Assembly: GCA_964357615.1 (NCBI GenBank)
Contig: CAYHMC010000002.1
Location: 7,481-71,480, forward strand
DNA from: an uncultured Candidatus Saccharibacteria bacterium
GTDB lineage: Bacteria > Patescibacteriota > Minisyncoccia > UBA6257 > JACOXY01
DNA: 64,000 bases
Direction: 5' to 3'
The notes below the pieces were generated by a model. The model was given only the letters and a program-made list of their open reading frames with translations. It ran no database searches and was not told the DNA's origin. The position numbers and the translations under genes were made by a program. Below are positions 1 through 64,000 of the stretch, piece by piece. Positions within the stretch are counted from its first letter, which is position 1, and the number at the start of each line of letters is the position of its first letter.

Positions 1-1547
1 CTGCAGTATCATTTGCTTCTTTTATTAAGGCCTCATCAATCTCTCCCATTGACGCAAGCTCTCCTCTTAGACGCATAATGTTTCTCTCATAAGTAATACG
101 ATTAAAATCTACTGGTATAGCCACAGCCAAACTTGTAATATCACTCCAATTTGCCTTAGCAGTCTGAACCTGTTCTTCAAGATCTTGAATTTTAAGTCTT
201 GCGCGTTCTTCTTCAAATAAAAGCTTATTTTGATAATTTTCGAGCTCTTTTATTGCATCTTTTTTTGCTTGATATCTAAAAATTACCTCTTTAAACTCTC
301 CGCTTTTAGATTCAATCAAAAGCGAAACTTCGCGCTCTTTATTTTTTAAATCAGCCAAAGTATTTGATACTGCCATTAATGCTACATTATTTTTTTCGTG
401 AAGTTCAGTTGCTTCAGCTAGCGTCATGCCAGTTCTTTTTTTAACGCGAAAAAGTCCGTGCACTTCTTTTGCTAATTCAATTACCTCATTTTTTAAAGTT
501 TCAAAATCTGCCTTAAATAAATCTTCTAATTTTAATTTTAGTTTTTTTAAAAATGGAACTGCTAGTCCTATATCAATATCGTCTTGCGATTCATAATCTC
601 GTTCGCGTAAAAATTCAATTTGTGCCTCAAGTCTCCCTATTTCTTTTTCTAATTTAGATTTATTGAAATCATGAACTGCACGAGCTTCTTGTAAGTTTTT
701 TAACTCTTTGTGATTATCTGATCCTGATCCTTCTGATTTATCTACGCTTATCTGCAAATTTTTCAATATTTGCTCTTCTTCAGCTATATGTTCTGAAATT
801 TTATTAATTTCTGGTTTTAGAGAAACAAGTTCAGCTTGAATTTCTGAAAAGCGAGAACCATAAAAAACTGATTCAATTTTTTTTAATTCTTCTTCTATTT
901 CAGAACGCTTCTCCCAACGAGATGTTTGTCTTTTAAGAGCGCGCAAATGGGGTGTGATTTCTCTAATAAGCACTTCTGCCTTTTCTAAGTTTATTGATGT
1001 ATTTTTTAATTTTCTTTCTGCTTCCGATTTTTTTAATTGATACTCTCGAAGTCCCAAAATTTCTTCAATCATTTCGCGACGCTCAAGCGGATTTGCGCGC
1101 AAAAACATATCACTCTCGCCTTGACCAATGACAACCAAACCACGAACACCGAGTCTTGCTCTTGCAAAAAAATCTATTAAATCTTTTAGTCTAACTTCTG
1201 CTTGATTTAGAAAGTAGCGAGAATTTCCTCCCCTATCAACCTCGCGAGACACAACAACTTCTGAATACTCTACAGGAAAAATTTGTGAGCTATTATCAAG
1301 ATAAATACTTGCTTGAGCCAAACCAACTCGAGGTCTTTTTGGAGTACCGGCAAAAATAAGATCTCCTACTTTTTCACCTCTTAAATGTTTTGCATCGCGC
1401 TCACCCAAGAGCCACCTTAGTGCGTCAATTATATTAGACTTTCCAGAACCATTTGGACCCACTACGGCTGTAATTCCAGAAGAAAAATCAAGCGTAGTCT
1501 TATTTGCAAACGATTTAAAGCCAGTTAATTCAAGTTTTTTTAACATA
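1..1547 (-). CDS. smc: Chromosome segregation protein SMC, N-terminal part (gene continues beyond left window edge)
   Basis: Minus-strand ATG at 1547-1545. The translation begins MLKKLELTGFKSFANKTTLDFSSGITAVVGPNGSGKSNIIDALRWLLGE. This is a Walker A GPNGSGKSN motif followed by long coiled-coil sequence. The ORF is open to position 1, so it is absent from the ORF track (no stop in window). It lies immediately downstream of rnc, as in many bacteria. Confidence 0.8.
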
Positions 1548-1553
1548 AATGGA

Positions 1554-2243
1554 TTATTTTTCTATTTCAAGCGCCGCCTTAGCCGCATTTAATTCTGCTT
1601 CTTGCTTTGACATTCCCTCTCCTTCGGCTACCAATTTATTACCAACATATGCCCCTGAACGAAACATTTTTTTATGATCTGGTCCGGTTTCTCCTAAAAT
1701 TTTATAAATTGGAGTGACCTTATCGCGCTCCTGAACAATTTCTTGAAATAAACTTTTTGGATCCTTGTATTCTCCACCAGAAATTATTTCTTCTAAGTGA
1801 GAAAGTACAAATTTTCTTATAAAGGTCTGGGTTATTTCGTATCCACTATCAAGATAAATTGCTCCTATAAGACTTTCGATGGCGTTTGCCAAAATAACAT
1901 CTCTGGCTTTTTCAGAATCTTTTGCTTCGCCACGAGATAAAAATATATAATCGTATAAATCAAAATCGTGAGTAATTTTTGACAAGAATTGATAGTTAAC
2001 AAGTGCCGCGCGAAGTAAAGTGAGTTTTCCTTCTTCAAATTCTGGAAATTTTTTGAAAAGATCTTCGGTAACAATTAATTCCAATACAGCATCACCTAGA
2101 TATTCTAAGCGCTCATTATGAGGTAAACCCCAAGAAGGGTTTTCGTTTAGATACGAGCGATGTGTAAGCGCCTCTTTTAAAAAGTCTAAATTTTTGAAGC
2201 TCACACCAATTTTTTCCTGAAGCTTAGGTAAATCTTTGTTCAA
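1554..2243 (-). CDS. rnc: Ribonuclease III
   Basis: 229 aa. It has the RNase III signature ERLEYLGDAVLELIV and a C-terminal dsRBD-like segment (GPDHKKMF...GEGMSKQEAELNAAKAAL). Confidence 0.9.
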   Translation of the reverse strand: MNKDLPKLQEKIGVSFKNLDFLKEALTHRSYLNENPSWGLPHNERLEYLGDAVLELIVTEDLFKKFPEFEEGKLTLLRAALVNYQFLSKITHDFDLYDYIFLSRGEAKDSEKARDVILANAIESLIGAIYLDSGYEITQTFIRKFVLSHLEEIISGGEYKDPKSLFQEIVQERDKVTPIYKILGETGPDHKKMFRSGAYVGNKLVAEGEGMSKQEAELNAAKAALEIEK

Positions 2244-2346
2244 TGTTTTGTAATTTCTAATTTCAAATGAATCTAATTCTTCGCTATATTTTACTTACTA
2301 AATTAGATTAATTAGGAATAAGAAATTTATCAATAGGTTAAAATAA

Positions 2347-2790
2347 TCAATCTTTTGGAACTGCGTTTCTTTGAGCCTCAAGCTCTCTAAAGACAGTCCC
2401 CAATACTCCATTTATGAATCGTCCAGAATTTGGTCCTCCAAAATTTTTTGCCATTTCAATAGATTCATTAATTGCAACTTTTGGTGGTACTTCTTCTGGA
2501 TTTTGATATAAAAGCTCCCACAAACCAATCCTCAATATATTTCTATCTGTAGTTGATATTTGTTTAAGTGGCCATTCTGGAGCAACTTTAGTTATAATCA
2601 TATCGAGCTCTTCGATTTTTTGTGCAACCCCATGAACGATATGCCAAACAAAATCTGGCTCGTCTATTCCTGGTGCAAATTCATTCATGTTTCTCTCGAC
2701 GATTGGATCCAGTTCTGTTTTTTGACCATAAAAATCCCACTCATATAGTGATTGCAGAACAACTGATCTTGCAAGATGCCGAGTAGCCAT
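2347..2790 (-). CDS. nusB: Transcription antitermination factor NusB
   Basis: 147 aa, [20 protein letters not shown]... The NusB-family N-terminus (R..AR..A.Q.LY) and length are typical. Confidence 0.8.
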
Positions 2791-2842
2791 AAATTTTATT
2801 TAAAGAACGAGAAATTTAGAACTTTGGTTAATTAACAGCTCT

Positions 2843-3003
2843 TATTTCATATTTTTCTTTCCACATTGAGAACAAGCTCTGTGTGGCAATATTGGACCAG
2901 AACAATTCTTACAAACTAAAATATTGCGTTTTTTAAGCGCCAAATGAGACCTTCTACGGCCTACTTTTCCTTTTGAATGATGTTTAACTGGTACGCCTCC
3001 CAT
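2843..3003 (-). CDS. rpmF: 50S ribosomal protein L32
   Basis: This small ORF is not in the ORF track. Minus-strand translation is MGGVPVKHHSKGKVGRRRSHLALKKRNILVCKNCSGPILPHRACSQCGKK... The basic N-terminus with RRSH and the C..C...C..C zinc ribbon are typical of L32. Coordinates are approximate to +/-2 nt. Confidence 0.65.
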
Positions 3004-3076
3004 ATCGTTTTATACTATCAATTGCTTAATCTTAATATAATGCATACTAACCATATTTTCAATAGAAATCAAGTAT

Positions 3077-3670
3077 CTATAGAAAGGTAACTCTGTGCTT
3101 TTTGCTTGGACCATATCTCTTCACTGCATCCATATGCATTTTTGTACCATAACCTTTATGAACATTAAATCCATATTTAGGATATTTTTTATGCAATCTA
3201 CTCATAAGATTGTCGCGAGTAACTTTTGCAACAATTGACGCGAGTGATACGGCTTTTATTTTTTCATCTCCACGAATAACAGTTTGTGGTTTATGCTTAT
3301 TATTCAGAGATTGATCAATAATATATAATCCGCCATCAAGATATATTTTTTTAACTGAAGATTTTATTTTACCAATTGCAATTAGTCTAGATAGCGCACG
3401 AGTTGCTGCTAGGTTAGCCGATTGTGAAATATTTATCTTATCAATAATGCTTGGTTGTACATGAGCTAATGAATAAAAAACTTCAGGATTATTTTTTATA
3501 TAATCAAACCATCTCTCCCTATTTTTTGCAGAAAGTTTTTTAGAGTCTTTTAGCTTCATATTTTTAACTCTAACCTTAAACCCAACTGGCATGGCAAGCG
3601 CAACAACTGTTACTGGACCAGCGATAGAGCCCCTACCAACTTCATCGATACCAATGATATATTTTTTCAT
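3077..3670 (-). CDS. rnhB: Ribonuclease HII
   Basis: MKKYIIGIDEVGRGSIAGPVTVVA... The GIDEVGRG motif is the RNase HII active-site signature. The start was trimmed from the ORF-track 3736 to the internal ATG at 3670, which matches the family N-terminus. Confidence 0.85.
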   Translation of the reverse strand: MKKYIIGIDEVGRGSIAGPVTVVALAMPVGFKVRVKNMKLKDSKKLSAKNRERWFDYIKNNPEVFYSLAHVQPSIIDKINISQSANLAATRALSRLIAIGKIKSSVKKIYLDGGLYIIDQSLNNKHKPQTVIRGDEKIKAVSLASIVAKVTRDNLMSRLHKKYPKYGFNVHKGYGTKMHMDAVKRYGPSKKHRVTFL

Positions 3671-3921
3671 CTTAGTAATAATATAACGAAAATTAAATAT
3701 TTCGAAAAAATAGACATTGCCATATCTGCATCTCATCCCTATAATGTGATTAACTAGTGAATCTTATGTATAATTCCTTTTCTACTACAATTTCCATATT
3801 TTGGCTCCAGCTTCGTAAAAATTTCTTGAAGTATATTTCATATACATCTTCGAAATTTTTACTTCGCTTCGCTTAAAATTTGGAATTTTCGCTACGAAAA
3901 AAAATTATACAAAAGATTCTT

Positions 3922-6900
3922 ATGAAATTTGTTCACTTACATAACCATAGCCACTATTCATTACTAGATGGTCTTTCAAAAATTGATGATATGGTTGCAC
4001 GCACAAAAGCACTGGGAATGGACGCCATTGCTATAACCGACCACGGAAATCTTTATGGCAGTATAGAATTTTATCAAAAAGCAAAAAAAGCAAAAATTAA
4101 ACCCATTTTGGGAATGGAAGCTTATGTGGCGCCTGGAAACCGTAGGGACAAAGGACAGGGTACTGGAGACCCAGACTCAAAAATTAATAAGAATCCTAAA
4201 GAAGAATTCGGGATGCGAAATCGTCTTCCCTATTATCACTTAATATTACTTGCAGAAAATGATGCGGGTTGGAAAAATCTTATTAAATTAGCAACAAAAG
4301 CTTCACTTGAGGGTTTTTATTACAAACCTCGCATCGACAAAGAATTACTTCGCGAACATCACGAAGGTTTAATTGCGCTCTCTGGATGTATGACTGGCGA
4401 AATTTCCAGACTGCTACTTGCAGATAAATTTAGCGCAGCCGAAAATGCAGTTAAAGAATATGTTGAAATTTTTGGACCAAATAATTTCTTTTTAGAAATT
4501 GGACATCATCCCGCAATAAAAGAACTAAAAAAAATAAACGAGGGATTGATTCTGCTTTCCAAAAAAACCGGCGTACCACTTTGCGCCACGCAAGATAGCC
4601 ACTACCTTTTAAAAGAAGACGCTCCCTATCACGACATTTTGCTTGCAGTTCAAACGGGAAATAAATTAACCGACGAAGATAGGCTCACGCTAAAAGACGA
4701 TGATTTTTCATTACGCTCACCAGAAGAAATGGAACTCCTTTTTAAAGAGCATCCGGAAGCCATAGAAAGCACAGTAAAAATTGCAGAAAGATGTAATGTA
4801 GAATTAGAACTTGGGAAAATTCGCTTGCCTTCATTTCCGCTTCCAGATGGCGTAAATCCAATGTCGCACTTAAGAGAACTAATTAACTTGCGTATTGGTA
4901 AAAGATTTCCTGGTGATATCAAAAAAGAAGTATATGAGCGTCTCGAATTTGAACTCGGCGTAATTGACAGCATGAAATACGCTAATTACTTTTTAATCGT
5001 ACAAGATTTTATCAATTGGGCAAAAGAACGAGGAATAGTGGTTGGTCCAGGAAGAGGCTCCGCTGCAGGGAGCTTGGTTTCTTATGTGCTTGGTATTACC
5101 GAAGTTGACCCTCTAAAATATGATTTGTATTTTGAGCGTTTTTTAAATCCAGAGCGCATTCAGATGCCTGATATAGACATAGATTTTACAGACCTTCGTC
5201 GCGATGAAGTGCTTTCGTATGTAAAAGAAAAATATGGCGAAGATAGAGTAGCGCAAATTATAACTTTTGGAACAATGGCGGCGCGCGCCGCAATTCGTGA
5301 TTCTGGCCGTGCATTAGGAATGCCATATTCACTGTGCGACCAAATTGCTAAAATGCTTCCGTTAAATTTTAAGTTTAAAGACGGAATAGAAAACATTCCA
5401 GACCTAAAAGCACTGTATTTAGAAAATCCAGATGCTAAACAAATTATAAATGCTGCCCGGAAACTTGAAGGCGTAGCCAGACACGCATCTGTTCATGCTT
5501 GTGGTGTTGTTATTTCAAAAGATCCATTGATTGAGATTGTGCCTCTTCAACTCTCTCCCCAAGACCAGACCTCTATCATTACGCAATTTGAAATGCACGC
5601 CATTGAAGATCTTGGACTCTTAAAAATGGACTTTCTGGGGCTTAAAAACCTAACTATTATGGAAGAAACGATAAGGCTTGTCTATGATATTCACGGACAG
5701 AAAATTAACATAACAGAAATACCAATTGACGATTTGAAAACTTTTGAGTTTTTAAAACAAGGTGAAACAACTGGAGTTTTTCAATTTGAAGGAAGCGGAA
5801 TGCGACGCTACATGAAAGAGCTAAAACCAACCGAACTTGAAGATTTAATTGCGTTAGTTGCATTGTATAGGCCTGGACCAATGGAACTTATTCCTACTTA
5901 CATCAAAAGAAAAAATGGTGAAGAAAAAGTGTCGTATATTCATCCAATTATGGAAAAAGTTCTTAAAAACACTTACGGCGTAATCGTGTACCAAGAACAA
6001 GTTATGGCAATGGCTACGGAATTAGCTGGACTCACCAAAGGTGAAGGCTATCTTTTGATTAAAGCTGTTGGTAAAAAAATAAAATCGTTACTCGACGAAC
6101 AAAAAGAAAAGTTCATAAATGGTTGTTTAAAAAATAATATTACACCCAGTATAGCCAAAACTGCATGGGAATTAATTGAACCATTTGCGCGCTATGGTTT
6201 TAACAAAGCCCACTCTACTTGCTATGCGCTTATTGGCTATCAAACTGCTTACCTAAAAGCCAATTATCCTATTGAATATATGACGGCTTTATTTGATGCC
6301 GACAAAAACGATGTAGAAAGAATTTCATTTTTAACTCAAGAGGCTGGGAAAATTGGAATTAAAGTACTACCACCGGACATAAATACAAGCTCAAGAGACT
6401 TTATGCCAGATGGAAGCGATATTCGCTTTGGGTTACTTGCAATTAAAAATGTTGGTGGAAATATTGTTGACGCGATAGTAAACGAAAGAGCGCGAGGTGG
6501 CAATTTTACTGATTTTTCTGAATTTATAACAAGAGTAGAGCACAAAGATTTGAATAAAAAATCTCTTGAGTCATTAGCAAGGTGTGGTGTTTTTGATTCC
6601 TTAAACATTGACCGCAACTCAATAATAGAAAATATTGAAGATATTCTAAAGTTTATTGCTGGGTATCGAAGGTCATCTGGAAATAGCAATCATTCTTTAT
6701 TTCAAAATAATTTGGCCAAACCAAAACTTGAACTCAAGCAAGTTGCGGAGGCTCTACCAACAGATAAATTAAAGTGGGAAAAAGAATTGATTGGCTTATA
6801 CATATCTGATCACCCACTTAACCAATTTAAAGATAAAATTGAAAAAAGTAGAGCAAGACCGATTAAAGATGCGTTGCTTATTAAAAATCAAAACTTAAAA

Positions 6901-7137
6901 TTTTTTGTTGCCGGAATTGTTGCGTCAGTGAAAAAAATTAATGACAAAAAGGGTCGTCCGATGTTATTTGTTCGAATGGAAGACTTAAATAACGAAGCCG
7001 AAGTAATTGTATTTTCAAGTGTATATGCAAAAAATCCTGCACTCTGGCAGGAAAACACCCCACTATTACTTCAGGCAAAAACTAACTGGAGAAATGGGGA
7101 AGCCAAGTTAATTTGTGACTCTGCCAACGAGCTTTAA
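3922..7137 (+). CDS. dnaE: DNA polymerase III alpha subunit
   Basis: 1071 aa from the ATG at 3922 (MKFVHLHNHSHYSLLDG is the PHP domain start). It has the PHP domain, the polymerase core (GPGRGSAAGSLVSYVLGITEVDPL) and an OB-fold tail. The long intact ORF argues for the standard genetic code. Confidence 0.9.
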   Translation: MKFVHLHNHSHYSLLDGLSKIDDMVARTKALGMDAIAITDHGNLYGSIEFYQKAKKAKIKPILGMEAYVAPGNRRDKGQGTGDPDSKINKNPKEEFGMRNRLPYYHLILLAENDAGWKNLIKLATKASLEGFYYKPRIDKELLREHHEGLIALSGCMTGEISRLLLADKFSAAENAVKEYVEIFGPNNFFLEIGHHPAIKELKKINEGLILLSKKTGVPLCATQDSHYLLKEDAPYHDILLAVQTGNKLTDEDRLTLKDDDFSLRSPEEMELLFKEHPEAIESTVKIAERCNVELELGKIRLPSFPLPDGVNPMSHLRELINLRIGKRFPGDIKKEVYERLEFELGVIDSMKYANYFLIVQDFINWAKERGIVVGPGRGSAAGSLVSYVLGITEVDPLKYDLYFERFLNPERIQMPDIDIDFTDLRRDEVLSYVKEKYGEDRVAQIITFGTMAARAAIRDSGRALGMPYSLCDQIAKMLPLNFKFKDGIENIPDLKALYLENPDAKQIINAARKLEGVARHASVHACGVVISKDPLIEIVPLQLSPQDQTSIITQFEMHAIEDLGLLKMDFLGLKNLTIMEETIRLVYDIHGQKINITEIPIDDLKTFEFLKQGETTGVFQFEGSGMRRYMKELKPTELEDLIALVALYRPGPMELIPTYIKRKNGEEKVSYIHPIMEKVLKNTYGVIVYQEQVMAMATELAGLTKGEGYLLIKAVGKKIKSLLDEQKEKFINGCLKNNITPSIAKTAWELIEPFARYGFNKAHSTCYALIGYQTAYLKANYPIEYMTALFDADKNDVERISFLTQEAGKIGIKVLPPDINTSSRDFMPDGSDIRFGLLAIKNVGGNIVDAIVNERARGGNFTDFSEFITRVEHKDLNKKSLESLARCGVFDSLNIDRNSIIENIEDILKFIAGYRRSSGNSNHSLFQNNLAKPKLELKQVAEALPTDKLKWEKELIGLYISDHPLNQFKDKIEKSRARPIKDALLIKNQNLKFFVAGIVASVKKINDKKGRPMLFVRMEDLNNEAEVIVFSSVYAKNPALWQENTPLLLQAKTNWRNGEAKLICDSANEL

Positions 7138-7476
7138 TAGTTGTGCGCTTAAATCAGCGCTTAAACCCAAGAAGTTTTGCTGTGAAAACATATTAATACC
7201 GATAAAGAAAATTGAGCCGAGTCCCGCAATGAGAAAAAAAGCTGTTATGAATCCAAATTTTATTCTTTTTAATCGATAATGAGCTCTATGATTGAAAAGA
7301 TGGTACCATTTTTTAATAAAGAAAAGTGACCCAATTATTAAATAAATTATAAATGCGCCAAGAAGTGTATTCGGCGACTTAAAACACCCAAACTGATTAA
7401 CCCCAGACGAACAACTACCTATAAAATTAACATAGAGCGAATATACAAAAAATGCTCCAACAATTAGTCTTATCAT
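7108..7476 (-). CDS. Hypothetical small membrane protein
   Basis: 122 aa with 3-4 hydrophobic helices and no recognisable family. It overlaps the dnaE 3' end by 30 nt, so the true start may be internal. Confidence 0.3.
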   Translation of the reverse strand: MIRLIVGAFFVYSLYVNFIGSCSSGVNQFGCFKSPNTLLGAFIIYLIIGSLFFIKKWYHLFNHRAHYRLKRIKFGFITAFFLIAGLGSIFFIGINMFSQQNFLGLSADLSAQLLKLVGRVTN

Positions 7477-7502
7477 GGTTATAATTTATTGTAACATAAG
7501 TG

Positions 7503-7532
7503 ATAAATAAAAATGCCGAGCTTTAGCTCGGT
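7503..7532 (-). terminator. Rho-independent terminator with stop codon in loop
   Basis: Minus strand reads ccgagc-TAAA-gctcgg followed by CATTTTTATTTATCA. The TAA stop of the 7523..7882 gene sits in the loop. Confidence 0.45.
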
Positions 7533-7882
7533 TTTCGAATTATGATTTCATTGTTGGTTAATAAAAAATTAGAAGTATTACCATCCGCACAAGATTGGGC
7601 TTCATGTTTTCTAAGTATTTCACTAACAAAAATCTGGTCTTCGGTTGGTAGACAAACCTTTAAGAGACGATAAGAGTCATATTTTCCAATTTTATATCTT
7701 TCTAATACATCTTCTCTTAGGGATGTCAGCTCAGCGTAGACATCTCCAGAGTCTCTTTCTGTGACAATTTTTGCAGTAATATATACGCTTAGAGCATTCA
7801 AAACATCAACTAAACTTCCCCAACCTACAAAAATTAATAATATTTGATTCTTGTGACTCAAAACAAAAACTGGTTTCCCCAT
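7523..7882 (-). CDS. Hypothetical protein
   Basis: 119 aa ORF with no recognisable motifs. The terminator just downstream supports expression. Confidence 0.35.
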   Translation of the reverse strand: MGKPVFVLSHKNQILLIFVGWGSLVDVLNALSVYITAKIVTERDSGDVYAELTSLREDVLERYKIGKYDSYRLLKVCLPTEDQIFVSEILRKHEAQSCADGNTSNFLLTNNEIIIRKPS

Positions 7883-7929
7883 ATATTCCCATTCACAAAA
7901 AATAGAGCTATACTGGTTATACTCTTACT

Positions 7930-9729
7930 ATGAACCCTAGTCAAGAAAATTTAGATAATATTCGCCATTCATTGGCTCATCTTTTAGCTGCTGCCGTGCT
8001 AAAAAAATTCCCAAAAGCAAAGCTAGGAATCGGCCCAACCATAGAAAATGGTTTTTATTATGATTTTGAATTACCCGCCAATAAGCTTGCAGACAAACAA
8101 GGTTTTACACCCGACGATTTAATAGAGTTTGAAAAGGAAATTCGCCATAATATAAAAGCTAGTCTTACATTCTCTGGTCAAAAACTAACCCCATTAAAAG
8201 CTAAAACGATTTTTAAAACTCAAAAATTTAAACTTGAACTTATTAAAGACCTTTCAAAAGAAAAGAAGCAACTCACCTTATATAAAACTGGGGAAATTTT
8301 TCAAGATCTTTGTCGCGGTGGACATGTTAGGAATACTAATGAAATAAACCCAGATGCTTTCAAGCTTACTCACACAGCGGGGGCTTACTGGAAAGGAGAC
8401 GAAAAAAAACCACAACTTCAGAGAATTTACGGAGTGGCATTTGAAAACAAGGAAGATTTAGAAAAATATTGGTGGCGTGAGGAAGAAGCTAAAAAAAGAG
8501 ATCATAGAAAACTAGGTAAAGAACTTGGACTATATACGATTATTGACGAGATAGGGTCTGGTCTCCCACTCTTTTATCCAAAAGGAGCCATTCTTCGTCG
8601 CCTAGTTGAAAATTTTATCACTGAACTACAAGAACAAAAAGGATACCTTCCGATTTGGATTCCTCACATAACAAAGGGTGAGCTTTATAAGATTTCCGGA
8701 CACTTAGATAAATATGATGCCATGTATCCTCCTGTAAAGCTAAAAAATGAGTCTGACTATTATCTAAAGCCGATGAACTGTCCTCATTTTATGATGTTAT
8801 ACAAAAGCCAACCACGCTCTTATCGCGACTTACCAATCCGATGGACATCAACTACAACAAATTATAGGCTGGAAAAAAGCGGAGAGTTAACCGGACTAAC
8901 AAGAGTGCGCTCAATTACACAAGATGATTGTCATGTCTTTTGTGAGCCAGATGATATTGAGAAAATTATAAATGAAATGCTAGATATGATTTCGGAAACC
9001 TATAAAGTATTTGGATTCCATGATTTCTCGGTTCGCATCTCGACTCACGACCCCAAGGATAAACAAAAATATATTGGGAATCCAAAAATATGGGGGGTAG
9101 CCGAAGAAATATTGACTCGCGTTATTAAAAAGCGCAACTGGAAACATGAAATTGGAATTGGCGAAGCGGCTTTTTATGGACCAAAGCTAGATTTTATATT
9201 TAAAGACGCCCTAGGGAGAGATTGGCAACTTTCCACCATTCAACTGGACATGAATCTTCCATCGCGCTTTGAGCTTCATTACACACCCAAAGGAGAAGGT
9301 GAAGAGAATAGTAAACCACTGCCACCAGCAGAACCAGTAGTCATTCATAGGGCCATTCTAGGATCAACCGAAAGATTTCTAGGAATTTTGATAGAACATT
9401 TTGCTGGTGCTTTTCCATTGTGGCTATCCCCAATTCAAGCTCGAGTTTTAGCTATTAGCGACAAACAAGCTGATTATGCAAATAAAATCTTTAGCGAACT
9501 AAAGCAATCTGGAATTAGAGCTGAAATTTCTCAGTCGAATGAAACTCTTGGGAAAAGAATCAGACAAGCACAACTCGACAAAATACCCTATCTTCTTATA
9601 GTTGGAGACAAGGAAAAAACCACCAATGAAGTATCGGTGCGACACCACAAACGCGGTGACGATGGGGTTCTGAAGCTAGATGAGTGTATTAGTAAAATGA
9701 AACTAGAAATTGATGAGAAGATAATATAA
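7930..9729 (+). CDS. thrS: Threonyl-tRNA synthetase (short form lacking N-terminal TGS domain)
   Basis: 599 aa. It starts directly in the editing/second-additional domain (IRHSLAHLLAAAV, the HxxxH zinc motif). It has the class II core (motif 2 region FRLEKSGELTGLTRVRSITQDDCHVF) and a C-terminal anticodon-binding domain. Confidence 0.9.
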   Translation: MNPSQENLDNIRHSLAHLLAAAVLKKFPKAKLGIGPTIENGFYYDFELPANKLADKQGFTPDDLIEFEKEIRHNIKASLTFSGQKLTPLKAKTIFKTQKFKLELIKDLSKEKKQLTLYKTGEIFQDLCRGGHVRNTNEINPDAFKLTHTAGAYWKGDEKKPQLQRIYGVAFENKEDLEKYWWREEEAKKRDHRKLGKELGLYTIIDEIGSGLPLFYPKGAILRRLVENFITELQEQKGYLPIWIPHITKGELYKISGHLDKYDAMYPPVKLKNESDYYLKPMNCPHFMMLYKSQPRSYRDLPIRWTSTTTNYRLEKSGELTGLTRVRSITQDDCHVFCEPDDIEKIINEMLDMISETYKVFGFHDFSVRISTHDPKDKQKYIGNPKIWGVAEEILTRVIKKRNWKHEIGIGEAAFYGPKLDFIFKDALGRDWQLSTIQLDMNLPSRFELHYTPKGEGEENSKPLPPAEPVVIHRAILGSTERFLGILIEHFAGAFPLWLSPIQARVLAISDKQADYANKIFSELKQSGIRAEISQSNETLGKRIRQAQLDKIPYLLIVGDKEKTTNEVSVRHHKRGDDGVLKLDECISKMKLEIDEKII

Positions 9730-9774
9730 TGAATCAAATCGAGTGCCTCAAAGACACTCGATTTTTAAATTAAA

Positions 9775-10704
9775 ATGGAAAAGCAAAAAATAATTGTAAT
9801 TCTTGGTCAAACTGCAAGTGGAAAATCTGACTTGGCTGTTCAAATAGCCAAGAAATATAACGGCGAAATAATATCTGCTGATTCAAGACAGGTTTACAAA
9901 GGGCTCGATATTGGAACTGGGAAAATAACAAAGAAAGAAATGGTGGGCATAAAACATTATTGCTTAAGTTATGCCTCGCCAAAGCGCATCCATACGGTCT
10001 CACAATTTATAAAAATTGCAAAAAAAGCCTTGAAAGAAATTTCTACTAAAAATAAATTGCCGATACTTTGCGGTGGAACGGGACTTTATATTGATATATT
10101 ACTAAATGAAATTAATTTACCAGAAGTAAAACCTAATTTAAAATTAAGAAGGAAGCTTGAAAAATGTGATACGATAACTCTTTTTAATAAACTCAAAATA
10201 CTAGATAAACAAAGAGCTGATACTTTACTAAAAAATGGTGGGAACAAGAACAAACGGAGATTAATTAGGGCGCTCGAAATAATTTACGACACAAACAAGC
10301 CTGTGACTTATTTTAAAAATGGAATTCAAAACAGCAATCATAATAAAATAAATTATGCACCATTATATATTGGGATAAATATTTCCGAAAACAAACTTAA
10401 AGATAGAATACACAAAAGACTCATTCAGAGACTTAGGCGTGGATTAATTAAAGAAGTAAATGAGCTACAAGCACAGAAAATTTTAAGTTGGGAAAAACTC
10501 CAAAGCCTAGGATTAGAATATAAATATGTAGCGCTTTACTTAAGTGGAATGATAAATAAAAATGAACTCGCTACGCAATTAGAAAAAGAAATTTGGCGTT
10601 ATGCAAAAAGACAAATGACTTGGTTTAAAAGAAATAAATCAATTAATTGGGTGGGTAATAAAAACGAGGCTTATCGCCTCGTCGCACAATTTTTAAAAAA
10701 GTAA
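9775..10704 (+). CDS. miaA: tRNA dimethylallyltransferase
   Basis: The P-loop GQTASGKS and SADSRQVYKGLDIGTGK are the MiaA signature. Confidence 0.85.
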   Translation: MEKQKIIVILGQTASGKSDLAVQIAKKYNGEIISADSRQVYKGLDIGTGKITKKEMVGIKHYCLSYASPKRIHTVSQFIKIAKKALKEISTKNKLPILCGGTGLYIDILLNEINLPEVKPNLKLRRKLEKCDTITLFNKLKILDKQRADTLLKNGGNKNKRRLIRALEIIYDTNKPVTYFKNGIQNSNHNKINYAPLYIGINISENKLKDRIHKRLIQRLRRGLIKEVNELQAQKILSWEKLQSLGLEYKYVALYLSGMINKNELATQLEKEIWRYAKRQMTWFKRNKSINWVGNKNEAYRLVAQFLKK

Positions 10705-10732
10705 AATTAAGAGTATTTAATTTGAGATAATT

Positions 10733-11216
10733 TTATTGCAACCAAATGGGTGGCAAAACAATCTTGCCGTTATTAAAATCTTTAGGCAAAGCAACTCTAT
10801 CGCTTAATGCAATATTATCTTCCCATACCACTTCGATTACCGAGACATCTCTAAATTTAAGGTCGGCATACTTGGCCGCATCACTACGAAATTTACTCAC
10901 TAATAATTCTATTCGTCTCGATCTCTCGCTAATCTCGTTAACTAAAACTGGTTTTCTGTCTTCATATACATAGAATAAATAAAGTTTGCTTGCATCTATA
11001 TGATTGACACCAGTCCATCCTTCACCGCATTCCGAAAGCGGAGAATTTCTTAACATTTTTCTCAAAAGCGGGTAAAGAAAATTAATTTGATGTTCTGGAC
11101 CAAAAAATAATAAGTGGCCATCTTTCCTCGCTTGAAACTGGAGAAACTAAAGTTATTGGACTTTCTGGAAAAACAGCATGCAGGGCGATATATTCGATGT
11201 CGTTAAGTCCTAAAAA
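10733..11216 (-). pseudogene. Apparent frameshifted gene (two overlapping reading frames joined at an A6/T6 run near 11103-11108)
   Basis: Frame B (ORF track 10733..11065, TTG start) stays open upstream to a stop at 11149-11147. A second minus-strand frame runs from a TTG at 11216 to a stop at 11084-11082, reading LVELRKFLGLNDIEYIALHAVFPESPITLVSPVSSEERWPLIIFW. The two frames overlap across a homopolymer run (plus 11103-11108 AAAAAA). A one-base indel there would give a single ~165 aa protein of unrecognised family. Confidence 0.35.
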
Positions 11217-11374
11217 TTTTCTTAATTCAACCAAAATATTACCTCATTTTTAAACAAATACTTCCTGAAATATAACAAAAATACGACAAATGACAACCAT
11301 AAAGTTCTTTACAATCTAGAGAAAAAGAAATATACTTTCGGCAGAATTTTTACACAACAAAAGAGAGGGAGTTG

Positions 11375-12940
11375 ATGAAAATCAAAACTCGTTACGATGA
11401 GGTAATAATTGGTGGCGGTCACAATGGACTAGTAGCCGCTAATTATCTCGCAAAAAGTGGACGAAGCGTTTTACTGCTTGAAGCTAGGTCAAACCTTGGT
11501 GGCGCAAGCATCTCGAAACAGCTATTTCCAGAATACCCAGTCAGGCCCTCACGCTACTCATATTTAATAAGTTTATTTCCAAGGCAAATTTTTCGTGAAT
11601 TAGGCATTGAAATGAAACTATTAAATTCCGGACCCGAATACATACCATATACGCTAGACGGCGTGCATGACATGCTATCAATCGACGATGATGATTTTAA
11701 TCCAATTGGTTCAAAACATTTTAGAGATATTGCAGAAAATGAGTTTAATGATTTTAAGGCGCCATACAAGGCTGTTGCTCAAATAATTTATCAAACTTTG
11801 ATGGGACCGCTCCCATCACGAGAAACTATAATAAGAAGATTAGAAAAACAGGGTCTTGGACATGCGTGGGAATTACTAACAGAAATTCCACTTGGAATTA
11901 CTTTAGAGCGAAAAATACAAAGCAACACAATGCGTGGCAAGCCACTATTTACTGCGAAGATTGGAACAATAACTAGCGCACACGACCCATCGCTTCAGCA
12001 AAATAAAACAATGTTACTCCACATGATTGGAGGCGAAGGCACTGGCGATTGGTTTGTTCCGGAAGGTGGTATGGAAGCCCTTATCTCAAAACTAGAAGAA
12101 GGGGCACGGAAGTGTAGTTGCGAAATTCTGACAAATGCTTTGGTTACTAGAGTAGATGCAACACGCCATGGCGTAGAGATAGCTTTCGAATATGATGGCA
12201 AGATTTATCACACAACGGCTAGCAATCTTCTTGCAAACTGTAGTGCTCTAACGCTAGCCAACATCATGGGTAGTGAAACATTGAACGATATCGACGATGG
12301 ATCGTCTTCAACAATCAATATGCTACTTAAGAAATTTCCAATATTTAAAGCCCAGGATGTAGATCCCGCAAAATTATTTACAGGATCAATATACTTCAAT
12401 ATTGGATATAATCAGCTTGAATCAAGTGCCGGGGAAGTAGCAAAAGGGAAATTATCACATCAAATTGGTTTTGAGGTAATGTGTCACTCGGCAGTAGATA
12501 GAACTATTTTTGATGAATCAATTAGAGAGTCTGAAATGCAAACAATTAAAATATTTGCGGTGGACACGCCATATAGCATTTGCGCAAAAGATCCAGAAGG
12601 CACCAGAGAGTCAATTCAAAGAAAATGTCTAGCATCAATTAATAGGCACTTGGCTGAACCAATAGAAGATTATATAGCTTTAAAGAGCGATGGAAGCCTA
12701 TGTATAGAAACACTTACTCCCGTTGACCTCGAAAGAGAGGTTGGTCTTCCAAGAGGTCATATATTTCACGAAGATCCAAAATGGCCATTCTTAGATTCGG
12801 GCAATCGAAGAAATATTTGGGGAGTAGAAACTAAATACAATAATGTTTTTATTTGTGGATCATCTGCAATTCGCGGAGGTTGCGTAAGCGGAATTCCTGG
12901 CAGATCGGCTGCCATTAAAATTTTAAATGCCACTCACTAA
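11375..12940 (+). CDS. FAD/NAD(P)-dependent oxidoreductase, phytoene-desaturase/amine-oxidase-like
   Basis: The N-terminal dinucleotide-binding motif is VIIGGGHNGLVAANYLAKSGRSVLLLEARSNLGGA. An SD-like AGAGAGGGA lies 5-13 nt upstream of the ATG at 11375. The track's TTG at 11372 is an alternative start. Confidence 0.65.
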   Translation: MKIKTRYDEVIIGGGHNGLVAANYLAKSGRSVLLLEARSNLGGASISKQLFPEYPVRPSRYSYLISLFPRQIFRELGIEMKLLNSGPEYIPYTLDGVHDMLSIDDDDFNPIGSKHFRDIAENEFNDFKAPYKAVAQIIYQTLMGPLPSRETIIRRLEKQGLGHAWELLTEIPLGITLERKIQSNTMRGKPLFTAKIGTITSAHDPSLQQNKTMLLHMIGGEGTGDWFVPEGGMEALISKLEEGARKCSCEILTNALVTRVDATRHGVEIAFEYDGKIYHTTASNLLANCSALTLANIMGSETLNDIDDGSSSTINMLLKKFPIFKAQDVDPAKLFTGSIYFNIGYNQLESSAGEVAKGKLSHQIGFEVMCHSAVDRTIFDESIRESEMQTIKIFAVDTPYSICAKDPEGTRESIQRKCLASINRHLAEPIEDYIALKSDGSLCIETLTPVDLEREVGLPRGHIFHEDPKWPFLDSGNRRNIWGVETKYNNVFICGSSAIRGGCVSGIPGRSAAIKILNATH

Positions 12941-12957
12941 TTTTTGAGTGGTTTTTT
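12930..12957 (+). terminator. Rho-independent terminator (stop codon in loop)
   Basis: ccactca-CTAATTTT-tgagtgg followed by TTTTTT. The TAA stop of the oxidoreductase gene (12938-12940) lies in the loop. Confidence 0.5.
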
Positions 12958-12965
12958 ATTAATAG

Positions 12966-12999
12966 AAATAAAATAAAAACTCCGACATAATAGTCGGAG
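12966..12999 (-). terminator. Rho-independent terminator downstream of spoVR
   Basis: Minus strand has a ctccgac-TATTAT-gtcggag hairpin followed by TTTTTATTTTATTTC. It is convergent with the plus-strand terminator at 12930. Confidence 0.5.
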
Positions 13000-13022
13000 C
13001 GTAATACATTATTTTATTAAAA

Positions 13023-14519
13023 CTAAGAAAGTATTTTGGCGTCCTTAGGCGATTTAGCGCTAAATCCCTTTTCATTAAAAATTAATACTTTACGGTCGCC
13101 AGAAATATTTGTTTCTAGACAAACAGTGCCTTTCCACAAAAAATGAATAAGTTCCATTGTTTTTTTAGCATAATCAATTAATAAATCTCTACCATCATGG
13201 TCATGCGAAAGATAAAGCATACGACTACCACCCACATTCCCATCTACAACTTTAATAACTGGAATTCCATTTGTACCAATGTTTTTAAGAAGAGTATCTT
13301 TGATTTTCTTAGCACCACTTACACCTGCGACTTCAGAAACAATCATCTTGTCGTCTTTTGCGCGCCACTCAAATAAATCAAGCTCACGAATAAGGTTTTC
13401 GTTTAAAAATCTTCGGAGAAATGAGATGTCGCGATCAGCACTACGAACTTCAAATATTTTTTGTCGTCCAGTTAGTTTTCCTAAATCTCCTGGAGCGCCG
13501 TTACAATCGTATTCAATTTGATGGTCCTCACAAATCTTACCAGTCATTGCCTCGTCATATCTATGACAAACATCTGTCCAGACTGCAAGTCCAACATGAT
13601 ATGGGTTTAATCCGTTTTTTATTGGTCTAACAACCTGATTGTGCCTTACCATAAACTCCATCATTTGCCCTTCTGGTAATTTTCCTTCATTTGCAAGTGC
13701 AACTAAAATTTCTCTGTGCCAATAACTTGCCCAACCTTCATTCATTATCTTGGTATCAATTTGAGGAATAAAATATTGCGCTTCTTCGTGGACTATCTGC
13801 AATAACTTTTTCTGCCAATCTTTTAAGAATGGATTGTGGTTAGCAATAAAAAGTAAAATATCTTCATCTGGAACTGGAGGAACTCTTTGAAGATCTGGTT
13901 CGATAAATTCTTCCCGTTTGTGAAGCCTGAAAAATGGGTCGTTTTTGGGTTGTGCAATATCAAACAATCTATCCCGCTCTTCTTTTATAGAGAGCTTTTT
14001 TATACCCAAATTCCTTCTACACTGAAGGGATAAAGCATGAGCGGCATCAAGAGTTTGCTCAACTGCCTCTGCGCCAATTGATGGATCTTCGCAAAATTTT
14101 CTCACAAGATTTGCATGCGCCTTAAACTTTGAAAGAGTATTATGAGCTTCAGTGCTCTGAAATGTGAAATTATTTTTAAAGAAATCGTTGTGTCCATATA
14201 CATGCGCAATAGTCAAAATCTGAAGACATAACGAATTATCTCTCATTAAATATGCAATCGCTGGGTCTGAATTGATGACCATTTCGTATGGAAGTCCGGA
14301 AATGCCATAATCGTACATCGTTTTAGTTCTTTCGTACGCTTTGCCGTATGACCAATGTGGATAATGGCTTGGAATGCCAGAATACGCCATAAAACCCAGC
14401 ATTTCGCTTTGGTCACAAATATGGAATTCTTGTTCATAACAATCAAGTCCAAATTCTTTAGCCTTAGAAAATGCATTAGAATCCCAATATTCCAAATCAT
14501 CTACATTCCAATCGGTCAT
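13023..14519 (-). CDS. spoVR: SpoVR-like protein (YcgB family)
   Basis: 498 aa. It is the third gene of the conserved prkA-yhbH-spoVR triad. Its size and position fit the SpoVR/YcgB family. It overlaps the upstream gene by 4 nt, suggesting translational coupling. Confidence 0.75.
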   Translation of the reverse strand: MTDWNVDDLEYWDSNAFSKAKEFGLDCYEQEFHICDQSEMLGFMAYSGIPSHYPHWSYGKAYERTKTMYDYGISGLPYEMVINSDPAIAYLMRDNSLCLQILTIAHVYGHNDFFKNNFTFQSTEAHNTLSKFKAHANLVRKFCEDPSIGAEAVEQTLDAAHALSLQCRRNLGIKKLSIKEERDRLFDIAQPKNDPFFRLHKREEFIEPDLQRVPPVPDEDILLFIANHNPFLKDWQKKLLQIVHEEAQYFIPQIDTKIMNEGWASYWHREILVALANEGKLPEGQMMEFMVRHNQVVRPIKNGLNPYHVGLAVWTDVCHRYDEAMTGKICEDHQIEYDCNGAPGDLGKLTGRQKIFEVRSADRDISFLRRFLNENLIRELDLFEWRAKDDKMIVSEVAGVSGAKKIKDTLLKNIGTNGIPVIKVVDGNVGGSRMLYLSHDHDGRDLLIDYAKKTMELIHFLWKGTVCLETNISGDRKVLIFNEKGFSAKSPKDAKILS

Positions 14520-15805
14520 TTTGTTACCTCCTTAGTGAGCAACTGCCTAAAAGATTCCCAAACATCTTCTTTTTTAACTATAGATACTGCCTCAAAGTTA
14601 TCTGCTTTTAACTTCTTAAAAATTTCAAACATAGATGATTCATAGCTTCTATTGGTTGGCTTAATTTCTCCATAACCAAAAAGGTTAGCTACACTACAAA
14701 GCTTTTCCGCGGCCTTAAGCGTTGCCTCATTATCAGATTCATGATTATCACCATCTGAACAATGAAATGCGTAGATATTCCAAAGTGATGGATGATAGCG
14801 GTCGGCAATAATTTCTAAAGCTTTTACATAAGCCGACGAAATAAATGTTCCACCTGACTCACCTTTCGTAAAGAATTCTTGTTCAGTTACTTCTTTTGCT
14901 TCTGTATGATGTGCAATAAAAACAATTTCTACTTTTTGATACTTTGTTTTGATAAATTGAAAAAGTAAAAAGAAAAATGATCTCGCTAAATATTTCTTCA
15001 TTGTATCCATTGACCCAGAAGTATCCATCATACATATAACTACTGCATTTGATTCTTCTTTCGTCTTAGGCACAAAGTGCCTATAAACAAGGTCATCAGT
15101 GTGAAATGGGAATCTCTTTTTCCCAGATATTAAATCACTATGAGTTTCATAACGCTTTTCAAGCGCCTTTATTGATTCCCTAGCTTTTTTAGCATGCTCA
15201 TCACTTCCCGTTGCGATTGCAAGACCAATTTCCTCAACAATCTTTCTTTCATTTCCATGAATTGAGTCTGTCGTAAGTCTTCTCTTTATGCGAGCTATCG
15301 CTGATTTCTTTTTATCTAGACGAGCCCTAATTCCCTTTTTGCGATTTCCTTTATGTTTTCTAGTGCGCTGTGATTCAATCATGCGCAATGCTTTTCTCTC
15401 CATTTCGGGTAATTCAAGATCATCAAACATTATCCCTATTAATTCCTCAAGCGTAATTTCAGTTTCATAATATTCTGCTCCCGGCTCATCACCAGCCTCA
15501 CCTTCCCCACTTTTTCCTTCTTTAGGTATTTTTCCAACAACATCGCCAGGCGAAGCTGAACCCTTGCCATCGCCCTGCGCAACACCGCCACTGTTATCAC
15601 CATAAGAAAATCTATATTCTTTTATGCCACGAACAGGAACTTTAATTATTTTATCCGAGCTTCTTCCAATTATTGATTCTTCAGAAATTATATCGGCAAT
15701 ATTTTTTTGAATCGACTCTCGAATTTTCTGTCTATGTCGCGTCCTATCTCCTGCGCTACGATCACTTTTTTGAGCTATTGGTGTTTCACTATGAAAAATA
15801 GCCAT
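14516..15805 (-). CDS. yhbH: DUF444/UPF0229 protein (YhbH/YeaH family)
   Basis: 429 aa. It has an acidic/Gly-rich low-complexity middle region and a C-terminal vWA-like region (ICMMDTSGSM is a MIDAS-like DxSxS). It is the middle gene of the prkA triad. Confidence 0.75.
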   Translation of the reverse strand: MAIFHSETPIAQKSDRSAGDRTRHRQKIRESIQKNIADIISEESIIGRSSDKIIKVPVRGIKEYRFSYGDNSGGVAQGDGKGSASPGDVVGKIPKEGKSGEGEAGDEPGAEYYETEITLEELIGIMFDDLELPEMERKALRMIESQRTRKHKGNRKKGIRARLDKKKSAIARIKRRLTTDSIHGNERKIVEEIGLAIATGSDEHAKKARESIKALEKRYETHSDLISGKKRFPFHTDDLVYRHFVPKTKEESNAVVICMMDTSGSMDTMKKYLARSFFFLLFQFIKTKYQKVEIVFIAHHTEAKEVTEQEFFTKGESGGTFISSAYVKALEIIADRYHPSLWNIYAFHCSDGDNHESDNEATLKAAEKLCSVANLFGYGEIKPTNRSYESSMFEIFKKLKADNFEAVSIVKKEDVWESFRQLLTKEVTK

Positions 15806-15904
15806 TTTTTGTTATCCAGTTTTAAACAACTGTTTACACCGTAACAAAATTATATGGCGTTAGTCAAAGGTGAATAAATCTTAAAATAATTCGTTGCTTT
15901 TTTG

Positions 15905-15937
15905 AATAAAATAAAAAACCGAGATTTAAACCTCGGT
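15905..15937 (-). terminator. Rho-independent terminator downstream of prkA
   Basis: Minus strand reads accgag-GTTTAAAT-ctcggt followed by TTTTTTATTTTATT. It lies 28 nt after the prkA stop. Confidence 0.45.
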
Positions 15938-15964
15938 ATATTTCAAATTAAATGGAAGATTGAA

Positions 15965-17896
15965 TTAATCCTTCCAAAGATTATTAGCAGCATATTTCAA
16001 GACTACATCAACGCATGTCTTACAATAACCATTCTCAATCATATTTGTAACCATAGTATCGTATTTTTCTGTTTGCTCTTCATCTCTAGTTCGCGCTTTT
16101 GTGATAATGCGACAAATATCACGAACTGATGTCATAAGCTTCTTCTCTATAGCCTCCCTAAGTGGCTCATAGCTCTTAAATGAGAGCTTATCGCCTCTTC
16201 GGGTTACACTCCAAAGATAAGCAATGACCTCTTGCCGAAATCCATCAGCAGCAGAACCAATAATCGCAATCTGTTCTTCGATTGATTTTAGGAGGCCTTC
16301 ATCTGGCTGGAGTTCTTCTTTGGTGTTCTTGTCCTTAACTTTAGTCTTATTAACATAAGCTTCGGCGTGATCAAGATAATTTTGAAAAAGCGAATCGGCT
16401 TGTTCCTGATATGCAAAAACGAAAGATTTTGTAATTTCTTTTTCTAAAATATCTAGATATTCTTTATGCACTATATTCTGTAAGAGTTCTAAATATACTT
16501 TTCTTGTATCGTCCGGCAAATCGGCTTCTTTTACCATAGCAAGAAGAGCTTCGCGAACATTAATAGGATTTATGCACGCTCCATCAATATTGTCTGACAA
16601 TGCATTGTCCAGCGCCTTCATAATAAAGCGAGTTGAAATTCCATTCATGCCTTCGCGCTTGGTATCTTCTTTAAGTTCACGCACATCAATTTTTTTAGTT
16701 TTTCCTTTTTCGACAACTTCTTCGCCGTTATAAAGCTTCAATTTTGTAAGGATGTCGCACTTATTACTTGCCTCAAGACGAGATAGAATAGCGAACATAG
16801 ATGCAATCTCTAAGGTATGCGGAGCAACATGTGCCCGAAAACTAGATTTCTTTATAACCTTTTGATAAATCTTTACCTCTTCTGATAATCGAAGATTATA
16901 AGGCACCTTAACGACCACAACGCGGTCAAGCAAAGCTTCATTTGTGTGATCTGCTTTAAATTTTTGCCATTCGGCTTCATTTGAATGTGCGATAATTGCA
17001 GCATCAACATAAATCATACCGTGCCTACCGGGCGCAGGAATAATTTTCTCTTGCGTAGCAGTAATCATTGCATGAAGATATTCAGTTTCGTTTTTAAATA
17101 CCTCAATAAATTCCACCATACCTCGATTGCCGACATTTAACGCGCCGTTTAGATCAAGAACTCTTGGATCGCCTTCTGGATAAGTATCCAGCTTTGAAAT
17201 ATCTTCCGAGCCAATCAAAACAGAAGTGTCTTGATTATTAGGATCAACTGGTGGGACAATTCCGATACCAATACGATTACGCTTAGAAAAATTTAATTTA
17301 ACAACGGGCATTTCTTCATACCTACCCCCATGAACATCTTTTAACTTAAAACGACATACGGGACAAAGATCACCTTCAATAGTGACATTCAGATATTCAC
17401 AAAATTGTTTCTGTAAATGCCTTGGAACAAGATGAAGTGGCTCTTCGTGCATTGGGCAACCTTCAATTGCATAGAACGCATTTGATTCAAGACCAGACTT
17501 TATCTTTTCTGCTAAAGAACTTTTGCCAGAACCAACAGGTCCCATAAAATAAAGAACTTGCCGAGATTCCTCGCCTCTTAAAGAAGCTGCATGGAAATAT
17601 CTCACTATCTGACTAATTGGTTTTTCCATACCAAAAAACTCATCACGGAAAAAATTAAAAATTTTTATTTCTTCATCTTTGAATTGCTTTTTAAGACCAC
17701 GGTCACCGCGTTCATTACCGCTTACTGAGCCATCTTTAACAATGATGTCGTAAATTCTGGCATGCGAAAGACTAACAATACTTGGATTTTCCTTAACAAC
17801 TTCCAAATATTGTAAAAAAGTTCCCTTCCAAGACTTTCGTTCTTTATTTTTATGATCTTCACGAATAAGTGACTCCAGATGACCAGATTCACTCAT
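15965..17896 (-). CDS. prkA: PrkA-family serine protein kinase (AAA+ N-domain)
   Basis: 643 aa. The N-terminal Walker A is YFMGPVGSGKSSLAEKIK, and the length and architecture are typical of PrkA/YeaG. It is the first gene of the triad. Confidence 0.85.
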   Translation of the reverse strand: MSESGHLESLIREDHKNKERKSWKGTFLQYLEVVKENPSIVSLSHARIYDIIVKDGSVSGNERGDRGLKKQFKDEEIKIFNFFRDEFFGMEKPISQIVRYFHAASLRGEESRQVLYFMGPVGSGKSSLAEKIKSGLESNAFYAIEGCPMHEEPLHLVPRHLQKQFCEYLNVTIEGDLCPVCRFKLKDVHGGRYEEMPVVKLNFSKRNRIGIGIVPPVDPNNQDTSVLIGSEDISKLDTYPEGDPRVLDLNGALNVGNRGMVEFIEVFKNETEYLHAMITATQEKIIPAPGRHGMIYVDAAIIAHSNEAEWQKFKADHTNEALLDRVVVVKVPYNLRLSEEVKIYQKVIKKSSFRAHVAPHTLEIASMFAILSRLEASNKCDILTKLKLYNGEEVVEKGKTKKIDVRELKEDTKREGMNGISTRFIMKALDNALSDNIDGACINPINVREALLAMVKEADLPDDTRKVYLELLQNIVHKEYLDILEKEITKSFVFAYQEQADSLFQNYLDHAEAYVNKTKVKDKNTKEELQPDEGLLKSIEEQIAIIGSAADGFRQEVIAYLWSVTRRGDKLSFKSYEPLREAIEKKLMTSVRDICRIITKARTRDEEQTEKYDTMVTNMIENGYCKTCVDVVLKYAANNLWKD

Positions 17897-18001
17897 AATA
17901 CTTCCTTCCTTTTGTGCTTGTCGAATTTAAAATACTACAAACACTATTGCAAAGAGGATGCTATATGTCAACTTAAACAATTCTAAAATAAATGATTATT
18001 A

Positions 18002-20317
18002 CTACAAAGATGGATAACCTGCAAAATCATCTACATAAGTATCTATTGTTCTTGTTGGGTCAGTATCTAAAACACCAAACATCCATCTATTTTCTTGACT
18101 ATTGTACCATGAAGGAGTGCACGTTGACGGAGCTGAATATGATGTTTGAGCTATAATAGGTGTACCTGATTGCTCTAAATCTTTCAAAGTTCCCGCAATA
18201 TCAAGCCCCATATCATTACGCTGAACAATTTGTGCGCTTAATCTATACCAGCGACCTGCATAAAATCCACCAGAAATTGGAGAGAAGTTAAATAAATTAT
18301 TTGAAGAACTATCACAGCCAGCCGGTTGACCATTCATATCAAGGTTATCTGTATACTTTTGAAATTGAATTACTATCCTTCCAGCATTGCCGGCATCGTG
18401 AAATATATCAGCTCCAATCCTACCTAAGACATCAACAGTATATGGTTCTCCAGTAATTGGTCTTCTGTAAGCCGGAAAAAGTGCTAAATGATTCCAACCT
18501 GCAAAACTAGAACTTGGTATCATAAAAGAAACTTCTGCCGTTCTTAAGTTGGGATATGGAGTATTTTTATACCACTCCATAGCCACACCATTATTTGTTG
18601 AGCTTGTAACAATTAACGCAGACTTTCCATTGCTAAGAGATGATCCATTACAAACCGGGTGCACTGATGGCTCTACTGTTGCGTCAAACCATTTGCCCCA
18701 ACGCCTTGTCCATAAACCGCCGGTTGTTGAAAGATTTGAGTCGCACACTGAACTTAACTGTGGCGTTACCTGCACAATATTTAGAGCTGAGCTACTACCC
18801 TCTGGAACCCATCCAACAATACCAGCGCCAATAAATTCTACCCTCCACCACTTCATATCTCCTGGTGTTATTGGACCCTCTCTAACTATGCCCTGCGTAT
18901 TTGCACCAACAGTTCCAACAATGGTCTGACCACCAGGAATGGATTTCACGCTAAGACTTGGAACTCCAACACGAACATATTGACCAATAGCTACTGGTGA
19001 AATATTGGATAAATAATTTTCAATAGAATAACCATTAATTCCATTAATTGCGGCACTCCAATTTAATATTCTCCAGTTACTACCTTCATTAGGTATACTC
19101 ACGCTATTCACAGTTCCTAAATTATCTGAAGCTACAACACCAACTATGGGACTAGATAGTGACGCACTTGCACGTATATTTAAAATAGGGACATTTGGTC
19201 TAATACGATCTCCAACTAAAATAGAAATTTGCGGTGTAGGTGTTGGCAAAGAACCAACAGTAAAATATTTTGGTCCGGCAAAAGTCATTCTTTCGCCATT
19301 CAAATCGAAAACTTCAGCAAAAAAAGTATGAGCTCCCTTTACGGTAGATGTTGTTATTGGAACAGAAAAACTATAAGGATAGGTCGCATCATCACTAATT
19401 GGCACTACTGTATCTCCACCAGAAAATTGAACACGACTAACTTGATTAGTTCCGGTAATTGTTATACCCCCTATTAATGTTTGGCCAGGATAAATAGTGC
19501 TTGAATTTGTAGTGAGAGTATAAGTAATTGGAGTTGGGATCGGTGTTGGAGATGGAGATAAAATTATCAATGTAAAAATTGTAGACCTAGAAATAGTGCT
19601 ATCGTTATTTTTTGTATTAACAGCAATATTATAGGTTCCGGGAGATGCCGATGCAGATATGTGTAAACCCATAATAATCACACAACTAGGCTGTGGCACA
19701 CAGTAGATTAATCTATTGCCTATAACTGTATCTGCTGTTACGCCACTTGGTAGACCACTAACAGAATTAACATAGACTTGCTCAGAGCCAGACCCATAAG
19801 ATGCAATGGAATTTACATTGATACTAACAGACGCGTTACTTGGTCGTGCCATTGTAATTGAATTTGGAGTTATTGTGGCTGTGTATGTATATACATCAGA
19901 AGCTAAATTAGAATAAGGCGAATAGGAAATAGAAGCTCCAGAACCAGAGTAGGCACGCATCCTATAGCAATAAGCATAAGTATTACTTGGAATATCATTT
20001 GAGCGTGAGCGAGTTGATTTACTTGTTATACTTTCAACCACTACAAATCCTGAAGCACAAGTATTGTCTGATGTTCTTTCTATTTTGAATCCCGAGTGTG
20101 CAGTTCCTGAATATTGCCAGTCAAGCCTTATGCGAGAAGAAGAGGTTCTTCTTGCTGTAAGATTTATGGGAGCAGATAGAGTAGTCTGAGGGACAATTTG
20201 GGTAAGAAGATTATTTGATACCCCGTTCACACCAAGATCTATAAAAATTATAAAAAAGGCGACACCAAAAGTAACCATTATGAATCTTGTAAATCCTATA
20301 TGCGTTTTTTTAAACAT
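18002..20317 (-). CDS. Large cell-surface protein: signal anchor, FN3-like domain, Ser/Thr-rich region, SH3b-like and LamG-like C-terminal domains
   Basis: 771 aa. N-terminal TM (FIMVTFGVAFFIIFIDL). FN3-like segment (APINLTARRTSSSRIRLDWQYSGTAHSGFKIERTSD). Long S/T/P-rich linker (PSPTPIPTPITYTLTT). SH3b-like segment (GQYVRVGVPSLSVKSIPGG...MKWWRVEFIGAGIVGWVPEGS). The C-terminus is concanavalin-like. Confidence 0.5.
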   Translation of the reverse strand: MFKKTHIGFTRFIMVTFGVAFFIIFIDLGVNGVSNNLLTQIVPQTTLSAPINLTARRTSSSRIRLDWQYSGTAHSGFKIERTSDNTCASGFVVVESITSKSTRSRSNDIPSNTYAYCYRMRAYSGSGASISYSPYSNLASDVYTYTATITPNSITMARPSNASVSINVNSIASYGSGSEQVYVNSVSGLPSGVTADTVIGNRLIYCVPQPSCVIIMGLHISASASPGTYNIAVNTKNNDSTISRSTIFTLIILSPSPTPIPTPITYTLTTNSSTIYPGQTLIGGITITGTNQVSRVQFSGGDTVVPISDDATYPYSFSVPITTSTVKGAHTFFAEVFDLNGERMTFAGPKYFTVGSLPTPTPQISILVGDRIRPNVPILNIRASASLSSPIVGVVASDNLGTVNSVSIPNEGSNWRILNWSAAINGINGYSIENYLSNISPVAIGQYVRVGVPSLSVKSIPGGQTIVGTVGANTQGIVREGPITPGDMKWWRVEFIGAGIVGWVPEGSSSALNIVQVTPQLSSVCDSNLSTTGGLWTRRWGKWFDATVEPSVHPVCNGSSLSNGKSALIVTSSTNNGVAMEWYKNTPYPNLRTAEVSFMIPSSSFAGWNHLALFPAYRRPITGEPYTVDVLGRIGADIFHDAGNAGRIVIQFQKYTDNLDMNGQPAGCDSSSNNLFNFSPISGGFYAGRWYRLSAQIVQRNDMGLDIAGTLKDLEQSGTPIIAQTSYSAPSTCTPSWYNSQENRWMFGVLDTDPTRTIDTYVDDFAGYPSL

Positions 20318-20372
20318 AAAAAAGTTTATAAAGACATTAGCTACGACAATTATTTAAGATTAATACTTAAAT

Positions 20373-20399
20373 ACTACCATTATATATAACAATGGTAGT
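20373..20399 (-). terminator. Hairpin (9-bp stem) between gatB and surface-protein gene; possible gatB terminator with weak U-tract
   Basis: actaccatt-ATATATAAC-aatggtagt is a perfect 9-bp stem. The downstream minus-strand sequence is ATTTAAGTATT, which is only moderately U-rich. Confidence 0.3.
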
Positions 20400-20461
20400 T
20401 GTGAATAAGTTTAATGAGGTAAATAATTATTAAAGACAATTATAACTAAACAGCCCTTCAG

Positions 20462-21895
20462 CTATTTAGTTATTTCTTTTTTAAAAAGCTCAAGAAGGGC
20501 TATTGGATTCCCTGCGCCCCGGAGCTCTGCCATAGCTTTACCAACAAGAGCTTGGATGGCGTTTTCTTTTCCCGATTTATACCTCTCTACAATGTCTTTG
20601 TTCTCACTAATAATTTTATGAACAGTTTTTAAGAGTTCGCCTTCATCAGACACTTGTTCTAATCCTTCATTTTTTAAAATATTTTCTGGATCTCCACCAG
20701 TTTCAATCATTTTTCTTAAAATATCTTTGGCGGTTCTACTACTAACCCTGCCAGAATAAATAAAAGACAATAAATGAGCGAAGTCTTCAATTTCAAATTT
20801 TAGATTAGAAAGCGTATATCCAAACTCGCTAAGTAAGCCACGAAAATCATTTATTAGATAACTATAAAGTGGATTGTAATCATTTATTTCTTTACCCAGA
20901 ACTAATTCTTTTAATTCAGACGATGCCGACTCAAAATAATCAGCAAATGGCTTATCTTTTACTAAAATATCAATCCTGTCAGATGACAACTTGTACTCTT
21001 CTGCAAATCTTTTTCTTTTATCTTTTGGTAATTCTGGAATTTCCATTCTCAATTCTTCTAAATTAAAAAGTTTTGAAATTTCAAATGGCGGAATATCTGG
21101 TTCGGGAAAATAGCGATAATCGTGAGCTTCTTCTTTACTGCGCTGTGATACGGTTTTTTTCTTATTCTCGTCCCATCCACGAGTCTCTTGCTTTATTTTT
21201 TCGCCAGCTTCAATTGCCTCCTCTTGTCTTCTAATTTCATAATTTATTGCATCAGACAAAACCTTAAACGAATTAAGGTTCTTAACTTCAACTTTGGTGC
21301 CCAATTTATCATCTTTGCTTATAGACACATTCGCTTCCAAGCGCATTTGGCCACGATCCATATCTGCCTCTGAGGCACCGAGATAACGCAAAATTAATTG
21401 TAGCTCTTTTGCGAATTCAACCGCTTTCTCTGGATTATCAATTACTGGTTCTGTAACTAATTCCATAAGTGGCAATCCCGCCCTATTAAAATCTACAAGT
21501 GATGTATCTTTGTTCCCGTGAACAAGACTACCGGCATCCTCCTCGAGATGCACTCTCGTAATTTGAACCCCAGCCAAAGACCCACCCAGCACAAAGGGCT
21601 TGTCATATTGCGAAATTTGATAACCTTTTGGAAGGTCAGGATAAAAATAATTCTTTCTATCAAATTTTGAATTTTCGGATAAATTACCACCAATTGCTAT
21701 TCCTATCTTCAATAACTTGCGAATCGCCTCTTTATTTGGAACTGGCAATGTGCCTGGATGACCGAGACAAATTGGACAAACATTTGTATTGGGGGTGAGT
21801 TCATTGGGATTATTTTTACAATCACAAAACATCTTACTCTTAGTGCTGAGTTCGGCATGTATTTCTAGACCTATAGTTGGTTTGTAACTAGACAT
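20462..21895 (-). CDS. gatB: Asp-tRNA(Asn)/Glu-tRNA(Gln) amidotransferase subunit B
   Basis: 477 aa. MSSYKPTIGLEIHAELSTKSKMFCDC is the GatB N-terminus, and it has a C-terminal GatB/YqeY domain. No gatA or gatC is adjacent. Confidence 0.9.
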   Translation of the reverse strand: MSSYKPTIGLEIHAELSTKSKMFCDCKNNPNELTPNTNVCPICLGHPGTLPVPNKEAIRKLLKIGIAIGGNLSENSKFDRKNYFYPDLPKGYQISQYDKPFVLGGSLAGVQITRVHLEEDAGSLVHGNKDTSLVDFNRAGLPLMELVTEPVIDNPEKAVEFAKELQLILRYLGASEADMDRGQMRLEANVSISKDDKLGTKVEVKNLNSFKVLSDAINYEIRRQEEAIEAGEKIKQETRGWDENKKKTVSQRSKEEAHDYRYFPEPDIPPFEISKLFNLEELRMEIPELPKDKRKRFAEEYKLSSDRIDILVKDKPFADYFESASSELKELVLGKEINDYNPLYSYLINDFRGLLSEFGYTLSNLKFEIEDFAHLLSFIYSGRVSSRTAKDILRKMIETGGDPENILKNEGLEQVSDEGELLKTVHKIISENKDIVERYKSGKENAIQALVGKAMAELRGAGNPIALLELFKKEITK

Positions 21896-21925
21896 AATAT
21901 ATTGATTATGAAGTTATTATAAATT

Positions 21926-22068
21926 AACCCCGCACCAATTTCAAACAGAATTTTTGCTAATTTTTTATTTATAGCACGAAATTCGCCTCAACTCCTAGTG
22001 TTGAGTTAAATGAGTTTCGTCTTAAATTAGTTTTATAGCATGACAAAACAATAAATTGGTGCGGGGTT
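21926..22068. repeat. 143-bp element bounded by a perfect 16-bp inverted repeat (AACCCCGCACCAATTT ... AAATTGGTGCGGGGTT) with internal hairpin and direct repeats. Candidate structured sRNA/leader or MITE.
   Basis: Left arm 21926-21941 and right arm 22053-22068 are exact reverse complements. The inner 111 bp contains a ctcaac-TCCTAGT-gttgag hairpin and a duplicated TATAGCA(C/T)GA motif. It lies in the gatB 5' region, downstream of the NUDIX terminator. Confidence 0.3.
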
Positions 22069-22123
22069 CTATTGCTGCTAAAAGATTTTCTTCGTAAAAA
22101 GCTTGAAAATCTTAAGCCAGCAA

Positions 22124-22150
22124 TGAAAAAATCAGCCAATTGGGCTGATT
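22124..22150 (-). terminator. Rho-independent terminator of NUDIX gene (stop codon inside stem-loop)
   Basis: Minus strand reads aatcagcc-CAATT-ggctgatt then TTTTCATT. The TAA stop (22151-22149) overlaps the 5' side of the stem. Confidence 0.5.
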
Positions 22151-22676
22151 ATATTATTTTTAATTCTTTTAAAATGTAATACCATACTGGCTCTATTCCC
22201 ATTTTTTTCATCCATTCAGAATCAGTATTTTTTTGTTCAGGATTTCCAAATATAGCTTCTGTCAATTTTCCTACTTCAATATAAGGAATATTGTATTTCG
22301 CAATAAAATATTCTGTCCTTTTGACGAGTGATTGTAATTTTTTGGGAGACGCCCAGAAAAAATTCTTTGCGTCACTACCTTCTTTTGGTTTGCCATAAAA
22401 GTTAGCTGACTTATATACAGCCCAATGGTGATATGAGCCGTGCTCTCTTTTACATGGGTTTTGTATTGTGCGACTCAAAACCAAATCGTTTGTGACAATA
22501 CTTATTCCAACTTCTTCTTTAGTTTCTCTAAAAGCAGAATGTAGAAATTCATCGCCATCTAAATGGCCAGCTGGTAGTGCAAATGATTCAGGATAATTCT
22601 TCCTTTCAATCATTAGTAAATTTTTTCCTTTTAAAATTATTTGACCAACACTTTTATTATCGCAAATTTTTGGCAT
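22149..22676 (-). CDS. NUDIX hydrolase
   Basis: 175 aa. The Nudix box is recognisable (GHLDGDEFLHSAFRETKEEVGI matches Gx5Ex7REUxEExGU). Confidence 0.75.
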   Translation of the reverse strand: MPKICDNKSVGQIILKGKNLLMIERKNYPESFALPAGHLDGDEFLHSAFRETKEEVGISIVTNDLVLSRTIQNPCKREHGSYHHWAVYKSANFYGKPKEGSDAKNFFWASPKKLQSLVKRTEYFIAKYNIPYIEVGKLTEAIFGNPEQKNTDSEWMKKMGIEPVWYYILKELKII

Positions 22677-22762
22677 GAACTATTTCCTTCACTAAAAAGC
22701 TGATTAATGTATAGCAAACAACTAATCGTGTGTCCATTTAAAAATGGCGGGAATATAAAACT

Positions 22763-24040
22763 TTATCTAGTTGCGTTATAAATTGCTTTAACTTCTAATT
22801 CTCCAAGTGTGCGACTATAGACTCTAAGATCATCTATTTGGCCGTTAAAAAACTCACTTCCGGTGCTAAGCAATCCCCGAAGACTGCTATTACCAGCTGG
22901 ATTCGAACCAATACTTTGGCCATCATAACCTGAATTCCAAGTATATGCTCCCGAAACGCTAGCTACGCGAGATCCATTTACATAAAGGGATAATCCACTT
23001 GGGCCTTGCGTTCCTACAACATGAGTCCAAACGCCAGTTGTGGGAATATTTGGAGAATCAACACCTAAAGACAAAGGACTAAAAACACCGCTACGAACCA
23101 AATATCTAAGTTTTCCCTGATCGGTCATTCCTAACACAACTCCGTTTGTTTCTCCTCCAAGTTGCCATATAACTTGCCAAGTTGTAGTGGAATTAAAAAT
23201 AACCCAAGCAGAAGTTGAAATAGTTGAGTGATAAATTTCGGGACCTGCAAACCAACCATTTGTGTAACCAATATTAATTGAGTTGTTAACGCCATTAAAA
23301 GACATTGAATTACTTACCTGACCAGTACTCGGCGTGGCAGTTGTACTACTTCCCACATTACCACTACCAGAAGTATCATTTGTATTGCCATCTAATCCCC
23401 AATAAGCCTCAAGTCCTCTTTGAAAATTTCCTAAATTTAACATTGCTGTTGAACCAGTTTCGTAAATAGCCGGATCGGGACCTCCCTCTTTATTCATATA
23501 TGGCACTAGTTTTTCTGACTCGAAGAGTGCTGTCAACTTGTAAGAAGGTCCTGTTATATAAATATAATAAAGTCCAGATGAATTTGTGTTTACTGGATCA
23601 ACTGGAAGTTTTGTAAGTGGAGAGCGCGTCGAAAGCTTAGTAAAATCTACCGGCACCCAACCATTGCCATCTACCTTTCTTAAATTAGCCTCAGTAACGC
23701 ACCTATATTGCCACCCAGAAGGTAAGGGCGGTAATCCAATATTTAAACAACTTGAATCTGTATCTGGTATAGAAACATAAACTATTGTGTCTGGGTCAGA
23801 AACAACTTTCTTTAATAATTTGCCCTCAAATTCAATCAAATCTAGAGCTCCTCGTAGAGCTGTTAAATCTTGAGTACGAATAGAGTCTCTTGATTGCCGA
23901 TTAAATTCAGTCGGTCTTAAAACTATAACTATGGCTGTGCCTAAAATAGCAAGGATACCTATAACTATTAGAAGTTCGAGCAATGTAAAGCCATAGTTTC
24001 TTAGCCCACCCTTAATATTTACATGATTAATTTTAATCAT
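22763..24040 (-). CDS. Type IV pilin-like (pseudopilin) protein with C-terminal LamG/concanavalin-like lectin domain
   Basis: Class III prepilin leader and N-terminal helix (GFTLLELLIVIGILAILGTAIVIVL). The C-terminal LamG-type ending is FNGQIDDLRVYSRTLGELEVKAIY. Confidence 0.7.
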   Translation of the reverse strand: MIKINHVNIKGGLRNYGFTLLELLIVIGILAILGTAIVIVLRPTEFNRQSRDSIRTQDLTALRGALDLIEFEGKLLKKVVSDPDTIVYVSIPDTDSSCLNIGLPPLPSGWQYRCVTEANLRKVDGNGWVPVDFTKLSTRSPLTKLPVDPVNTNSSGLYYIYITGPSYKLTALFESEKLVPYMNKEGGPDPAIYETGSTAMLNLGNFQRGLEAYWGLDGNTNDTSGSGNVGSSTTATPSTGQVSNSMSFNGVNNSINIGYTNGWFAGPEIYHSTISTSAWVIFNSTTTWQVIWQLGGETNGVVLGMTDQGKLRYLVRSGVFSPLSLGVDSPNIPTTGVWTHVVGTQGPSGLSLYVNGSRVASVSGAYTWNSGYDGQSIGSNPAGNSSLRGLLSTGSEFFNGQIDDLRVYSRTLGELEVKAIYNATR

Positions 24041-24124
24041 ATCTTATTACAACAATATAGAACCTTAAATATAGTTTATTTATGATTTTCATCTTTGTAT
24101 AATTATACATTTTAAAACAATATT

Positions 24125-24150
24125 ATAAAAAAGCGAGCAATTGTGCTCGC
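24125..24150 (-). terminator. Rho-independent terminator downstream of P-loop protein gene
   Basis: Minus strand reads gcgagca-CAAT-tgctcgc followed by TTTTTTAT. Confidence 0.5.
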
Positions 24151-24165
24151 AATATTTAATTACCA

Positions 24166-25242
24166 TTATTCCCTTAAGATTAGTTTTGGTGGATTGCCAC
24201 CAAAATGCTCGCTATCAATAAAATTTTTAAATTCTTTTTCATTTTGAAAAATTCTACCCGTGAAATATCTCTCAAATGGTCCAGCTAACTCTCCTGGATA
24301 TATCAACCATGTATTTTTAGTAGTTTGAACTGCCTCGCTTACTTCAGCGAGCACTCCCCACGATGGAACAATTTCTGGGAAAAACGCTACTGTGTGCAAG
24401 CATGGTCCAAGCAACCAATACAAATCTCTAAAAACAGTTTGATAGTGCTCTGCTAAATCACTGGGAACTTTATTATGTATTTGAATTTTTCCTGTTTGAA
24501 TGTGAAGGTGGTTTATTACAGTAAAGCGAGTATCTAACCAACTAATAAGATCTAATATCCTTTTCTGACTTTTTTTATTCTTAAGTCTTGTGATTGGAAA
24601 AGATGGATACAATGGTTCAAATTCTGGATGAAATAACAACTTATAAAAAGTTTCGGGTGGCTGGTCTGTCGGAATGGCATAAAACTTGCTTCTATATAAC
24701 TGCGCAAAACCAGCGGCCGTTTCTACCTCAACATTTTGCCAACCCAAAACATTTTCAAGTGATAGATTTTGGTCTTTCCATTGTTCTCTGCTATTTAATT
24801 CCTGCAGAATCTTTAACCCGCTAGTTATAAAGGTAATAAAAATATCTGGGTGTAATTCTTCTAAGTACGAATAGTTATAAGCTCGTCTAAATATTTTTCT
24901 CCAATAAAACCAAAGATGGAGGCTAATTATCACAGCATCGTATTCCAATAACTCTTTTTCTAATTTTCCCAATATTCTTTCCAGAATTGAAGCTCTTAGG
25001 CCATTTAATGTGTCTGGATTTCTATCTAAAACATTCTTATGTGTTAAATGAACGCCCTGTTTTTCTGCTTGGTCAAAAAGCATTGGTCCAATTTGATAGA
25101 TTTTTACCTTTTTACCATTTTTTGCACATATATCAGCAACGCGTTTTAAGTGATTTTTTCTTCCACTCCCAGAAGGCGCAGCCACAATGATAACTTTTCC
25201 CCTATTTGAACCAATTATTTTGCTCACTTTATATCCAGTCAA
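24166..25242 (-). CDS. Hypothetical P-loop NTPase/kinase-like protein
   Basis: 358 aa. The N-terminal Walker A-like motif is VIIVAAPSGSGRKNH. The C-terminal ~170 aa are unrecognised. Confidence 0.4.
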   Translation of the reverse strand: MTGYKVSKIIGSNRGKVIIVAAPSGSGRKNHLKRVADICAKNGKKVKIYQIGPMLFDQAEKQGVHLTHKNVLDRNPDTLNGLRASILERILGKLEKELLEYDAVIISLHLWFYWRKIFRRAYNYSYLEELHPDIFITFITSGLKILQELNSREQWKDQNLSLENVLGWQNVEVETAAGFAQLYRSKFYAIPTDQPPETFYKLLFHPEFEPLYPSFPITRLKNKKSQKRILDLISWLDTRFTVINHLHIQTGKIQIHNKVPSDLAEHYQTVFRDLYWLLGPCLHTVAFFPEIVPSWGVLAEVSEAVQTTKNTWLIYPGELAGPFERYFTGRIFQNEKEFKNFIDSEHFGGNPPKLILRE

Positions 25243-25328
25243 ATATCAAAATTCTTCTCTTACATTCACATAAAATAAAACAATGTGCAAACTTAAAAAA
25301 TTTTACTTGCTATACAATTAAAAATAAC

Positions 25329-26039
25329 CTAAATTCCAATCTTTATGCATATTTCTCTAAATACGCTAAGTAAGGGTTGACTTGAATCAATAATATAAAG
25401 TTTTTTATAAAGTTCTTTCTTTTTCAACAATTTAATATATGCGGATCTGGTTTTTTTAATCTTTGGTAAGGTTTCATAAATATCTACGGGCTTGCTTGAT
25501 GCATTAGATAATCTTTCAATCGCAATTTCAGGATCAAGGTCGAAATAAATTAAAATATCTGGAACAACATAAAAGCGATTGAGTAATTTGCTATGTAGCT
25601 TACTAAGTTTTCCATATGTAATATTTTTTGTCGCAGCAAAAGCGTATGTTGAAAGCTCGTAACGATCTTGGACACAAAATATTCCACGCGCTATTTGTGG
25701 AACGATTACATTACGCAAATCTTCATGCCTATCAGCGATATACAACATTTGACGCTCGATTTCTGTAAGCTCTTGGCCACGCTCAAGCTTTAAAAGAATC
25801 TTAGATAATGCCGGATGACTTAAGGTTATGCTAAGTTTTTTAGCTAAAGAAATATCACTCCTGTTGTACTTATCTTTTTCAATAACAGCTCGAATCAATC
25901 TTCCAAATGGACTACTAATTGTCGGCTCGTGATTGAAAAAAGATTCTGCACCCCTAACATTCAAGCGATCTACCAACATTTTGCCTTGTGTAGTTTTTCC
26001 AGTAGAAGTTATGCCTTCCAAAACAATAAATTTACTCAT
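25329..26039 (-). CDS. tmk: Thymidylate kinase
   Basis: P-loop FIVLEGITSTGKTTQ, and a DRY-type motif DRYELSTYAFAA. Length is 236 aa. Confidence 0.7.
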   Translation of the reverse strand: MSKFIVLEGITSTGKTTQGKMLVDRLNVRGAESFFNHEPTISSPFGRLIRAVIEKDKYNRSDISLAKKLSITLSHPALSKILLKLERGQELTEIERQMLYIADRHEDLRNVIVPQIARGIFCVQDRYELSTYAFAATKNITYGKLSKLHSKLLNRFYVVPDILIYFDLDPEIAIERLSNASSKPVDIYETLPKIKKTRSAYIKLLKKKELYKKLYIIDSSQPLLSVFREICIKIGI

Positions 26040-26072
26040 TGTGTTTATGATAACACGAGAAGTTTGTGTATT

Positions 26073-26100
26073 AAAAAATGCGGGATTACCCGCATTTTTT
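26073..26100 (-). terminator. Rho-independent terminator downstream of rplK (bidirectional-capable)
   Basis: atgcggg-ATTA-cccgcat is flanked by an A5 run on one side and T6+ on the other. Confidence 0.55.
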
Positions 26101-26115
26101 AATTTATAACAAATC

Positions 26116-26541
26116 TTAGTCTTTAACCTCTATTCCCATTGATCTTGCAGTACCTTTTATAATTTTTTCAGCTGCATCTAAATCATTTGCATTTAAGTCA
26201 ATCATTTTTTTCTCAGCAATTTCGCGTACTTGAGCCCTTGTTACCTTGCCTACTTTTTGTTTAAGAGGATCTGCTGCGCCTTTTTCTACTGAAGCTGCTT
26301 TCTTTAAAAGTGACGATGCTGGAGAAGTTTTTAATGTAAAAGTAAAACTTCTGTCTTCATAAATAGTAATTAAAGCTGGCACAACATCTCCGGTCATAGT
26401 TTTTGTGGCGTCATTAAACTGCTTACAAAATTCTTGTATATTTATACCATGAGGACCGAGAGCTGTTCCCACTGGCGGAGCTGGATTCGCCTTACCAGCT
26501 TCTAATTGCAATTTTATAGTTGTTTTAATCTTTTTTGCCAT
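26116..26541 (-). CDS. rplK: 50S ribosomal protein L11
   Basis: [43 protein letters not shown] is the canonical L11 N-terminus. The start was trimmed from the ORF track to the internal ATG at 26541. Confidence 0.9.
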
Positions 26542-26618
26542 ATCGAATAAACTAACACAATTCACCTACATTAATCAATACTAAGAGCACAAACCCTTTT
26601 AAGTAGGGAATTTTAAAA

Positions 26619-27173
26619 TTATACTTTCTTTACTTGTAAAGTATCGAGTTCCACTGCTGTGTCTCGCCCGAATATTGGAACCATTATTTTAATTTTGCCT
26701 TTTTCTTCGTCGACTTCAGATACTTTTCCATCGTAATCTTTAAAAGGGCCGTCTGTTATCTTTACCATTTCTCCAACTCTAAATTCAATGGTTAGTTTTG
26801 GCTCATTATCACCCATTTTGCCAAGCAAGAAATCTACTTCTTCTTTAGATAGTGGAGTTGGCATCGTTGAATCTGCTCCAACAAAACCAGTCACGCGAGG
26901 AGTGTTGCGAACTATGTACCAAGAATCTTCGGTCAACTCCATATCAACCAAAACATATCCAGGATAAATCTTTTCTTCGATAGTGTGTCTTTTGCCATTT
27001 TTTATTTGAATTTTTTTCTCTTTTGGAACTAGAACATTAAAAATCTTATCGCCAGCCTCAAGCGATTCAATTCTCTGTTTAAGATAGCGCACAACTGCGT
27101 CTTCGTAGCCAGCATAAGTATGCACTGCATACCAATGCCTGCCAGCTCTTTTTACTTCAGATGCTTTTGTCAT
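26619..27173 (-). CDS. nusG: Transcription termination/antitermination factor NusG
   Basis: 184 aa. The NGN domain begins WYAVHTYAGYEDAV, and there is a C-terminal KOW (GEMVKITDGPFKDYDGKV). secE is upstream and rplK is downstream. Confidence 0.9.
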   Translation of the reverse strand: MTKASEVKRAGRHWYAVHTYAGYEDAVVRYLKQRIESLEAGDKIFNVLVPKEKKIQIKNGKRHTIEEKIYPGYVLVDMELTEDSWYIVRNTPRVTGFVGADSTMPTPLSKEEVDFLLGKMGDNEPKLTIEFRVGEMVKITDGPFKDYDGKVSEVDEEKGKIKIMVPIFGRDTAVELDTLQVKKV

Positions 27174-27210
27174 ATTATAATTATATTACTTTTAGTGTAA
27201 ATTAGAAATA

Positions 27211-27558
27211 TTACTGTACTGGAGTTACTTTTGGTTTATTATCAGTTGGATTTTCTGTAGTTATTTCAAAATTCCCATTTCCACTTGTTTTAACATCTGT
27301 TGGCGAAAAAAAATTAGGCATTTCTGTGGTAGTTGATGAAATAGTTCCAGATGCATTTTCAATTGGTGCTGAAGCAGGGGCCAAAGCACGCACTCCTGTA
27401 TAAAATAGGAAATCAAAAGCACCCAAAAATAAGGCTATTCCAAGGGAAATAGCAATCACAACGCTAGTTAAGCGCATAGTTTCATCTCTGGTTGGCCAAT
27501 TAACACGACCAAGCTCTCGACGAGACTCTAATATAAAGTGTTTTAGTCTTTCAAACAT
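27211..27558 (-). CDS. secE: Preprotein translocase subunit SecE (with C-terminal extension)
   Basis: 115 aa. The N-terminus LKHFILESRRELGRVNWPTRDETMRLTSVVIAISLGIALFLGAFDFLF is SecE-like (amphipathic start plus a single TM). It sits in the conserved position 5' of nusG. Confidence 0.6.
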   Translation of the reverse strand: MFERLKHFILESRRELGRVNWPTRDETMRLTSVVIAISLGIALFLGAFDFLFYTGVRALAPASAPIENASGTISSTTTEMPNFFSPTDVKTSGNGNFEITTENPTDNKPKVTPVQ

Positions 27559-27688
27559 ATGGGAAGATTATAATGGAAAAGAACGATAAAAGCAAGATTT
27601 TTGTGCCCAATCTAATTTTTAAAAATTATGTATCGAAACTATTCAAACTTTGACCTCTCTTAACATCAAAAACCCAAAAAAAATTAAG

Positions 27689-29671
27689 TTATGTATCTAA
27701 ATTTTTAACAGAATGTGCGTGAGCTTGAATAAAAAGCTTTCTTGGTTCAACTGCATCACCCATTAAAATATCGAACATTTTATCTGCTTCTTCTGCGTCT
27801 CGAACTGTAACCTGTTTCATCTTTCTACAACTTGGATCCATTGTTGTTTCCCAAAGTTGGTCTGGATTCATTTCTCCTAAACCTTTATAGCGTTGTACAT
27901 TTGCATTTTGAGACTTTGTAATCCCCTGAACTTCTAATATAGCTTTATCTTTTTCTGATTCAGTAAACACATATCTGAATTCTTTACCAGATGAAATCTT
28001 GAAAAGTGGTGGTTGGGCTATGTAGATATAACCAGCCTCCACAACTTTTGGAAAATATCTATAAAATAAAGTAAGTAAAAGTGTTCTAATGTGAGCGCCG
28101 TCAACATCTGCATCTGTCATTATTACAATTTTATGATAACGAATTTTAAGTATATTAAAATCACTTGCAATCGCAGTCCCCAAAGCCATTACCAATGCTC
28201 TAATTTCTTTATTAGCTAACATTTTATCGATTCTTGATCTTTCAACATTTAAAATTTTGCCTCGAAGTGGCAAAATTGCCTGAGTTCTTCTGTCTCTCGC
28301 CATCTTGCTTGATCCTCCTGCTGAATCGCCCTCAACTAAAAATAACTCTGATTCTTCTGGGCTTCTTGAAGAACAGTCGGCTAGTTTGCCGGGTAGAGTT
28401 AATCCTTCTAGAACTCCTTTACGCAAAACTGTATCTTTTGCAGCTTTAGCGGCCTTACGCGCCTTTGAAGCCAAAATACATTTTTCAATCATTCGTCTTG
28501 CATCGCTTGGATGCTTCTCTAAGTATTCTTTAAGTGCTTCGCTAACAACTGCTTCGGTTGCGCTTCTTGCCTCTGGACTACCCAAACGAGCCTTAGTTTG
28601 ACCCTCAAATTGAGGTTGGGGTAATTTAACAGAAATTACAACAACCAATCCCTCACGCACATCGTCTCCGGTAAGATTTTCCTCTTTTTCTTTAAGATAG
28701 TTTTCTGACCTAGCATAAGAATTAATTGCCCGAGAAAGCGCCGACTTAAAACCAGTTGAATGCATTCCGCCATCATGAGTAAATATATTATTTGCAAAAG
28801 ATAATTCCTTTCCCTCGATATCATCTGTATAAGTAAAAGCAACTTCTACTTCTGTATTTCCCGAAGTTTTTTGAACATAAAATAATTCATCCTGCAGAGC
28901 TTTTGATGCTGGAGTTAGGTGTCTTAAAAAAGAAAGCAAACCGCCATCAAATTGAAAGGCGTGATATTTTGCGTCTTCACTTCTAAAATCACAAATCTCT
29001 ATTTTAATGCCCTTGGTTAAGAATGCTTGTTGGCGTAAGTGATCTAGAATATATTTAAAATCAAATTGTGGCATCTTACCACCATCAACTCCAAATATTT
29101 CTGGATCTGGCTCAAAAATAACTTTAGTGCCGGTACCATCACTACTACCAACTTTTCTTACTGCTTTTTTTGGTTTACCTCTTTCGTATTCTTGCTCATA
29201 TAATCCTCCGTCACGACGAACTTCAACTTTTAACCATTTAGAAAGAGCATTGACCACAGAAACGCCGACGCCGTGCAAACCACCAGAAACCTTATATGAG
29301 TCACCTCCAAATTTTCCACCAGCATGAAGAGTGGTAAGCACAGTTTCAAGTGCTGATTTTTTAGTTTGTTTATGTATATCAACTGGAATACCGCGACCAT
29401 CGTCAGCTACCGAGACTCTATTTTGTGGCAAAAGATCAATACGAACACTTTTTGCATATCCAGCCATTGCTTCGTCTATGCTATTGTCTACAACCTCCCA
29501 AATTAAATGATGTAAACCAGCAACATCAGTTGTACCAATATACATTCCGGGTCTTTTACGAACTGGCTCTAAACCCTCTAAAACATAAATGTCCTTAGCT
29601 TCATAGCTAGGTTTTTTATCTCCATTTGATTCAATCTCTATTTTTTCGTTTTTCTTTGGAATTTTTGGCAT
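27689..29671 (-). CDS. gyrB: DNA gyrase subunit B
   Basis: 660 aa. It has a GHKL ATPase (EVVDNSIDEAMAG...GLHGVGVSVVNALS), a TOPRIM region (EGDSAGGS, DADVDGAHIRTLLLT) and a C-terminal tail. Confidence 0.9.
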   Translation of the reverse strand: MPKIPKKNEKIEIESNGDKKPSYEAKDIYVLEGLEPVRKRPGMYIGTTDVAGLHHLIWEVVDNSIDEAMAGYAKSVRIDLLPQNRVSVADDGRGIPVDIHKQTKKSALETVLTTLHAGGKFGGDSYKVSGGLHGVGVSVVNALSKWLKVEVRRDGGLYEQEYERGKPKKAVRKVGSSDGTGTKVIFEPDPEIFGVDGGKMPQFDFKYILDHLRQQAFLTKGIKIEICDFRSEDAKYHAFQFDGGLLSFLRHLTPASKALQDELFYVQKTSGNTEVEVAFTYTDDIEGKELSFANNIFTHDGGMHSTGFKSALSRAINSYARSENYLKEKEENLTGDDVREGLVVVISVKLPQPQFEGQTKARLGSPEARSATEAVVSEALKEYLEKHPSDARRMIEKCILASKARKAAKAAKDTVLRKGVLEGLTLPGKLADCSSRSPEESELFLVEGDSAGGSSKMARDRRTQAILPLRGKILNVERSRIDKMLANKEIRALVMALGTAIASDFNILKIRYHKIVIMTDADVDGAHIRTLLLTLFYRYFPKVVEAGYIYIAQPPLFKISSGKEFRYVFTESEKDKAILEVQGITKSQNANVQRYKGLGEMNPDQLWETTMDPSCRKMKQVTVRDAEEADKMFDILMGDAVEPRKLFIQAHAHSVKNLDT

Positions 29672-29792
29672 AAATGTATATTACCGAACAAAATACACGA
29701 ATTAGGATATTAAAATTCGTATATTTTGTATTTATACTTAATCTCGTATATGAACATTATAGCATAATTTTTAATAAAAACAAAGAAAAACT

Positions 29793-29820
29793 TTACATTT
29801 TTTATCTATAAAGATAGAAT
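29793..29820 (+). promoter_or_regulatory. Sigma70-like promoter for the 29854 gene
   Basis: The -35 is TTTACA (29793-29798). A 16-nt spacer precedes the -10 TAGAAT (29815-29820). A GGTGAG SD lies 7 nt before the ATG at 29854. Confidence 0.3.
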
Positions 29821-29853
29821 TATTTCAGCTCAATTTTACATGGTGAGTTACGA

Positions 29854-30237
29854 ATGCCAAGAAAAAATACGGGAAGCAAAAAAGATAAGGAAATTAAAAA
29901 AATTTTAACAGAATTCGAAGCATTAGACATGAGTGAAATTTCTAGAAGAATGCATGAAGACCAAAGAAAAAGAATAGATAAGAAAAATAGAGAAAGACAA
30001 GAATTATTGGATAGTTTTGATAAAGAATTAGAAACTGGTTCTAAATGTCGAGTATGCACTAATTCTATAGTTGAAAAAAGAACACGAAAATTTGAGCGCA
30101 GAACTGGTACTGAATTAATTGGCGGTTGTGGATCAGCAATGGGAGAATTACCTCCAATTTCGTATAAAAGCAAATATTATTGTAGAAATTGCAGAATAAA
30201 GTACGAACCACCACTTCCAAAAAAATCCCGCACATAA
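29854..30237 (+). CDS. Small highly basic zinc-ribbon protein (hypothetical, possible nucleic-acid binding)
   Basis: 127 aa, K/R-rich. It has two Cys pairs (CRVC...GGC and CRNCRIKY). It has its own promoter-like element, an SD and a terminator. Confidence 0.4.
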   Translation: MPRKNTGSKKDKEIKKILTEFEALDMSEISRRMHEDQRKRIDKKNRERQELLDSFDKELETGSKCRVCTNSIVEKRTRKFERRTGTELIGGCGSAMGELPPISYKSKYYCRNCRIKYEPPLPKKSRT

Positions 30238-30255
30238 TGTGCGGTTTTATTTTTT
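30228..30255 (+). terminator. Rho-independent terminator (stop codon in loop)
   Basis: ccgcaca-TAA-tgtgcgg followed by TTTTATTTTTT. The loop TAA is the stop codon at 30235-30237. Confidence 0.55.
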
Positions 30256-30329
30256 ACTTATGATTTTTATAAGAAGAAACAAAAAAGATCAAAAAAATAA
30301 CGGCCTTACCCGTTATTTTTCAACTTATA

Positions 30330-30707
30330 CTAATTATTTTTTTCAAGTGTGCTTCTAACTTTTTCAATTACATCATCTAAGTTTAGGGTTGCTTTAACTA
30401 AATAAAATGCTGGCTCGTATTTTGTAACATCAGCCATTATTTTATCATCAGGAACTCGATTTGTAAGAACAATAATTTTAAATTTTTTACCAACTGCGTC
30501 AGCGCGAAGTTTTTCCATAACTTCCAATCCGCTCATTTTAGGCATAAGCAAATCAAGAAGTATTAAATCTGGTTTTTCTGCAAGCGCTACAGCCAAACCC
30601 TCTTGTCCATCTTTGGCTTCAAGAACTTCAAATCCCTCGTTTAATAATGTATCAACTAAAGCAGTCCTAAGCGGAGTCTCATCTTCAACTATTAATATTT
30701 TTGCCAT
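30330..30707 (-). CDS. Response regulator, receiver domain only (CheY-like)
   Basis: 125 aa. It has the acid pocket (ILIVEDE), the phospho-acceptor region (LILLDLLMP) and the conserved KIIVLT. There is no output domain. Confidence 0.8.
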   Translation of the reverse strand: MAKILIVEDETPLRTALVDTLLNEGFEVLEAKDGQEGLAVALAEKPDLILLDLLMPKMSGLEVMEKLRADAVGKKFKIIVLTNRVPDDKIMADVTKYEPAFYLVKATLNLDDVIEKVRSTLEKNN

Positions 30708-30711
30708 AAAT

Positions 30712-31989
30712 TTATATCTCTGTTGTAGTTTCTATGACCTTTGTACCAGAACGCGATTTCATTCCGCTAAGTGGGATTGAAACATAAAAAGCTGTGCCAC
30801 ACTCTTCTTCGGTTCCATCTTCGCGCTTACGAACCGCTACTGGCGACTTAAAGCTAATTGTACCACCAGACGCTTCTACTGTCGACTTAACGATATAAAG
30901 GCCCAAACCATTCCCTTCTATGTCTTTTGTTTTTACATTATCAGCCCTATACATCTTTTCAAAAATCTTATGTTGCTCTCTTTGGGGTATACCATAACCA
31001 GTGTCAGAAATAATTATCAATGCATTTCCTTCATCCCTTCCAATTTCTAATGTTACTTTCCCTTTGTCGGGTGTATATTTTACTGCATTTGAAAGAATAT
31101 TTTGAAATACCATCCAAATAATTTTTGGATCTGCATTTAATGAAGGAGGTGCATTATCATAATTCTTTTCAAGAACAATATTTTTTTCCTGAATTTTTGC
31201 TGTAAGCTCACTTAAAACACCTTCGGCGATTCCCGGCAAACTAATAACCTCGGGCACAATTGAATATGTTCCCATTTCAATGCGAGACACATCAAGAAGA
31301 GCATTCACGAGATTAATAACCCTCTTCACGCTTAATTCAATTTCTTCTAAATATTGAGCTTGCTTGTGATTTAACTCACCAACGCGACTAGACAAAAGCA
31401 TTTGTGCATACCAATTTATAATAGAAAGTGGGGTATTTAATTGATGGGATACGAGCGACACGAATTCACCGCGAACCCTATCTGATTCCATTCTCTCTGC
31501 TATGTCTTGATGTATAGAACCATAATATAAAACCCTTTCTGCAGATTTTATAGGAAATACAGAAAAATGTGTTTCGTATTCCGCTCCATCTTTTTTTCTA
31601 TTTATTATTTCTTCAGTCACAAAAGATTCACCAGAATTTAATTTATCCCACATTCTCTTAAACACAACTATGGGAGTTCTTGCACTTCTAAGAATTCTCG
31701 GGCTCTTGCCTTGAACTTCAGTTAAACTAAAGCCGGTTAATTTTTCCCAAGCATGATTTACATAAACAATGTTCCCATCCAAATCTGTAACTAGTGTTGC
31801 TTCGGTGGACGCCTCAATAAGCGTCTGAAAAATAGGCTCAGAATTTCCCTCGCTTCCACGAGATGTTAGAAGGTCACGAAGGTCAGAAAGAGCTTTATCT
31901 CTTTCGTTTTTTACTGATTGAAGCGCTTTGTACAACTCTCCAATTCCTTTATCGTCAGAAGTAAATTCTTCCATATTATATTGTAACAA
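30712..31989 (-). CDS. Cytoplasmic PAS-domain sensor histidine kinase
   Basis: 425 aa with no TM segment. PAS region (ATLVTDLDGNIVYVNHAWEKLTGFS). H-box (LVSHQLNTPLS). N/G boxes (ILSNAVKYT, ISDTGYGIP, GNGLGLYIV). It is 4 nt upstream of the receiver gene. Confidence 0.8.
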   Translation of the reverse strand: MLQYNMEEFTSDDKGIGELYKALQSVKNERDKALSDLRDLLTSRGSEGNSEPIFQTLIEASTEATLVTDLDGNIVYVNHAWEKLTGFSLTEVQGKSPRILRSARTPIVVFKRMWDKLNSGESFVTEEIINRKKDGAEYETHFSVFPIKSAERVLYYGSIHQDIAERMESDRVRGEFVSLVSHQLNTPLSIINWYAQMLLSSRVGELNHKQAQYLEEIELSVKRVINLVNALLDVSRIEMGTYSIVPEVISLPGIAEGVLSELTAKIQEKNIVLEKNYDNAPPSLNADPKIIWMVFQNILSNAVKYTPDKGKVTLEIGRDEGNALIIISDTGYGIPQREQHKIFEKMYRADNVKTKDIEGNGLGLYIVKSTVEASGGTISFKSPVAVRKREDGTEEECGTAFYVSIPLSGMKSRSGTKVIETTTEI

Positions 31990-32091
31990 ATTAACTATCG
32001 TATCTCTATAAATTTATCTAATACTAATAATTGACCCGATATAATTTGTGAGCTATCTTAATCTTAGCTCTTGATAATATCGGAGGGTTAG

Positions 32092-32430
32092 ATGAAAAAA
32101 TTAGTTCGAAAAACGACTCTTTATATTTGCGAGGTATGTAAAACTGAATACACCAAGAAAAAAGATGCTTTAAAATGTGAGGCAAAATTATTAGAAAGAA
32201 AAGTTTTTCACGCTGGTGATATAGTTAGAAACAAAAATAAACGAACTTGCTCCCAGAAAATGAAAAAGTATATATTAAAAGGTAAAGTTGTTAGAGTACT
32301 TGGACCAATATCAATATCGGATAATAGAAATCATATTTTTCAATATGAAATTAAATACATATGTCCAGCGTGCAATCAAGAAAAACAAGCCCTTTATAAC
32401 GCCTCAGAATTAAAATTAATTCCCCGATGA
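32092..32430 (+). CDS. Small zinc-ribbon protein (hypothetical)
   Basis: 112 aa. It has CEVC...C near the N-terminus and CPAC near the C-terminus. A terminator hairpin overlaps the stop. Confidence 0.4.
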   Translation: MKKLVRKTTLYICEVCKTEYTKKKDALKCEAKLLERKVFHAGDIVRNKNKRTCSQKMKKYILKGKVVRVLGPISISDNRNHIFQYEIKYICPACNQEKQALYNASELKLIPR

Positions 32431-32448
32431 TGTTCTCATCGGTTTTTT
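32424..32448 (+). terminator. Rho-independent terminator (stop codon in stem)
   Basis: ccgatga-TGTTC-tcatcgg followed by TTTTTT. The TGA stop at 32428-32430 lies within the 5' stem. Confidence 0.55.
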
Positions 32449-32550
32449 ATTATCTAATAAAATGTTTTAATAAAAATATGGAGCAGAAAAATTTAAAAAA
32501 TATATCCCTTACAAAGTTAAATTCACTTAATGCTTTTAATAAAATAGAAT

Positions 32551-33459
32551 ATGAGAATTGAATCACTTGTTAAAAATAAAGCCAAAAAATATACTAATCA
32601 CGATCTACTTCGTGCGGGATATATTCCTCTTGATAAGTCATGGATAATTCGCATGGGTGTCTTAGACATCATAAATGGATATGATGATATAAAAAAATTT
32701 CTAAGCGAACAAGATATGCTTAGCGACGATCTTTTGGCTTTAAAACGAGCATATGAAAGCTGGGATACAAATCGACCAATAAATGTCGGTGAATCTGGAA
32801 CCTTATTTCGCTTTCTTCAATTTGCTTCATGGAAATTAAAACTAAATAAAAAATTTGTTTTGTGTGGAACACTCAAAAAAAGAAATGTTATAAGAAATAA
32901 AAACATTATAAATCTTTCTTTGGATAAACTACTAAAATTAGATAGTGGAACTTCGCAATGGGCATCAGCTTCTGTTTTGCTTGGTAATAAGAAAAAAATT
33001 AAGAATAAACCCTATAAATTAAAGGCTACATATGAAGCTCTAGGGCACTGGGAAAAACAAAGAAATAAACATATCGCCTGGAAACCAAAGTATGACGAAA
33101 CCATACTTAGACAAACTCAAACTTTTCTAAAATTAATTAAGGGGCGAAAAGTGAAATTTAAACCACAACAAGCCGAGGATTATTGCTTTGCCAGAGTTTT
33201 TGATTTTATTTCAAAAAAAGAAGGTGAGAGAAAATGGCCAAGTTTACGCAATCACGAAAGCGACAGAATAACTGAAATGGAAAAAATGATGGGAAACGCG
33301 AAGCTTAATAAAGTTATCAATTCTCGCGATCACAGAGCGGTACAAGCTATAGTTATGTGGAGTAAAATTAATAAAGTTTCTGTAAAAATTAAACATCCTG
33401 ATGCCGTGAATAAAAGCTGGCCACAATTTTGGAACTTTATTAAATCAGTTTCAATTTAA
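32551..33459 (+). CDS. Miniature EPSP-synthase-like (enolpyruvyl-transferase fold) protein
   Basis: 302 aa. Motifs align to AroA landmarks. LPLDKSWIIRMGVL matches LPGSKSxSNRALLL. LSDDLLALKRA matches DSDDVxxMLxAL. VGESGTLFRFL matches GNAGTAMRPL. The C-terminal SRDHRAVQAIVMWS...HPDAVNKSWPQFWNFI matches NDHRMAMCFSLVA...DPKCTAKTFPDYFEQL. It is about 130 aa shorter than canonical AroA. Confidence 0.45.
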   Translation: MRIESLVKNKAKKYTNHDLLRAGYIPLDKSWIIRMGVLDIINGYDDIKKFLSEQDMLSDDLLALKRAYESWDTNRPINVGESGTLFRFLQFASWKLKLNKKFVLCGTLKKRNVIRNKNIINLSLDKLLKLDSGTSQWASASVLLGNKKKIKNKPYKLKATYEALGHWEKQRNKHIAWKPKYDETILRQTQTFLKLIKGRKVKFKPQQAEDYCFARVFDFISKKEGERKWPSLRNHESDRITEMEKMMGNAKLNKVINSRDHRAVQAIVMWSKINKVSVKIKHPDAVNKSWPQFWNFIKSVSI

Positions 33460-33463
33460 TTTT

Positions 33464-33889
33464 TTATTTTCTTTCGCCAAAAATATCAACTTCGGTTTTG
33501 AGCGCAAGCTCATGCGAACCCTCTCCAAATCCTTGCTTTCTTAAGTCTGCTTCTATGATTTCATGAAATATTCTTCTTTTTTTGTCTTCTATAGAAAGAG
33601 TATCAAGCATGTATATATCAAAACCACGCGTAGCAGTTGATGCACTAAGAAAAATTTCTTCTTGATTACCAGGGCCACTAATATCTTCTTTGGTAACTAA
33701 AATTAATAAAAAATTTATATTGTGATAAGAAAAACTTTCAAAGTCTTCAAACTTTAAATTACTAACTGTTCTTAATGCCTCATCTTTAAGAATCTCTGGT
33801 TCTTTTGTTTTTTCTGTTTCCATTTTGATTTTATAAAACGTAAAATGAATCTTAACCATTATATCACTCAATATTGAAAGATGTAACAA
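33464..33889 (-). CDS. Hypothetical protein
   Basis: 141 aa ORF. The start is probably the internal METEKTK (~33823). No family recognised. Confidence 0.3.
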   Translation of the reverse strand: MLHLSILSDIMVKIHFTFYKIKMETEKTKEPEILKDEALRTVSNLKFEDFESFSYHNINFLLILVTKEDISGPGNQEEIFLSASTATRGFDIYMLDTLSIEDKKRRIFHEIIEADLRKQGFGEGSHELALKTEVDIFGERK

Positions 33890-33932
33890 TTATTGATATA
33901 AAAAGGGTAGATATTTCATAAGGCTGGTTGCT

Positions 33933-34199
33933 ATGCATAAATTTAATGCTATCTTATTTGCTTGGTGGTTTTTAATTCAAGGATTCAACACCAGGTTCGA
34001 TTCAATGGTTTCTTCAACAATTGTCGGACCATTTCCAAATTTAGCAACGTGTAGAGAAGTAAAAAAAATCTCACTTTCGAATAGCAACGGCAATGCATTA
34101 GCTACGGCCTGCTGGTCTGATTCAGTATTAGAATACAACCAAGAAGAAGATAAGAATCCAAAGAAAAAAGCCCCAAAAAATCAAGGGCTTTTTATTTAG
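33933..34199 (+). CDS. Hypothetical small protein
   Basis: 88 aa with a hydrophobic N-terminus. A hairpin plus T-run overlaps its 3' end (aaagccc...gggcttttt). Confidence 0.25.
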   Translation: MHKFNAILFAWWFLIQGFNTRFDSMVSSTIVGPFPNLATCREVKKISLSNSNGNALATACWSDSVLEYNQEEDKNPKKKAPKNQGLFI

Positions 34200-34210
34200 T
34201 TACGGAAAAA

Positions 34211-35185
34211 TTAAATATTTCTATCTACACCGTGTAGAGTATCGTAAATATTCAAAATTGCTTTTACTGCGTCTCCTGATGAAATGTTATTTTGCTTGTA
34301 AAATACATCCGAAATATCTCCCGCTGCCCAAATACCTGAAGTGGCAAGTTGCGTTTTGTGATTAACTACTACTTCTTTAAGTTTATTTAAACTTATACCA
34401 GAAATATCTTTTACTAAATCAGAATTTGGATCCGACCCAATTTCAACAAAAACTCCATCTAACTTAATCTCGCCTTCTTCGTTTGTTTTATTGTTTTTTA
34501 TTTTAATACCAGTAACATTTTTACCTGCCTGCACGGTCAGGTCGCCCAAAACTTCTGTAATCTCTGTATTGTATAAAATTTCTACTTTAGAAGAGTTCTT
34601 GGCCGCGTCTTGGCTAACTGCATCCCCTCGAAGTTCACCGCCTCGAACTAAAAGATAAATTTTTGATACATAAGGCAATCCATCACGAACACCTTCGAGT
34701 CCTGCGTTTCCACCGCCAACAATCGCAACAACTTTATCTTTAAAAAGTGGGATATCGCAGGTACTACAATATGCCACCCCATGACCATCAAATTCTTTTT
34801 CGCCCGGCACACCAAGTTTTCTCCTATGACTTCCATTTGTAAGCAATAAGTATTTTGTTTCGATTGACTCTCCACTTGAAAGCAAAACCTTAAATCCTGC
34901 CTGCGCAGGCAGGCCATCTTTTTCTCCAGTCCTTTCAATTTTTTCTACACGAACTCCATCTTTAATTTCGATGTCTTCTTGAGCTCGCAAATGAGCTTCT
35001 AGGTTTTGAGCTAAATCAAATCCAGAAATTGATTTTGTTCCAATCCAGTTTTGAATATCGGCTGAAGTTATTGATTGTCCGCCAAAACTTTCTGCAATTA
35101 ATATTGTTTTTATTTTTTTGCGAGCCGCATAAATTCCGGCTGACACTCCGGCAGGGCCACCACCAATTATTGTAAGTTCATACAT
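34211..35185 (-). CDS. trxB: Thioredoxin reductase
   Basis: 324 aa. FAD site IIGGGPAGVSAGIYAA. Redox-active CSTCD (CxxC). NADPH site IVGGGNAGLEG. It is the last gene of a minus-strand operon. Confidence 0.85.
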   Translation of the reverse strand: MYELTIIGGGPAGVSAGIYAARKKIKTILIAESFGGQSITSADIQNWIGTKSISGFDLAQNLEAHLRAQEDIEIKDGVRVEKIERTGEKDGLPAQAGFKVLLSSGESIETKYLLLTNGSHRRKLGVPGEKEFDGHGVAYCSTCDIPLFKDKVVAIVGGGNAGLEGVRDGLPYVSKIYLLVRGGELRGDAVSQDAAKNSSKVEILYNTEITEVLGDLTVQAGKNVTGIKIKNNKTNEEGEIKLDGVFVEIGSDPNSDLVKDISGISLNKLKEVVVNHKTQLATSGIWAAGDISDVFYKQNNISSGDAVKAILNIYDTLHGVDRNI

Positions 35186-35235
35186 AGTGAGTTTAAGTTT
35201 AATATAAAACTCAATCTACGCAAGGAGGTTGGGAG

Positions 35236-36063
35236 CTATTTTGTACAAACTTGCCCGGGACCATCTGTGATAGTGTTGCAGGTTAAAAAATTTGGACAAT
35301 CACTGTTAGTTTTGCAAGGTATTTCACAGCTTTGAAATGCAGGTATTTGAGGCCCTGCTATTCCGTAATAACTTACACATTGCATTGGTGATGGACATTT
35401 ATTAGCGGATTTGCAGGATGAATGGAGCAAAGATAGATCATGGTTAATTGATTTAACTGAAAGAACGATAATTTTAAGAAGTTCCGAAATTTTTTCATTA
35501 GAATCATAGCCTTGCTCCCACAAATCAGAATCTTGACCAGAAGAAATAAGTACAATTTTATTATCAATCTTTCTAATAAACTCAGAACCTAGAAATCCCT
35601 CATATTCCACAGGAACTTGACCATCCAATTCAAGCATTGGGATGCCATTATAATTTATAAGTTTGTATGTATTTGCCTTTGTTAGATTAAGATTTTTATC
35701 GTCTATATTTTTCTTAAACCAATCTATTAGCGATAGATCAGTTTTAGAAATAAACAACTGTGTGGTTAACCCTAAATGAAAACTTGTTCCAAGTATATCA
35801 CCAGTTTCTTCAACATTCTTTAAGGGTTCAAACTGAGGATACATAAACTCAATTCCATATTTTTCACTTCTGTATGTTTTCCAGTTCGATGTATCAGTGG
35901 ACTTAGTGTCACTCTTAACTGACTGCAGGCTCTCTTGAATGCAAATTGTATGAAGTTCAATTTTATCTTTTTCAATTTCAAATAAAATTCGAGAACCAAT
36001 CACGGCAATAATTACCAATGTCCAAATAAATAAACGACGAGGATAAATTTTGCGAAGAAGCAT
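35236..36063 (-). CDS. Secreted/membrane-anchored protein with WKTYxSEKYGIEFMYP core domain and C-terminal Cys-rich module (paralog A)
   Basis: 275 aa with an N-terminal signal anchor. Its core is homologous to the adjacent gene. The C-terminal 60 aa carry 10 Cys (CKSANKCPSPMQCVSYYG...CEIPCKTNSDCPNFLTCNT...QVCTK). Confidence 0.5.
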   Translation of the reverse strand: MLLRKIYPRRLFIWTLVIIAVIGSRILFEIEKDKIELHTICIQESLQSVKSDTKSTDTSNWKTYRSEKYGIEFMYPQFEPLKNVEETGDILGTSFHLGLTTQLFISKTDLSLIDWFKKNIDDKNLNLTKANTYKLINYNGIPMLELDGQVPVEYEGFLGSEFIRKIDNKIVLISSGQDSDLWEQGYDSNEKISELLKIIVLSVKSINHDLSLLHSSCKSANKCPSPMQCVSYYGIAGPQIPAFQSCEIPCKTNSDCPNFLTCNTITDGPGQVCTK

Positions 36064-36066
36064 AAA

Positions 36067-36843
36067 CTATTTGTTAGTTGGTTCAAAAAATTTGAAAGAT
36101 GATACAATATCATTTTGAAGAGCTTTTATTGACTTTGGCGTTCCATATCCGTAGGCAGGAAGATTATGGCTTTGAAAATTATGTGAAAATATTAATACAA
36201 AATTTTTAGAATCAGGCATAATATAGTTATAGGCCAATATTTTTGGAAAATCCTCATTGGCGGTTGGGAACTCTTCTTCTGTTGGATATCGATCCATCTG
36301 CAGGAAAGATCCACCCTCAACCCTCAAAAGAGTGTAAATATTATTTTTAATTAGTTTGCCGTTATAATCTTCATTTTTATTAAACCACTGCGTCAAATTA
36401 AGATTTTCGTCATTTTTTTCTACAAAAAAAGTAAGCTGATCATCTATGCTAATTTCAGAATCATATTGAGTAATATTCTTAAAGGAACTTGGGTATTTAA
36501 ATTCGAACCCATACTTTTCATTGCGATAAGTTTTCCACCCTTGTACTGAGTTTGCCGAAGTAGTTGAGGTATATACTGATGAAGAAGCATTTAATCTATT
36601 ACCAACCGGTCTCCAAACATTTTGGAAATTTGGAGGGCAACTTGCATCGCACTTTGAAAGTCTACATGCCACACCAGTGCTATTTTCGCATTCTTCTTTC
36701 GTTCCATAAATTGTGGAAAGCTCTATTATTTGTGAATCCAAGATACTTATTAAGAAGATAGTGGAAATTCCAACAAGAGCTATAACTATTGCCACAATAA
36801 TTATTACTGAAGAAAATCCGGTATTTTTTTTAATTTTTAACAT
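36067..36843 (-). CDS. Secreted/membrane-anchored paralog B: Cys-rich module N-terminal, WKTYRNEKYGFEFKYP core C-terminal
   Basis: 258 aa with an N-terminal signal anchor. The Cys-rich segment follows directly (KEECENSTGVACRLSKCDASCPPNF). The core shares WKTYR.EKYG.EF.YP and an NLNLT motif with paralog A. Confidence 0.5.
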   Translation of the reverse strand: MLKIKKNTGFSSVIIIVAIVIALVGISTIFLISILDSQIIELSTIYGTKEECENSTGVACRLSKCDASCPPNFQNVWRPVGNRLNASSSVYTSTTSANSVQGWKTYRNEKYGFEFKYPSSFKNITQYDSEISIDDQLTFFVEKNDENLNLTQWFNKNEDYNGKLIKNNIYTLLRVEGGSFLQMDRYPTEEEFPTANEDFPKILAYNYIMPDSKNFVLIFSHNFQSHNLPAYGYGTPKSIKALQNDIVSSFKFFEPTNK

Positions 36844-36860
36844 TTAGCCTAAGAAATAAA

Positions 36861-37091
36861 CTACTTCAACTTAAGTGCTTCTTTAAGAGCAGAGCGATTA
36901 AAGCCAACATAGATCTCTCCATCTATATCTATTACGGGCACTCCCTTCTGATTAGATTTCTCAAACATTTCTTCGCGAGCTTTTGCATCTTCAATTACAT
37001 TAATTTCTTGAACTTGAAAATTATTTTCTGTAAAAAATTCTTTTGCCATTTTACAGTATGCACAATTTGGAGTTGAGTAAATTTTTACCAT
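36861..37091 (-). CDS. Glutaredoxin-like protein (NrdH/Grx family)
   Basis: 76 aa. It has VKIYSTPNCAYCKMAKEFF (CxxC in a thioredoxin fold) and a GVPVIDIDGE-type C-terminus. Confidence 0.75.
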   Translation of the reverse strand: MVKIYSTPNCAYCKMAKEFFTENNFQVQEINVIEDAKAREEMFEKSNQKGVPVIDIDGEIYVGFNRSALKEALKLK

Positions 37092-37138
37092 AGTTTAATT
37101 ATAAAACATAATTTTTATAGAGCAAGGGTCACATAAGC

Positions 37139-37555
37139 TCATATCTGCTTTTTTCCTTTGGTAATTAGAAGTACTAAAGCAGCAGAGCCACCAAAAAGCC
37201 CTATATCTCTAAAAGTGACGGTATCGATTCCCACAAGCAATATAATGCTTGCAAATTCAAGCGAGGAAAGAAGCGAAGCTACTAAAACTAAAATTCTTGG
37301 AGAGAAGGATACGAGAAAAATCAACGCCATGATAATTTCGCCTCCACCATGTATGCGCATATATATCTCAAGTGGAATAACAGCCGACAATATATCTGCC
37401 ATCCAACCAGGCAAAAAACCAATCCAACCGCTTGGATCTAAAATCATTCCAGAGCCGGAATATAGATATGTTATACCGAGTCCAAGCCTAAGAGACCATT
37501 CAGGAGTAAGTTTATCGAGTAACTTATATAAATATCCAATCACGATAGTAAACAT
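37139..37555 (-). CDS. DoxX-like small membrane protein
   Basis: 138 aa with 4 predicted TM helices. The pattern LRLGLGITYLYSG....GGGEIIMAL resembles the DoxX family. It is the first gene of the trxB operon. Confidence 0.45.
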   Translation of the reverse strand: MFTIVIGYLYKLLDKLTPEWSLRLGLGITYLYSGSGMILDPSGWIGFLPGWMADILSAVIPLEIYMRIHGGGEIIMALIFLVSFSPRILVLVASLLSSLEFASIILLVGIDTVTFRDIGLFGGSAALVLLITKGKKQI

Positions 37556-37677
37556 ATAATAAATTATAACATGCTCTGCTTAATATAATTTAATTTTTAT
37601 GTATTTTAAAAATACTTAAGCGCATTCATATAACTTGCAAACTAGCCATGAAAAAGATAGAGTGAAAGCAATAAGCT

Positions 37678-39036
37678 ATGTCTTTAGTCAAGAAAACACT
37701 CATCCTTTTTGGTGATTTTATCTTATTTTATGCGTCCTTAACGCTAACGCTTTTTTTACGCTATAATACCCCCCTTACAGCAATTTTACCTGGCGGAGAA
37801 GGAGATTTTATTCAATCATTATATGTTCACTTAATACCTTTTTTACCTCTGCTCTTTGTTTGGGTAATTATTTTCTATTTATTCGACCTATATAGCCCAA
37901 AAACTTTTCGCAATCGTCAGGTGCAGTTCAAGGCTCTTGTAGTTGCTTCTAGTATTAGTTTTTTAACTTCCATAATCGTATTTTACTTATTTCAATCTTT
38001 TTTCCTACTTACACCAAAAACAAATCTAGTTTTATTTGCGTTTATATTTTCAGTTTCTGATTATTTGTTTAGATTGGGAATTGGGAAAATATTAAAAACA
38101 AAAGAATGGCAAACCAAAACTTTTTTTATTGGAAATTCAGAAAGAATTTTCAAAATTTATAATTACCTTAAAGAAAATCCACAGATGGGGTTTAGCTTGT
38201 CAGATTCAAAAAAAGATATTCCAAATCAAAACGACGAAGAACTCCTCAAAGAGCTAAAAAACAAGGGAATCGATTTAGTTGTAATAGATGAAGAAATTTT
38301 AGAAAGTAAAAAAGATGTATTTTTAGGTATACTTTATGAACTCTCCGATCAATCTATCTCCATAACCAATTCATCAGATTTTTATGAAATTATTTTTCAA
38401 AAAGTACCACTACGAGAACTAAAAGATGATTGGTTCGTCGAACACATTGGGGATAGCAGAAAATTCTATGAGGCCGGCAAAGAAGTAATGGATTTTATAT
38501 TAGGCACCATACTTAGTTTTTTGCTTTTACCACTTAGCTTTATTATTGCACTACTTATTAAAGGAACATCACGGGGCCCAATTATATACGAACAAAAACG
38601 AATGGGTAAAAACAACAGACCATTCACTTTATACAAATTTCGCTCAATGAAAAATAATATGGAAGGCAATCTTTGGACAGATAAAAATGATGGACGACTT
38701 ACAAAACTAGGGAAAATTTTAAGATTTACACATCTAGACGAAATACCCCAATTAATTAACATTCTAAAGGGCAATATTTCTTTCTTGGGTCCACGACCTG
38801 AGCGCGTTGAACTCGCCCTTAAATATAGTTCATTGCCTTACTATAAAATGCGCCACATTGTTAAACCAGGATTAACGGGATGGGCGCAAATAAATTTCAA
38901 ACCTTCAGCTTCGCTTGAAGAGGCATATGAAAAATTATGCTATGATATTTACTATATTAAAAACCGGTCCTATTGGTTAGATTTCCTAATTGTTCTAAAA
39001 ACATTAAAATATTTCTTTACCAGTCAAAGTAAATAA
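37678..39036 (+). CDS. Polyprenyl-phosphate glycosyl-1-phosphate transferase (WbaP/WcaJ-like initiating sugar transferase)
   Basis: 452 aa. It has N-terminal TM helices and a C-terminal bacterial sugar-transferase domain (RGPIIYEQKRMGKNNRPFTLYKFRSM...DEIPQLINILKGNISFLGPRP). Confidence 0.85.
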   Translation: MSLVKKTLILFGDFILFYASLTLTLFLRYNTPLTAILPGGEGDFIQSLYVHLIPFLPLLFVWVIIFYLFDLYSPKTFRNRQVQFKALVVASSISFLTSIIVFYLFQSFFLLTPKTNLVLFAFIFSVSDYLFRLGIGKILKTKEWQTKTFFIGNSERIFKIYNYLKENPQMGFSLSDSKKDIPNQNDEELLKELKNKGIDLVVIDEEILESKKDVFLGILYELSDQSISITNSSDFYEIIFQKVPLRELKDDWFVEHIGDSRKFYEAGKEVMDFILGTILSFLLLPLSFIIALLIKGTSRGPIIYEQKRMGKNNRPFTLYKFRSMKNNMEGNLWTDKNDGRLTKLGKILRFTHLDEIPQLINILKGNISFLGPRPERVELALKYSSLPYYKMRHIVKPGLTGWAQINFKPSASLEEAYEKLCYDIYYIKNRSYWLDFLIVLKTLKYFFTSQSK

Positions 39037-39040
39037 GCTT

Positions 39041-40510
39041 ATGATTGCTCGTTTAAAAGAACTTCTTTTTCAAAACCGCTCCATCAAGCAAACGATTGCA
39101 AAAAATATTTTCTGGCTATCTATTGGTGAGGTTGCAAGTCGCTTTATACGCGGAATTATTGTAATTTATGCTGCCAGAATTCTTGGAGCAGCAGAATTTG
39201 GTATATTTTCTTATGCTTTAGGTTTAGCTGGGCTTTTTACAATTTTTTCTGATATGGGAATAATCATGGTACTCACCCGAGAACTAACGCAAAGGCCAAA
39301 TGACAGCAAACGATATTTAGCAACAGCATTTGTAATTAAAATATCTTTATTAATATCAACCTCTTTAGCGATAGCGTTTTTGGCACCTCTATTTTCTTTA
39401 AAAACTGCGATTAAGCTTCTTCCAATAATGGCGGCATTAACATTTTTTGATGGCATAAGAGATTTCTCTCTTGGAATTTTTCGCGCTATAGAAAAAATGG
39501 AACTTCAGGCGTTTGTTACTTTTTTCACAAATGTTGCTATTGTAGGGTCTGCATTAATTGCACTTTGGTACTATGGAACGTCAACATCTCTCGCCATAAC
39601 ATATGTCGTTGGCACTGGAGCTGGAGCGCTTGTAGCAATGTTTATTTTAAGAAAAGAATATCTTGCTATATGGCAAAATTTTGATAAAACACTTATCAAG
39701 AAAATTTTAGGTTATTCTTGGCCATTATTTTTTATGGGGATGTTTAGCACTTTTATGTTAAACACAGACAATGTTTTGCTCGGATATTTTAAAGGAGAAG
39801 AATATGTTGGTTTGTATGCGGCAGCACAAAAAATCATTCAAATACTTTATATATTGCCAGCAATTATAGCCATAGCAATATTTCCACCAATTTCAAGACT
39901 AGTAGCTCAAAACGAAAAAGAAAAAATAAGAAGCCTAATAGAAAAAGGCCTCACTATGGTTTTTATGATTGCTATTCCAATTACTTTGGGTGGAATAATT
40001 CTTGCAAAACCGATAACTTTTCTCCTTTATAAAGCGGAATATTTAAGCTCGGTTTCGACTCTTCAGATATTACTTCTTACTGTGCTAATTATATTTCCAG
40101 GAACAATTATAGGTAATTTAGGACTAGCCTATAATAGACAAAAGGATTTTGCTAAATTTATTGGAATTGCCGCACTGGCAAATGCTATAGGTGATGCAAT
40201 TTTAATTCCAATTTTTGGAATGGCTGGTTCTGCAGTAGTTACAGTAACAGCTCAATTTATCTCTAATGGATTCCAGTGGAGATTGCTAAAGAAAATTAAT
40301 AATTTCTATATACTGAGGCACCTTAAAAAAATAGTAGTAAGCTCACTAGCGATGGGAATTATTTGTGTTACTTTAAATTTTCTTGAAATCAATGTAATTG
40401 CGAACATTGGAATTTCGGCTCTAATTTATTTTGCTATACTCTACATAATAAAAGAATCAACTCTTAAAGAGTTGATTGGGATGATGAAGTTTGTACGAGC
40501 CTCGCAATAA
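39041..40510 (+). CDS. wzx: Polysaccharide flippase (Wzx / MOP superfamily)
   Basis: 489 aa and polytopic, with about 12-14 TM helices. It directly follows the priming transferase. Confidence 0.7.
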   Translation: MIARLKELLFQNRSIKQTIAKNIFWLSIGEVASRFIRGIIVIYAARILGAAEFGIFSYALGLAGLFTIFSDMGIIMVLTRELTQRPNDSKRYLATAFVIKISLLISTSLAIAFLAPLFSLKTAIKLLPIMAALTFFDGIRDFSLGIFRAIEKMELQAFVTFFTNVAIVGSALIALWYYGTSTSLAITYVVGTGAGALVAMFILRKEYLAIWQNFDKTLIKKILGYSWPLFFMGMFSTFMLNTDNVLLGYFKGEEYVGLYAAAQKIIQILYILPAIIAIAIFPPISRLVAQNEKEKIRSLIEKGLTMVFMIAIPITLGGIILAKPITFLLYKAEYLSSVSTLQILLLTVLIIFPGTIIGNLGLAYNRQKDFAKFIGIAALANAIGDAILIPIFGMAGSAVVTVTAQFISNGFQWRLLKKINNFYILRHLKKIVVSSLAMGIICVTLNFLEINVIANIGISALIYFAILYIIKESTLKELIGMMKFVRASQ

Positions 40511-40513
40511 GAC

Positions 40514-41212
40514 CTACCAATGCTCAATTGCTGCTTCCCATCTTTCGATATTGTCGCATGGAAACCAACGATAGTTTTTGGCTTTAAATCCTAAAAGCTT
40601 TCTGGCTTCTGCGAGCTTTGGGAAAATATCTTTCTCAATCATCATAGATTCTTGATCTACCGGGGCGAAATCAAAAACCTCAGGACTCAAAACATAAATC
40701 CCGGAGGATACAAAATCCGATGGGGGATTCTCTGGCTTCTCTAAAAACTCTTTAATATGTGCACCATCCATAAGTGGCACACCGTAAGTTGAAGGGTTAG
40801 CTACCTGAGTAAGTGCAATTGTAGCAACGGGTTGTGATTTGTGAGACTTATGATATTTAATCATTTCTCTAAGGTCAAAATCTTTAAGCTCATCACCATT
40901 TGATAAAATAAAATCTTCTTTGAAGCGTTTTTTTAACAATTTAACACCACCAAAAGTTCCCAAGGGTTTTGCCTCAAGATGTATTTTTATTTTAGGGAGA
41001 ATACCTCTGTATCTCTTCTTCCACCACGAATAATCTTCTTCGTGATCTTTATTTATTATAATTTCTATATCATCAACGCCATTTGCAACAAAAAGCTCAA
41101 TCAAATAATTTAAGATAGGTTTCTTTTTTACGGTGATTAGCGGTTTTGGAATTTCGTGGGTTACTGGTCTAAGCCGAGTTCCAAGACCACCCGCTTGTAT
41201 GATAGCTTTCAT
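40514..41212 (-). CDS. Sugar-1-phosphate nucleotidyltransferase
   Basis: 232 aa. MKAIIQAGGLGTRLRPVTHEIPKPL is the NTP-transferase signature (GGxGTRL). Confidence 0.8.
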   Translation of the reverse strand: MKAIIQAGGLGTRLRPVTHEIPKPLITVKKKPILNYLIELFVANGVDDIEIIINKDHEEDYSWWKKRYRGILPKIKIHLEAKPLGTFGGVKLLKKRFKEDFILSNGDELKDFDLREMIKYHKSHKSQPVATIALTQVANPSTYGVPLMDGAHIKEFLEKPENPPSDFVSSGIYVLSPEVFDFAPVDQESMMIEKDIFPKLAEARKLLGFKAKNYRWFPCDNIERWEAAIEHW

Positions 41213-41270
41213 AATTAAAATCAGCTTAACATAAACCTAAGCCGACATCAAGAATGAACACTATAATCGG

Positions 41271-42881
41271 TTGATTAATTCACAAAATAATAAGACAATA
41301 ACTATTATGAAGATTTTAAGCCAAAACAACTGGAAGGATGGATATTTAGACTACCATAGAGGGCCTAATGACTTTAGAATAAAAGTGCTAGCAATTAAAA
41401 ATCTTGAAAAAATTGAGGAGTCTTATGTTGTTCGGCCTAGAAGCGCAAAAATGGTATGGAATTATCTTTTAAAATTTGGACCTACTGCGGTTTTCAGAAA
41501 AATTAAATCACGCATAAGCGAGGAAGCAAGAAATGAGAAATATATTTCTTGCGGTATCGGAGAAGTTATTGAGACGCCCGAAACGGACATGCTACTAACT
41601 GGGGAAAAGGTAGTATTTATATTGCCATCTCACCCAGCCATAGTCGAAAGAATTGTTTTGCCTAAATTTTTATTCACCAACGCTCAAAAGGAATTAATGA
41701 AAATTACTCCCCGAAAAATCAAGCACCTTTTTTTAAATAAAAATAATTCTAATGCGTGGTGGAGTGTTTTAAGAGAATGGAGCCTACATTCAACTAGTAG
41801 CCTTGAAAACGAAGTTTCATCAAAATTACTAGAAAATGCCAAACTAGAAATAGAAGGTGGTAACTGGAGTGAAGCAAAGGAATATTTAACATCAGACAAC
41901 AATTTTGTAAGCGAATTCAAACAAGGTACGCAGTCAAAATCTTTAAGAAAAAAAGCTATTCTTTTTGGTCTAGGTAATTACGCAAAAGTTCAGATTATTC
42001 CAAACATTAAAAAATATATTAATCTCATTGGTATTCACGAGATTGACCCAACTCAAATTCCATCTAATTTTAAAGTTTCTCGAATTGATACATCTCCATC
42101 GCCAAGAGAAAATGAAAATTATGATGCGCTTTTTATTGCAGGATACCACCACACGCACACTCCAATAGCAATCGATGCACTTCAAAAAAATAAATATGCT
42201 GTTGCTGAAAAGCCAATCGTTGTTAACAGAGAACAATTAAATAATCTTGTTAAAGCAATGGACAACAAAAAAAGTAAATTTTTTGCAGGCTTTCATAAGC
42301 GCTACTCTCCATTCAACTCACTAGCTTTAGTAGATTTAAATGTAAAAAACGGTGACCCGATAGATTATCATTGCATTGCGTATGAAGTGCCTTATCCAAA
42401 ATATTTTTGGTACAACTGGCCAATCTCGAAGGGTCCAATAACAGCAAATGGATGTCATTGGATTGATCATTTCCTTTATTTAAATAACTGGAGTAAACCA
42501 GCAAAGCTTGAATTATTTTTAGCCAAAAACATGACTACCAATACTACAATTTATTTAGAAAATGGTGCTATTTTTACAATGACTCTAACAGAACAAGGTA
42601 GTAGTTATATAGGAGTACAAGATTATGTAGAACTCCGAATTAAAAATAAAACTGCGAAAATAATTGACGACTCCAAATATATCTCCGAGGGAGGGGAAGG
42701 GGTTATAAGAAAAAAATCAATTAATAAAATGAAAAACTATCGCTTGATGTATGAAAATATCAGCGAAAGAATCGCGAACGACAAAGAAGGCGACTCTCTT
42801 ATATCAGTCAAAACATCAACAGAAGCAATGCTTGATCTGGAAGATATATACGCCAAAAAATTAAATGAACTAGTTAAATAA
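41271..42881 (+). CDS. Gfo/Idh/MocA-family oxidoreductase with ~220-aa N-terminal extension
   Basis: 536 aa. Rossmann-like ILFGLGNYAKVQIIP and an EKP motif (YAVAEKPIVVNREQLNNLV) are typical of Gfo/Idh/MocA sugar dehydrogenases. The N-terminal third is unrecognised. Confidence 0.5.
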   Translation: MINSQNNKTITIMKILSQNNWKDGYLDYHRGPNDFRIKVLAIKNLEKIEESYVVRPRSAKMVWNYLLKFGPTAVFRKIKSRISEEARNEKYISCGIGEVIETPETDMLLTGEKVVFILPSHPAIVERIVLPKFLFTNAQKELMKITPRKIKHLFLNKNNSNAWWSVLREWSLHSTSSLENEVSSKLLENAKLEIEGGNWSEAKEYLTSDNNFVSEFKQGTQSKSLRKKAILFGLGNYAKVQIIPNIKKYINLIGIHEIDPTQIPSNFKVSRIDTSPSPRENENYDALFIAGYHHTHTPIAIDALQKNKYAVAEKPIVVNREQLNNLVKAMDNKKSKFFAGFHKRYSPFNSLALVDLNVKNGDPIDYHCIAYEVPYPKYFWYNWPISKGPITANGCHWIDHFLYLNNWSKPAKLELFLAKNMTTNTTIYLENGAIFTMTLTEQGSSYIGVQDYVELRIKNKTAKIIDDSKYISEGGEGVIRKKSINKMKNYRLMYENISERIANDKEGDSLISVKTSTEAMLDLEDIYAKKLNELVK

Positions 42882-44057
42882 CTTAGAATAGCCGGCCAAT
42901 TGTTTATCAAATGCATAATAGTCCCTTATAAGCTTTTTGCCATTAGAACTGATGAAATTTCTTTTGCTTTTATCACGCAAGATACCAAGAACTCCATCAG
43001 CGAAATCGACAGTATTATCAGCCACTAATAAGTGTTCGTTACTTTTAGTTCCCTCTATGCCTTCCATGCCAATAGATGTTGTAACAACAGGAATTCCCAT
43101 GACCATTGATTCCAAGATTTTATTCTGTATACCAGCACCAATTAAAATTGGAGCAACAGATAATGCCGCATCTTTGGCGTAAACTTTTATATCATTAACT
43201 TTCCCAGTAACCTCAATTCCATTCACACCATTAAAAACAGAAATGGAATTTGGTGGCTCAGCTCCAATAACAATTAATTTTACATCGGGGATTTCTTTTT
43301 TTATTAATGGATAAATATCTTTAATAAAATAAAGTATGGCATTTTGATTCTGAAATGACCGTAGATTACCAATAAATATAATTTTATTTGCATCATAATC
43401 TTCTTGATTAAAACTAAGAAGTTCATCCGTTACTCCATTACAGAACACGCTTAACTTATTTTGATCTTCAGAGCCAATCTTTTCCTTTAAAAAATCTCTA
43501 TCGACATTTGAAACCAAAACAATAGCATTAAATTTTTTTATACATTCGATTTCATAATTCAAAACTCTTTTTTCTTCTATTCTATAAATCAAACTCATAA
43601 AACTGAATGCTCCTCTTTTTCTGCTTCTACTATAATTTAAGGAAATGGCATCAGTCATTTCAAGAACTTTATTAATTTTACTTGCATTTTTTACATATGG
43701 AGCCATACGAACAAGATGAACCAATACTCCATCATATTTATTTTTTAAAAGTGCATTCTGAACCAATTTTTTCATTTTTTTTGACCTATAATAACTAACT
43801 TGAAGTGGTCCGCCAAGAAAAAATCCGAAGGCTGTACTTAAGATAGATTTCCATTTAGGCAACAGCACAGTAACAATTTCTGAAAATAAATCCTCAGAAA
43901 CTATATTCTTTTTTTCATAATCACTTTCAATAAAAGAAAAAAGTTCAAGTTCATATCCTTCTTTCTTTAGTTTTTTGCAAATATTATATATACGCAACTT
44001 ATCTCCCCCAATAACTGGATATGGCAGTCGAGATGTCAGAACAAGTATCTTTTTCAT
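42870..44057 (-). CDS. Glycosyltransferase family 4 (GT-B)
   Basis: 395 aa. The C-terminal retaining GT-B motif region is ESMVMGIPVVTTSIGMEGIEG. Confidence 0.75.
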   Translation of the reverse strand: MKKILVLTSRLPYPVIGGDKLRIYNICKKLKKEGYELELFSFIESDYEKKNIVSEDLFSEIVTVLLPKWKSILSTAFGFFLGGPLQVSYYRSKKMKKLVQNALLKNKYDGVLVHLVRMAPYVKNASKINKVLEMTDAISLNYSRSRKRGAFSFMSLIYRIEEKRVLNYEIECIKKFNAIVLVSNVDRDFLKEKIGSEDQNKLSVFCNGVTDELLSFNQEDYDANKIIFIGNLRSFQNQNAILYFIKDIYPLIKKEIPDVKLIVIGAEPPNSISVFNGVNGIEVTGKVNDIKVYAKDAALSVAPILIGAGIQNKILESMVMGIPVVTTSIGMEGIEGTKSNEHLLVADNTVDFADGVLGILRDKSKRNFISSNGKKLIRDYYAFDKQLAGYSKLFN

Positions 44058-44068
44058 ATAATTCTAAC

Positions 44069-45064
44069 TTATCTTACTATTCCGATTTTTCGCAGTACAT
44101 TTACAATAAATTTAGTTGGATAAAATATCCAATTTACACTTAAAATATAATCTCTAAACCAGCGATATCTTGTCATATAATTCATTGCTCTAATTGCCCA
44201 ATCAAGTTCGGCTGGTATAAAATTTTCCCAATTTTTTTCAAAATTCATATCTAGTTCTATGTCTTCCTTGTTAAAATTTCCCTGTTTTGCTTCGTTGGCT
44301 AACACTACATGCTCTGCTAATTTTGGATCTAAACCAACAATGCGCATTGCTGTTGCATCGAGTGCCACAGGATCACAACTTCCTAAGATTATATTAAGTG
44401 GTCGTGGTCTGCCATTTGTTGGACCCCTACCATCCATTCCAATAATTCCATCCATTATAATAAGTTTCGGTTTTAATAAACCATTTAATTGCACGATTCC
44501 CCTGTCTAGTGAATGATGGATAGCGATTCTATCATGACGAGGAATACATCCCCATTGATTTTTAAGAGACCCAGTAAAATAAGTCAGTGCATGTGTTTTT
44601 AATTTTGGCATAGTTATAAAAACATCAGCATCTAATAAAATCTCAGGCATTGGACCCAGTAAACTATTTCCAATATCACGAAGTGGTGAATTTGAAAGAT
44701 TTACAATTTTCACATTAAGCTTATCTGCTAATTCGTAAATTTTAGTATTTTTAAAAGCAGATTCGGCTGGAGCGCGATATGAATGCGCCTCTACAAGAGT
44801 TATATCATTTGTTTGCCTTTTTAATGCAACACAAAGCGCCTCTATAACTTCTGGCGAGGTATTAGCATTAGCCACCTTTTTTATATCAAATTCACAAAGA
44901 TTAAGTTTAATAACCACCTTTGAGTTTGGCTTTACAAAGATTTGGAAATTGAGACTATTTAGAATATCATCAACTGCTTTTTGAACGCTCTGATTTTTAA
45001 TTGAACGAACTACAACTTTGCTTGACATGATAATTACTATATGATAAAAACTTGTCAGAATCAA
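44069..45064 (-). CDS. DUF362-like protein
   Basis: 331 aa. The motif region GIIGMDGRGPTNGRPRPLNIILGSCDPVALDATAMRIVGLDP resembles DUF362. No Cys cluster is seen. Confidence 0.45.
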   Translation of the reverse strand: MILTSFYHIVIIMSSKVVVRSIKNQSVQKAVDDILNSLNFQIFVKPNSKVVIKLNLCEFDIKKVANANTSPEVIEALCVALKRQTNDITLVEAHSYRAPAESAFKNTKIYELADKLNVKIVNLSNSPLRDIGNSLLGPMPEILLDADVFITMPKLKTHALTYFTGSLKNQWGCIPRHDRIAIHHSLDRGIVQLNGLLKPKLIIMDGIIGMDGRGPTNGRPRPLNIILGSCDPVALDATAMRIVGLDPKLAEHVVLANEAKQGNFNKEDIELDMNFEKNWENFIPAELDWAIRAMNYMTRYRWFRDYILSVNWIFYPTKFIVNVLRKIGIVR

Positions 45065-45076
45065 GAAATCAAGGCA

Positions 45077-45454
45077 ATGAAAATGAAAAGTACAACTCTG
45101 CTTGGTTTGATGTTTTCGGTTATGATTTTGTCCTTTGGGTGCGCAAAATCAACAACCACTAACTACTTGTGCCCCATTGCACAAAATAGAGATAGTACTT
45201 CTCATGAAACTGAAATCAATCCTGATTTAATGTATGTAAAAGTATGGAGGTGTCAAAACGGAAACTATGTACTTGATGACGAGCAATGCAATATTGGCGT
45301 AAAGTGGGAAGGCAACACTCAAACAATCACTAGACCAACAATTAGATCCGCTTTAAACACTAGGTATGCCGGCAAGGAAATAGTTAAAATAATTAAAAAC
45401 AACTCATGCAGTACATGCAGTAACACATTTGATGTTTATCTAAAATGCAGCTAA
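45077..45454 (+). CDS. Small secreted/lipoprotein-like Cys-containing protein
   Basis: About 125 aa from MKMKSTTLLGLMFSVMILSFGC, a signal peptide with a lipobox-like LSFGC. It has 7 Cys. It is a plus-strand insert in a minus-strand block, with its own terminator. Confidence 0.35.
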   Translation: MKMKSTTLLGLMFSVMILSFGCAKSTTTNYLCPIAQNRDSTSHETEINPDLMYVKVWRCQNGNYVLDDEQCNIGVKWEGNTQTITRPTIRSALNTRYAGKEIVKIIKNNSCSTCSNTFDVYLKCS

Positions 45455-45468
45455 GTCTTTAAAATATC

Positions 45469-45500
45469 ACCACCATAATACGGTGGTTATTTTTATACTT
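45469..45500 (+). terminator. Rho-independent terminator
   Basis: accacc-ATAATAC-ggtggt followed by TATTTTTATACTT. Confidence 0.4.
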
Positions 45501-45561
45501 GACATAGTTTTTTAATCATTGTACTTTTACAAAAGTAAATGAATCACTTGGGAACCATACA

Positions 45562-45825
45562 ATGGCATCGCCAACAACTGCATTCTTTTTATACTTATTT
45601 GGAGTATTTTTGATGGGATATACCTTAAGCTACTTAAGAAATCTAGGAATGGTGAAGTGGTTAGGAAGCAATGACTGTGAGTGTGGGGTATTTCATCCCG
45701 GCAACCCGGAGGACAATATATTTACCGGTGCAGTTTTTTGGCCAATGACTTTACCTTGTTATTTAATTATAGGCCTAGTACATTGTACATTCATCAAGAT
45801 AGCGAGAGCGTACTCGCCAATCTGA
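45562..45825 (+). CDS. Small membrane protein (hypothetical)
   Basis: 87 aa with two hydrophobic helices. An internal CECG motif is present. Confidence 0.3.
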   Translation: MASPTTAFFLYLFGVFLMGYTLSYLRNLGMVKWLGSNDCECGVFHPGNPEDNIFTGAVFWPMTLPCYLIIGLVHCTFIKIARAYSPI

Positions 45826-45852
45826 ATGATGAGAAGTTTTAACCAATTTTGC

Positions 45853-45879
45853 ATTCGCTCTTATTAGGGCGAATTTTTA
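45853..45879 (+). terminator. Rho-independent terminator
   Basis: attcgc-TCTTATTAGG-gcgaat followed by TTTTT. Confidence 0.4.
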
Positions 45880-45895
45880 TTATAACTTATAACTA

Positions 45896-47728
45896 TTAAC
45901 GCACTACAACACAATTTCCCAAAACCAATACATCCATTTTTGTTCTAAGAAAACAATCAATGGCTTCTTGTGGTTTATTCACAATCGGTTCATTTTCATT
46001 AAAAGAAGTATTAAGTAGCATAGGCACGCCAGTTATTTCTCTAAAAGCATTAATTAAATTCCAATAAACTGGGTTTTCTTTTTTAGATACCGTTTGCAAA
46101 CGCCCAGTCCCATCGTTGTGAGTAACGGCGGGAATTTTTAATCTCATATCTTCTTTTATCTCGTAAACTTTTTCCATAAATGGCACCGGATAAGTTTGAG
46201 CAAAATATTCTCCAACATATTCTTCTAAAATTGATGGAGCAAATGGCCTAAAAGATTCTCGTTTTTTAATTTTTAAATTTAAAATATCTTTCATATCTGC
46301 GCGAGCAGGATTTGCCAAAATACTTCTATTACCTAATGCTCTGGGCCCCCATTCAGTTCTACCTTGAAACCAACCTACAACATTACCATCTGCCAAATAC
46401 TGGGCAGTTTCTCTATATAATTCATCTTCAGATAAAACCTTATACGCCAAATTGTTTTCTTTCAGCGCAAATTCAATTTCACCTAAATGATACTCCGGAC
46501 CCCAGTATGAATGCGACATAACAAAAGGCTCTCCTGGTTTTCTAATGCTATTTCTATGCTCCACATCTACTCCATCAACATTTATAAAGCGCCTACTATT
46601 ATTTAAAATTTGATACCAAACATAATAAGCTGCACCCAACGCTCCACCTGCATCATATCCTGCTGGCTGGATAAATACTTCCTTGAAAGAGGTATGCGTA
46701 AATATTTTTCCATTAGCCAAACTATTTTGAGCAGTTCCCCCGGCAAAGCAAATATTTTTACTTTCTGTTTCTTTTTGTAGTTTATTTAAAATGCCTAAAA
46801 AAACTTCTTCATATAGCGCCTGCGCGGATGCGGCAATGTTTTTATGTTTTTCCGTAAGTTCTTCATTTTCTTTTCTTGCTGGCCCCAGCAAAACTTCAAG
46901 CTCACTTGAATACAATGGGCTAAGGTCAGGATTTCCGCCCTCCCACGACATCTGAACCTCTCCCTTACTATGCAGAAAATAATCCAAGTTAAGCTTAAAA
47001 AATCCACTAGAATCTATAGTCACAATTTCTTTCATCTCTTTTAAATATTCTGGTTTTCCAAATGCGGCAAGACCCATAATTTTATATTCATCTCCAAATC
47101 TCCAAAAACCCAAATATTGTGTAATGGCTGTATAAAAAAATCCAATTGAATGCGGGTAGTTTAAGCTTCCGGTTACTTCAATTTTATTATCCAATCCCTT
47201 ACCCCACATTGCACTTGTAAAATCTCCCATGCCATCCAAAGACAAAACTGCAGAATCTTTAAAGGGTGAAACAAAAAAAGCACTAGAGAGGTGTGCTCTG
47301 TGGTGCTCTACATTATAAAAGATAGCTTTAATTTCTGATGCACGAACACTTAGCGAATTTGCCAATTCTTCTTTTATTCCGGAAAGCTTTCTTTTATTTA
47401 CAAATCTATTCCAAATATAACTTAGGCTTGGTCTGGTTTTTAATATAAACCAAATTTTTTTCCAGTAATTTGCTTTTGGGTCTCGCGAGACAGCAATATG
47501 GTCAATGTCTTGGATTCTAATTCCGGCATATCCGAGACAAAATTTTATTGACTCACTTGGAAATCCAGCCCAATGTTTTATGCGTCTAATACGCTCTTCT
47601 TCTACGGCCGCAATTAATTTACCGTCTTTTATGAGACAGGCCGCTGAATCTGCATGATATGCATTTATACCAAGAATATACATCCCGTTAGAAATAGTAC
47701 GCAGACGCTTGTTGCGTTCTGTGTACAA
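45896..47728 (-). CDS. Carbamoyltransferase (NodU/CmcH/NovN/TobZ family)
   Basis: 610 aa. The N-terminus MYILGINAYHADSAACLIKDGKLIAAVEEERIRRIKHWAGFP matches the family consensus ILG.N..HD.AA.L..DG....A.EEER..R.KH. A C-terminal YrdC-like carbamoyl-adenylate domain is expected from the length. Confidence 0.85.
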   Translation of the reverse strand: MYTERNKRLRTISNGMYILGINAYHADSAACLIKDGKLIAAVEEERIRRIKHWAGFPSESIKFCLGYAGIRIQDIDHIAVSRDPKANYWKKIWFILKTRPSLSYIWNRFVNKRKLSGIKEELANSLSVRASEIKAIFYNVEHHRAHLSSAFFVSPFKDSAVLSLDGMGDFTSAMWGKGLDNKIEVTGSLNYPHSIGFFYTAITQYLGFWRFGDEYKIMGLAAFGKPEYLKEMKEIVTIDSSGFFKLNLDYFLHSKGEVQMSWEGGNPDLSPLYSSELEVLLGPARKENEELTEKHKNIAASAQALYEEVFLGILNKLQKETESKNICFAGGTAQNSLANGKIFTHTSFKEVFIQPAGYDAGGALGAAYYVWYQILNNSRRFINVDGVDVEHRNSIRKPGEPFVMSHSYWGPEYHLGEIEFALKENNLAYKVLSEDELYRETAQYLADGNVVGWFQGRTEWGPRALGNRSILANPARADMKDILNLKIKKRESFRPFAPSILEEYVGEYFAQTYPVPFMEKVYEIKEDMRLKIPAVTHNDGTGRLQTVSKKENPVYWNLINAFREITGVPMLLNTSFNENEPIVNKPQEAIDCFLRTKMDVLVLGNCVVVR

Positions 47729-47821
47729 TATTATTTTTTAATAAATTGTGGTTTTCAAACATATATTATATTTTATAATGCGTTCGCGATTTCTAACGGG
47801 ATACATGGGTTTATTATATTA

Positions 47822-48685
47822 TTATATTTTACTTTTGGTTAATTTTTTAATTCTTAATTCATATATTTTTGCATCAACTAAAAATCTATACCAAAATCCC
47901 TGCAAAAAATGCCATATAAGGCCTGGAATTCCATCTAAGACACCCAATCTAATTATATAACGATATTTCCAATATAAAAGCGCCCTAAAAAACGGTGGGA
48001 GCCTATAGTATAAATTATCTTTATACCATCTACGACGCTCTGGATCACTACCTTCACGATTTGCTGTTATTTCATTATTAGATTTTTCTAAAACTGAAGT
48101 AGCCTCTCTTTCTGCATACTTATTGTGCTTTTCTATCCAAATAGATAAATTTTTTCTATCGTGCTCTTCAAAATCATTTTCTAAATTTATGGTTTTTCCT
48201 TTTTTTAATATTACATGCTCATCCATAGCTCTATCTTCATATCTACCAGAATCTTTTCTCCATAAACGCAAAAACCAAGCTGGATAATAACCGCCATGCC
48301 TTATCCAGCGATTCATAAAATAAACCCTGCGCTTCATGTAGAATCCTGCGATATTCTCTTCTTTGAGTTTAGCTTCTGATTTAAAATGCTCCGCGATTTC
48401 TTTCCAAGTTTCCGGCAACATAATTTCATCAGAGTCCAATCTTAATATCCACTCATTATTAATTTGAACATTATCAAGCGCCCAATTAAATTGCTCAGCT
48501 TGATTTACAAACTTACGCTCAAAATAACGACACTCATACTTTTTTGCAATATCTATTGTTTTATCTGTACTAAAAGAATCAATAATAATAATTTCTTCTA
48601 CCCAATCAGAAATACTCAAAAGACTTTCGGCGATATTTAACTCTTCATTGTAGGTTAAAATAATTGCAGTAATTGGAAGTTTCAT
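47822..48685 (-). CDS. Glycosyltransferase family 2
   Basis: 287 aa. ITAIILTYNEELNI plus a DxD (DSDE). Confidence 0.75.
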   Translation of the reverse strand: MKLPITAIILTYNEELNIAESLLSISDWVEEIIIIDSFSTDKTIDIAKKYECRYFERKFVNQAEQFNWALDNVQINNEWILRLDSDEIMLPETWKEIAEHFKSEAKLKEENIAGFYMKRRVYFMNRWIRHGGYYPAWFLRLWRKDSGRYEDRAMDEHVILKKGKTINLENDFEEHDRKNLSIWIEKHNKYAEREATSVLEKSNNEITANREGSDPERRRWYKDNLYYRLPPFFRALLYWKYRYIIRLGVLDGIPGLIWHFLQGFWYRFLVDAKIYELRIKKLTKSKI

Positions 48686-48702
48686 ACTATAAATATATTA
48701 TC

Positions 48703-49884
48703 TTACTTTCTTACTAATTTAGTATATTCTGTAATCCAATTCTTTACTATTTCATTCCAAACATACTTCTTAGAAACAAGCTCTCTGCCTCTTCGGCCAA
48801 GTTCTTTTCTTAATTTTTCATCATTAAAAAGTTCAAGAATTCCTTTTTTTAACTCATTTATGTTTTTTTTAATAACGATACCCGCTCCTGCTTCTCTAAT
48901 ATCTGACGCAATACCAACCGCATCAGTTACAACAACCGGCTTACCATAACTCATTGCCTCAACTAAAGAAATTCCAAAATTTTCCGAATAAGAGGGGGCA
49001 ACAAAAACATCTGATAATTTATAAGCAATCGCTTTATCGTTGTCACGCAAATCACCAGTAAAAATAATATTTTTAGCTAAGTGATATTTATCAACTAACT
49101 TTTCTATTTTATTTTTATAACCAAGTTCATCGCTATCGCTACCCACCACAACCAAAACGGCACTTGAAATTTCTTTCACAACTTCGGCAAATGCAGGAAT
49201 TAAAGTATCAAAACCTTTTTTCCAATTGAGTCGCCCGAGTGACAATAAAATTTTTGCATTTTCTGGAATGCCGAATTTTTGCTTAAAATTTATATCATCT
49301 TGGCTGTTTTGTGATAAATTAATATTCGCATCAATTCCATTGGGAATAATGATTGATTTTTTAAGTGGCAAACCAAGCTCTTTATACATATCTTCTTCGT
49401 ATTTTGTCGTAAAGTGAATTGCGGATGCACCTGACAGATTTTTTCCTTCAATACATTTAATGTAGCTTTTTTTTAACAATGAACTTTTTTTACTAATAAG
49501 CTCTGGAATTAAACTTCCACGTGGAGAAATAATATAAGGTTTATTAAGTTTCTTAGAATACTTTGCGCCCAAATAAGAAGCCGATAAAAATACGGATGTT
49601 ATATGAACTAAATCAAAATTTTTTATATTTTCTGATAGAGCATTTTTTAATTCTTTTGAATAAAACCAACTGCGAGGGAAAGAACTCTTAAAGTAATTTA
49701 TCTTAACTCCATCTATAATGTCCATTTTTACTGGTAAGTTGTTAGAACCATCAATATTTGTTGTATAAACCGTGACCTCAACTCCATCCTTAGCTAATCC
49801 TTTATTTAACTCGTGGACACTATAAATAGGACCGCCATAGCGGTAAGCAGGTAGATATGTTGGAACAATATGAAGAATCCTCAT
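48703..49884 (-). CDS. Glycosyltransferase family 4
   Basis: 393 aa GT-B. The C-terminal E-x7-E region is ENFGISLVEAMSYGKPVVVTDAVG. Its start overlaps the upstream stop by 1 nt. Confidence 0.8.
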   Translation of the reverse strand: MRILHIVPTYLPAYRYGGPIYSVHELNKGLAKDGVEVTVYTTNIDGSNNLPVKMDIIDGVKINYFKSSFPRSWFYSKELKNALSENIKNFDLVHITSVFLSASYLGAKYSKKLNKPYIISPRGSLIPELISKKSSLLKKSYIKCIEGKNLSGASAIHFTTKYEEDMYKELGLPLKKSIIIPNGIDANINLSQNSQDDINFKQKFGIPENAKILLSLGRLNWKKGFDTLIPAFAEVVKEISSAVLVVVGSDSDELGYKNKIEKLVDKYHLAKNIIFTGDLRDNDKAIAYKLSDVFVAPSYSENFGISLVEAMSYGKPVVVTDAVGIASDIREAGAGIVIKKNINELKKGILELFNDEKLRKELGRRGRELVSKKYVWNEIVKNWITEYTKLVRK

Positions 49885-51035
49885 TAAAATAATTTATTGT
49901 ATTCTACGATCATTCTCTTTGCGTATTCTTCTGGTGTATATTGCTTTGCTTTTTCTAAGGCATTTAACCCCATAGAGTTAACTTTATCTGGATGATTATA
50001 AAAATACAATATTTTTTCTTTTAAAGCCTCAGTATCTCTAATTGGAATAATAAATCCTTCTTTGCCATCTTCTAAAACTTCAGAAGCGCCGACATTTTGA
50101 GTAACTATGACCGGAAGTGCCGCCCGCATAGCCTCAATTACCACCATTCCAAAACCATCGTCAATTGAAGGCAAGATACAAATACTAGATTTTTCATATA
50201 ATTTTATCAAGTCGTCATCGCTTATGTGATGACTAATAATTTCTAAGTTAGGAATCTTTTTGTATTCAATAAACTCATTGGGAATTTCACCTTTAACTAT
50301 TAACTTCGCATTTTGCAGTCCAAGTTCCTTCCATGCTCTAAGTAAATATATTAAACCTTTTCTGTAAAAATTTCCGCTTACACAAAATACCGTAAAAACT
50401 TCTGGGTATTTTACTGGAATTTTTCTAAACGGAACATCTTTTTCATTACATAAAGGAACTTTGATTATCTTTGATGGTGAAATACCTCTTTTAATAAAAC
50501 TTTTTTTCGTATATTCTGATGGGACTGAAATAAAGTCAGCTAAATCATATTCTCTCTTCATTCGTTCATAAACTTCATTAGAAGTTATATCTATTTTTTT
50601 ATTTAAGAGCAAAGATTTTTCTTGCCTAATAAGTTCTTCCTGCTCATCTATATGAGGACAAGCCCTCTCAACCAAAGTAACTGCGCCCATTTTTTTTGCT
50701 TTTTTTAATGACTTTTCACAAAATCCACTATAACCAGTAAACACCCATTTATCTCCAGGTTTTTTTAAAATTGCAGAAACCCAATTATCAAAAAAACTAG
50801 TGATAAAATTATCTGAGAATAAATTTCCATAATGACTATTAATATACTTAACTGCACCCAAAAACCAAAAACTTTTAATTTTTGAACTTGGAACTTTATA
50901 CGAGGTTAATTTAAATTTAGGATAAGTGGTATATACCTTATCTAAAAAATTTTCATTATTTAATCCCTCGGCTAATCGAAGCGCATGATACTTGCTGTGT
51001 ACTGCTATTGTTGATTTAATTTTTTCTAACTCCAT
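49884..51035 (-). CDS. Glycosyltransferase family 4
   Basis: 383 aa. DGFGMVVIEAMRAALPVIVTQNVGASE is a GT4-type motif. Confidence 0.75.
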   Translation of the reverse strand: MELEKIKSTIAVHSKYHALRLAEGLNNENFLDKVYTTYPKFKLTSYKVPSSKIKSFWFLGAVKYINSHYGNLFSDNFITSFFDNWVSAILKKPGDKWVFTGYSGFCEKSLKKAKKMGAVTLVERACPHIDEQEELIRQEKSLLLNKKIDITSNEVYERMKREYDLADFISVPSEYTKKSFIKRGISPSKIIKVPLCNEKDVPFRKIPVKYPEVFTVFCVSGNFYRKGLIYLLRAWKELGLQNAKLIVKGEIPNEFIEYKKIPNLEIISHHISDDDLIKLYEKSSICILPSIDDGFGMVVIEAMRAALPVIVTQNVGASEVLEDGKEGFIIPIRDTEALKEKILYFYNHPDKVNSMGLNALEKAKQYTPEEYAKRMIVEYNKLF

Positions 51036-51050
51036 AAAATTAATTTGATT

Positions 51051-51971
51051 TTACTTAGAGGATTTTATATTAATCAAAAAACCCTCCCACTCGCCAAAGA
51101 CTCTCGCCGCCTCTTGAACTATATGAGCAAAATAGAATGGAAGAAAATCCTTAATTTTTCTACTTGAATGCTTGGTGATATTAAAAACATAAAGTGCAGC
51201 TGGAATAATCGTGATAAATCTAATGATAAATACTAAATCTTTGATTATTAATTTAATAAAAAGACCTAAAAGAGATTTGTTATCCATAAAATACAGCTTT
51301 AGAGGACCAAATCTCCCTCTAGCTTTCCTTGTATTCCAAAATTCTTTTAAATTATCTGGTTGTGGGTGCAGAACAACAATTTTCGGATCATAAACTTTTT
51401 TATATCCGGCCTCTGTAAGTTTTTTACCAAGAACCCAATCTCTACAAAATCTCGCAGGATAAGAGGGTCCAAACATACCAAGCTCAATAGCAACTTTGCG
51501 CCTACAAGAAAATGCTTCTGCATAATACATATCCGATCGTTCTGGTGGATGTTCCGCAATATGAAGCGCACCGGAATATCTAGAAAATAAACTATTATGA
51601 TTGTAATCTGGTATTCGACTATCAACCAAAACCCAATCGGCGCCCTCATTATATTTTTCATTTAATTTTTCCAAAAAATCTTTTGGTGGCCTAACATCGG
51701 CATCAGCATTTATTATAATATCGCCAGTCGAACTCTGAATTCCCAAATTCACCGCCTCACAGCACCCCTCACCTTTTCCTCTGATTAACTTTACGCCACG
51801 AGATTCAAATTCTTTAACAATTTCTGGGGTTCTGTCGGTTGAGTCATCAACAATAATAATTTCTTTATTATCATAATTAAAATCAAGAAAAGCCTCGATT
51901 GTTTTTCGAATATCTTTTTCTTCATTAAACGAAGGTGTAATTATGCTAAATTTTAACTTTTGTTCAGACAC
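51051..51971 (-). CDS. Glycosyltransferase family 2
   Basis: 306 aa. FSIITPSFNEEKDI, a DDS motif, and C-terminal TM helices. Confidence 0.8.
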   Translation of the reverse strand: MSEQKLKFSIITPSFNEEKDIRKTIEAFLDFNYDNKEIIIVDDSTDRTPEIVKEFESRGVKLIRGKGEGCCEAVNLGIQSSTGDIIINADADVRPPKDFLEKLNEKYNEGADWVLVDSRIPDYNHNSLFSRYSGALHIAEHPPERSDMYYAEAFSCRRKVAIELGMFGPSYPARFCRDWVLGKKLTEAGYKKVYDPKIVVLHPQPDNLKEFWNTRKARGRFGPLKLYFMDNKSLLGLFIKLIIKDLVFIIRFITIIPAALYVFNITKHSSRKIKDFLPFYFAHIVQEAARVFGEWEGFLINIKSSK

Positions 51972-52837
51972 AGTTTTTGAATATTTGATAATTTTTCATT
52001 TGGAACGGCTAGAATATTGTAAGAAGTTTTTTCTTCAGTTTTATCTTCAATTAAGAGCAATCCGCCCCTAAGCACAAGATACAAGACATATTCTTTAGAG
52101 TCAAAAAATGCTCGCATATCCTGCCATTTTGAATTAGAATGATTCCAATTTTCCAGGTTATATTCAAATATCACATAAGGGCGATATTTTTTTATACATT
52201 CAATCGCTCCTTCTATAACAGGAAAGTCACTTCCTCTGGTGTCAATTTTAATAAAATTCAATTTATTAAGTTTTTCCTGAATAGCAATTTCGTCCAATGT
52301 ATAAACTGATACATCAATTTTTTCTTTATCTAGTTTTGGCAATTCATAAAGACTAGAGGTTCCTTTATCATTTAAATCGCTATTATGTACATATAGAGAT
52401 GTTTGTCCATGATTACGCGACAGAGCATATTCAAAAACTTTGATATTTTTAAATTGATTAATTTCAATATTTTCTTTTAAACGCAAAACACTGACTGGGT
52501 CTGGATCAAAGGCAAGAACCTTACCGCTTTGTTCAACCAACTTTCCCATTATTAAAGTGTGAGTTCCAATATTGGCGCCAACATCAACTACGACATCACT
52601 CTCACCAATAACATTTTTCATTAAATCTATTACCCACTTTTCATAATAACCTTGAAAAAATAATTCCCATTCAACATAAGACGAAGTATCAATATTGATT
52701 TTAAGATTACCATCATAATTCATTACAGTTTTAATTTTAAATTTACCTGGACGAAAAATTAGCTTCAATATTCTTTGAGTTCCTCTAGGATAAAATCTTC
52801 TAGTAAAAAAAGCGATTATTTTTGCAACTTGAAACAT
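51953..52837 (-). CDS. FkbM-family SAM-dependent methyltransferase
   Basis: 294 aa. VVDVGANIGTHTL is the FkbM signature (VxDxGANxG). Confidence 0.75.
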   Translation of the reverse strand: MFQVAKIIAFFTRRFYPRGTQRILKLIFRPGKFKIKTVMNYDGNLKINIDTSSYVEWELFFQGYYEKWVIDLMKNVIGESDVVVDVGANIGTHTLIMGKLVEQSGKVLAFDPDPVSVLRLKENIEINQFKNIKVFEYALSRNHGQTSLYVHNSDLNDKGTSSLYELPKLDKEKIDVSVYTLDEIAIQEKLNKLNFIKIDTRGSDFPVIEGAIECIKKYRPYVIFEYNLENWNHSNSKWQDMRAFFDSKEYVLYLVLRGGLLLIEDKTEEKTSYNILAVPNEKLSNIQKLCLNKS

Positions 52838-52841
52838 TTAA

Positions 52842-53954
52842 CTATAATAAGCTTGCCTTAAGAGTACCGACAACAAAAGCCAATTCTTCTCCGGAAAGAT
52901 TGGGACCACTGGGTAAATAGAAGCCATTTTTGGCTATTTTATTTGCAACCGGACATTCATCTTCGCTTGTCCATCCTTTTTTTATAAAAATTTCTTGCAT
53001 ATTATAAGGAACAAATGCTTCTCGTGTTTCAATGCCATTGTCTCTCAATGATTTAGTAACTTTTTCACGACTTCCTTCTTGACTACCGCGCAAAACAATA
53101 TGAAACATCCAATAAACATTTTTTGCGTAGGATTTTTCTGGTGGAAGCTGAATCTCATCAATATTTTTAAGGCTTTCCATATATTTACCCGCGATACTTC
53201 GCTTAGCATTTATAATTTTTTCAATCTTACTTAACTGTGAAACACCAACTGCTGCTTGTAGGTTTGTCATTCTATAATTAAACCCAATTGCCTTGTGCAT
53301 ATACTTATTTTTGTCACCAAAAGCCAACGCCTTTAAAGAACGAGCTTTATCTGCATATTCTTTATTGTTTGTTATTAACATTCCGCCCTCTCCAGTTGTA
53401 ATAATTTTATTTGCATAAAAACTAAAACAACCAATGTCTCCGAGCGATCCAACTTTTTTCCCCTTGTATTCTGCGCCGTGAGCTTCAGCCGCATCTTCAA
53501 TCACAAAAAGATTATGTTTTTTTGCAATTTCAAGAATTGGGTCCATATCTACGGGATGACCATAAACATGCACAACCATTATTGCTTTAGTATTTTTTGT
53601 TATCTTAGCTTCGATTAGTTTTGGATCAATATTTAATGTATCTTCTTCAATATCAATGGGAACTGGCTTAGCTCCCTCATAAATTACAGAAAAGAAAGAA
53701 GCCATATTTGTGAATGTAGCAACAATAACCTCGTCGCCAGGACCAATTCCCAAAGTTACAATGGCCAAATGAAGTGCTGTGGTTCCACTTGTTGTTGAAA
53801 TGCCATATTTTGCTCCACAATAAGATGCAAATTTATCTTCAAATTCACCAATAAATTTTCCAAAATTTCCTGAAATTTCGGATGATTGCATAGCTTCTAG
53901 CACCAACTTGCTATCCTCGCTATCTATATTTGGGCTTGAAACAGATATTTTCAT
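52842..53954 (-). CDS. DegT/DnrJ/EryC1/StrS-family PLP-dependent sugar aminotransferase
   Basis: 370 aa. Contains SFYANKIITTGEGGML, the PLP-lysine motif SF...K..TTGEGG. Confidence 0.9.
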   Translation of the reverse strand: MKISVSSPNIDSEDSKLVLEAMQSSEISGNFGKFIGEFEDKFASYCGAKYGISTTSGTTALHLAIVTLGIGPGDEVIVATFTNMASFFSVIYEGAKPVPIDIEEDTLNIDPKLIEAKITKNTKAIMVVHVYGHPVDMDPILEIAKKHNLFVIEDAAEAHGAEYKGKKVGSLGDIGCFSFYANKIITTGEGGMLITNNKEYADKARSLKALAFGDKNKYMHKAIGFNYRMTNLQAAVGVSQLSKIEKIINAKRSIAGKYMESLKNIDEIQLPPEKSYAKNVYWMFHIVLRGSQEGSREKVTKSLRDNGIETREAFVPYNMQEIFIKKGWTSEDECPVANKIAKNGFYLPSGPNLSGEELAFVVGTLKASLL

Positions 53955-54030
53955 TGGGTAATATAATATAAAATCAGTTTATGCTATTTGCAGTTTTCTT
54001 GCAATCTGATATGCTAAATAAATTAAATAA

Positions 54031-54990
54031 ATGCAAACAGAAGAAATACAAAATAAGCGTGTTTGTGTCATTGGTGGAGCTGGCTTTTTAGGAAGTCATC
54101 TTGTAGATTACTTGGTGGACGAAAGAAACTGCTATGTTTTAGTGTTGGACAACTTAATAAGTGGACTAAAAAAACATATCAATAAAAAGGCTGAATTTGC
54201 TTGGTTTGATATTCGAGAAGATGACCACGAACTAATAGGTATATTAAAAAGCCATCAGATTGAGTATGTTTTTAATTATGCCGCCGAACCATATATTCCA
54301 GAATCATTTGAACGACCAAAGCATTTTTTCATAATAAATGCGGTTTCTGTATTGAATGTTCTAAATGCCTGCCAAAAATCTGGTGTTAAAAAAATTCTTC
54401 AGGTAAGCTCAGCTGAAATTTATGGCGACATGAAAGGAAAAATTAAAGAATCAGATATGGTAGAGGCTCACTCTACATACGGAGTATCTAAACTTGCTGC
54501 TGATGGCCTAGTTCAGGTGCGATGGAGGGAAGGAAATGTTCCAGCAATTGCAATGCGCCAATTTAACTGTGTTGGCGAAAGAGAAACTCACGAATATGTT
54601 ATTCCGGAAATAATTGATCAACTGAGTAATGGCCCTACTGTAAAATTGGGTAATAATAGCTTTAGGGATTTTCAATACGCAGGAGACGCAGTAAAGATGG
54701 CTGTTGAATTATTAGAAAAAGGAAAGCCAGGAGAAGTTTACAATATGGGATCCGAGGACGGAATAAAAATATATGATTTAGCCAACCTTATTGGAAAATT
54801 AATGGGACACGAGAAAATTGAAATCATTACAGATCAAAAAAGAGTTCGCCCGTGGGAAATTTGGCACCTTCAATCTGATAACACGAAACTTTATTCAGTA
54901 ATTTCATACAGGCCAAAAGTTAATTTAGAAGAAGCACTAAAGAAAACCATAAAATACTTTCACGAAAATAATAAAACTTGGGATTTTTAA
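54031..54990 (+). CDS. NAD-dependent sugar epimerase/dehydratase/reductase (extended SDR)
   Basis: 319 aa. It has GGAGFLGSHLVDYL and a YxxxK triad (YGVSK). Confidence 0.8.
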   Translation: MQTEEIQNKRVCVIGGAGFLGSHLVDYLVDERNCYVLVLDNLISGLKKHINKKAEFAWFDIREDDHELIGILKSHQIEYVFNYAAEPYIPESFERPKHFFIINAVSVLNVLNACQKSGVKKILQVSSAEIYGDMKGKIKESDMVEAHSTYGVSKLAADGLVQVRWREGNVPAIAMRQFNCVGERETHEYVIPEIIDQLSNGPTVKLGNNSFRDFQYAGDAVKMAVELLEKGKPGEVYNMGSEDGIKIYDLANLIGKLMGHEKIEIITDQKRVRPWEIWHLQSDNTKLYSVISYRPKVNLEEALKKTIKYFHENNKTWDF

Positions 54991-55033
54991 ATAGACTATA
55001 AAAAATTCGCTCCAGCAACTCTGGGCGAATTTT

Positions 55034-57541
55034 TTATTCCGCAACTATTTGACTCACATTAATTACATATACCTGCCTAGTACCCTCATGTACTGAATCG
55101 ATACAAATCTTATCTCCCGTTAAATTAAATCTAGGGTGTAAATCAGCTCTTAGCCCACTAGAATCCCAATTCTCATTAATTCCAAATTCTTTGCTTGGCA
55201 ACGAGTAAAATTTTCCTACTTCTACTAAATTATTAGTATTAATATTATATAGTAAGAGTTTTCTAAGTTTTTCTTTCCCTGCGTATGTATCAGAAAGTAT
55301 CCAATTCTTGCTCGGATGAAAGGTGGCATGACCATCCTCTGTTAATTTGCCAATGCCTATTTTTTTAAAGTCTTTGGAATTATTTTTAAACAATAAAAAT
55401 GCATCTCCGCTAATTTTCTGTCTTATTCCAGAGTTTTTAAATAATGCATGATAAATTGGTACTAATAATTTTCTAATATAATTTTTCTTGACCAAAGATG
55501 TTGAAACTCTAGGTGGCCTACCCCAAACTAGTAAATCACCATAATTGCTCCAGCCAAAATGAGATACCATTCCAGTATCCAGAAGCAGAATAAGATTTTT
55601 ACCATCAGAATCAGCTACATAAAGCCTACTGTACATTCCTCCATTTTTTGTTTCCCATCTATGCAAAAAAGAAAATTTTGTCCCAGTCTTATTAAAAGTA
55701 ATATGATCTACCCAATGCTCCCCCTCTTTCATTGATTCAATATTTTGATTTTTTATGAGATCTGCGAGAGAAATAATCAATTTAGAACTATTGTCTCTAA
55801 ATTCAATTCTAAAAATTCCATCATTATCCAAAGATTTTTTTTCAATCGATGAATTGCTATTTATTTTATATCCATATCCCTCTCGTAATCTATCTATTCT
55901 AGAAAAACTAAGTGATAGCGCAAATTGACCATCTGGATGAACCGCATAAACAGGGTATGGGATATTTTTTTTATAATTGGATAATATATCTTGTATAACT
56001 GAAACAAACCTACCACCTTGATAGTCGTTGTAAATAATTTTGCTATTAAAATCTGGCCCTAGCCACTCTAGCATACATCCCTGTTGCCAATTCCATGCTC
56101 TAGTTTCTGCTACTTTATAAAATTTATTTGATTCGTTAACTTTAATATATCCAATATCTAATATATCGTTTGATGTCGGTAATCTATCAATAAAATTTGC
56201 TTCTTCGGTAAGTAAATACTTGCCGTCTCTACTCCATGGACTTTTATCATAGTAACCAAAAAAATGATGTTTTCCCGAAGTACTAAATTCAATATTTGCT
56301 AATGGGTTTAAATTACTTTCATTGCCGTTTGAGACACTAGAAATAGCTTCAAACATACCATCAATATCTTCTTTGTAGCTCCATTTACTTACTGCATTTC
56401 TTGCATTATTTTTCATCTCACTTAATTTTACGGGATCCTTTATAAACATTTCCATATATTGTGAAATCATCTTCACATCCCCAATCTCATGAATTACACC
56501 CGATTCGGTTTGTTTAACTAAATCAGGAGCAGTTCCAACGCCACCAGAAAGAATAGAAGCAATACCAAAGTTCATAGCTTCATTCACTTGCTTAGGTGAT
56601 GGGTCAAATTCTGACGGAAGCAACAAAACATCGGAGACTGAATAATATATAGGCAATTCTGATTGATTTTTAAATCCGTAAAAATATATGTTTGGTAAAT
56701 TGTGATCTAAAACATACTGCTCAAGCAAAGCTTTTTCTTCTCCATCACCAATAAACAAAATATTAAACTCAAATTTATTCAAAAGCATTTCGGCGGCCTT
56801 TAAAATATCTAAAGTGCGTTTTCTTTTAATAAATTTGCCTACGAAAATAAAAGTTAAAATCTCACTCTTTTGAATGCCTATGGATTTTTTTAGTGAATCT
56901 TTTGTAAATTTTAATTTTTCGTAATATTCATTAAAATAATTATTATCTACAGCACAAGGAAGAGAGAATAATTTGCTATCTTGAACTCCATAATAAAGAA
57001 AATATTCCTTATTAAGTTGATAACTATAAAGAAATGCTTGGATATTTTTAAAAAGTGTTTTTAAAATTGTCTTTTTAATAGTCTTTTTAATAACTCCACT
57101 TTTTTTACCCAAATCTGCCTCTCCTCTTAAAATTATTTTAACACCAGTATACCAACGAGATAAAAAAACCAGCCAAGAAGTCGCCGTCGTATATCCATGA
57201 ACTAAAACTGCATCATAATTATTCTCTTTTAATTCCTTGATTATTTGTGGATTTATTTGACCAAAAAACGAAGGCCCTGGCTTTAGACTATAATTTTTTA
57301 AAAGGTTATATTTATAGCCATCAAGCAGTGGAACATCCCATTTTATGTCAGTATTTAATTCCTTATCAAAGCCCTTCTTAGAAATTCCAAAATCCCATAA
57401 GTAGTAAACCATCACCTCAAAACGAGAATCCTTGGCTAAGGCTTTAAAAAGTGGCGACTGATACTGAATTGGATGAGAAGCGACAATAGCTAATTTATAT
57501 CTCTTCATGCTTTTTGAGGACTTGGGTGAGAAAGATACCAA
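55034..57541 (-). CDS. Fusion protein: N-terminal GT4 glycosyltransferase + C-terminal ~430-aa TolB/WD40-like beta-propeller-type domain
   Basis: 835 aa. Residues 1-400 are GT-B (family 4-like, EFDPSPKQVNEAMNFGIASI). The C-terminal half has repeated HPDGQFALSL, DSDGKNLILL, DGHATFHPSKNW and HPRFNLTGDKICIDSV segments, reminiscent of TolB-like propeller blades. Confidence 0.55.
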   Translation of the reverse strand: MVSFSPKSSKSMKRYKLAIVASHPIQYQSPLFKALAKDSRFEVMVYYLWDFGISKKGFDKELNTDIKWDVPLLDGYKYNLLKNYSLKPGPSFFGQINPQIIKELKENNYDAVLVHGYTTATSWLVFLSRWYTGVKIILRGEADLGKKSGVIKKTIKKTILKTLFKNIQAFLYSYQLNKEYFLYYGVQDSKLFSLPCAVDNNYFNEYYEKLKFTKDSLKKSIGIQKSEILTFIFVGKFIKRKRTLDILKAAEMLLNKFEFNILFIGDGEEKALLEQYVLDHNLPNIYFYGFKNQSELPIYYSVSDVLLLPSEFDPSPKQVNEAMNFGIASILSGGVGTAPDLVKQTESGVIHEIGDVKMISQYMEMFIKDPVKLSEMKNNARNAVSKWSYKEDIDGMFEAISSVSNGNESNLNPLANIEFSTSGKHHFFGYYDKSPWSRDGKYLLTEEANFIDRLPTSNDILDIGYIKVNESNKFYKVAETRAWNWQQGCMLEWLGPDFNSKIIYNDYQGGRFVSVIQDILSNYKKNIPYPVYAVHPDGQFALSLSFSRIDRLREGYGYKINSNSSIEKKSLDNDGIFRIEFRDNSSKLIISLADLIKNQNIESMKEGEHWVDHITFNKTGTKFSFLHRWETKNGGMYSRLYVADSDGKNLILLLDTGMVSHFGWSNYGDLLVWGRPPRVSTSLVKKNYIRKLLVPIYHALFKNSGIRQKISGDAFLLFKNNSKDFKKIGIGKLTEDGHATFHPSKNWILSDTYAGKEKLRKLLLYNINTNNLVEVGKFYSLPSKEFGINENWDSSGLRADLHPRFNLTGDKICIDSVHEGTRQVYVINVSQIVAE

Positions 57542-58518
57542 TCGTAGGTAATTTTTAGTCCTTGTTCAAGTGATACTTCTGGTTTCCACCCAGTAAGTTC
57601 TTGGAGTTTTGATACATTTGCCAGTCTTCTCTTTGCGCTTCCTGGAAGAGATGGTTTTATATCAAGATTTTTAGGTCGCCACTCTGCAACTTTAAACATT
57701 TTTTCGGCAAGATTATTAATTCCGATTTCCTCAAAATCGCCTATATGAACTGTCTCAATCGGCTGTGAATCAGTTTTCTTAGAATCCATAAGCATCGTCA
57801 TGGCCCGAACTGCGTCCTCTATATAGCAAAATGTTCTCGTGTCATATGCACCATAAATTGGAAATGGATCAATTTTCGCAGCAATGCGCTCACAAAAATC
57901 TGGAATAACATGACCGTTATATCCAGCACGCGGACCATAAAAATTATGGGGTCGCACTAAAAGAGCGCGAAAATTATATTTTTGAGCATAGTGAATAACA
58001 AAAAGTTCACCTATAAGTTTTGTAGATGCATATGACCATCTTGGATTATACGGGTCTTCTATAACCAGTGGCACATTCTCTGGAGTAGGAATTGGTGGGT
58101 CTCCGAAACCACTAAAACCTCCGGCATACGCTTCATTAGATGATGTAAAACAAAACTTTCCTTGACTATTTTCTTTTCTAAACCAATCCAAAATATGAAT
58201 AAGCGAAAGTGTATTCACGCGCAATACTTCATGTGGTTTCTCATAAAACACACGAGTACCATTCATTGCAGCCAAATGATAAACATGATCATATCCACTA
58301 CCAAGTTGTTTTAACGAATCCGGTTCAGTTAAGTCGCAATTAATAAACGACACGCGAGAATCTAGAAGGAGATTTTTGAAGTCGTCATCCATTCGGCCTC
58401 GCGTTAGATTGTCGGCTAATACTAGATGACTTTCGTTATCACTCGATTTAAGTATAAATCTTGCAAGGTGATGTCCAATAAAGCCGGCTCCGCCTGTTAT
58501 TAAAATTTTCTTAGACAT
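57505..58518 (-). CDS. NDP-sugar 4,6-dehydratase / UDP-glucuronate decarboxylase-like extended SDR
   Basis: 337 aa. It has KILITGGAGFIGHHL and a YASTK catalytic motif. It overlaps the upstream gene by 37 nt. Confidence 0.75.
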   Translation of the reverse strand: MSKKILITGGAGFIGHHLARFILKSSDNESHLVLADNLTRGRMDDDFKNLLLDSRVSFINCDLTEPDSLKQLGSGYDHVYHLAAMNGTRVFYEKPHEVLRVNTLSLIHILDWFRKENSQGKFCFTSSNEAYAGGFSGFGDPPIPTPENVPLVIEDPYNPRWSYASTKLIGELFVIHYAQKYNFRALLVRPHNFYGPRAGYNGHVIPDFCERIAAKIDPFPIYGAYDTRTFCYIEDAVRAMTMLMDSKKTDSQPIETVHIGDFEEIGINNLAEKMFKVAEWRPKNLDIKPSLPGSAKRRLANVSKLQELTGWKPEVSLEQGLKITYDWYLSHPSPQKA

Positions 58519-58533
58519 AATTTAAAAAATAAA

Positions 58534-59745
58534 CTAAACATTTTTAGGCAAAAAATTCCACATATCTACAAATTGAATATTTGGATAATCCTTTGGATTT
58601 ATTTCGCGATATTCTGGGTGTGGTGTCGCCAAAATTACAATATTTGAGTTTTTTAAGACATGGTCTAATGACACAAAAGATGCGTCACTCATATAAGGAT
58701 CTGTACAAAGAACACTTCTACATTCTACATGAGCAATTTTTCTTAATTTGAAAGATAAAGAATCTCTATGGTCGTCACTTTCCGCTTTGTATGCCATACC
58801 CAAAATACCAATTGTTTTTTCTTTTAACTCGGCCGAATGTTCGCGTTTCAATTTACCAATTAAATGATTTACCAATCCCTCATTCACCAACATTGCTGCG
58901 TGACCTAGCCAAAAATTGTTGTTCGTAAAAGCGGCTAATTGCATAGTATCTTTTAATAAACATGGACCAGCAGCAAATCCAGGCGAAGGTAAATCTTGTG
59001 TTCTCGGATAATTGTGCTTCATGGCTTTTTCAATACTGCTATATTCTAACCCATGTGATTCAGCAATCATAAAAAACTGATTGGCTACGGCAAATCTTAT
59101 ATAACGCCAAGAATTTGTAAATAATTTTGCAAGCTCTGCTTCCATTGCAGAAACAGCAACAATATCAGACTTAGTTGATTTTTGAAATAACTTTGTCACC
59201 TCGTTTCGAGTTTCGTCATCAAAGGCAGAAATTATTTGTGGCAGAACTTTTAAATCTTCGATTGCGCGACCCTGCAAAATTCTTTCAGGGCAAAATGAAA
59301 GTTTTACTTTTTTATTTTTTGATTCAAAATATTGCTGAACTTTTTCAGTGGTACCAGGATAAACTGTACTCCTTAAAATTATAATCTGGCCGTCTCTAAA
59401 GTGATTGATGTATTTATCAATTACCCTTGTAATTCCCCCAAATTGCGGACTAAGATATTCGTCAATTGGAGTTCCAATAACAATTACAACAAACTTAGAA
59501 TCTGCAATTGATTCTGGGGAACTCGAGGTAACAAGCGAACCACTCTTTATAGCAGTTCCAAGCGCCTCATCTCCATCCTTCTCCTTAAATGGGAATTTGC
59601 CAGACTGAATTTTATTCAAGGCTTCTTGATTTACATCAAATAAAACTGTTTTTACTCCGGCATTTGCGAATACTACACCCAAAGGAAGGCCCACATGACC
59701 AGCCCCACCAACAATACAAAGTTCATATTTCGTTTGATTTGTCAT
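58534..59745 (-). CDS. Nucleotide-sugar dehydrogenase (UDP-glucose/GDP-mannose dehydrogenase family)
   Basis: LCIVGGAGHVGLPLGVVFA is the N-terminal NAD-binding motif. The length is typical. The start was trimmed to MTNQTKYE. Confidence 0.8.
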   Translation of the reverse strand: MTNQTKYELCIVGGAGHVGLPLGVVFANAGVKTVLFDVNQEALNKIQSGKFPFKEKDGDEALGTAIKSGSLVTSSSPESIADSKFVVIVIGTPIDEYLSPQFGGITRVIDKYINHFRDGQIIILRSTVYPGTTEKVQQYFESKNKKVKLSFCPERILQGRAIEDLKVLPQIISAFDDETRNEVTKLFQKSTKSDIVAVSAMEAELAKLFTNSWRYIRFAVANQFFMIAESHGLEYSSIEKAMKHNYPRTQDLPSPGFAAGPCLLKDTMQLAAFTNNNFWLGHAAMLVNEGLVNHLIGKLKREHSAELKEKTIGILGMAYKAESDDHRDSLSFKLRKIAHVECRSVLCTDPYMSDASFVSLDHVLKNSNIVILATPHPEYREINPKDYPNIQFVDMWNFLPKNV

Positions 59746-59794
59746 GGTATTGATTCTAATTCTTAGAATCAAAAAAGTCAAAAAATATTTTTAG

Positions 59795-60550
59795 CTACTT
59801 TCTAAGTACGGTACTGGGGCCTTTTTTAAAATAAGTTGTTTCAAGTGCATAAAAAAACCATCTTGCATAACGAGGTAGCCATTTTCTAAATTTAAACCTA
59901 CTTTCGCCCTTCTTTCTCATAATCCATCTTGCTGGAACCTCTGCCACAGACCATCCAAGCCTATGACATTTTACCAATAATTCTATAGCGTAAGTAAATC
60001 CCTCTGAAGATTCAATTTTAACAGTATCTATAACCCGCCTAGAGAATAATCGCCAAGCATATGTTGCGTCTGTCGCTGGAACACCAATGAAATGATGCAA
60101 AACGAATGACGCTACGCGAACCACAAATGATTTTAATCTAGGACCACCGCTTATTTCCCCGCCCTTCATAAGTCTACTTGCGACCACCACATCACAACCC
60201 TCTTTATATTTTATAAACATCTCATCTATTATAATTGCGTTATTTGCCTCATCAGAACCAAAAGTAAGAATTGCTTCTGCAGTTGTAGAATCAAAACCCG
60301 TTGTTATCGCGCTATGAACCCCCCTACCTTTATTTTTAACAAAAACAATATCAAATTTATATTTTTTCCCTTTTAATGCTTGCAGTGTATTATCATCATC
60401 AAAATCATAGCAAATAAATACTTTAATTCGAGTTTTCACTTCGTTCTCAAAAGCTTGAAATAAATCAAGAATATTCTCTCCTTCGTTATAAACTGGTATA
60501 ACAATATCGAGAACTGAAGTTTTTGATTCTTTGTTTAAATTAGATTCCAT
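59795..60550 (-). CDS. GT2 polyprenol-phosphate glycosyltransferase (DPM-synthase/GtrB/ArnC-like)
   Basis: 251 aa. It has VLDIVIPVYNEGENI and a DxD. The length and the single C-terminal hydrophobic region fit polyprenyl-P sugar synthases. Confidence 0.7.
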   Translation of the reverse strand: MESNLNKESKTSVLDIVIPVYNEGENILDLFQAFENEVKTRIKVFICYDFDDDNTLQALKGKKYKFDIVFVKNKGRGVHSAITTGFDSTTAEAILTFGSDEANNAIIIDEMFIKYKEGCDVVVASRLMKGGEISGGPRLKSFVVRVASFVLHHFIGVPATDATYAWRLFSRRVIDTVKIESSEGFTYAIELLVKCHRLGWSVAEVPARWIMRKKGESRFKFRKWLPRYARWFFYALETTYFKKGPSTVLRK

Positions 60551-60568
60551 TGAAAATATTTAGAAATA

Positions 60569-61726
60569 TTACTTTTTAATACTATTGAACTGCTGCTCGC
60601 AGGCCACAATAACTTCTTCTATTTTTATGGCTTCCAAACTTTCTACTTCGCACTTTATATCCGAATAGTCACACTCTAATTGATTTTTATATAAGCAAAT
60701 ATTTTTTTTACCATACGGGAACCAACTTCCAAATATATTTCTAATACTAAAAAGTGCAACTATCGGAATACCGTGTGCAGCTGCAATATGCATTGGCCCA
60801 GTATCATTTGTTAGATAAAGATCTACATTTTTAATTGCAATTATGCTTTCTTTAATAGACTTATCTGAAAAATTCAAACCAGAGACATTAGTACCTTTAA
60901 TAATTTCATTAATTTTTTCAAAATCAGCCGCGCCACTAAAATAAATCACACCAAATTTATGCTTTACACTGAGCGCATTTATTACTTTTAAAAAATTATC
61001 CTTAGGCCATCTTTGTCCCTCTGTTTTTCCACCCATACAAACACCCAAAAGTAATTTATTTTGGTTTTTAAAACTTTCGATTTCTTTTTGAATGTTTTTC
61101 GACTCAGCATAATTTGGAAACTCATAAACAATTTTATCAGATTTAATTCCGTTATTTTCTAAAATTTTTAATAAAGCGACTGACTCGGTATCTTTTGTAG
61201 TGAAATCTACTTGAGTTTTTTTAAATAACTGAGAAGTTCTGAGACTGAATTGAAATGCATGTTTAGAACCAATAAATTTTGAAAATAATTCATTTCTTAT
61301 CATCGTTCTAAAAAAAGCTAAATCATCGGGCAATTGAATAAATAAGTCATATTTTTTAGCGCGTAATTTTTTGATTAGCTTAATAATCAGACTAAAAGAC
61401 GAGACCTCATCGCTATAGTAAGTAATAATTTCATCGAAATAAGGAGCGCCCTCTAAAAAATCCCTTGCCCCAATTGACCCGCGATTACCCGGAGAAGTTA
61501 GTAGTGTAATCTTGCTATTGGGAAACTTCTTTTTAATAGCTGTAAACGAAGGTATTGCGCAAACAATATCGCCAATATTACCAATTTTATAAATAATAAT
61601 ATTTTTAGGATATTTTATTTTAAAAGGAAATAATATTTTATTGAAACAAAATAAAATTAAATTGAGCGCTTTAAGCCAAATAGAAACAACTAGCAGTTTT
61701 AATGATTCTAGAAACGAGGGCTTCAT
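60569..61726 (-). CDS. Glycosyltransferase family 9 (heptosyltransferase-like)
   Basis: 385 aa. The C-terminal LYLTNDTGPMHIAAAHGIPIVALFS matches the GT9 motif (D.G..HLAAA.G.P.V.LFG). Confidence 0.7.
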   Translation of the reverse strand: MKPSFLESLKLLVVSIWLKALNLILFCFNKILFPFKIKYPKNIIIYKIGNIGDIVCAIPSFTAIKKKFPNSKITLLTSPGNRGSIGARDFLEGAPYFDEIITYYSDEVSSFSLIIKLIKKLRAKKYDLFIQLPDDLAFFRTMIRNELFSKFIGSKHAFQFSLRTSQLFKKTQVDFTTKDTESVALLKILENNGIKSDKIVYEFPNYAESKNIQKEIESFKNQNKLLLGVCMGGKTEGQRWPKDNFLKVINALSVKHKFGVIYFSGAADFEKINEIIKGTNVSGLNFSDKSIKESIIAIKNVDLYLTNDTGPMHIAAAHGIPIVALFSIRNIFGSWFPYGKKNICLYKNQLECDYSDIKCEVESLEAIKIEEVIVACEQQFNSIKK

Positions 61727-61732
61727 TTTAAT

Positions 61733-62989
61733 TTAACGAGGTTTTTTTAATCTACAAAAACAATCAAGCATCATAATTATATCAATTGGAAAGCGATAGC
61801 GCGGGTCGGCATTTGCAATAACAAAAGGCAAGAAATAAAGAAAAATTACTAAAAACATCAGGAGGTTGTCTCTATCTAAAAAATTTTTGCGAGTTCTAAA
61901 TACGATAAAAAGCCAAACAAAGATTGGTGTCGCCATTAATATTTTAACAATTCTTTTTAGCCCTTCTGTAGTTATCCATGAAAAATCGGGAACTTGGTGG
62001 TATCCTGGCCTAAACAAGGTAAATATTTTTATTCCGGTTAACTTTATGTATTCAATTGGATGTGCTTTTATAAAATCAAATGCGAGCTGTTTGTAAGTTT
62101 CGGGTGGAAAAATTAGTCGCTCTTCAAATTTATTAATTGCCGTATATCCCCTAGCACCTAGAGCATCTCTCAAAGAATTTTCACCGCTAAAATCTGAAAG
62201 TAAGTACTTGCTAGAATATTCATTAGAACCTGCAAATAGATTATAATAGCCGTGATTTGGAAAATAAAAAGGTTTTTGCTTAACTGCAGTATTAATAATT
62301 ACAAAAACAAACAATGAGATAAATAAAAATAATAAAGATTGATTAAAATAGTTTCTTGATATGCTTTCACTTTCTTTATTTTTTATTCTGTTATTTTTAT
62401 TAAAAATTAAAACTCCATATTGAAATATTTTTGGAAAATAAACAATTAGCAATACAGGCAATACAAGCAATATGGTATTCATTCGAACTACAAAAAGCAG
62501 ACCGGATATTACACCCAAAACCAAAATGCCAAGAAAATTTCTTTCTCGTTCCACATACAGACAAGCTACAAGCAAGCCAAGTAATAGCAAAACTGTAATA
62601 TTGCCATCATGAACTCTCCATATATTAAGAAAAAGAACTGGGTGAATGGCAGTAATTAAAATACCAAAAAATAATTTATGACCAGTAACGCCTCTAAATG
62701 TCAAAAGCAAAAGAGCACACAATAAAATAAATACGTAGATTAGAGACTGACAAACTGGAATTAAATTTATGCCACCATGCGCGATGCATAACCCCAAAAA
62801 ACCAGAATATCCAATTGGCATAAAGTTAGATGTTATGGCTCCCACTTCTGCAAATTCATTGGCGTCATTATACAATAATGCCACAAAGAAAGAACTATCT
62901 ATGTCTTGCTTTAAAGACGCAAGGACAAAAACTACAACCAGAATTACACCAATTAGCATCAACACCTTTGGAATCGTAAGTTGGCTCAT
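61733..62989 (-). CDS. Polytopic membrane protein: GT-C-fold glycosyltransferase (ArnT/PMT-like) or Wzy-like polymerase
   Basis: 418 aa with about 10 TM helices. There is an acidic motif in the first extracytoplasmic loop (YNDANEFAEVG). It sits next to the polyprenol-P sugar synthase and GT9 genes. Confidence 0.5.
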   Translation of the reverse strand: MSQLTIPKVLMLIGVILVVVFVLASLKQDIDSSFFVALLYNDANEFAEVGAITSNFMPIGYSGFLGLCIAHGGINLIPVCQSLIYVFILLCALLLLTFRGVTGHKLFFGILITAIHPVLFLNIWRVHDGNITVLLLLGLLVACLYVERERNFLGILVLGVISGLLFVVRMNTILLVLPVLLIVYFPKIFQYGVLIFNKNNRIKNKESESISRNYFNQSLLFLFISLFVFVIINTAVKQKPFYFPNHGYYNLFAGSNEYSSKYLLSDFSGENSLRDALGARGYTAINKFEERLIFPPETYKQLAFDFIKAHPIEYIKLTGIKIFTLFRPGYHQVPDFSWITTEGLKRIVKILMATPIFVWLFIVFRTRKNFLDRDNLLMFLVIFLYFLPFVIANADPRYRFPIDIIMMLDCFCRLKKPR

Positions 62990-62996
62990 TATATAT

Positions 62997-64000
62997 TTAT
63001 ATTACTCGTGGAGTTGGTAGCGGAACTATAAATTTACCCTTAAATCCTTTTTCTTTTAGCTTTGACATTAGCTCCTCTGCAATATTCCACGAAAATATAA
63101 TTGCATACTCTGGTTGATCTTCAAATAGCTTGGACTCTTCTAAGACAGGAATTAGAGTTCCGGGAACATATTTATTAATTTTATGAGAACCTTTAATTTC
63201 TAATGTACAATCAACAATGCCCTCATCTATGCCAACATAATTAATTAAAGTTGTACCCCTTGATGGCGCTCCGATTCCATAAACTCGACCACCTTCTTTT
63301 TTTATATCACAAAGTATTTTAGACAGTTCGAGTTTTGCCATAACAACCCTAGAGTGAAATGCTAATAAATTTTCTTTATTAATTACTATATCCTTCTCTA
63401 ATTCTAATAAAGAAAGTACGCTTTCTCTTACTTTATACTTACCTTTTTTTGCAGCGTAAACTCTAATTGAACCTGCATGTGTCGGAATTTGTTTAGCGTG
63501 TATAACTTCAAGTCCATGCATTTCTAAGAGATGTTTCAAGCTATGAAGGGAATAATATCTTAGATGTTCGTGATAAATAGTATCAAATTGATTCATTTGA
63601 ATCAGCGGTAATAAATAATGTGATTCGGTTATAAATACTCCATCATCTTTTAAAATTTCTATGACCGAATCTAATACCTCATTTACATTATCAACATGAG
63701 CAAAAACATTTGTTGCCGTTATAATTTTAGATTCACCATATTCTTTTTTAATAGACAAAGCCGCATCCTTTGTAAAATAATCTAGTATTGTAGGAATGCC
63801 ACGCTCGAGTGCAATTTTACCAATATCTTCTGGTGTTATACCTAAAATTTTATGCTTATCTTTAAAGTTACTTAGAAGATTTCCATCATTTGACCCTATA
63901 TCCAAAACCAAGTCATCTGATTTTAATTCGAACATCGATACACATTCATTATAAAGCTCTGCAAAATTATCTCTAAGTACCTTGGTTGTGCTAGATGTAT
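62997..64000 (-). CDS. NDP-hexose C-methyltransferase (TylC3/NovU-like), N-terminus beyond right window edge
   Basis: The frame is open to the window end (the track ORF starts at the internal Met 63935). Motifs: LDIGSNDGNLL, ATNVFAHVDNV, FDTIYHEHLRYYSL, VYGIGAPSRGTTLINY, AIIFSWNIAEEL and GKFIVPLPTP. These match the sugar C-methyltransferase family architecture (Methyltransf plus C-terminal C-MT domain). Confidence 0.65.
   Translation of the reverse strand, partial: TSSTTKVLRDNFAELYNECVSMFELKSDDLVLDIGSNDGNLLSNFKDKHKILGITPEDIGKIALERGIPTILDYFTKDAALSIKKEYGESKIITATNVFAHVDNVNEVLDSVIEILKDDGVFITESHYLLPLIQMNQFDTIYHEHLRYYSLHSLKHLLEMHGLEVIHAKQIPTHAGSIRVYAAKKGKYKVRESVLSLLELEKDIVINKENLLAFHSRVVMAKLELSKILCDIKKEGGRVYGIGAPSRGTTLINYVGIDEGIVDCTLEIKGSHKINKYVPGTLIPVLEESKLFEDQPEYAIIFSWNIAEELMSKLKEKGFKGKFIVPLPTPRVI

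Follow-up and report, generated by a model that had tools for sequence, protein, structure and literature searches.

The locus and its gene

The question raised by this locus is what an open reading frame (ORF) encodes when it carries the motif blocks of EPSP synthase (AroA) in a protein of 302 amino acids (aa). The window, by which we mean the whole 64,000-nt stretch that was analyzed, derives from Candidatus Saccharibacteria (assembly GCA_964357615.1, contig CAYHMC010000002.1, positions 7,481 to 71,480 of the forward strand). It is a bacterial region of low GC content (30–38%) with housekeeping genes typical of CPR/Patescibacteria, namely gyrB, dnaE, thrS, miaA, nusG, L11 and gatB; a large surface-polysaccharide cluster is also present. 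In the ORF listing, the gene under study, referred to here as mini-EPSPS, occupies positions 32551–33459 of the plus strand and encodes 302 aa plus a stop codon, with the ATG at 32551 as the sole in-frame start. The predicted product has a mass of 35.4 kDa and a pI of 10.1. Re-reading of the sequence confirmed that the ORF is intact and that every motif block quoted in the original prediction lies where it had been placed. Upstream, a terminator-like hairpin followed by a T-run (32424–32442, plus strand) ends a 112-aa ORF and marks a boundary outside the enzyme, while the downstream gene is convergent with mini-EPSPS and lies 5 nt past its stop. Therefore, mini-EPSPS constitutes its own transcription unit, and these flanks leave no room for missing exons. 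Mini-EPSPS is 100% identical to a gene on a contig (L116) from the Hainich groundwater metagenome.

A family of short proteins in bacteria, archaea and phage

Homologues of mini-EPSPS form more than 835 clusters at 90% identity and 369 representatives at 50% identity, nearly all of them 270–320 aa long. In databases nearly all members carry the label “hypothetical protein” and originate from metagenome-assembled genomes (MAGs) of Patescibacteria, Paceibacterota or Minisyncoccia; no description of the family was found in the searchable literature. A 47-sequence alignment has a mean column identity of 61%, and the family is under family-wide purifying constraint. The AlphaFold2 model of the window protein is a compact single chain (pLDDT 93.8, pTM 0.90) that DSSP assigns as almost wholly helical, the beta structure consisting of isolated bridges only. 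The large number of same-length clusters and representatives, together with this compact and confident model, indicates that mini-EPSPS is neither a fragment nor the result of a frameshift, an alternative that the original prediction had left standing. In one lineage (L063, L068, L071, P0122) the mini-EPSPS domain is fused to a divergent SHMT-like PLP enzyme; no stand-alone partner corresponding to the fusion domain was found outside that lineage.

The family crosses the boundary between domains, being present in CPR bacteria, DPANN archaea and phage. Among GTDB species representatives 110 relatives were detected and 80 loci retrieved, 26 of which are labeled as DPANN archaea (Woese-, Pace-, Nano- and Micrarchaeota). 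The neighboring genes bear out two of these labels: a Nanoarchaeota single-cell genome (L058) encodes a 20S proteasome subunit, FttA/aCPSF1 and an archaeal-type ProRS near mini-EPSPS, and a further locus (L061) encodes Kae1 and PAC2. Bacterial and archaeal proteins are 44–59% identical, and a neighbor-joining tree separates a mostly archaeal clade from a mostly bacterial one with few exceptions.

Relationship to AroA and other enolpyruvyl transferases

The Pfam EPSP synthase profile (PF00275) matches the window protein with 26.6 bits (gathering score 22.8; E 3.2e-6) over aa 243–295 only, and also matches 44 of the 47 family members. The NCBIfam aroA equivalog (TIGR01356) scores 30.2 bits over aa 255–300 only, which fails its cut-off of 287; since the family falls so far under this cut-off, pipelines call its members hypothetical. 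Profile comparison extended the similarity over the entire chain. An AroA profile was assembled from 17 sequences, comprising E. coli aroA and 16 plasmid or chromid aroA genes of 28–71% identity. Aligned to it with hhalign, the 47-sequence family profile gave 98.4% (E 5e-14) and a 179-sequence family profile gave 99.6% (E 5.5e-24) over 288 columns, in a collinear, full-length alignment of query residues 3–302 with AroA 1–425. Region by region, the C-terminal unit (232–302) is the strongest (E 1.4e-13) and the N-terminal part (23–145) is collinear with AroA 16–180 at a modest P of ~1e-3; the middle (172–235) taken alone gives no detectable match to AroA. Against the single E. coli AroA sequence hhalign recovered the C-terminal unit alone, and a phmmer search of the PDB with the single window sequence returned no match.

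A Foldseek search of the PDB with the model returned EPSP synthases for all of the top 25 matches, the best with probabilities of 0.9–1.0. TM-scores on the query were 0.5–0.57 to closed, liganded EPSP synthases and 0.38 to an open form, at 12–14% sequence identity; no E-value was below 0.08, so the structural match is loose. The resemblance of the window protein to AroA, as judged from the sequence profiles, is far above chance, and the proposal of an EPSP-synthase-like homologue is borne out by the Pfam score, the profile alignment and the structural matches alike.

MurA and NikO belong to the same superfamily and share the transfer of an enolpyruvyl group from PEP, but the comparison with E. 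coli MurA by hhalign gave an E-value of 0.5, MurA was absent from the Foldseek matches, and mini-EPSPS has no conserved catalytic cysteine. A Cys115-like residue of the MurA type was rejected, as C212 is just 78% conserved. A role as a MurA replacement was also rejected because a canonical MurA gene coexists with mini-EPSPS on one contig of the SHMT-fusion lineage (L063). RNA 3'-terminal phosphate cyclase (RtcA) is a protein of ~340 aa whose large domain shares the folding unit of EPSP synthase and MurA. Searches of Pfam, NCBIfam and PDB sequences with mini-EPSPS, and the Foldseek search, gave zero matches to RtcA, and the residues that the family conserves belong to the AroA PEP/S3P site. An RtcA-like or other tRNA/RNA-related role was dropped, since profile and fold support was absent and linkage to aro genes was then found. 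Mini-EPSPS is thus a drastically shortened true homologue of EPSP synthase, of the AroA type and not of the MurA type.

The closest forms of AroA are Clostridia-type and class II-like. The AroA proteins of Acetoanaerobium and Subdoligranulum share the loop xDxxESG(S/T)xxRFL with mini-EPSPS. The tree of a survey of EPSPS classes I–IV was built from sequences of >350 aa only (bioRxiv 10.1101/2020.05.27.118265); this limit would exclude mini-EPSPS, which lies outside the published classes I–IV.

What was trimmed from the fold

E. coli AroA has 427 aa, 125 more than the window protein, a difference close to the ~130 aa originally estimated. The family range of 270–320 aa compares with 400–450 aa for AroA, and each lobe has lost ~70 residues. 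About 140 AroA positions are deleted, in segments 58–84, 128–148, 181–193, 211–219, 285–323 and 357–374, most of which are beta-hairpins. The deleted residues are split 69/71 between the lobes, indicating that the fold was trimmed all round and correcting the earlier view that the loss affects a single lobe. The largest deletion (285–323) takes out the helix that carries the catalytic D313. The losses are mostly of beta-hairpins and the helices are retained, the DSSP assignment of the model being nearly all-helical, and what were beta-sheets in AroA are mostly isolated bridges in the model. The predicted two-lobed fold is nearest to closed AroA structures. We propose that the hairpin losses would represent surface parts of the six beta-alpha-beta-alpha-beta-beta units, and that the buried helices, with ligand-binding residues at their N-termini, would be retained.

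Active-site residues

The roles of AroA residues in PEP binding, S3P binding and catalysis are established from structures of the E. coli enzyme. Residues of E. coli AroA were paired with those of the window protein from the AroA alignments, and conservation was calculated over 179 family members, the most distant at 27% identity; all coordinates below are on the plus strand. Near the N-terminus, IPLDKSWIIR (aa 25–34; 32623–32652) corresponds to AroA LPGSKSVSNR, such that K29, S30 and R34 (conserved at 93%, 85% and 89%) are equivalent to K22, S23 and R27. K22 is a catalytic residue that contacts PEP and S3P, and R27 binds the S3P carboxylate. LSDDLLALK (aa 57–65; 32719–32745) aligns with DSDDVRHML, pairing D60, kept in 176 of the 179 sequences, with D49. 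VGESGTLFRFL (aa 79–89; 32785–32817) aligns with LGNAGTAMRPL, the glyphosate/PEP loop of AroA, and pairs E81, G83, T84 and R87 with N94, G96, T97 and R100. E81 and R87 are conserved at 92% and 91%, and G83 at 71% with alanine in a further 20%. Canonical Clostridia-type AroA (ESGSTLRFL) likewise has a glutamate at the N94 position, within an ESG(S/T)xxRFL loop. In GTLKKRNV (32866–32889), R111 is equivalent to R124, a ligand of the PEP phosphate, and is kept in 176 of 179 members. T134-S135-Q136 within GTSQWASA (32947–32970) match S169-S170-Q171 of the S3P phosphate/PEP site, with T134 at 93%, Q136 at 96% and S135 at 78% plus threonine in 16%.

The C-terminal unit is conserved to a similar degree. 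NHESDR (33250–33267) corresponds to VKETDR, with H235, E236 and R239 (92%, 96% and 98%) at the positions of K340, E341 and R344; E341 is the catalytic acid/base and R344 contacts the PEP carboxylate. SRDHRAVQA (aa 258–266; 33322–33348) corresponds to NDHRMAM, and its D260-H261-R262, conserved at 97–100%, is equivalent to the PEP carboxylate site D384-H385-R386. VNKSWPQFW (33406–33432) corresponds to TAKTFPDYF, with K288 (177 of 179) equivalent to K411, which contacts the PEP phosphate; the window protein has the motif block HPDAVNKSWPQFWNFI at aa 282–297.

Across the family, D60, R111, D182, R239, D260-H261-R262 and K288 are at least 97% conserved, and K29, E81, S82, R87, T134, Q136, Q188, E209, D210, H235 and E236 are 90–97% conserved. 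As the most conserved positions are PEP-site and catalytic residues, this part of AroA is the most constrained part of mini-EPSPS. The catalytic residues listed for checking in the original prediction are invariant or nearly so in the case of K22, R27, D49, R124, E341, R344, R386 and K411, but D313 is absent: no equivalent is aligned in either AroA alignment, the position falling within the 39-aa deletion. K340 is replaced by histidine in 92%, and the positions of S197, Y200 and N336 are variable. Y200 is paired with Y155 in one alignment, while Y155 pairs with P199 in the 179-sequence alignment. On two formal counts, the equivalog threshold and the missing D313, mini-EPSPS is not an ordinary member of AroA.

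Two blocks contain acidic residues that may compensate for this loss. YDETILRQ (33091–33114) is a family-specific block at a helix N-terminus that aligns near AroA E240-D242. Its D182 is invariant (179 of 179), R262 being the sole other invariant residue, and is adjacent to helix 183–196 of the AlphaFold2 model. QAEDYCFA (33169–33192) has E209-D210 at a helix N-terminus, with D210 aligned to AroA D273; both acids are 92–93% conserved, and the largest deletion site lies directly after this helix. D182 and E209/D210 are therefore candidate substitutes for the deleted D313 acid/base, as suggested by their conservation and their position at helix N-termini.

Linkage to aro genes on cellular contigs

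The first 80 GTDB loci revealed no conserved operon around mini-EPSPS. Its neighbors there are housekeeping genes (MetRS/IleRS, ParA/B, FtsW, L21, PheRS) that are common only within lineages, and tblastn with E. coli AroB, AroC, AroD and AroE recovered one AroB-like gene, 9 kb from mini-EPSPS (L076). A metagenome scan provided 243 relatives and 80 loci. On five contigs (L117, L123 (=L198), L128, L132 and L143 (=L197)) aroC directly adjoins mini-EPSPS in the same direction. In L197, which is clearly bacterial by its genes for IF3, bL20, bL35 and SmpB, aroC precedes mini-EPSPS with a 17-nt gap; in L198 mini-EPSPS precedes aroC with a 20-nt gap. AroK is also present on L128. AroB adjoins mini-EPSPS in L158/L160 and lies 6–9 kb off in L199 and L076. 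In total, six independent cellular loci have aroC or aroB next to mini-EPSPS. Over the 130 usable of 148 non-redundant loci, the five aroC adjacencies compare with ~0.4 expected (Poisson P ~9e-5, with loci treated as independent in a simple model of random placement). The aro-linked members are 46–72% identical to each other and spread over at least four regions of the tree, and that of L128 is sister to the subclade of the window protein. The occurrence of both gene orders speaks for selection for linkage rather than inherited synteny. No canonical AroA was present in ~2 Mb of DNA flanking mini-EPSPS loci.

Many carriers may hold mini-EPSPS as an orphan. The search for further aro genes proposed in the original prediction found none in the 64-kb window. 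Comparison of the window with L128 revealed a generic likeness of histidine kinase and response regulator genes only, with no remnant of aroK or aroC in the window, and more than 90% of the 148 loci have no aro gene within 10 kb of mini-EPSPS. AroC of the CPR type, as encoded on L197, has ~13 close clusters before identity drops to ~50% with archaeal AroCs, and none of the long mini-EPSPS contigs (137–681 kb) was among its best 120 relatives. Few CPR MAGs are reported to have a complete shikimate module, the amino-acid-module row that includes the shikimate pathway standing at 4% (PMC13597930). As far as the literature goes, the assumption that such organisms lack the pathway is broadly true, but several CPR-type contigs with aroC or aroB beside mini-EPSPS depart from it.

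Phage shikimate operons

A scan of IMG/VR recovered three contigs with mini-EPSPS. One of these (L111) carries four co-directional genes with overlapping ends: a chorismate mutase–DAHP synthase fusion (6955–8007), mini-EPSPS (7989–8795), chorismate synthase (8782–9771; PF01264, E 1e-98) and a shikimate kinase–DHQ synthase fusion (9765–11177). The same order of DAHP synthase, mini-EPSPS, aroC and aroK-aroB fusion is found in L112, L113 and L115, the last of which has shikimate dehydrogenase in addition. Overall, the phage operons contain DAHP synthase with or without chorismate mutase, aroE, mini-aroA, aroC and the aroK-aroB fusion. Directly after the phage shikimate operon come contractile-tail genes, encoding a sheath (PF04984), a gp19-type tube and a T4 baseplate protein, and L111 itself encodes sheath and tube; with tail sheath, tube and baseplate genes present, misbinned cellular DNA was rejected as the source of L111, L113 and L115. 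A further contig in the viral set (L110) is 5 kb long. In these myovirus-type phage contigs, mini-EPSPS fills the aroA slot of the shikimate operon. No canonical aroA is present on the contigs, which makes mini-EPSPS the sole candidate there for the EPSP synthase step. Auxiliary metabolic genes reported from viromes include single aro genes, namely aroQ, aroE and aroK (PMC12180181). In contrast to such single genes, a near-complete operon is found here beside contractile-tail genes, and no account of a comparable one was found in the searchable literature.

A probable miniaturized EPSP synthase and alternative readings

We consider it probable that the window gene encodes a functional, miniaturized EPSP synthase (AroA; 3-phosphoshikimate 1-carboxyvinyltransferase) that annotation pipelines have missed. 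Mini-EPSPS has in common with AroA a collinear, whole-length homology, nearly all residues of the PEP and S3P sites, and a place in operons between shikimate kinase and chorismate synthase. Its position beside aroC or aroB in CPR-type contigs and in the aroA slot of phage operons makes S3P the most likely substrate. The same placements disfavor the three options that had been offered for the protein, a pseudo-enzyme, a binding protein or an enzyme with a different substrate, which appear less likely than a plain EPSP synthase. In the mechanism that we propose, S3P and PEP would bind in the cleft between the two lobes, and the enolpyruvyl group would pass to the 5-OH of S3P with release of phosphate, as in canonical AroA. 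A family-specific invariant acid, either D182 or E209/D210, would stand in for the deleted D313. We infer that mini-EPSPS carries out this catalysis and that the window's own genome uses it in the shikimate pathway. Counted against a functional EPSP synthase are the loss of D313, the change of K340 to histidine and the lack of conservation of S197 and Y200, along with the equivalog score of 30 against 287, the loose TM-scores of 0.5–0.57, and the small number of aro-linked loci, with none in the window and CPR modules rare.

Several of these observations would also fit an enzyme that retained the chemistry and took on another role in orphan carriers, acting on a different phospho-acceptor (a hydroxy-acid or nucleotide), on host-derived S3P, or in reverse (EPSP + Pi to S3P + PEP). 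Such a role would account for the absence of aro genes from the window and from within 10 kb at more than 90% of the 148 loci, for the disparity between >835 mini-EPSPS clusters and ~13 close clusters of CPR-type AroC, for the absence of long carrier contigs among the best 120 AroC matches, and for the rarity of complete modules in CPR MAGs (PMC13597930). It is also consistent with the missing D313, the histidine at K340, the variable S197/Y200 positions and the SHMT-like PLP enzyme fusion in one lineage. There is a precedent in NikO, an enolpyruvyl transferase that acts on the nucleotide UMP (PMC6801904). Yet orphan and aroC-linked members are 57–63% identical, have identical active-site residues and are interleaved in the tree, so that the sequences show no sign of a changed substrate; the ligands of the S3P carboxylate and phosphate are retained; and, since gene order in CPR/DPANN is generally scrambled, missing adjacency says little. 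We regard another role in the orphan carriers as unlikely on balance. It is similarly doubtful that orphan mini-EPSPS would take a host-derived intermediate in a split host–symbiont pathway or enolpyruvylate some other phospho-metabolite. If the orphan reading were true, the beta-stripped fold without the canonical D313 would represent a new, minimal way of transferring an enolpyruvyl group.

The absence of the segment with D313, together with a fold reduced by about a third, might instead point to a catalytically dead pseudo-enzyme or a ligand-binding protein derived from AroA, e.g. a sensor of PEP or phosphate; indeed, the title of PDB entry 1Q36 describes a tetrahedral intermediate trapped in the D313A mutant of E. 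coli AroA. This we consider very improbable, as the most invariant residues are the catalytic and PEP-site ones, including the equivalents of E341 and K22, the invariant acids at helix N-termini (D182, E209, D210) are available, and in phage operons the protein is the sole candidate for the EPSP synthase reaction, which links shikimate kinase to chorismate synthase. The restriction of the Pfam match to the C-terminal 50 residues and the empty phmmer search of the PDB could suggest a truncated or frameshifted aroA remnant, or a chance motif match. There is hardly any likelihood of such an artefact, which is refuted by hundreds of same-length orthologues in three kinds of genomes with 61% mean column identity, by the confident single-domain model, by the full-length alignment to AroA (E 5.5e-24) and by the flanks of the gene.

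Implications and exchange between domains

If active, mini-EPSPS would be much smaller than any other EPSP synthase and would show that the enzyme can dispense with roughly a third of its fold, the D313 segment included, which would be useful for enzyme minimization and with respect to EPSP synthase as a glyphosate target. Because standard annotation misses the family, the aroA step is systematically under-called when the completeness of the shikimate pathway is assessed in CPR and DPANN genomes and in phages. If most carriers truly are without the remaining pathway, the orphan enzyme hints that symbiont and host exchange metabolites in a way not yet known.

Mini-EPSPS, and apparently aroC too, crosses the bacteria–archaea boundary among episymbionts, and the phage-encoded shikimate operons provide a concrete case of, and a possible vector for, transfer between domains. 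AroC of L200 and that of the bacterial contig L197 share 74% identity, suggesting that shikimate genes besides mini-aroA also move between CPR and DPANN. Contig L200 is archaeal by its genes for S27e, eIF2-alpha and Nop10, and has DHQ synthase next after aroC.

Shikimate genes on phage and cellular contigs

Near-complete shikimate operons that include the mini-aroA occupy regions of four phage contigs (L111, 6955-15783; L113, 1-9866; L115, 5380-11723; L112, 9-5444), which are of the myovirus type by gene content (tail sheath, gp19 tube, T4 baseplate). Besides the mini-aroA, operon content comprises a chorismate mutase-DAHP synthase fusion, aroE, an aroK-aroB fusion and a short aroC, whose product is 329-343 aa long and has its closest non-phage kin, at about 50% identity, in chorismate synthases of the Marinimicrobia/Fidelibacterota type. 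A third ‘viral’ contig of the IMG/VR scan, the 5-kb L110 (IMGVR_UViG_3300009545_000201), carries a family copy of bacterial type with a 45-aa N-terminal extension (539-1507); neither aro genes nor phage hallmark genes were detected on these 5 kb, and its viral status is putative.

The chorismate synthases of L197 (4827-5924), a bacterial CPR contig by its IF3, bL20, bL35 and SmpB genes, and of L200 (4910-6007), an archaeal contig by its S27e, eIF2-alpha, Nop10 and RIO kinase genes, are 74% identical. Such identity between a bacterial and an archaeal protein implies that aroC, too, was transferred recently between domains.

Neighbors and fusions of the mini-EPSPS

On contig L198, whose mini-EPSPS shares 63% identity with the window protein, a tandem pair of PurP-like genes (DUF1246/DUF1297; 220-2450) lies just upstream of the mini-EPSPS-aroC pair, and a bacterial-type EF-P is also encoded. 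The PurP-like family is usually associated with archaeal purine biosynthesis. Repeatedly near the mini-EPSPS, in one lineage, is a CPR class I aminoacyl-tRNA synthetase, isoleucyl-tRNA-synthetase-like, with an inserted phosphoglycerate-mutase-like His_Phos_1 domain (L001, 1-1979; L197, 8762-12223).

In one Paceibacterota lineage the mini-EPSPS is fused to an SHMT-like PLP domain, giving a protein of about 705 aa in total (L063, 9980-12112; L068, 2072-4186; L071, 2401-4527; also family member P0122). This domain is very divergent; two motifs are retained in it, ‘SLIPSEN’ and the lysine motif ‘STHKT’. The flanks of the remaining loci showed no stand-alone homologue.

Other genes of the window

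Directly upstream of the mini-EPSPS, a 112-aa ORF (32092-32430, + strand) with two CxxC pairs is zinc-ribbon-like and ends in a terminator-like hairpin; no family match was found for it, and it is not conserved beside family members at other loci. Two long ORFs of 771 aa (18002-20317) and 418 aa (61733-62989), both on the − strand, had no Pfam match at E ≤ 1e-4. The bacterium, a small-genome member of the CPR, possesses the gene trio PrkA (AAA_PrkA + PrkA), DUF444 (YeaH-like) and SpoVR (13023-17896, − strand), usually discussed in connection with starvation or sporulation responses. A large surface-polysaccharide cluster (37678-63935) encodes an initiating sugar transferase, a Wzx-type flippase, at least eight glycosyltransferases, a DegT aminotransferase, two dehydratase/epimerases and a UDP-glucose dehydrogenase, together with a carbamoyltransferase, methyltransferases of the FkbM and C-methyltransferase kinds, and a transferase of family 9 (heptosyl-type).

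Follow-up and report, generated by a model that had tools for sequence, protein, structure and literature searches.

Our analysis suggests that the five-gene cluster on the minus strand of the window (the whole 64-kb stretch of DNA analysed) is a composite, a reading that we hold with somewhat better than even confidence. Its backbone would be a cytoplasmic disulfide-reductase pair of an ordinary kind, between whose genes a variable set of surface-protein genes has been inserted. A small glutaredoxin-like protein (Grx) and a thioredoxin reductase (TrxR) commonly form a two-gene disulfide-reducing unit, and the related sequences indicate that the pair is normally adjacent. The split appears limited to one narrow clade of groundwater ultra-small Patescibacteria, consisting of the window and three relatives (L001, L011, and L002).

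The five co-directional minus-strand open reading frames lie exactly where the first-pass annotation had placed them. Their spacers measure 47 bp between the DoxX-like gene and Grx, 17 bp between Grx and paralog B, 3 bp between B and paralog A, and 50 bp between A and the reductase gene, trxB. An intrinsic-terminator-like hairpin with a U-run (34164..34193, minus strand) begins 18 nt past the trxB stop codon and folds as RNA at -14.7 kcal/mol (z=-3.2 relative to shuffles); no comparable terminator-like site was found on this strand in any of the four spacers. Because the spacing is tight and the terminator single, we infer that the five genes are probably co-transcribed as one unit. Alternatively, the neighbourhood might be accidental, with genes of unrelated function co-directed by chance and served by separate promoters rather than co-transcribed. 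Indeed, -10-like boxes stand directly 5' of three genes (TGTTATAAT of the DoxX-like gene, TTTTATAAT of Grx, and TATATT of trxB), a weak hairpin lies within the A-trxB spacer (-6.8 kcal/mol, z=-2.6), and the content of the Grx-TrxR interval differs in each relative. However, AT-rich hexamers of this kind are expected by chance because GC content is 33%, and a promoter scan returned 16 sites against a mean of 17 in shuffled sequence, that is, no excess. With spacers of merely 3-50 bp and a clear terminator after trxB but none between the genes, we regard an accidental neighbourhood as unlikely.

A redoxin-reductase pair of known type

The first gene of the pair (36861..37091, minus strand) encodes a glutaredoxin-fold redoxin of 76 aa that matches PF00462 at 63.2 bits and carries its active-site cysteines, Cys10 and Cys13, in the sequence CAYC. 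It had been annotated as an NrdH-like CxxC glutaredoxin. The fold and the CxxC site stand, but the NrdH label proved imprecise. Although the protein shares with NrdH-redoxins its small glutaredoxin-fold form and thioredoxin reductase as the expected reductant, its active site is not the C-[VMI]-Q-C of the published criteria (PMC3720550), its gene lies outside any nrdHIEF operon, and it scores 52.8 bits with the NrdH model, whose cutoff is 85.75. The YruB model (TIGR02196) fits best.

The reductase (34211..35185, minus strand) is a 324-aa flavoenzyme of the low-molecular-weight thioredoxin-reductase type, whose nearest counterpart is the C-terminal half of AhpF. Its earlier assignment to the thioredoxin-reductase type was borne out by a Pyr_redox_2 match of 120.6 bits and by the redox pair CSTC (Cys140/Cys143). 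The AhpF model scored 276.7 bits and TRX_reduct 236.2 bits, both below their own equivalog cutoffs, and the top PDB matches were the AhpF entries 1hyu and 1fl2 (E ~3e-54). Where HRRxxxR of the NADPH motif, VxxxHRRDxxRA (PMC5627308), would stand, the protein has VRGGELRGD. Since the motif for the NADPH 2'-phosphate is missing, the predicted electron donor is probably NADH.

With YruB as the best model for the redoxin and AhpF for the reductase, the two proteins match a known type of pair. Cp9 (YruB) redoxins are electron carriers whose genes lie beside that of an NADH-dependent TrxR (PMC3720550). Like the Cp34/Cp9 system of Clostridium pasteurianum and the TrxR/glutaredoxin-like system of Thermotoga maritima, the window combines a CxxC redoxin of ~76 aa and glutaredoxin fold with a low-Mr TrxR similar to the C-terminal half of AhpF and without the NADPH HRR motif; in relatives of the window the two genes adjoin, as in the Cp operon (PMC3720550). 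In contrast to Cp34/Cp9, the gene order is redoxin to reductase, the pair in the window's clade is ~1.7 kb apart with surface-protein genes between, and no peroxiredoxin (Cp20 equivalent) was seen adjoining the pair. The active site is CAYC instead of the commoner CP[YW]C, and the YruB score falls just under the cutoff (85.3 versus 88.55 bits).

Two surface proteins with a common core

Between the redoxin and the reductase lie two genes whose products had been described as secreted paralogs. In protein B (36067..36843, minus strand; 258 aa), a hydrophobic anchor bearing a K-x-G-F motif forms the N-terminus and is followed by a short 4-Cys stretch and then by a PsbP_2-type core. Protein A (35236..36063, minus strand; 275 aa) likewise starts with an anchor, of the P-x-R-[WL]-F-x-W-T type, which leads into the PsbP_2-type core; its C-terminal residues 209-275 (35239..35439, minus strand) make up an 8-Cys domain. 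Export of both still fits, but each has one long N-terminal hydrophobic helix, no obvious cleavage site was seen, and the proteins are better read as N-terminally anchored.

Pairwise alignment confirmed the shared core, with 35% identity over ~150 residues (E=9e-16). The sequence WKTYRNEKYGFEFKYP occurs in B and WKTYRSEKYGIEFMYP in A; the motif W-K-T-Y-R-N-E-K-Y-G-F was present in 79 of 87 loci searched, nearly all from Patescibacteria genomes. Both cores match the N-terminal part of PsbP_2 (PF18933), a profile of PsbP-like extracytoplasmic domains common in Patescibacteria, although A (22.9 bits) and B (19.4 bits) each stay below the gathering cutoff of 27 and, unlike PsbP_2, bear extra Cys-rich modules. 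PF18933 was matched by 16 of 18 aligned relatives (best E=5.3e-15). The structure model of the core was of low confidence (pLDDT ~30).

In both proteins a WKTY-type core is accompanied by a stretch that contains cysteines, at one end in B and at the other in A, and the first-pass annotation had taken this for one module relocated by circular permutation or domain swap. The module swap was rejected, for the Cys-rich regions of the two proteins share no homology: BLASTP between them gave E=12, and hhalign a probability of 0.4% with 3 aligned columns. Cysteine number and spacing differ as well, four against eight. B has only four cysteines (residues 52, 60, 65, and 69), within a stretch at about residues 48-72, EECENSTGVACRLSKCDASCPPNF (36628..36702, minus strand), whereas A has nine, namely residue 41 and eight in its C-terminal module (residues 217-273), which had been credited with ten. 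The homologues are also separate, P0007 sharing the stretch of B, and P0002-P0005 plus hundreds more sharing the domain of A; in P0003 the 8-Cys domain at the C-terminus coexists with a Cys region at the N-terminus. A swap is thus refuted already at the sequence level, and we accord it next to no credence. A and B instead carry two unrelated modules on a shared PsbP_2 core and are paralogous in that core only.

The 8-Cys domain of A follows the pattern C-x5-C-x5-C-x-YYGIAGPQxPxFxxCExxC-x5-CP-x4-C-x4-DGPGxVC. Its identity to the L001 and L002 copies is 75-84%, against ~36% for the core. A profile search collected 385 cluster representatives at E<=1e-3, and single or tandem copies of the domain are found in small lipoprotein-like proteins, some of them from Myxococcota. 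No Pfam or NCBIfam family matched it. An AF2 model of the domain alone (pLDDT 70.6) found no significant Foldseek match among PDB folds (E >=0.7), the top non-significant ones being Dkk1 and MIT1, and sub-threshold HMM matches were to Lustrin_cystein (3.9e-5), Myxo_Cys_RPT (0.009), and WAP (0.019). Similar to colipase/Dickkopf-type, WAP, Lustrin, and myxobacterial Cys-rich repeat modules, it comprises ~55-60 residues with 8 Cys, is beta-rich, and resembles two C-x5-CP-x4-C half-units. However, none of these matches is significant, the HMM scores all lie below cutoff, and the YYGIAGPxGP core motif is specific to the family of A. The domain is autonomous and belongs to an uncatalogued family, which other phyla widely use in small secreted proteins.

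Insertion between redoxin and reductase

Of the related metagenome loci, 68 extend 250 bp or more upstream of TrxR. In 24 of these a Grx-like gene lay directly upstream on the same strand, and the gap was at most 53 bp in 22 of the 24 pairs. A PsbP-like core, an 8-Cys module, or a DoxX-like gene was found near TrxR in none of 80 related loci. Adjacency of the pair in 24 of the 68, together with the lack of PsbP-like neighbours in all 80, indicates that the redoxin-reductase unit came first and that the surface-protein genes were inserted into it in this clade specifically.

All four clade members have at least one PsbP-like gene in the Grx-TrxR interval, which counts against the composite reading. 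L001 reads Grx, a 360-aa PsbP-like gene, P0003, HicB, HicA, TrxR. In L011, where the interval reaches 6 kb, Grx is followed by a PsbP-like gene with a different Cys tail, several toxin-antitoxin (TA) pairs, AbiE, a Cys-free PsbP-like gene, VapC, a 178-aa gene, HicBA, and TrxR. L002 shows P0004, a TA pair, and TrxR, and its sequence stops before any Grx could show. To the credit of the earlier operon model, the succession Grx, PsbP-like, TrxR recurs in the closest relatives L001 and L011. Because TA cassettes occupy the same interval in relatives, the interval may be an insertion hot spot. Between the window and L001, identity was 88% for Grx, 82% for TrxR, 78% for Bac_transf, 36% for the core of A, and 75% for its module. 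The inserted genes would encode fast-evolving, cysteine-rich surface proteins.

The DoxX/MauE-like protein and the thiol-redox theme

The most upstream gene (37139..37555, minus strand) encodes a multi-pass membrane protein of 138 aa with several hydrophobic segments and no cysteine, a distant relative within the DoxX/MauE clan. The protein itself matched nothing in Pfam or NCBIfam at E<=0.1. Its family, represented by 20 aligned homologues with the conserved motifs PEWSLRLGLG...YLYSG and TFRDIGL.G, gave weak matches to DoxX (4 of 20, best E=0.005) and MauE (4 of 20, best E=0.007), so the original DoxX-like label keeps some backing from family members while being weakly supported for the window protein. 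No such gene occupies the matching position in L001 or L011, and it is a genome-specific upstream addition.

The first-pass annotation had seen in the five genes a dedicated envelope redox or folding system. With no PsbP-like, 8-Cys, or DoxX-like gene near TrxR in the 80 related loci, TA cassettes that share the interval, and a DoxX-like gene whose product is Cys-free and which is missing from the nearest relatives, the evidence does not bear that proposal out. A rival reading is a functional thiol-redox neighbourhood, in which co-expression of the cytoplasmic reductants with Cys-rich exported proteins is under selection. Grx/TrxR would either hold the Cys-rich precursors reduced and export-competent, or supply reducing equivalents to the outside, where they would serve disulfide isomerisation, a route in which the DoxX/MauE-like membrane protein would participate.

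Some circumstantial support for a thiol-redox theme is left. The nearest outgroup loci encode a membrane-anchored, DsbA-like extracytoplasmic oxidoreductase (Thioredoxin_4, 117.5 bits) just upstream of Grx-TrxR (L094 and L089) or of TrxR (L091, L092, and L075), which suggests a broader thiol-redox theme for the locus. In five of eight contexts (L006, L007, L168, L169, and L171), homologues of the DoxX-like gene stand between genes for a small thioredoxin (SSPGCxHC) and for CcdA/DsbD_TM, with the thioredoxin gene overlapping by 8 nt in L168 and 4 nt in L171 and lying 2 nt away in L006; for this reason the position of the window gene beside the redoxin may be non-random. At least four cysteines were present in seven of eight interval proteins, compared with 36% of 94 PsbP-like ORFs elsewhere, in a sample that is small and phylogenetically non-independent. 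Furthermore, MauE-family proteins have recently been reported to replace DsbB (bioRxiv 10.64898/2026.03.05.709764). The window protein shares with MauE and DoxX a small size and several membrane passes, genes of its family often adjoin thioredoxin-fold genes, and an invariant Glu and near-invariant Arg in the early helices of the family recall the conserved Lys/Glu pair of MauE (bioRxiv 10.64898/2026.03.05.709764).

However, MauE activity requires a CXC loop (bioRxiv 10.64898/2026.03.05.709764), whereas the window protein, which falls below every Pfam threshold, has neither CXC nor any other cysteine, and its family has no conserved one. Homologues of CcdA, DsbA, and Trx_3 were not found within the 64-kb window, L001 and L011 do without the DoxX-like gene, one interval protein (L011, 223 aa) is Cys-free, and the TA cassettes point to an insertion hot spot instead. 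In three myxobacterial-type loci with the 8-Cys domain, no Grx/TrxR homologue was detected in the fetched flanks. Selected co-expression is therefore a possible but doubtful explanation, and we prefer the composite reading.

On that composite reading, co-transcription would simply follow from the insertion of genes into a unit that already existed and would be no evidence for a dedicated folding machine. Judging by homology, the AhpF-like low-Mr TrxR (FAD, CSTC) would draw electrons from pyridine nucleotide and hand them to the YruB/Cp9-type redoxin, which would then reduce cytoplasmic client proteins. Comparison of the loci indicates that in one narrow groundwater clade of Patescibacteria a variable insert has come between these otherwise adjacent redoxin and reductase genes. 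It carries genes for exported surface proteins of the PsbP_2 family that are anchored at the N-terminus and, in relatives, TA cassettes as well.

Layout and transcription of the gene cluster

Five minus-strand open reading frames occupy exactly the coordinates assigned to them in the first-pass annotation. In order, they encode a DoxX-like membrane protein (37139-37555, 138 aa), a CxxC protein of the glutaredoxin fold (Grx; 36861-37091, 76 aa), paralog B (36067-36843, 258 aa), paralog A (35236-36063, 275 aa) and a thioredoxin-reductase-type flavoprotein (TrxR, the trxB product; 34211-35185, 324 aa), with spacers of 47, 17, 3 and 50 bp. The upstream border is a divergent sugar-transferase gene (a Bac_transf homologue, 37678-39036). 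A consensus scan detected no minus-strand terminator-like site between the five genes, and a hairpin with a U-run (34164-34193; -14.7 kcal/mol, z=-3.2) begins 18 nt past the trxB stop codon. The five genes thus share one direction, short gaps and a terminator only at the end, a pattern that makes their co-transcription plausible. That they form independent transcription units instead is, in our estimation, decidedly unlikely; AT-rich -10-like boxes lie ahead of the DoxX-like gene, Grx and trxB, and a promoter scan returned no more sites than shuffled sequence.

The spacer between A and trxB (35186-35235, minus strand) forms an AU-rich hairpin that is weak (-6.8 kcal/mol, z=-2.6), lacks a U-run and stops a few nucleotides ahead of the trxB start codon. 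It could affect trxB translation, or be there by chance. Rfam and tRNA scans of the window gave no matches. A small ORF converging on trxB is kept in relatives (window 33933-34199, plus strand; contigs L002 3091-3372 and L011 11876-12094, both minus). Its 72-93 aa product begins with a W/F-rich hydrophobic stretch, contains a VGPFP motif and a pair of conserved Cys (C...CWSD), and matches no family; in the window copy, the 3' end and the trxB terminator hairpin overlap. Another assembly of this population (ENA, Hainich H41; contig L003) differs in three respects: B is shortened to 221 aa by a 1-nt change in a T-run (T4 vs T5, at about 36189 of the window), trxB has two SNPs, and the match breaks off entirely from 10 nt ahead of the DoxX-like start (upstream of 37565) to the contig end. 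These differences may stem from variation in the population, from a phase-variable tract or from faulty assembly.

A redoxin-reductase pair split in one clade

TrxR matches PF07992 over residues 3-292 (120.6 bits, cutoff 26.1); its sequence includes IIGGGPAGVSAG and shows the N-terminal GxGxxG FAD motif. Its redox centre, C140-S-T-C143-D, aligns with the CxxC of AhpF, and among known structures it comes closest to AhpF's C-terminal half (PDB 1hyu, 1fl2; E about 3e-54). The N-terminal domain of AhpF is missing, and TrxR scores below the cutoffs of both NCBIfam equivalogs, TIGR01292 (TRX_reduct; 236.2 against 343.45) and TIGR03140 (AhpF; 276.7 against 502.9). NADPH-dependent enzymes carry a motif for the 2'-phosphate of NADPH, HRRxxxR (VxxxHRRDxxRA) (PMC5627308). 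HRRxxxR is not present at this position, where the window TrxR reads LLVRGGELRGD and AhpF reads EFAPEMKAD; the replacement of the motif by VRGGELRGD suggests that the electron donor is NADH or another donor.

Grx fits best to the YruB profile (TIGR02196), at 85.3 bits just under the cutoff of 88.55, and has the active site C-A-Y-C. It had been called NrdH-like, a label that does not suit it: the defining features of NrdH are C-[VMI]-Q-C and location in nrdHIEF (PMC3720550), whereas this protein has CAYC, no adjacent nrd genes and a TIGR02194 score of 52.8 against a cutoff of 85.75. Redoxins of the Cp9/YruB type are described as electron carriers of 75-80 aa with a glutaredoxin fold and a CxxC of the form C-[PGI]-[PYWQ]-C, and their gene adjoins that of an NADH-dependent TrxR (PMC3720550). 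Grx, at 76 aa, falls within this size range, and the Ala at its first variable position falls outside the listed residues. Neither Grx nor TrxR has a peroxiredoxin gene beside it, and inspection of the window's 56 long ORFs, a subset of which was profile-scanned, revealed none.

A scan of metagenome contigs with a TrxR alignment yielded 80 loci, their TrxR being 35-57% identical. A Grx-like gene lies directly upstream of TrxR, on the same strand, in 24 of the 68 loci having enough upstream sequence (gap of at most 53 bp in 22 of the 24). In the window the two genes are 1.7 kb apart, within the same gene string. At none of the 80 loci did we find a PsbP-like core, an 8-Cys domain or a DoxX-like gene near TrxR. 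Direct adjacency of redoxin and reductase is therefore the common layout.

The split pair is confined to close relatives of the window, in which Grx is 88% (contig L001) or 80% (L011) and TrxR 80-84% identical to the window proteins. In L001, Grx is followed by a 360-aa PsbP-like protein, the A/B homologue P0003, HicB, HicA and TrxR. In L011, the interval spans 6 kb and holds a PsbP-like protein with a different 6-Cys tail, several toxin-antitoxin (TA) pairs, AbiE, a Cys-free PsbP-like protein, VapC, a 178-aa protein and HicBA. L002 shows only the PsbP-like protein P0004, a TA pair and TrxR; the 76-aa product that opens this contig, considered as a Grx, is an unrelated fragment. The flanks are syntenic, with Bac_transf and a flippase on one side and a PAS histidine kinase on the other, and the gene order that these relatives have in common therefore reflects close kinship.

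TA cassettes (HicAB, AbiE-like, VapC/PIN and small antitoxin/toxin pairs) occupy the Grx-TrxR interval at L001 9189-9636, L002 1544-2018 and L011 5584-10756; the window's own interval is without them. This accumulation in the relatives suggests a hot spot for insertion. Genes for PsbP-like proteins are dispersed across Patescibacteria genomes: at locus L027 one adjoins TrxR without Grx, and at L043 several lie between split transketolase genes near Grx, without TrxR. Between Grx and TrxR of L089, a short ORF (9757-10008) repeats the TrxR N-terminus (MYDLIIVGGGPGGVAAGVYA) and is probably the leftover of a partial duplication.

On balance, we find it probable that the cluster is a housekeeping redoxin-reductase unit of the Cp9/Cp34 type which, in one clade of groundwater Patescibacteria, has been split by passenger genes and has acquired a genome-specific DoxX/MauE-like gene upstream. 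The sample name (Hainich well H41, 0.1 um fraction) and relatives bearing the label Patescibacteria point to this origin. The inserted passengers would be fast-evolving genes for PsbP_2 surface proteins with unrelated Cys-rich modules. The proposal of a dedicated envelope redox or folding system does not follow from the layout: co-directionality at what looks like a landing site should not be taken as evidence of such a pathway.

Paralogs A and B and the 8-Cys domain

A and B had been described as sharing a core, with one Cys-rich module swapped between their ends. The core stands: residues 61-204 of A align with 103-251 of B at 35% identity (E=9e-16). Both score below the gathering cutoff of 27 bits for PF18933 (PsbP_2), A with 22.9 and B with 19.4; homologue P0003 exceeds it (28.4 bits), and 16 of 18 aligned relatives match the family (best E=5.3e-15). 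Through these relatives, the core of A and B can be assigned to the PsbP_2-type domains.

The swap did not survive. The alignment of A and B is restricted to their cores, and the Cys counts differ from those first reported, with nine in A (one at residue 41, eight at 217-273) and four in B (52-69). Comparison of the two modules gave E=12 by BLASTP and, by hhalign, a probability of 0.4% over three aligned columns. Their homologue sets are also separate, the 4-Cys stretch of B recurring in P0007 and the module of A, nearly unchanged, in P0002-P0005. Circular permutation or domain swap is thus refuted, on the very ground, non-homology of the Cys-rich regions, that the first-pass annotation had named first. 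P0003 combines an N-terminal Cys-rich region and a C-terminal 8-Cys module in one protein. A and B therefore combine a shared core with Cys-rich parts that are unrelated to each other, each having its own relatives.

The 8-Cys module occurs with both of two kinds of anchor, a P-x-R-W-F-x-W-T type and a K/N-G-F type. The former is common to A-type PsbP-like proteins. B instead begins (36775-36843, minus strand) with basic residues followed by [KNQ]-G-F-[SVT] and an extended hydrophobic helix, a start also seen in P0002, P0004, P0007, P0008, the product of L001 6909-7991 and many PsbP-like proteins. We considered the K-x-G-F N-terminus of B as a prepilin signal, but with no N_methyl Pfam match and no Glu at +5 this is a resemblance only. 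Elsewhere in the window, 22763-24040 (minus strand) encodes a fusion of a type IV pilin-like protein, bearing the N_methyl motif (GFTLLELL), with a Laminin_G_3/ConA-like lectin domain; the product could be an adhesive pilin.

A profile of the 8-Cys domain, searched against 1.84 billion representatives, retrieved 385 cluster representatives at E<=1e-3, 210 of them at E<=1e-10. The carriers (P0041-P0185 among them) are mostly 80-300 aa long with the domain at the C-terminus; some have two to four tandem copies, and many have lipoprotein-like or signal-like N-termini and a high-GC composition. Species-representative genomes with the domain are Nannocystis, Kofleriaceae and one further high-GC MAG (proteins of 122-135 aa). 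The domain lies at 35239-35439 (minus strand) in the window and at L008 2022-2429, L009 7749-8156 and L010 7785-8153, and follows the pattern YYGIAGPxGP...CE..C...CP....C...DGPG.VC; across these phyla there is no variation in the eight Cys or in YYGIAGPQ, CP and DGPG-x-VC. Pfam and NCBIfam contain no model for the domain and give only sub-threshold matches, to Lustrin_cystein, a myxobacterial Cys repeat and WAP. The module of A is thus an independent, uncatalogued domain family that extends from Patescibacteria to Myxococcota. In the flanks fetched for the three myxobacterial-type 8-Cys loci, local tblastn detected neither a Grx nor a TrxR homologue.

Between the window and L001/L002, identity of the 8-Cys module is 75-84% at the protein and 78-80% at the DNA level, the latter matching trxB (about 77-78%); the core of A is about 36% identical in protein. 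Both halves of the domain show the pattern C-K-x4-C-P-x4-C, which hints at an origin with internal duplication; a score this high is reached by 20 of 2000 shuffles. Modelled by itself with AF2, the domain gave a moderately confident structure (pLDDT 70.6) of four strands, without significant PDB neighbours (best Dkk1 and MIT1, E=0.7). The model of full-length A, from a 5-sequence alignment, left the core unmodelled (pLDDT 43) and was unusable for a fold search. A PDB search with the PsbP-like family profile, and PDB sequence searches with those of the 8-Cys domain and the DoxX-like family, gave no matches or noise only. A 137-aa lipoprotein-like ORF at 45041-45454 (plus strand) also has 8 Cys; it is unrelated to the domain of A, and its sole family match is a weak zinc-ribbon.

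The DoxX-like gene and thiol redox

The DoxX-like protein contains no Cys, alignment A1 has no conserved Cys, and the window protein has no family match at E<=0.1, including PF07681 (DoxX) and PF07291 (MauE). Its homologues give sub-threshold matches, 4 of 20 to DoxX (best 0.0051) and 4 of 20 to MauE (best 0.0072). MauE is able to replace DsbB and needs a CXC loop between TM3 and TM4 (bioRxiv 10.64898/2026.03.05.709764), a loop that is missing here. L001 and L011 lack the gene at this place.

Of 8 contexts examined, 5 have the Cys-free DoxX-like homologue sandwiched between a small thioredoxin (cytoplasmic, with SSPGCxHC, 86-91 aa), whose gene abuts or overlaps the DoxX-like gene, and CcdA/DsbD_TM (L006 5729-8677; L007 4889-7555; L168 3739-5743; L169 3-3101; L171 2928-5782). 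Genes for a cupredoxin and a P-type copper ATPase are frequent downstream. This recurrent Patescibacteria cassette is reminiscent of reductant export of the Scs/CcdA type, with an extra, undescribed membrane partner. Its composition favours a rival to the passenger-gene reading, namely that the window cluster is a thiol-redox neighbourhood selected for function. So does a TM-anchored DsbA-like gene (Thioredoxin_4, 117.5 bits, CPFC) in the nearest outgroup loci, co-directional and close upstream: it precedes Grx-TrxR in L094 (8537-10918) and L089 (7766-10918), and TrxR in L091 (8167-10918), L092 (202-2322) and L075 (7252-8798), and in L094 and L091 its immediate neighbour is the divergent Bac_transf gene that also borders the window cluster. 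Moreover, at least four Cys are present in 7 of the 8 Grx-TrxR interval proteins, as against 36% of 94 PsbP-like ORFs elsewhere, a weak enrichment since four genomes, all related, supply the eight proteins and several of these carry the same inherited module. However, tblastn found no homologue of CcdA, DsbA or small Trx_3-type thioredoxins within the 64-kb window, and the window clade has no DsbA-like gene at this locus. We consider a selected neighbourhood unlikely.

A more specific proposal, which we regard as highly improbable, is that a Cys-free membrane protein of the DoxX/MauE clan and a soluble thioredoxin-fold partner take part in an undescribed envelope thiol-redox route, with the Cys-rich PsbP-like surface proteins from within the Grx-TrxR unit as co-expressed clients. 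If true, the partner would be Grx here and the CxHC thioredoxin plus CcdA in other Patescibacteria. These ultra-small bacteria may lack DsbB, VKOR and CXC-type MauE.

In conclusion, the redoxin-reductase unit of many related loci would have become, in one clade, a landing site for fast-evolving surface-protein and TA genes. The value of following up the cluster is mainly clarification, its redox pair and PsbP_2 core appearing to be of known kinds. The 8-Cys domain, better conserved than its carrier proteins, and the thioredoxin/DoxX-like/CcdA cassette seem more original, and each is possibly worth more than the original finding; the cassette bears on how extracytoplasmic thiol chemistry may proceed without classical Dsb systems.

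What the first reader, a model, noticed from the sequence alone, without database searches (positions are those of the whole stretch)
37678..64000. Surface-glycan island encoding a full NDP-deoxysugar tailoring set (C-methyl, O-methyl, carbamoyl, amino), suggesting a noviose-like decorated sugar
About 26 kb hold one nucleotidyltransferase (40514-41212), an NDP-sugar dehydratase-type SDR (57505-58518), a DegT aminotransferase (52842-53954), an epimerase/reductase SDR (54031-54990), a TylC3/NovU-like sugar C-methyltransferase (62997-64000), an FkbM O-methyltransferase (51953-52837) and a NodU/NovN-type carbamoyltransferase (45896-47728). They sit with a WbaP-like priming transferase, a Wzx flippase and 8+ GTs. 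C-methylation plus O-methylation plus O-carbamoylation of one deoxysugar is the hallmark of noviose biosynthesis in aminocoumarins (NovU/NovP/NovN) and of a few rare branched-chain O-antigen sugars. Finding all three tailoring classes in a cell-envelope glycan locus of an AT-rich, apparently reduced-genome bacterium is unusual. It predicts a heavily modified branched-chain sugar on the cell surface. The island runs off the right edge, so more genes may follow.
Basis: partly seen in the sequence, partly recalled or inferred. Interest (0 to 1): 0.72.

Follow-up and report, generated by a model that had tools for sequence, protein, structure and literature searches.

The report
Modular surface-glycan island of a Patescibacterium
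This is a roughly 30 kb cell-surface sugar-polymer gene cluster in an ultra-small groundwater bacterium whose methyl-, carbamoyl- and amino-adding enzymes sit in separately inherited gene blocks rather than building one antibiotic-like sugar, and its C-methylating enzyme belongs to a widespread, undescribed cassette that probably attaches a branched sugar from outside the membrane.

Summary
Both of its refutation tests came out in its favour. The 62997 ORF is a full TylC3/TcaB9-type sugar C-methyltransferase, and the carbamoyltransferase groups with NovN, GdmN and TobZ. The host is a Patescibacterium (CPR). A 99.3%-identical contig shows four more island genes past 64000.

The noviose-like reading is not supported. 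The C-methyltransferase sits in a different tight operon from FkbM and the carbamoyltransferase. Relatives of the carbamoyltransferase (80 loci) keep a GT4-GT2 partner block and never carry a C-methyltransferase within 10 kb. The O-methyltransferase is FkbM-type, not TylF-type. No RmlC-type epimerase or clear 4,6-dehydratase is present.

The C-methyltransferase travels in a conserved cassette found in CPR bacteria, a Woesearchaeote and unclassified metagenome contigs. The cassette holds an NDP-sugar 6-dehydrogenase, a UXS-like SDR, an RmlD-like reductase, a DPMS/ArnC-like GT2 and a GT-C-fold membrane protein.

My best model is an Arn-like side-branch pathway. It makes a C-methylated sugar, probably from a uronate-derived 4-keto-pentose. 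The sugar is loaded on polyprenyl phosphate and attached outside the membrane. This is inference from synteny and homology. I rate it a new variant of a known kind, of moderate interest.

The parts
37678..39036 (+). WbaP/WcaJ-like polyprenyl-phosphate hexose-1-phosphate transferase (priming enzyme)
   Evidence: Pfam Bac_transf 1e-59. NCBIfam EPS_sugtrans 321.6 bits, above its cut-off of 295.55. Orthologues of 41-48% identity lie next to Wzx in related CPR loci.
39041..40510 (+). Wzx-type flippase
   Evidence: Pfam Polysacc_synt 2e-37 and Polysacc_synt_3 3e-28.
40514..41212 (-). Sugar-1-phosphate nucleotidylyltransferase, substrate unassigned
   Evidence: Pfam NTP_transferase 8e-39. All NCBIfam equivalogs fall far below their cut-offs.
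41271..42881 (+). 536-aa protein with a GFO/IDH/MocA NAD-binding domain (residues 231-341) and an unassigned N-terminal half
   Evidence: Pfam GFO_IDH_MocA 2e-8. Orthologues of 44-46% identity occur in L004, L005, L006, L016 and L022.
42870..44057 (-). GT4 glycosyltransferase
   Evidence: Pfam Glyco_trans_1_4 5e-25.
44069..45064 (-). DUF362 protein, role unknown
   Evidence: Pfam DUF362 1e-44.
45896..47728 (-). O-carbamoyltransferase of the NodU/CmcH/NovN/TobZ type. It is the last gene of the DegT-to-CarbT operon, and its likely true start is near 47686.
   Evidence: Pfam Carbam_trans_N 1e-60 plus Carbam_trans_C 6e-71. PDB matches: NovN 3e-88, GdmN 6e-85, TobZ 3e-72. In 80 related loci the recurrent neighbours are the GT2 and GT4 upstream of it.
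47822..48685 (-). GT2 glycosyltransferase, conserved partner of the carbamoyltransferase
   Evidence: Pfam Glycos_transf_2 3e-17. Present in 22 of 80 carbamoyltransferase loci at a median 46% identity.
48703..49884 (-). GT4 glycosyltransferase, part of the GT4-GT2-CarbT block
   Evidence: Pfam Glycos_transf_1 4e-43. A GT4 hit occurs in 37 of 80 carbamoyltransferase loci at a median 30% identity. In the closest CPR loci it is 45-52% identical and adjacent to the GT2-CarbT pair.
49884..51035 (-). GT4 glycosyltransferase
   Evidence: Pfam Glycos_transf_1 5e-30.
51051..51971 (-). GT2 glycosyltransferase, overlapping the FkbM gene by 19 nt
   Evidence: Pfam Glycos_transf_2 7e-29. A 66%-identical orthologue lies next to FkbM and DegT in L005.
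51953..52837 (-). FkbM-family methyltransferase (not TylF/NovP type)
   Evidence: Pfam Methyltransf_21 1e-21 with a secondary V_cholerae_RfbT hit. NCBIfam fkbM_fam 108 bits, above its cut-off of 37.7.
52842..53954 (-). DegT-type PLP sugar aminotransferase, most like the C-4 aminotransferases LegC, PseC and ArnB
   Evidence: Pfam DegT_DnrJ_EryC1 2e-119. NCBIfam LegC family 333 bits and PseC 280 bits, both below cut-off.
54031..54990 (+). Extended SDR (SDR1), either 4,6-dehydratase-like or 4-epimerase-like. It is on the opposite strand and separates the two big operons.
   Evidence: Pfam Epimerase 4e-48. NCBIfam dTDP-glucose 4,6-dehydratase 154 bits and LegB 152 bits, both below cut-off. The best PDB matches are GalE-like enzymes.
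55034..57541 (-). GT4 glycosyltransferase fused to a roughly 440-aa C-terminal domain of unknown family
   Evidence: Pfam Glycos_transf_1 9e-25 on residues 229-382 only. The two halves are separate genes in L092.
57505..58518 (-). Extended SDR (SDR2), proposed to be an NDP-uronate 4-oxidase/decarboxylase that supplies the 4-keto sugar
   Evidence: It has S-N-E where RmlB has T-D-E. In the family profile, human UXS1 (3e-46) is the best match among enzymes that share its active-site residues, with Glu, Tyr/Lys and the TRAF arginine aligned. The overall top hit is a GDP-sugar 4-epimerase (1e-47) that lacks them. It follows the 6-dehydrogenase here and in L092, and both genes are in the same cassette in L007, L090, L091, L093 and L094.
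58534..59781 (-). NDP-sugar 6-dehydrogenase
   Evidence: The three UDPG_MGDP_dh domains match in Pfam. NCBIfam NDP-sugDHase 266 bits, above its cut-off of 189.8. The closest equivalogs are UDP-ManNAc dehydrogenases, below cut-off.
59795..60550 (-). Short GT2 of the polyprenyl-phosphate sugar synthase type (DPMS/ArnC/PpgS-like). It is a paralogue of the GT2 just upstream of the C-MT.
   Evidence: Pfam Glycos_transf_2 2e-13. NCBIfam sub-threshold hits to PgfS, PpgS, AglJ and ArnC. The paralogue matches Pyrococcus DPMS at 6e-22 and ArnC at 4e-12.
60569..61726 (-). GT9-family glycosyltransferase (heptosyltransferase family)
   Evidence: Pfam Glyco_transf_9 2e-19. NCBIfam heptosyltransferase models all fall below cut-off.
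61733..62989 (-). Polytopic membrane protein with a GT-C fold, proposed to be the extracytoplasmic transferase for the lipid-linked sugar
   Evidence: No Pfam hit. AlphaFold2 model with pLDDT 78 and pTM 0.82. The top 26 Foldseek PDB hits are all GT-C-fold proteins, including Pmt1/2, ArnT, PglB, STT3, AftD and Emb. E45 is invariant and D42 near-invariant in the first loop. Homologues co-occur with C-MT homologues.
62997..64000 (-). TylC3/TcaB9-type sugar C-methyltransferase, with its N-terminal 79 residues cut off by the window end (full gene is window-equivalent 62997-64238)
   Evidence: Pfam Methyltransf_23 plus Methyltransf_14. The full 413-aa protein adds Methyltransf_13. PDB matches: MtmC 5e-69, TcaB9 2e-58, KijD1 6e-52, all full length. 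It is 32% identical to MtmC and TcaB9, with four Cys and the Tyr/His/Tyr/Glu/His set conserved.

Best explanation
The region is a roughly 30 kb modular surface-glycan locus of a Patescibacterium. It is assembled from at least three separately inherited blocks.

1. Backbone block. A Wzx-dependent backbone is primed by the WbaP-like transferase and built by GT4 and GT2 enzymes. Its operon (DegT, FkbM, GT2, GT4, GT4, GT2, carbamoyltransferase) also supplies an amino sugar, a methyl group and an O-carbamoyl group. The carbamoyl group most likely goes on a residue added by the adjacent GT2/GT4 pair.

2. Side-branch operon. A second ten-gene operon reads cupin, KijD10-like/RmlD-like fusion, GT2, C-MT, GT-C, GT9, GT2, 6-dehydrogenase, SDR2, GT4-fusion. 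I read it as an Arn-like side-branch pathway with these steps:
- An NDP-sugar is oxidised at C-6.
- SDR2 oxidises C-4 and decarboxylates, giving an NDP-4-keto-pentose.
- The TylC3-type enzyme C-methylates next to the ketone.
- The RmlD-like domain reduces the ketone.
- A DPMS/ArnC-like GT2 loads the branched sugar onto polyprenyl phosphate.
- After flipping, the GT-C protein attaches it to an acceptor on the outer face of the membrane.

3. Accessory genes. These are the nucleotidyltransferase, the 536-aa GFO protein, DUF362 and SDR1.

What is shown: gene identities, operon layout, the GT-C fold and the synteny patterns. What is inferred: every substrate, the decarboxylation step, the site of methylation, the acceptor, and which residues receive the methyl and carbamoyl groups.
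For: Gene families were assigned. The two tight operons, with gaps of about 24 nt or less or overlaps, are separated by the + strand SDR1 (coordinates). A terminator-like hairpin lies at 55011-55025 between the convergent genes.

C-MT:
- It gives full-length matches to MtmC, TcaB9 and KijD1.
- The catalytic and zinc residues are conserved.

C-MT partners in 10 related loci:
- A short GT2 lies directly upstream or within one gene in all 10.
- An RmlD-like reductase is present in 9 of 10. The exception, L007, has DegT plus an acetyltransferase in the operon instead. That pattern is what a 4-keto intermediate resolved by reduction or transamination would give.
- The 6-dehydrogenase plus an SDR2-like protein are present in L007, L090, L091, L092, L093 and L094 as well as the window.
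- L090, L091, L093 and L094 share the same five-gene order: dehydrogenase, RmlD-like, GT2, SDR, C-MT.
- A GT-C protein (PMT_2 or the 61733 family) is present in L006, L007, L009, L090, L091, L092 and L093.
- Single polypeptides joining GT2 and C-MT exist (P0096, P0070).

SDR2 family: the profile matches human UXS1 at 3e-46, with Glu, Tyr/Lys and the TRAF arginine aligned. The slightly better-scoring GDP-sugar 4-epimerase 8rdg lacks these residues.

GT2: it matches DPMS at 6e-22 and ArnC at 4e-12.

GT-C fold.

Carbamoyltransferase: in 80 related loci the conserved neighbours are GT2_47822 (22 loci) and GT4_48703 (37 loci), plus WbaP and Wzx. No locus has a C-MT.

Precedent: a decarboxylase-derived UDP-4-keto-pentose is the proposed precursor of a C-branched sugar in the EvdS6/eurekanate system (PMC10338323).
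Against: - No enzyme activity or glycan structure is known.
- SDR2 scores almost as well against a putative 4,6-dehydratase (2hun, 4e-44) and slightly better against a GDP-sugar 4-epimerase (8rdg, 1e-47). The window protein has S-N-E rather than the S-S-E of the cassette orthologues.
- Four CPR-type loci (L004, L005, L006, L009) carry the C-MT with the GFO-RmlD fusion and cupin but show no 6-dehydrogenase or SDR2 in the DNA fetched. There the keto sugar must come from elsewhere. The same could be true here.
- No flippase (GtrA or ArnE/F type) and no Wzy polymerase was identified.
- The carbamoyltransferase test used 10 kb flanks, whereas the window distance to the C-MT is 15 kb. That test therefore excludes close linkage, not co-occurrence in one locus. 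L005 does have both genes within 10 kb.
- Both GT2 paralogues lack the C-terminal membrane helices of ArnC and GtrB.
Confidence: 0.5

Rival explanations
1. One NDP-6-deoxyhexose is C-methylated, O-methylated and O-carbamoylated, as in the noviose route with NovU, NovP and NovN. This would give a single heavily decorated branched sugar on the surface.
For: All three enzyme classes are present in one locus. The carbamoyltransferase's best solved relative is NovN itself (3e-88). The C-MT belongs to the family that includes NovU by domain architecture. L005, another Patescibacterium, also has C-MT, FkbM and the carbamoyltransferase within about 10 kb.
Against: - The C-MT lies in a different operon from FkbM and the carbamoyltransferase.
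- None of 80 carbamoyltransferase loci has a C-MT within 10 kb, and FkbM-like hits occur in only 2 of 80 at 25% identity.
- Among the C-MT loci fetched only L005 shows the carbamoyltransferase.
- The O-MT is FkbM (PF05050). NovP is TylF-family by my recollection of the literature.
- No dTDP_sugar_isom (NovW-type) protein and no clear 4,6-dehydratase is in the window or the extension.
- The carbamoyltransferase's similarity to GdmN and TobZ, which act on non-noviose substrates, is nearly as high as to NovN.
Confidence: 0.07
2. Classical branched deoxyhexose. The C-MT methylates C-3 of a dTDP- or GDP-4-keto-6-deoxyhexose made by a 4,6-dehydratase (SDR1 at 54031, or an unlinked rmlB or gmd). The KijD10-like, RmlD-like and cupin proteins act as ketoreductases and an epimerase, as in the mycarose, digitoxose or virenose routes. 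The 6-dehydrogenase and SDR2 would make an unrelated uronic acid or pentose.
For: - All characterised relatives (MtmC, TcaB9, KijD1) act on dTDP-4-keto-6-deoxy sugars (names).
- The fusion's N-terminal half is closest to the sugar 3-ketoreductase KijD10 (1e-42) and its C-terminal half to RmlD.
- Coxiella CBU_0691 is a precedent for a TylC3-type enzyme in an LPS O-antigen (PMC3539893).
- Four CPR loci have the C-MT without a nearby 6-dehydrogenase or SDR2.
- SDR1 has sub-threshold similarity to dTDP-glucose 4,6-dehydratase and LegB.
Against: - The five-gene cassettes of L090, L091, L093 and L094 contain the 6-dehydrogenase and the UXS-like SDR. They have no nucleotidyltransferase, no other dehydratase candidate, and a single GT.
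- No 2,3-dehydratase is present to feed a KijD10-type 3-ketoreductase.
- SDR1 has S-A-E instead of T-D-E (sequence) and its best PDB matches are GalE-like.
Confidence: 0.28
3. The keto group is made by the GFO/IDH/MocA domain. It would act as an NDP-sugar or lipid-linked-sugar dehydrogenase, in the manner of WbpB/WlbA or DprE1. The C-MT would methylate next to that ketone and the fused RmlD-like domain would reduce it. The chemistry might occur on the polyprenyl-phosphate-linked sugar.
For: - The GFO-RmlD fusion is always adjacent to GT2 and C-MT in the CPR-type loci (L004, L005, L006, L009, L092 and the window).
- The fusion shows sub-threshold similarity to UDP-GlcNAc 3-dehydrogenase and other sugar 3-dehydrogenases.
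- GT2-C-MT fusion proteins exist.
Against: The type A cassettes lack any GFO domain yet keep the C-MT at 68-70% identity. The closest solved relative of the GFO half is a ketoreductase, not a dehydrogenase. No TylC3-family enzyme is known to act on lipid-linked sugars.
Confidence: 0.1

Closest known systems
Arn (PmrHFIJKLM) pathway for 4-amino-4-deoxy-L-arabinose on lipid A: Ugd, ArnA decarboxylase, ArnB, ArnC, ArnT
   Same: Both have the following:
- an NDP-sugar 6-dehydrogenase followed by a UXS/ArnA-like SDR
- a step that resolves a 4-keto intermediate
- an ArnC/DPMS-like GT2
- a GT-C-fold membrane transferase
All of these are in one operon.
   Different: - The 4-keto intermediate is proposed to be C-methylated and then reduced, rather than transaminated and formylated.
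- No formyltransferase, deformylase or ArnE/F flippase was found.
- The GT2 is short (247-251 aa) and lacks membrane helices.
- The host is a Patescibacterium with no evidence of lipid A.
- The 6-dehydrogenase is closer to UDP-ManNAc/GlcNAc dehydrogenases than to Ugd.
TylC3/EryBIII/TcaB9/KijD1/MtmC NDP-hexose C-3 methyltransferases of antibiotic deoxysugar pathways, and NovU (C-5) of noviose
   Same: The three-domain architecture is the same (Zn ribbon, class I SAM domain, Methyltransf_14). Alignments are full length and the Cys4 and Tyr/His/Tyr/Glu/His residues are conserved.
   Different: - It is only 32% identical to MtmC and TcaB9.
- It belongs to a discrete clade: one 50%-identity representative scores 718 bits and the next 526.
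- Members of that clade are 67-77% identical across CPR bacteria and a Woesearchaeote.
- The genomic partners are a uronate route and a lipid carrier, not dTDP-glucose 4,6- and 2,3-dehydratases.
Coxiella burnetii virenose pathway (CBU_0691, a TylCIII-like enzyme in the LPS O-antigen locus)
   Same: A TylC3-type C-MT sits inside a cell-surface glycan locus and is predicted to give a C-methyl branched sugar (PMC3539893).
   Different: The Coxiella model starts from a 4,6-dehydratase product (GDP- or dTDP-4-keto-6-deoxyhexose) and uses Leloir transfer. No lipid-phosphate/GT-C route or uronate decarboxylation has been proposed for it.
NodU/NolO, CmcH, NovN, GdmN and TobZ O-carbamoyltransferases
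   Same: Both domains are present (Kae1-like N-terminal, YrdC-like C-terminal). Full-length matches of 3e-72 to 3e-88 were found.
   Different: NCBIfam NodU scores 162 bits against a cut-off of 1000, so it is not a NodU equivalog. The conserved partners here are a GT2 and a GT4 of a Wzx-dependent glycan locus, not antibiotic or Nod-factor genes.
EvdS6/eurekanate branch of everninomicin biosynthesis
   Same: A UDP-4-keto-pentose released by a UXS-like decarboxylase is the proposed substrate for C-branching (PMC10338323).
   Different: Branching there is a thiamine-dependent acetyl transfer at C-4 in a secondary-metabolite cluster. Here it would be a SAM-dependent methyl transfer in a surface-glycan locus.
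Three-component extracytoplasmic glycosylation systems: GtrA/B/C, CsbB/GtcA/YfhO, PpgS/Rv3779, PgfS/PgfM
   Same: A GT2 polyprenyl-phosphate sugar synthase is paired with a polytopic GT-C transferase.
   Different: Those systems deliver ordinary Glc, GlcNAc or GalNAc. Here the pair is embedded with sugar-tailoring enzymes, including a C-MT, and no GtrA-type flippase was seen.

Membership tests
TylC3/TcaB9-type NDP-sugar C-methyltransferase | N-terminal four-cysteine zinc domain (Methyltransf_13) | tested here: met
   PF08421 is precomputed for the full 413-aa protein. CxxC...CxxC aligns with TcaB9. This part lies beyond the window end.
TylC3/TcaB9-type NDP-sugar C-methyltransferase | Class I SAM-binding domain followed by the C-terminal Methyltransf_14 domain | tested here: met
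   Methyltransf_23 6e-17 and Methyltransf_14 5e-39, covering 1-160 of 160 profile positions.
TylC3/TcaB9-type NDP-sugar C-methyltransferase | Active-site residues probed in TcaB9 (Tyr76, His181, Tyr222, Glu224, His225; numbering recalled from the literature, PDB chain numbering is +2) | tested here: met
   All five align with identical residues: query Y78, H181, Y222, E224, H225.
TylC3/TcaB9-type NDP-sugar C-methyltransferase | SAM-dependent C-methylation of an NDP-4-keto sugar, and the position methylated (C-3 or C-5) | not testable with these tools
   This needs an enzyme assay. No NovU, CloU or Coxiella sequence was available for a phylogeny.
NodU/CmcH/NovN/TobZ O-carbamoyltransferase | Kae1/ASKHA-like N-terminal domain plus YrdC-like C-terminal domain in one chain, as opposed to the HypF or TsaC/Sua5 architecture | tested here: met
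   Carbam_trans_N covers 2-345 of 346 positions and Carbam_trans_C 1-169 of 170. PDB hits are only NovN, a 'Carbamoyltransferase' entry (7xb6), GdmN and TobZ.
NodU/CmcH/NovN/TobZ O-carbamoyltransferase | Equivalog-level identity with a named member | tested here: not met
   NCBIfam NodU scores 162 bits against a cut-off of 1000. The protein is a family member, not an orthologue of a characterised enzyme.
Noviose-type pathway (NovT, NovW, NovU, NovS, then NovP and NovN) | dTDP-glucose 4,6-dehydratase in the locus | tested here: inconclusive
   Two extended SDRs score 132-154 bits against TIGR01181, whose cut-off is 365. One has S-N-E and the other S-A-E at the T-D-E position.
Noviose-type pathway (NovT, NovW, NovU, NovS, then NovP and NovN) | RmlC-type 3,5-epimerase (dTDP_sugar_isom) | tested here: not met
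   No PF00908 hit on any island ORF of 130 aa or more or on the extension. The 140-aa cupin resembles Cap5F and WxcM cupins only weakly.
Noviose-type pathway (NovT, NovW, NovU, NovS, then NovP and NovN) | TylF-family O-methyltransferase (NovP type) | tested here: not met
   The only O-MT candidate is FkbM/PF05050. NovP's assignment to the TylF family is recalled from the literature.
Noviose-type pathway (NovT, NovW, NovU, NovS, then NovP and NovN) | Tailoring genes linked and co-inherited as one unit | tested here: not met
   The genes lie in different operons. None of 80 carbamoyltransferase loci has a C-MT within 10 kb. Of the related C-MT loci, only L005 shows the carbamoyltransferase.
Arn-like lipid-carrier sugar pathway | NDP-sugar 6-dehydrogenase | tested here: met
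   TIGR03026 scores 266 bits against a cut-off of 189.8.
Arn-like lipid-carrier sugar pathway | SDR that oxidises C-4 and decarboxylates the uronate, releasing a 4-keto-pentose | tested here: inconclusive
   The family profile matches UXS1 at 3e-46, with Glu and the TRAF Arg aligned. However, a 4-epimerase and a putative dehydratase score similarly. The NCBIfam U4kpxs model scores 73.5 bits against a cut-off of 294.
Arn-like lipid-carrier sugar pathway | GT2 that transfers the sugar to polyprenyl phosphate | tested here: inconclusive
   The best solved relatives are DPMS (6e-22), ArnC (4e-12) and GtrB (2e-6). All NCBIfam hits are below cut-off, and the protein has no C-terminal membrane helices.
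Arn-like lipid-carrier sugar pathway | GT-C-fold transferase with an acidic residue in the first external loop | tested here: met
   The top 26 Foldseek hits are GT-C-fold proteins with probability about 1 for the leading hits, although E-values are only 3e-3 to 0.5. E45 is invariant and D42 near-invariant.
Arn-like lipid-carrier sugar pathway | Flippase for the lipid-linked monosaccharide (ArnE/F or GtrA type) | tested here: not met
   No such small membrane protein was recognised among ORFs of 130 aa or more. Smaller ORFs were not examined.
Wzx/Wzy-dependent polysaccharide locus | Priming phosphoglycosyltransferase and Wzx flippase | tested here: met
Wzx/Wzy-dependent polysaccharide locus | Wzy polymerase and chain-length regulator | tested here: not met
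   None was recognised in 37.6-64 kb or in the 4 kb extension. The only polytopic protein there without a Pfam family models as GT-C.

The most novel reading that the evidence does not exclude
The C-methyltransferase marks an undescribed sugar pathway. The pathway is widely distributed across Patescibacteria, at least one DPANN archaeon and unclassified metagenomic (including marine) lineages. In it, an NDP-uronic acid is decarboxylated to a 4-keto-pentose. A TylC3-type enzyme then C-methylates that intermediate. The product would be a branched C-methyl pentose or, if C-5 is the site, a 6-deoxyhexose made without a 4,6-dehydratase. The ketone is then reduced or transaminated. The product is delivered to the cell surface through a polyprenyl-phosphate carrier and a GT-C transferase. 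That would be the first lipid-phosphate-linked branched-chain sugar donor, and a shared surface decoration of ultra-small episymbiotic bacteria and archaea.
Probability: 0.35. Interest if true: 0.72.

Novelty: new variant of a known kind. Interest (0 to 1): 0.55.

Why it matters
Patescibacteria and DPANN archaea live attached to host cells, and almost nothing is known about the chemistry of their surfaces. This locus shows that a CPR bacterium invests about 30 kb in a decorated glycan.

The comparison points to a compact cassette: 6-dehydrogenase, UXS-like SDR, C-methyltransferase, reductase, lipid-phosphate GT2 and GT-C. Its C-methyltransferase stays 67-77% identical across very distant lineages.

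If the proposed chemistry is right, three things follow:
- It adds a new entry route (a uronate-derived 4-keto-pentose) to branched-sugar biosynthesis.
- It adds a new class of lipid-linked sugar donor.
- It gives four or five soluble enzymes that could be tested in vitro without culturing the organism.

The result also cautions against reading co-located tailoring genes as acting on one sugar.

Tried and rejected
An alignment query would have reached further.
- Exact look-ups of the carbamoyltransferase and the GT9 found nothing, probably because the called start codons differ from my ORF starts.
- The 137,240-base source contig is on record but could not be fetched. The extension therefore rests on a 99.3%-identical 6.7 kb contig.
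- The listing of cluster members gave no names, so taxonomy was taken from the named relatives of GyrB.
- tRNA and Rfam scans of the window found nothing.
- The promoter scan was uninformative: 49 sites found against 45.8 expected.
- NCBIfam gave no hit for the C-MT and no equivalog-level hit for any sugar-nucleotide enzyme.
- Literature searches for the C-MT in Patescibacteria, for Methyltransf_14, and for C-MT with undecaprenyl phosphate and GT-C found nothing relevant.
- I first suspected a non-CPR host because of the PrkA, DUF444 and SpoVR genes. GyrB says otherwise.
- I considered the 61733 membrane protein as a Wzy or ligase. The fold search favoured GT-C.
Its motif, the profile match and its constant pairing with a 6-dehydrogenase argue for a decarboxylase, though not conclusively.

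Full report
**1. The observation**

The window is AT-rich, at 30-39% GC overall and 31-36% across the island. From 37678 to the right edge it holds 21 substantial ORFs with almost no non-coding space.
- a WbaP-like priming transferase
- a Wzx flippase
- a nucleotidyltransferase
- a two-domain carbamoyltransferase
- an FkbM methyltransferase
- a DegT aminotransferase
- two extended SDRs
- a methyltransferase with the C-terminal Methyltransf_14 domain of sugar C-methyltransferases

Eight Leloir glycosyltransferases are present. The last ORF has no upstream stop and is cut by the window end. Left of 37678 the genes are housekeeping: RNase III, NusB, DnaE, ThrRS, MiaA, GatB, GyrB, NusG, L11 and thioredoxin reductase. 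The left boundary is therefore real.

**2. Host and right-hand extension**

All named relatives of the window's GyrB (65-79% identity) are Patescibacteria. They include Liptonbacteria, Paceibacterota, Minisyncoccia, Zambryskibacteria and Harrisonbacteria.

A 6.7 kb contig from Hainich groundwater well H41 (0.1 um fraction) overlaps the window end, with 20 mismatches in 2755 bases. It shows what follows 64000:
- the rest of the C-methyltransferase (413 aa, with the zinc-ribbon domain)
- a 247-aa GT2
- a 603-aa fusion
- a 140-aa cupin
- then an oppositely oriented P-loop gene

The fusion's N-terminal half is closest to the sugar 3-ketoreductase KijD10 (1e-42). Its C-terminal half is RmlD-like. 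The cupin resembles the Cap5F and WxcM cupins only weakly. The island is therefore about 29.6 kb, from 37.7 to about 67.2 kb in window-equivalent coordinates.

**3.

The full C-methyltransferase aligns end to end with MtmC (5e-69), TcaB9 (2e-58) and KijD1 (6e-52). It is 32% identical to MtmC and TcaB9. It keeps the four cysteines and the Tyr/His/Tyr/Glu/His set that was mutated in the TcaB9 structures (the residue roles are from my memory of that work).

The carbamoyltransferase matches NovN (3e-88), GdmN and TobZ over both domains. It has none of the HypF or TsaC architecture. Neither refutation condition is met.

**4. Why one noviose-like sugar is unlikely**

(a) Operon layout. One tight operon runs DegT, FkbM, GT2, GT4, GT4, GT2, carbamoyltransferase (53954 down to 45896). 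Most gaps in it are 17 nt or less, two gene pairs overlap, and only the gap before the carbamoyltransferase is larger. A second tight operon runs cupin, fusion, GT2, C-MT, GT-C, GT9, GT2, 6-dehydrogenase, SDR2, GT4-fusion (about 67.2 down to 55.0 kb). SDR1 on the + strand lies between them, and a terminator-like hairpin lies at 55011-55025.

(b) Inheritance of the carbamoyltransferase. I fetched 80 metagenomic loci with relatives of 44-75% identity and searched them with all island proteins.
- The recurrent neighbours are the GT2 at 47822 (22 loci, median 46% identity) and the GT4 at 48703 (37 loci). In the closest loci WbaP and Wzx are also nearby.
- No locus has a C-methyltransferase.
- Only two have an FkbM-like hit, at 25% identity.
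- Caveat: the flanks were 10 kb and the window distance to the C-MT is 15 kb.

(c) Inheritance of the C-methyltransferase. Among ten loci with relatives of 68-77% identity, only L005 shows the carbamoyltransferase. FkbM-like genes appear in L005 and L092.

(d) Missing parts. The O-methyltransferase is FkbM, not the TylF family to which NovP belongs (the latter from memory). No RmlC-type epimerase is present, and neither SDR is a clear 4,6-dehydratase.

**5. What the C-methyltransferase travels with**

Its clade is large and discrete. The best 120 database proteins are 67-77% identical. They come from Patescibacteria, Jorgensenbacteria, a Woesearchaeote and marine metagenomes. In a library of 50%-identity representatives, one representative scores 718 bits and the next 526.

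In ten loci the constant partners are as follows:
- A short GT2 lies immediately upstream or within one gene. Its best solved relatives are Pyrococcus dolichol-phosphate mannose synthase (6e-22), ArnC (4e-12) and GtrB. Two database proteins are GT2-C-MT fusions.
- An RmlD-like reductase is present in nine of ten loci.
- A GT-C protein is present in seven of ten, either PMT_2 or the family of the 61733 membrane protein.

I modelled the 61733 protein from 27 homologues (pLDDT 78, pTM 0.82). The top 26 Foldseek hits in the PDB are all GT-C-fold proteins. They include Pmt1/2, ArnT, PglB, STT3, AftD, EmbB and ALG9. Probabilities are about 1 for the leading hits, although E-values are weak. The first loop has an invariant Glu and a near-invariant Asp.

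**6. Where the keto sugar comes from**

Four loci (L090, L091, L093, L094) share the same five-gene order: NDP-sugar 6-dehydrogenase, RmlD-like, GT2, about 330-aa SDR, C-MT. In two of them a PMT_2 gene follows within one gene.

The Woesearchaeote locus L007 has 6-dehydrogenase, acetyltransferase, DegT, GT2, SDR, C-MT, PMT_2 and no RmlD-like gene. That is the pattern expected if a 4-keto intermediate is resolved by either reduction or transamination.

The window and L092 carry orthologues of both the 6-dehydrogenase (67% identical between them) and the SDR (75%) in the same operon as the C-MT.

A profile of this SDR family has human UDP-glucuronate decarboxylase as its best match among enzymes that share its active-site residues (3e-46). 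The catalytic Glu, the Tyr/Lys pair and the arginine of the TRAF motif all align. The slightly higher-scoring GDP-sugar 4-epimerase 8rdg (1e-47) lacks the Glu and that motif. The window protein reads S-N-E at the position where RmlB reads T-D-E.

A 6-dehydrogenase and a 4,6-dehydratase cannot act on the same sugar. The simplest single-sugar reading is therefore oxidation at C-6, then C-4 oxidation with decarboxylation to a 4-keto-pentose. The later steps would be C-methylation, ketoreduction, transfer to polyprenyl phosphate and GT-C transfer. This is the logic of the Arn pathway, with a methyltransferase in place of ArnB.

A decarboxylase-derived UDP-4-keto-pentose has already been proposed as the precursor of another C-branched sugar, eurekanate (PMC10338323).

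**7. Limits of that model**

- Four CPR loci (L004, L005, L006, L009) have the C-MT with the fusion and the cupin but no 6-dehydrogenase or SDR in the DNA fetched. L004 and L005 instead carry an AsnB-type amidotransferase. A different keto-sugar source must exist there and could also operate here.
- The SDR family's scores against a putative dehydratase and an epimerase are close to the UXS score.
- The role of the KijD10-like half and the cupin is unexplained in the minimal scheme.
- The window has two GT2 paralogues, so two lipid-linked sugars may be made.
- No flippase, Wzy or acceptor was identified.
- The site of methylation cannot be predicted.

**8. The other block**

The DegT is most like the C-4 aminotransferases LegC, PseC and ArnB. 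It is divergently paired with SDR1. GT2_51051, FkbM and DegT are conserved as a block in L005 at 54-70% identity.

FkbM enzymes in O-antigen loci commonly methylate a glycan residue. A secondary Pfam hit here is to Vibrio cholerae RfbT. I infer that the methyl and carbamoyl groups decorate backbone residues, but nothing here shows which.

**9. Comparison with what is known, and verdict**

Every individual family is known, and the locus as a whole is an ordinary kind of thing: a Wzx-dependent glycan cluster. What I could not find described is a TylC3-type C-methyltransferase embedded in an Arn-like cassette of uronate route, lipid carrier and GT-C, conserved across CPR bacteria and at least one DPANN archaeon. 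Searches found nothing, though the library is limited.

Its headline interpretation is not supported, and the alternative rests on synteny and homology only. It is still clearly above ordinary, because the cassette is testable in vitro and bears on the unknown surface chemistry of ultra-small symbionts.

Noticed in passing
window 13023-17896 (- strand): A SpoVR, DUF444 (YeaH) and PrkA three-gene set, with very strong Pfam matches (1e-126 to 1e-145), sits in what GyrB says is a Patescibacteria genome. I did not expect this stress or sporulation-associated trio in a CPR bacterium.
   Followed up: no
window 18002-20317 (- strand): A 771-aa ORF has no Pfam hit at 1e-5. It lies between PrkA and GatB.
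   Followed up: no
window 22763-24040 (- strand): A protein carries a prepilin-type N-terminal methylation motif fused to a Laminin_G_3 (concanavalin-like) domain. It may be a pilus-tip lectin or adhesin.
   Followed up: no
window 55034-57541 (- strand); L092 12095-14552: The GT4 is fused to a roughly 440-aa C-terminal domain with no Pfam family. In L092 the two halves are separate adjacent genes, 45% and 40% identical.
   Followed up: partly
L090 11771-13972; L091 10957-12800; L093 9547-11022; L009 3197-4627 and 20272 onward: B12-binding radical-SAM genes lie next to C-MT cassettes in several lineages, some with a PterinBD-DUF4346 domain. They may be further methylases. None is in the window.
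   Followed up: no
P0096 (656 aa) and P0070 (548 aa, partial): These single polypeptides join the short GT2 and the C-methyltransferase in gene order. The two genes overlap by 4 nt in L001, so some of these could be frameshift artefacts.
   Followed up: partly
L004 3693-5600; L005 3380-5296: An AsnB-type glutamine amidotransferase lies between Wzx and the GFO-RmlD fusion in two CPR loci. This hints at amidated uronic acids there.
   Followed up: no
window 45041-45454 (+ strand): A 137-aa ORF with a lipoprotein-like N-terminus (…LSFGC…) and no Pfam hit sits in the 830-base gap after the carbamoyltransferase. It is flanked by hairpin terminator-like sites at 45469-45487 and 45853-45874.
   Followed up: no
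window 32551-33459 (+ strand): A 302-aa ORF matches only the C-terminal end of the EPSP_synthase (MurA/AroA) fold. It may be a truncated or divergent gene.
   Followed up: no
C-MT loci L004-L009 and L090-L094: There are two locus types. Type A has the 6-dehydrogenase plus a UXS-like SDR and no GFO or cupin (L007, L090, L091, L093, L094). Type B has the GFO-RmlD fusion plus cupin, with no 6-dehydrogenase or SDR in the DNA fetched (L004, L005, L006, L009). The window and L092 combine both.
   Followed up: partly
window 60569-61726 (- strand); L091 16018-17031: A GT9 (heptosyltransferase-family) gene sits inside the C-MT operon of a bacterium not expected to make LPS. A GT9 gene is also near the cassette in L091.
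   Followed up: no
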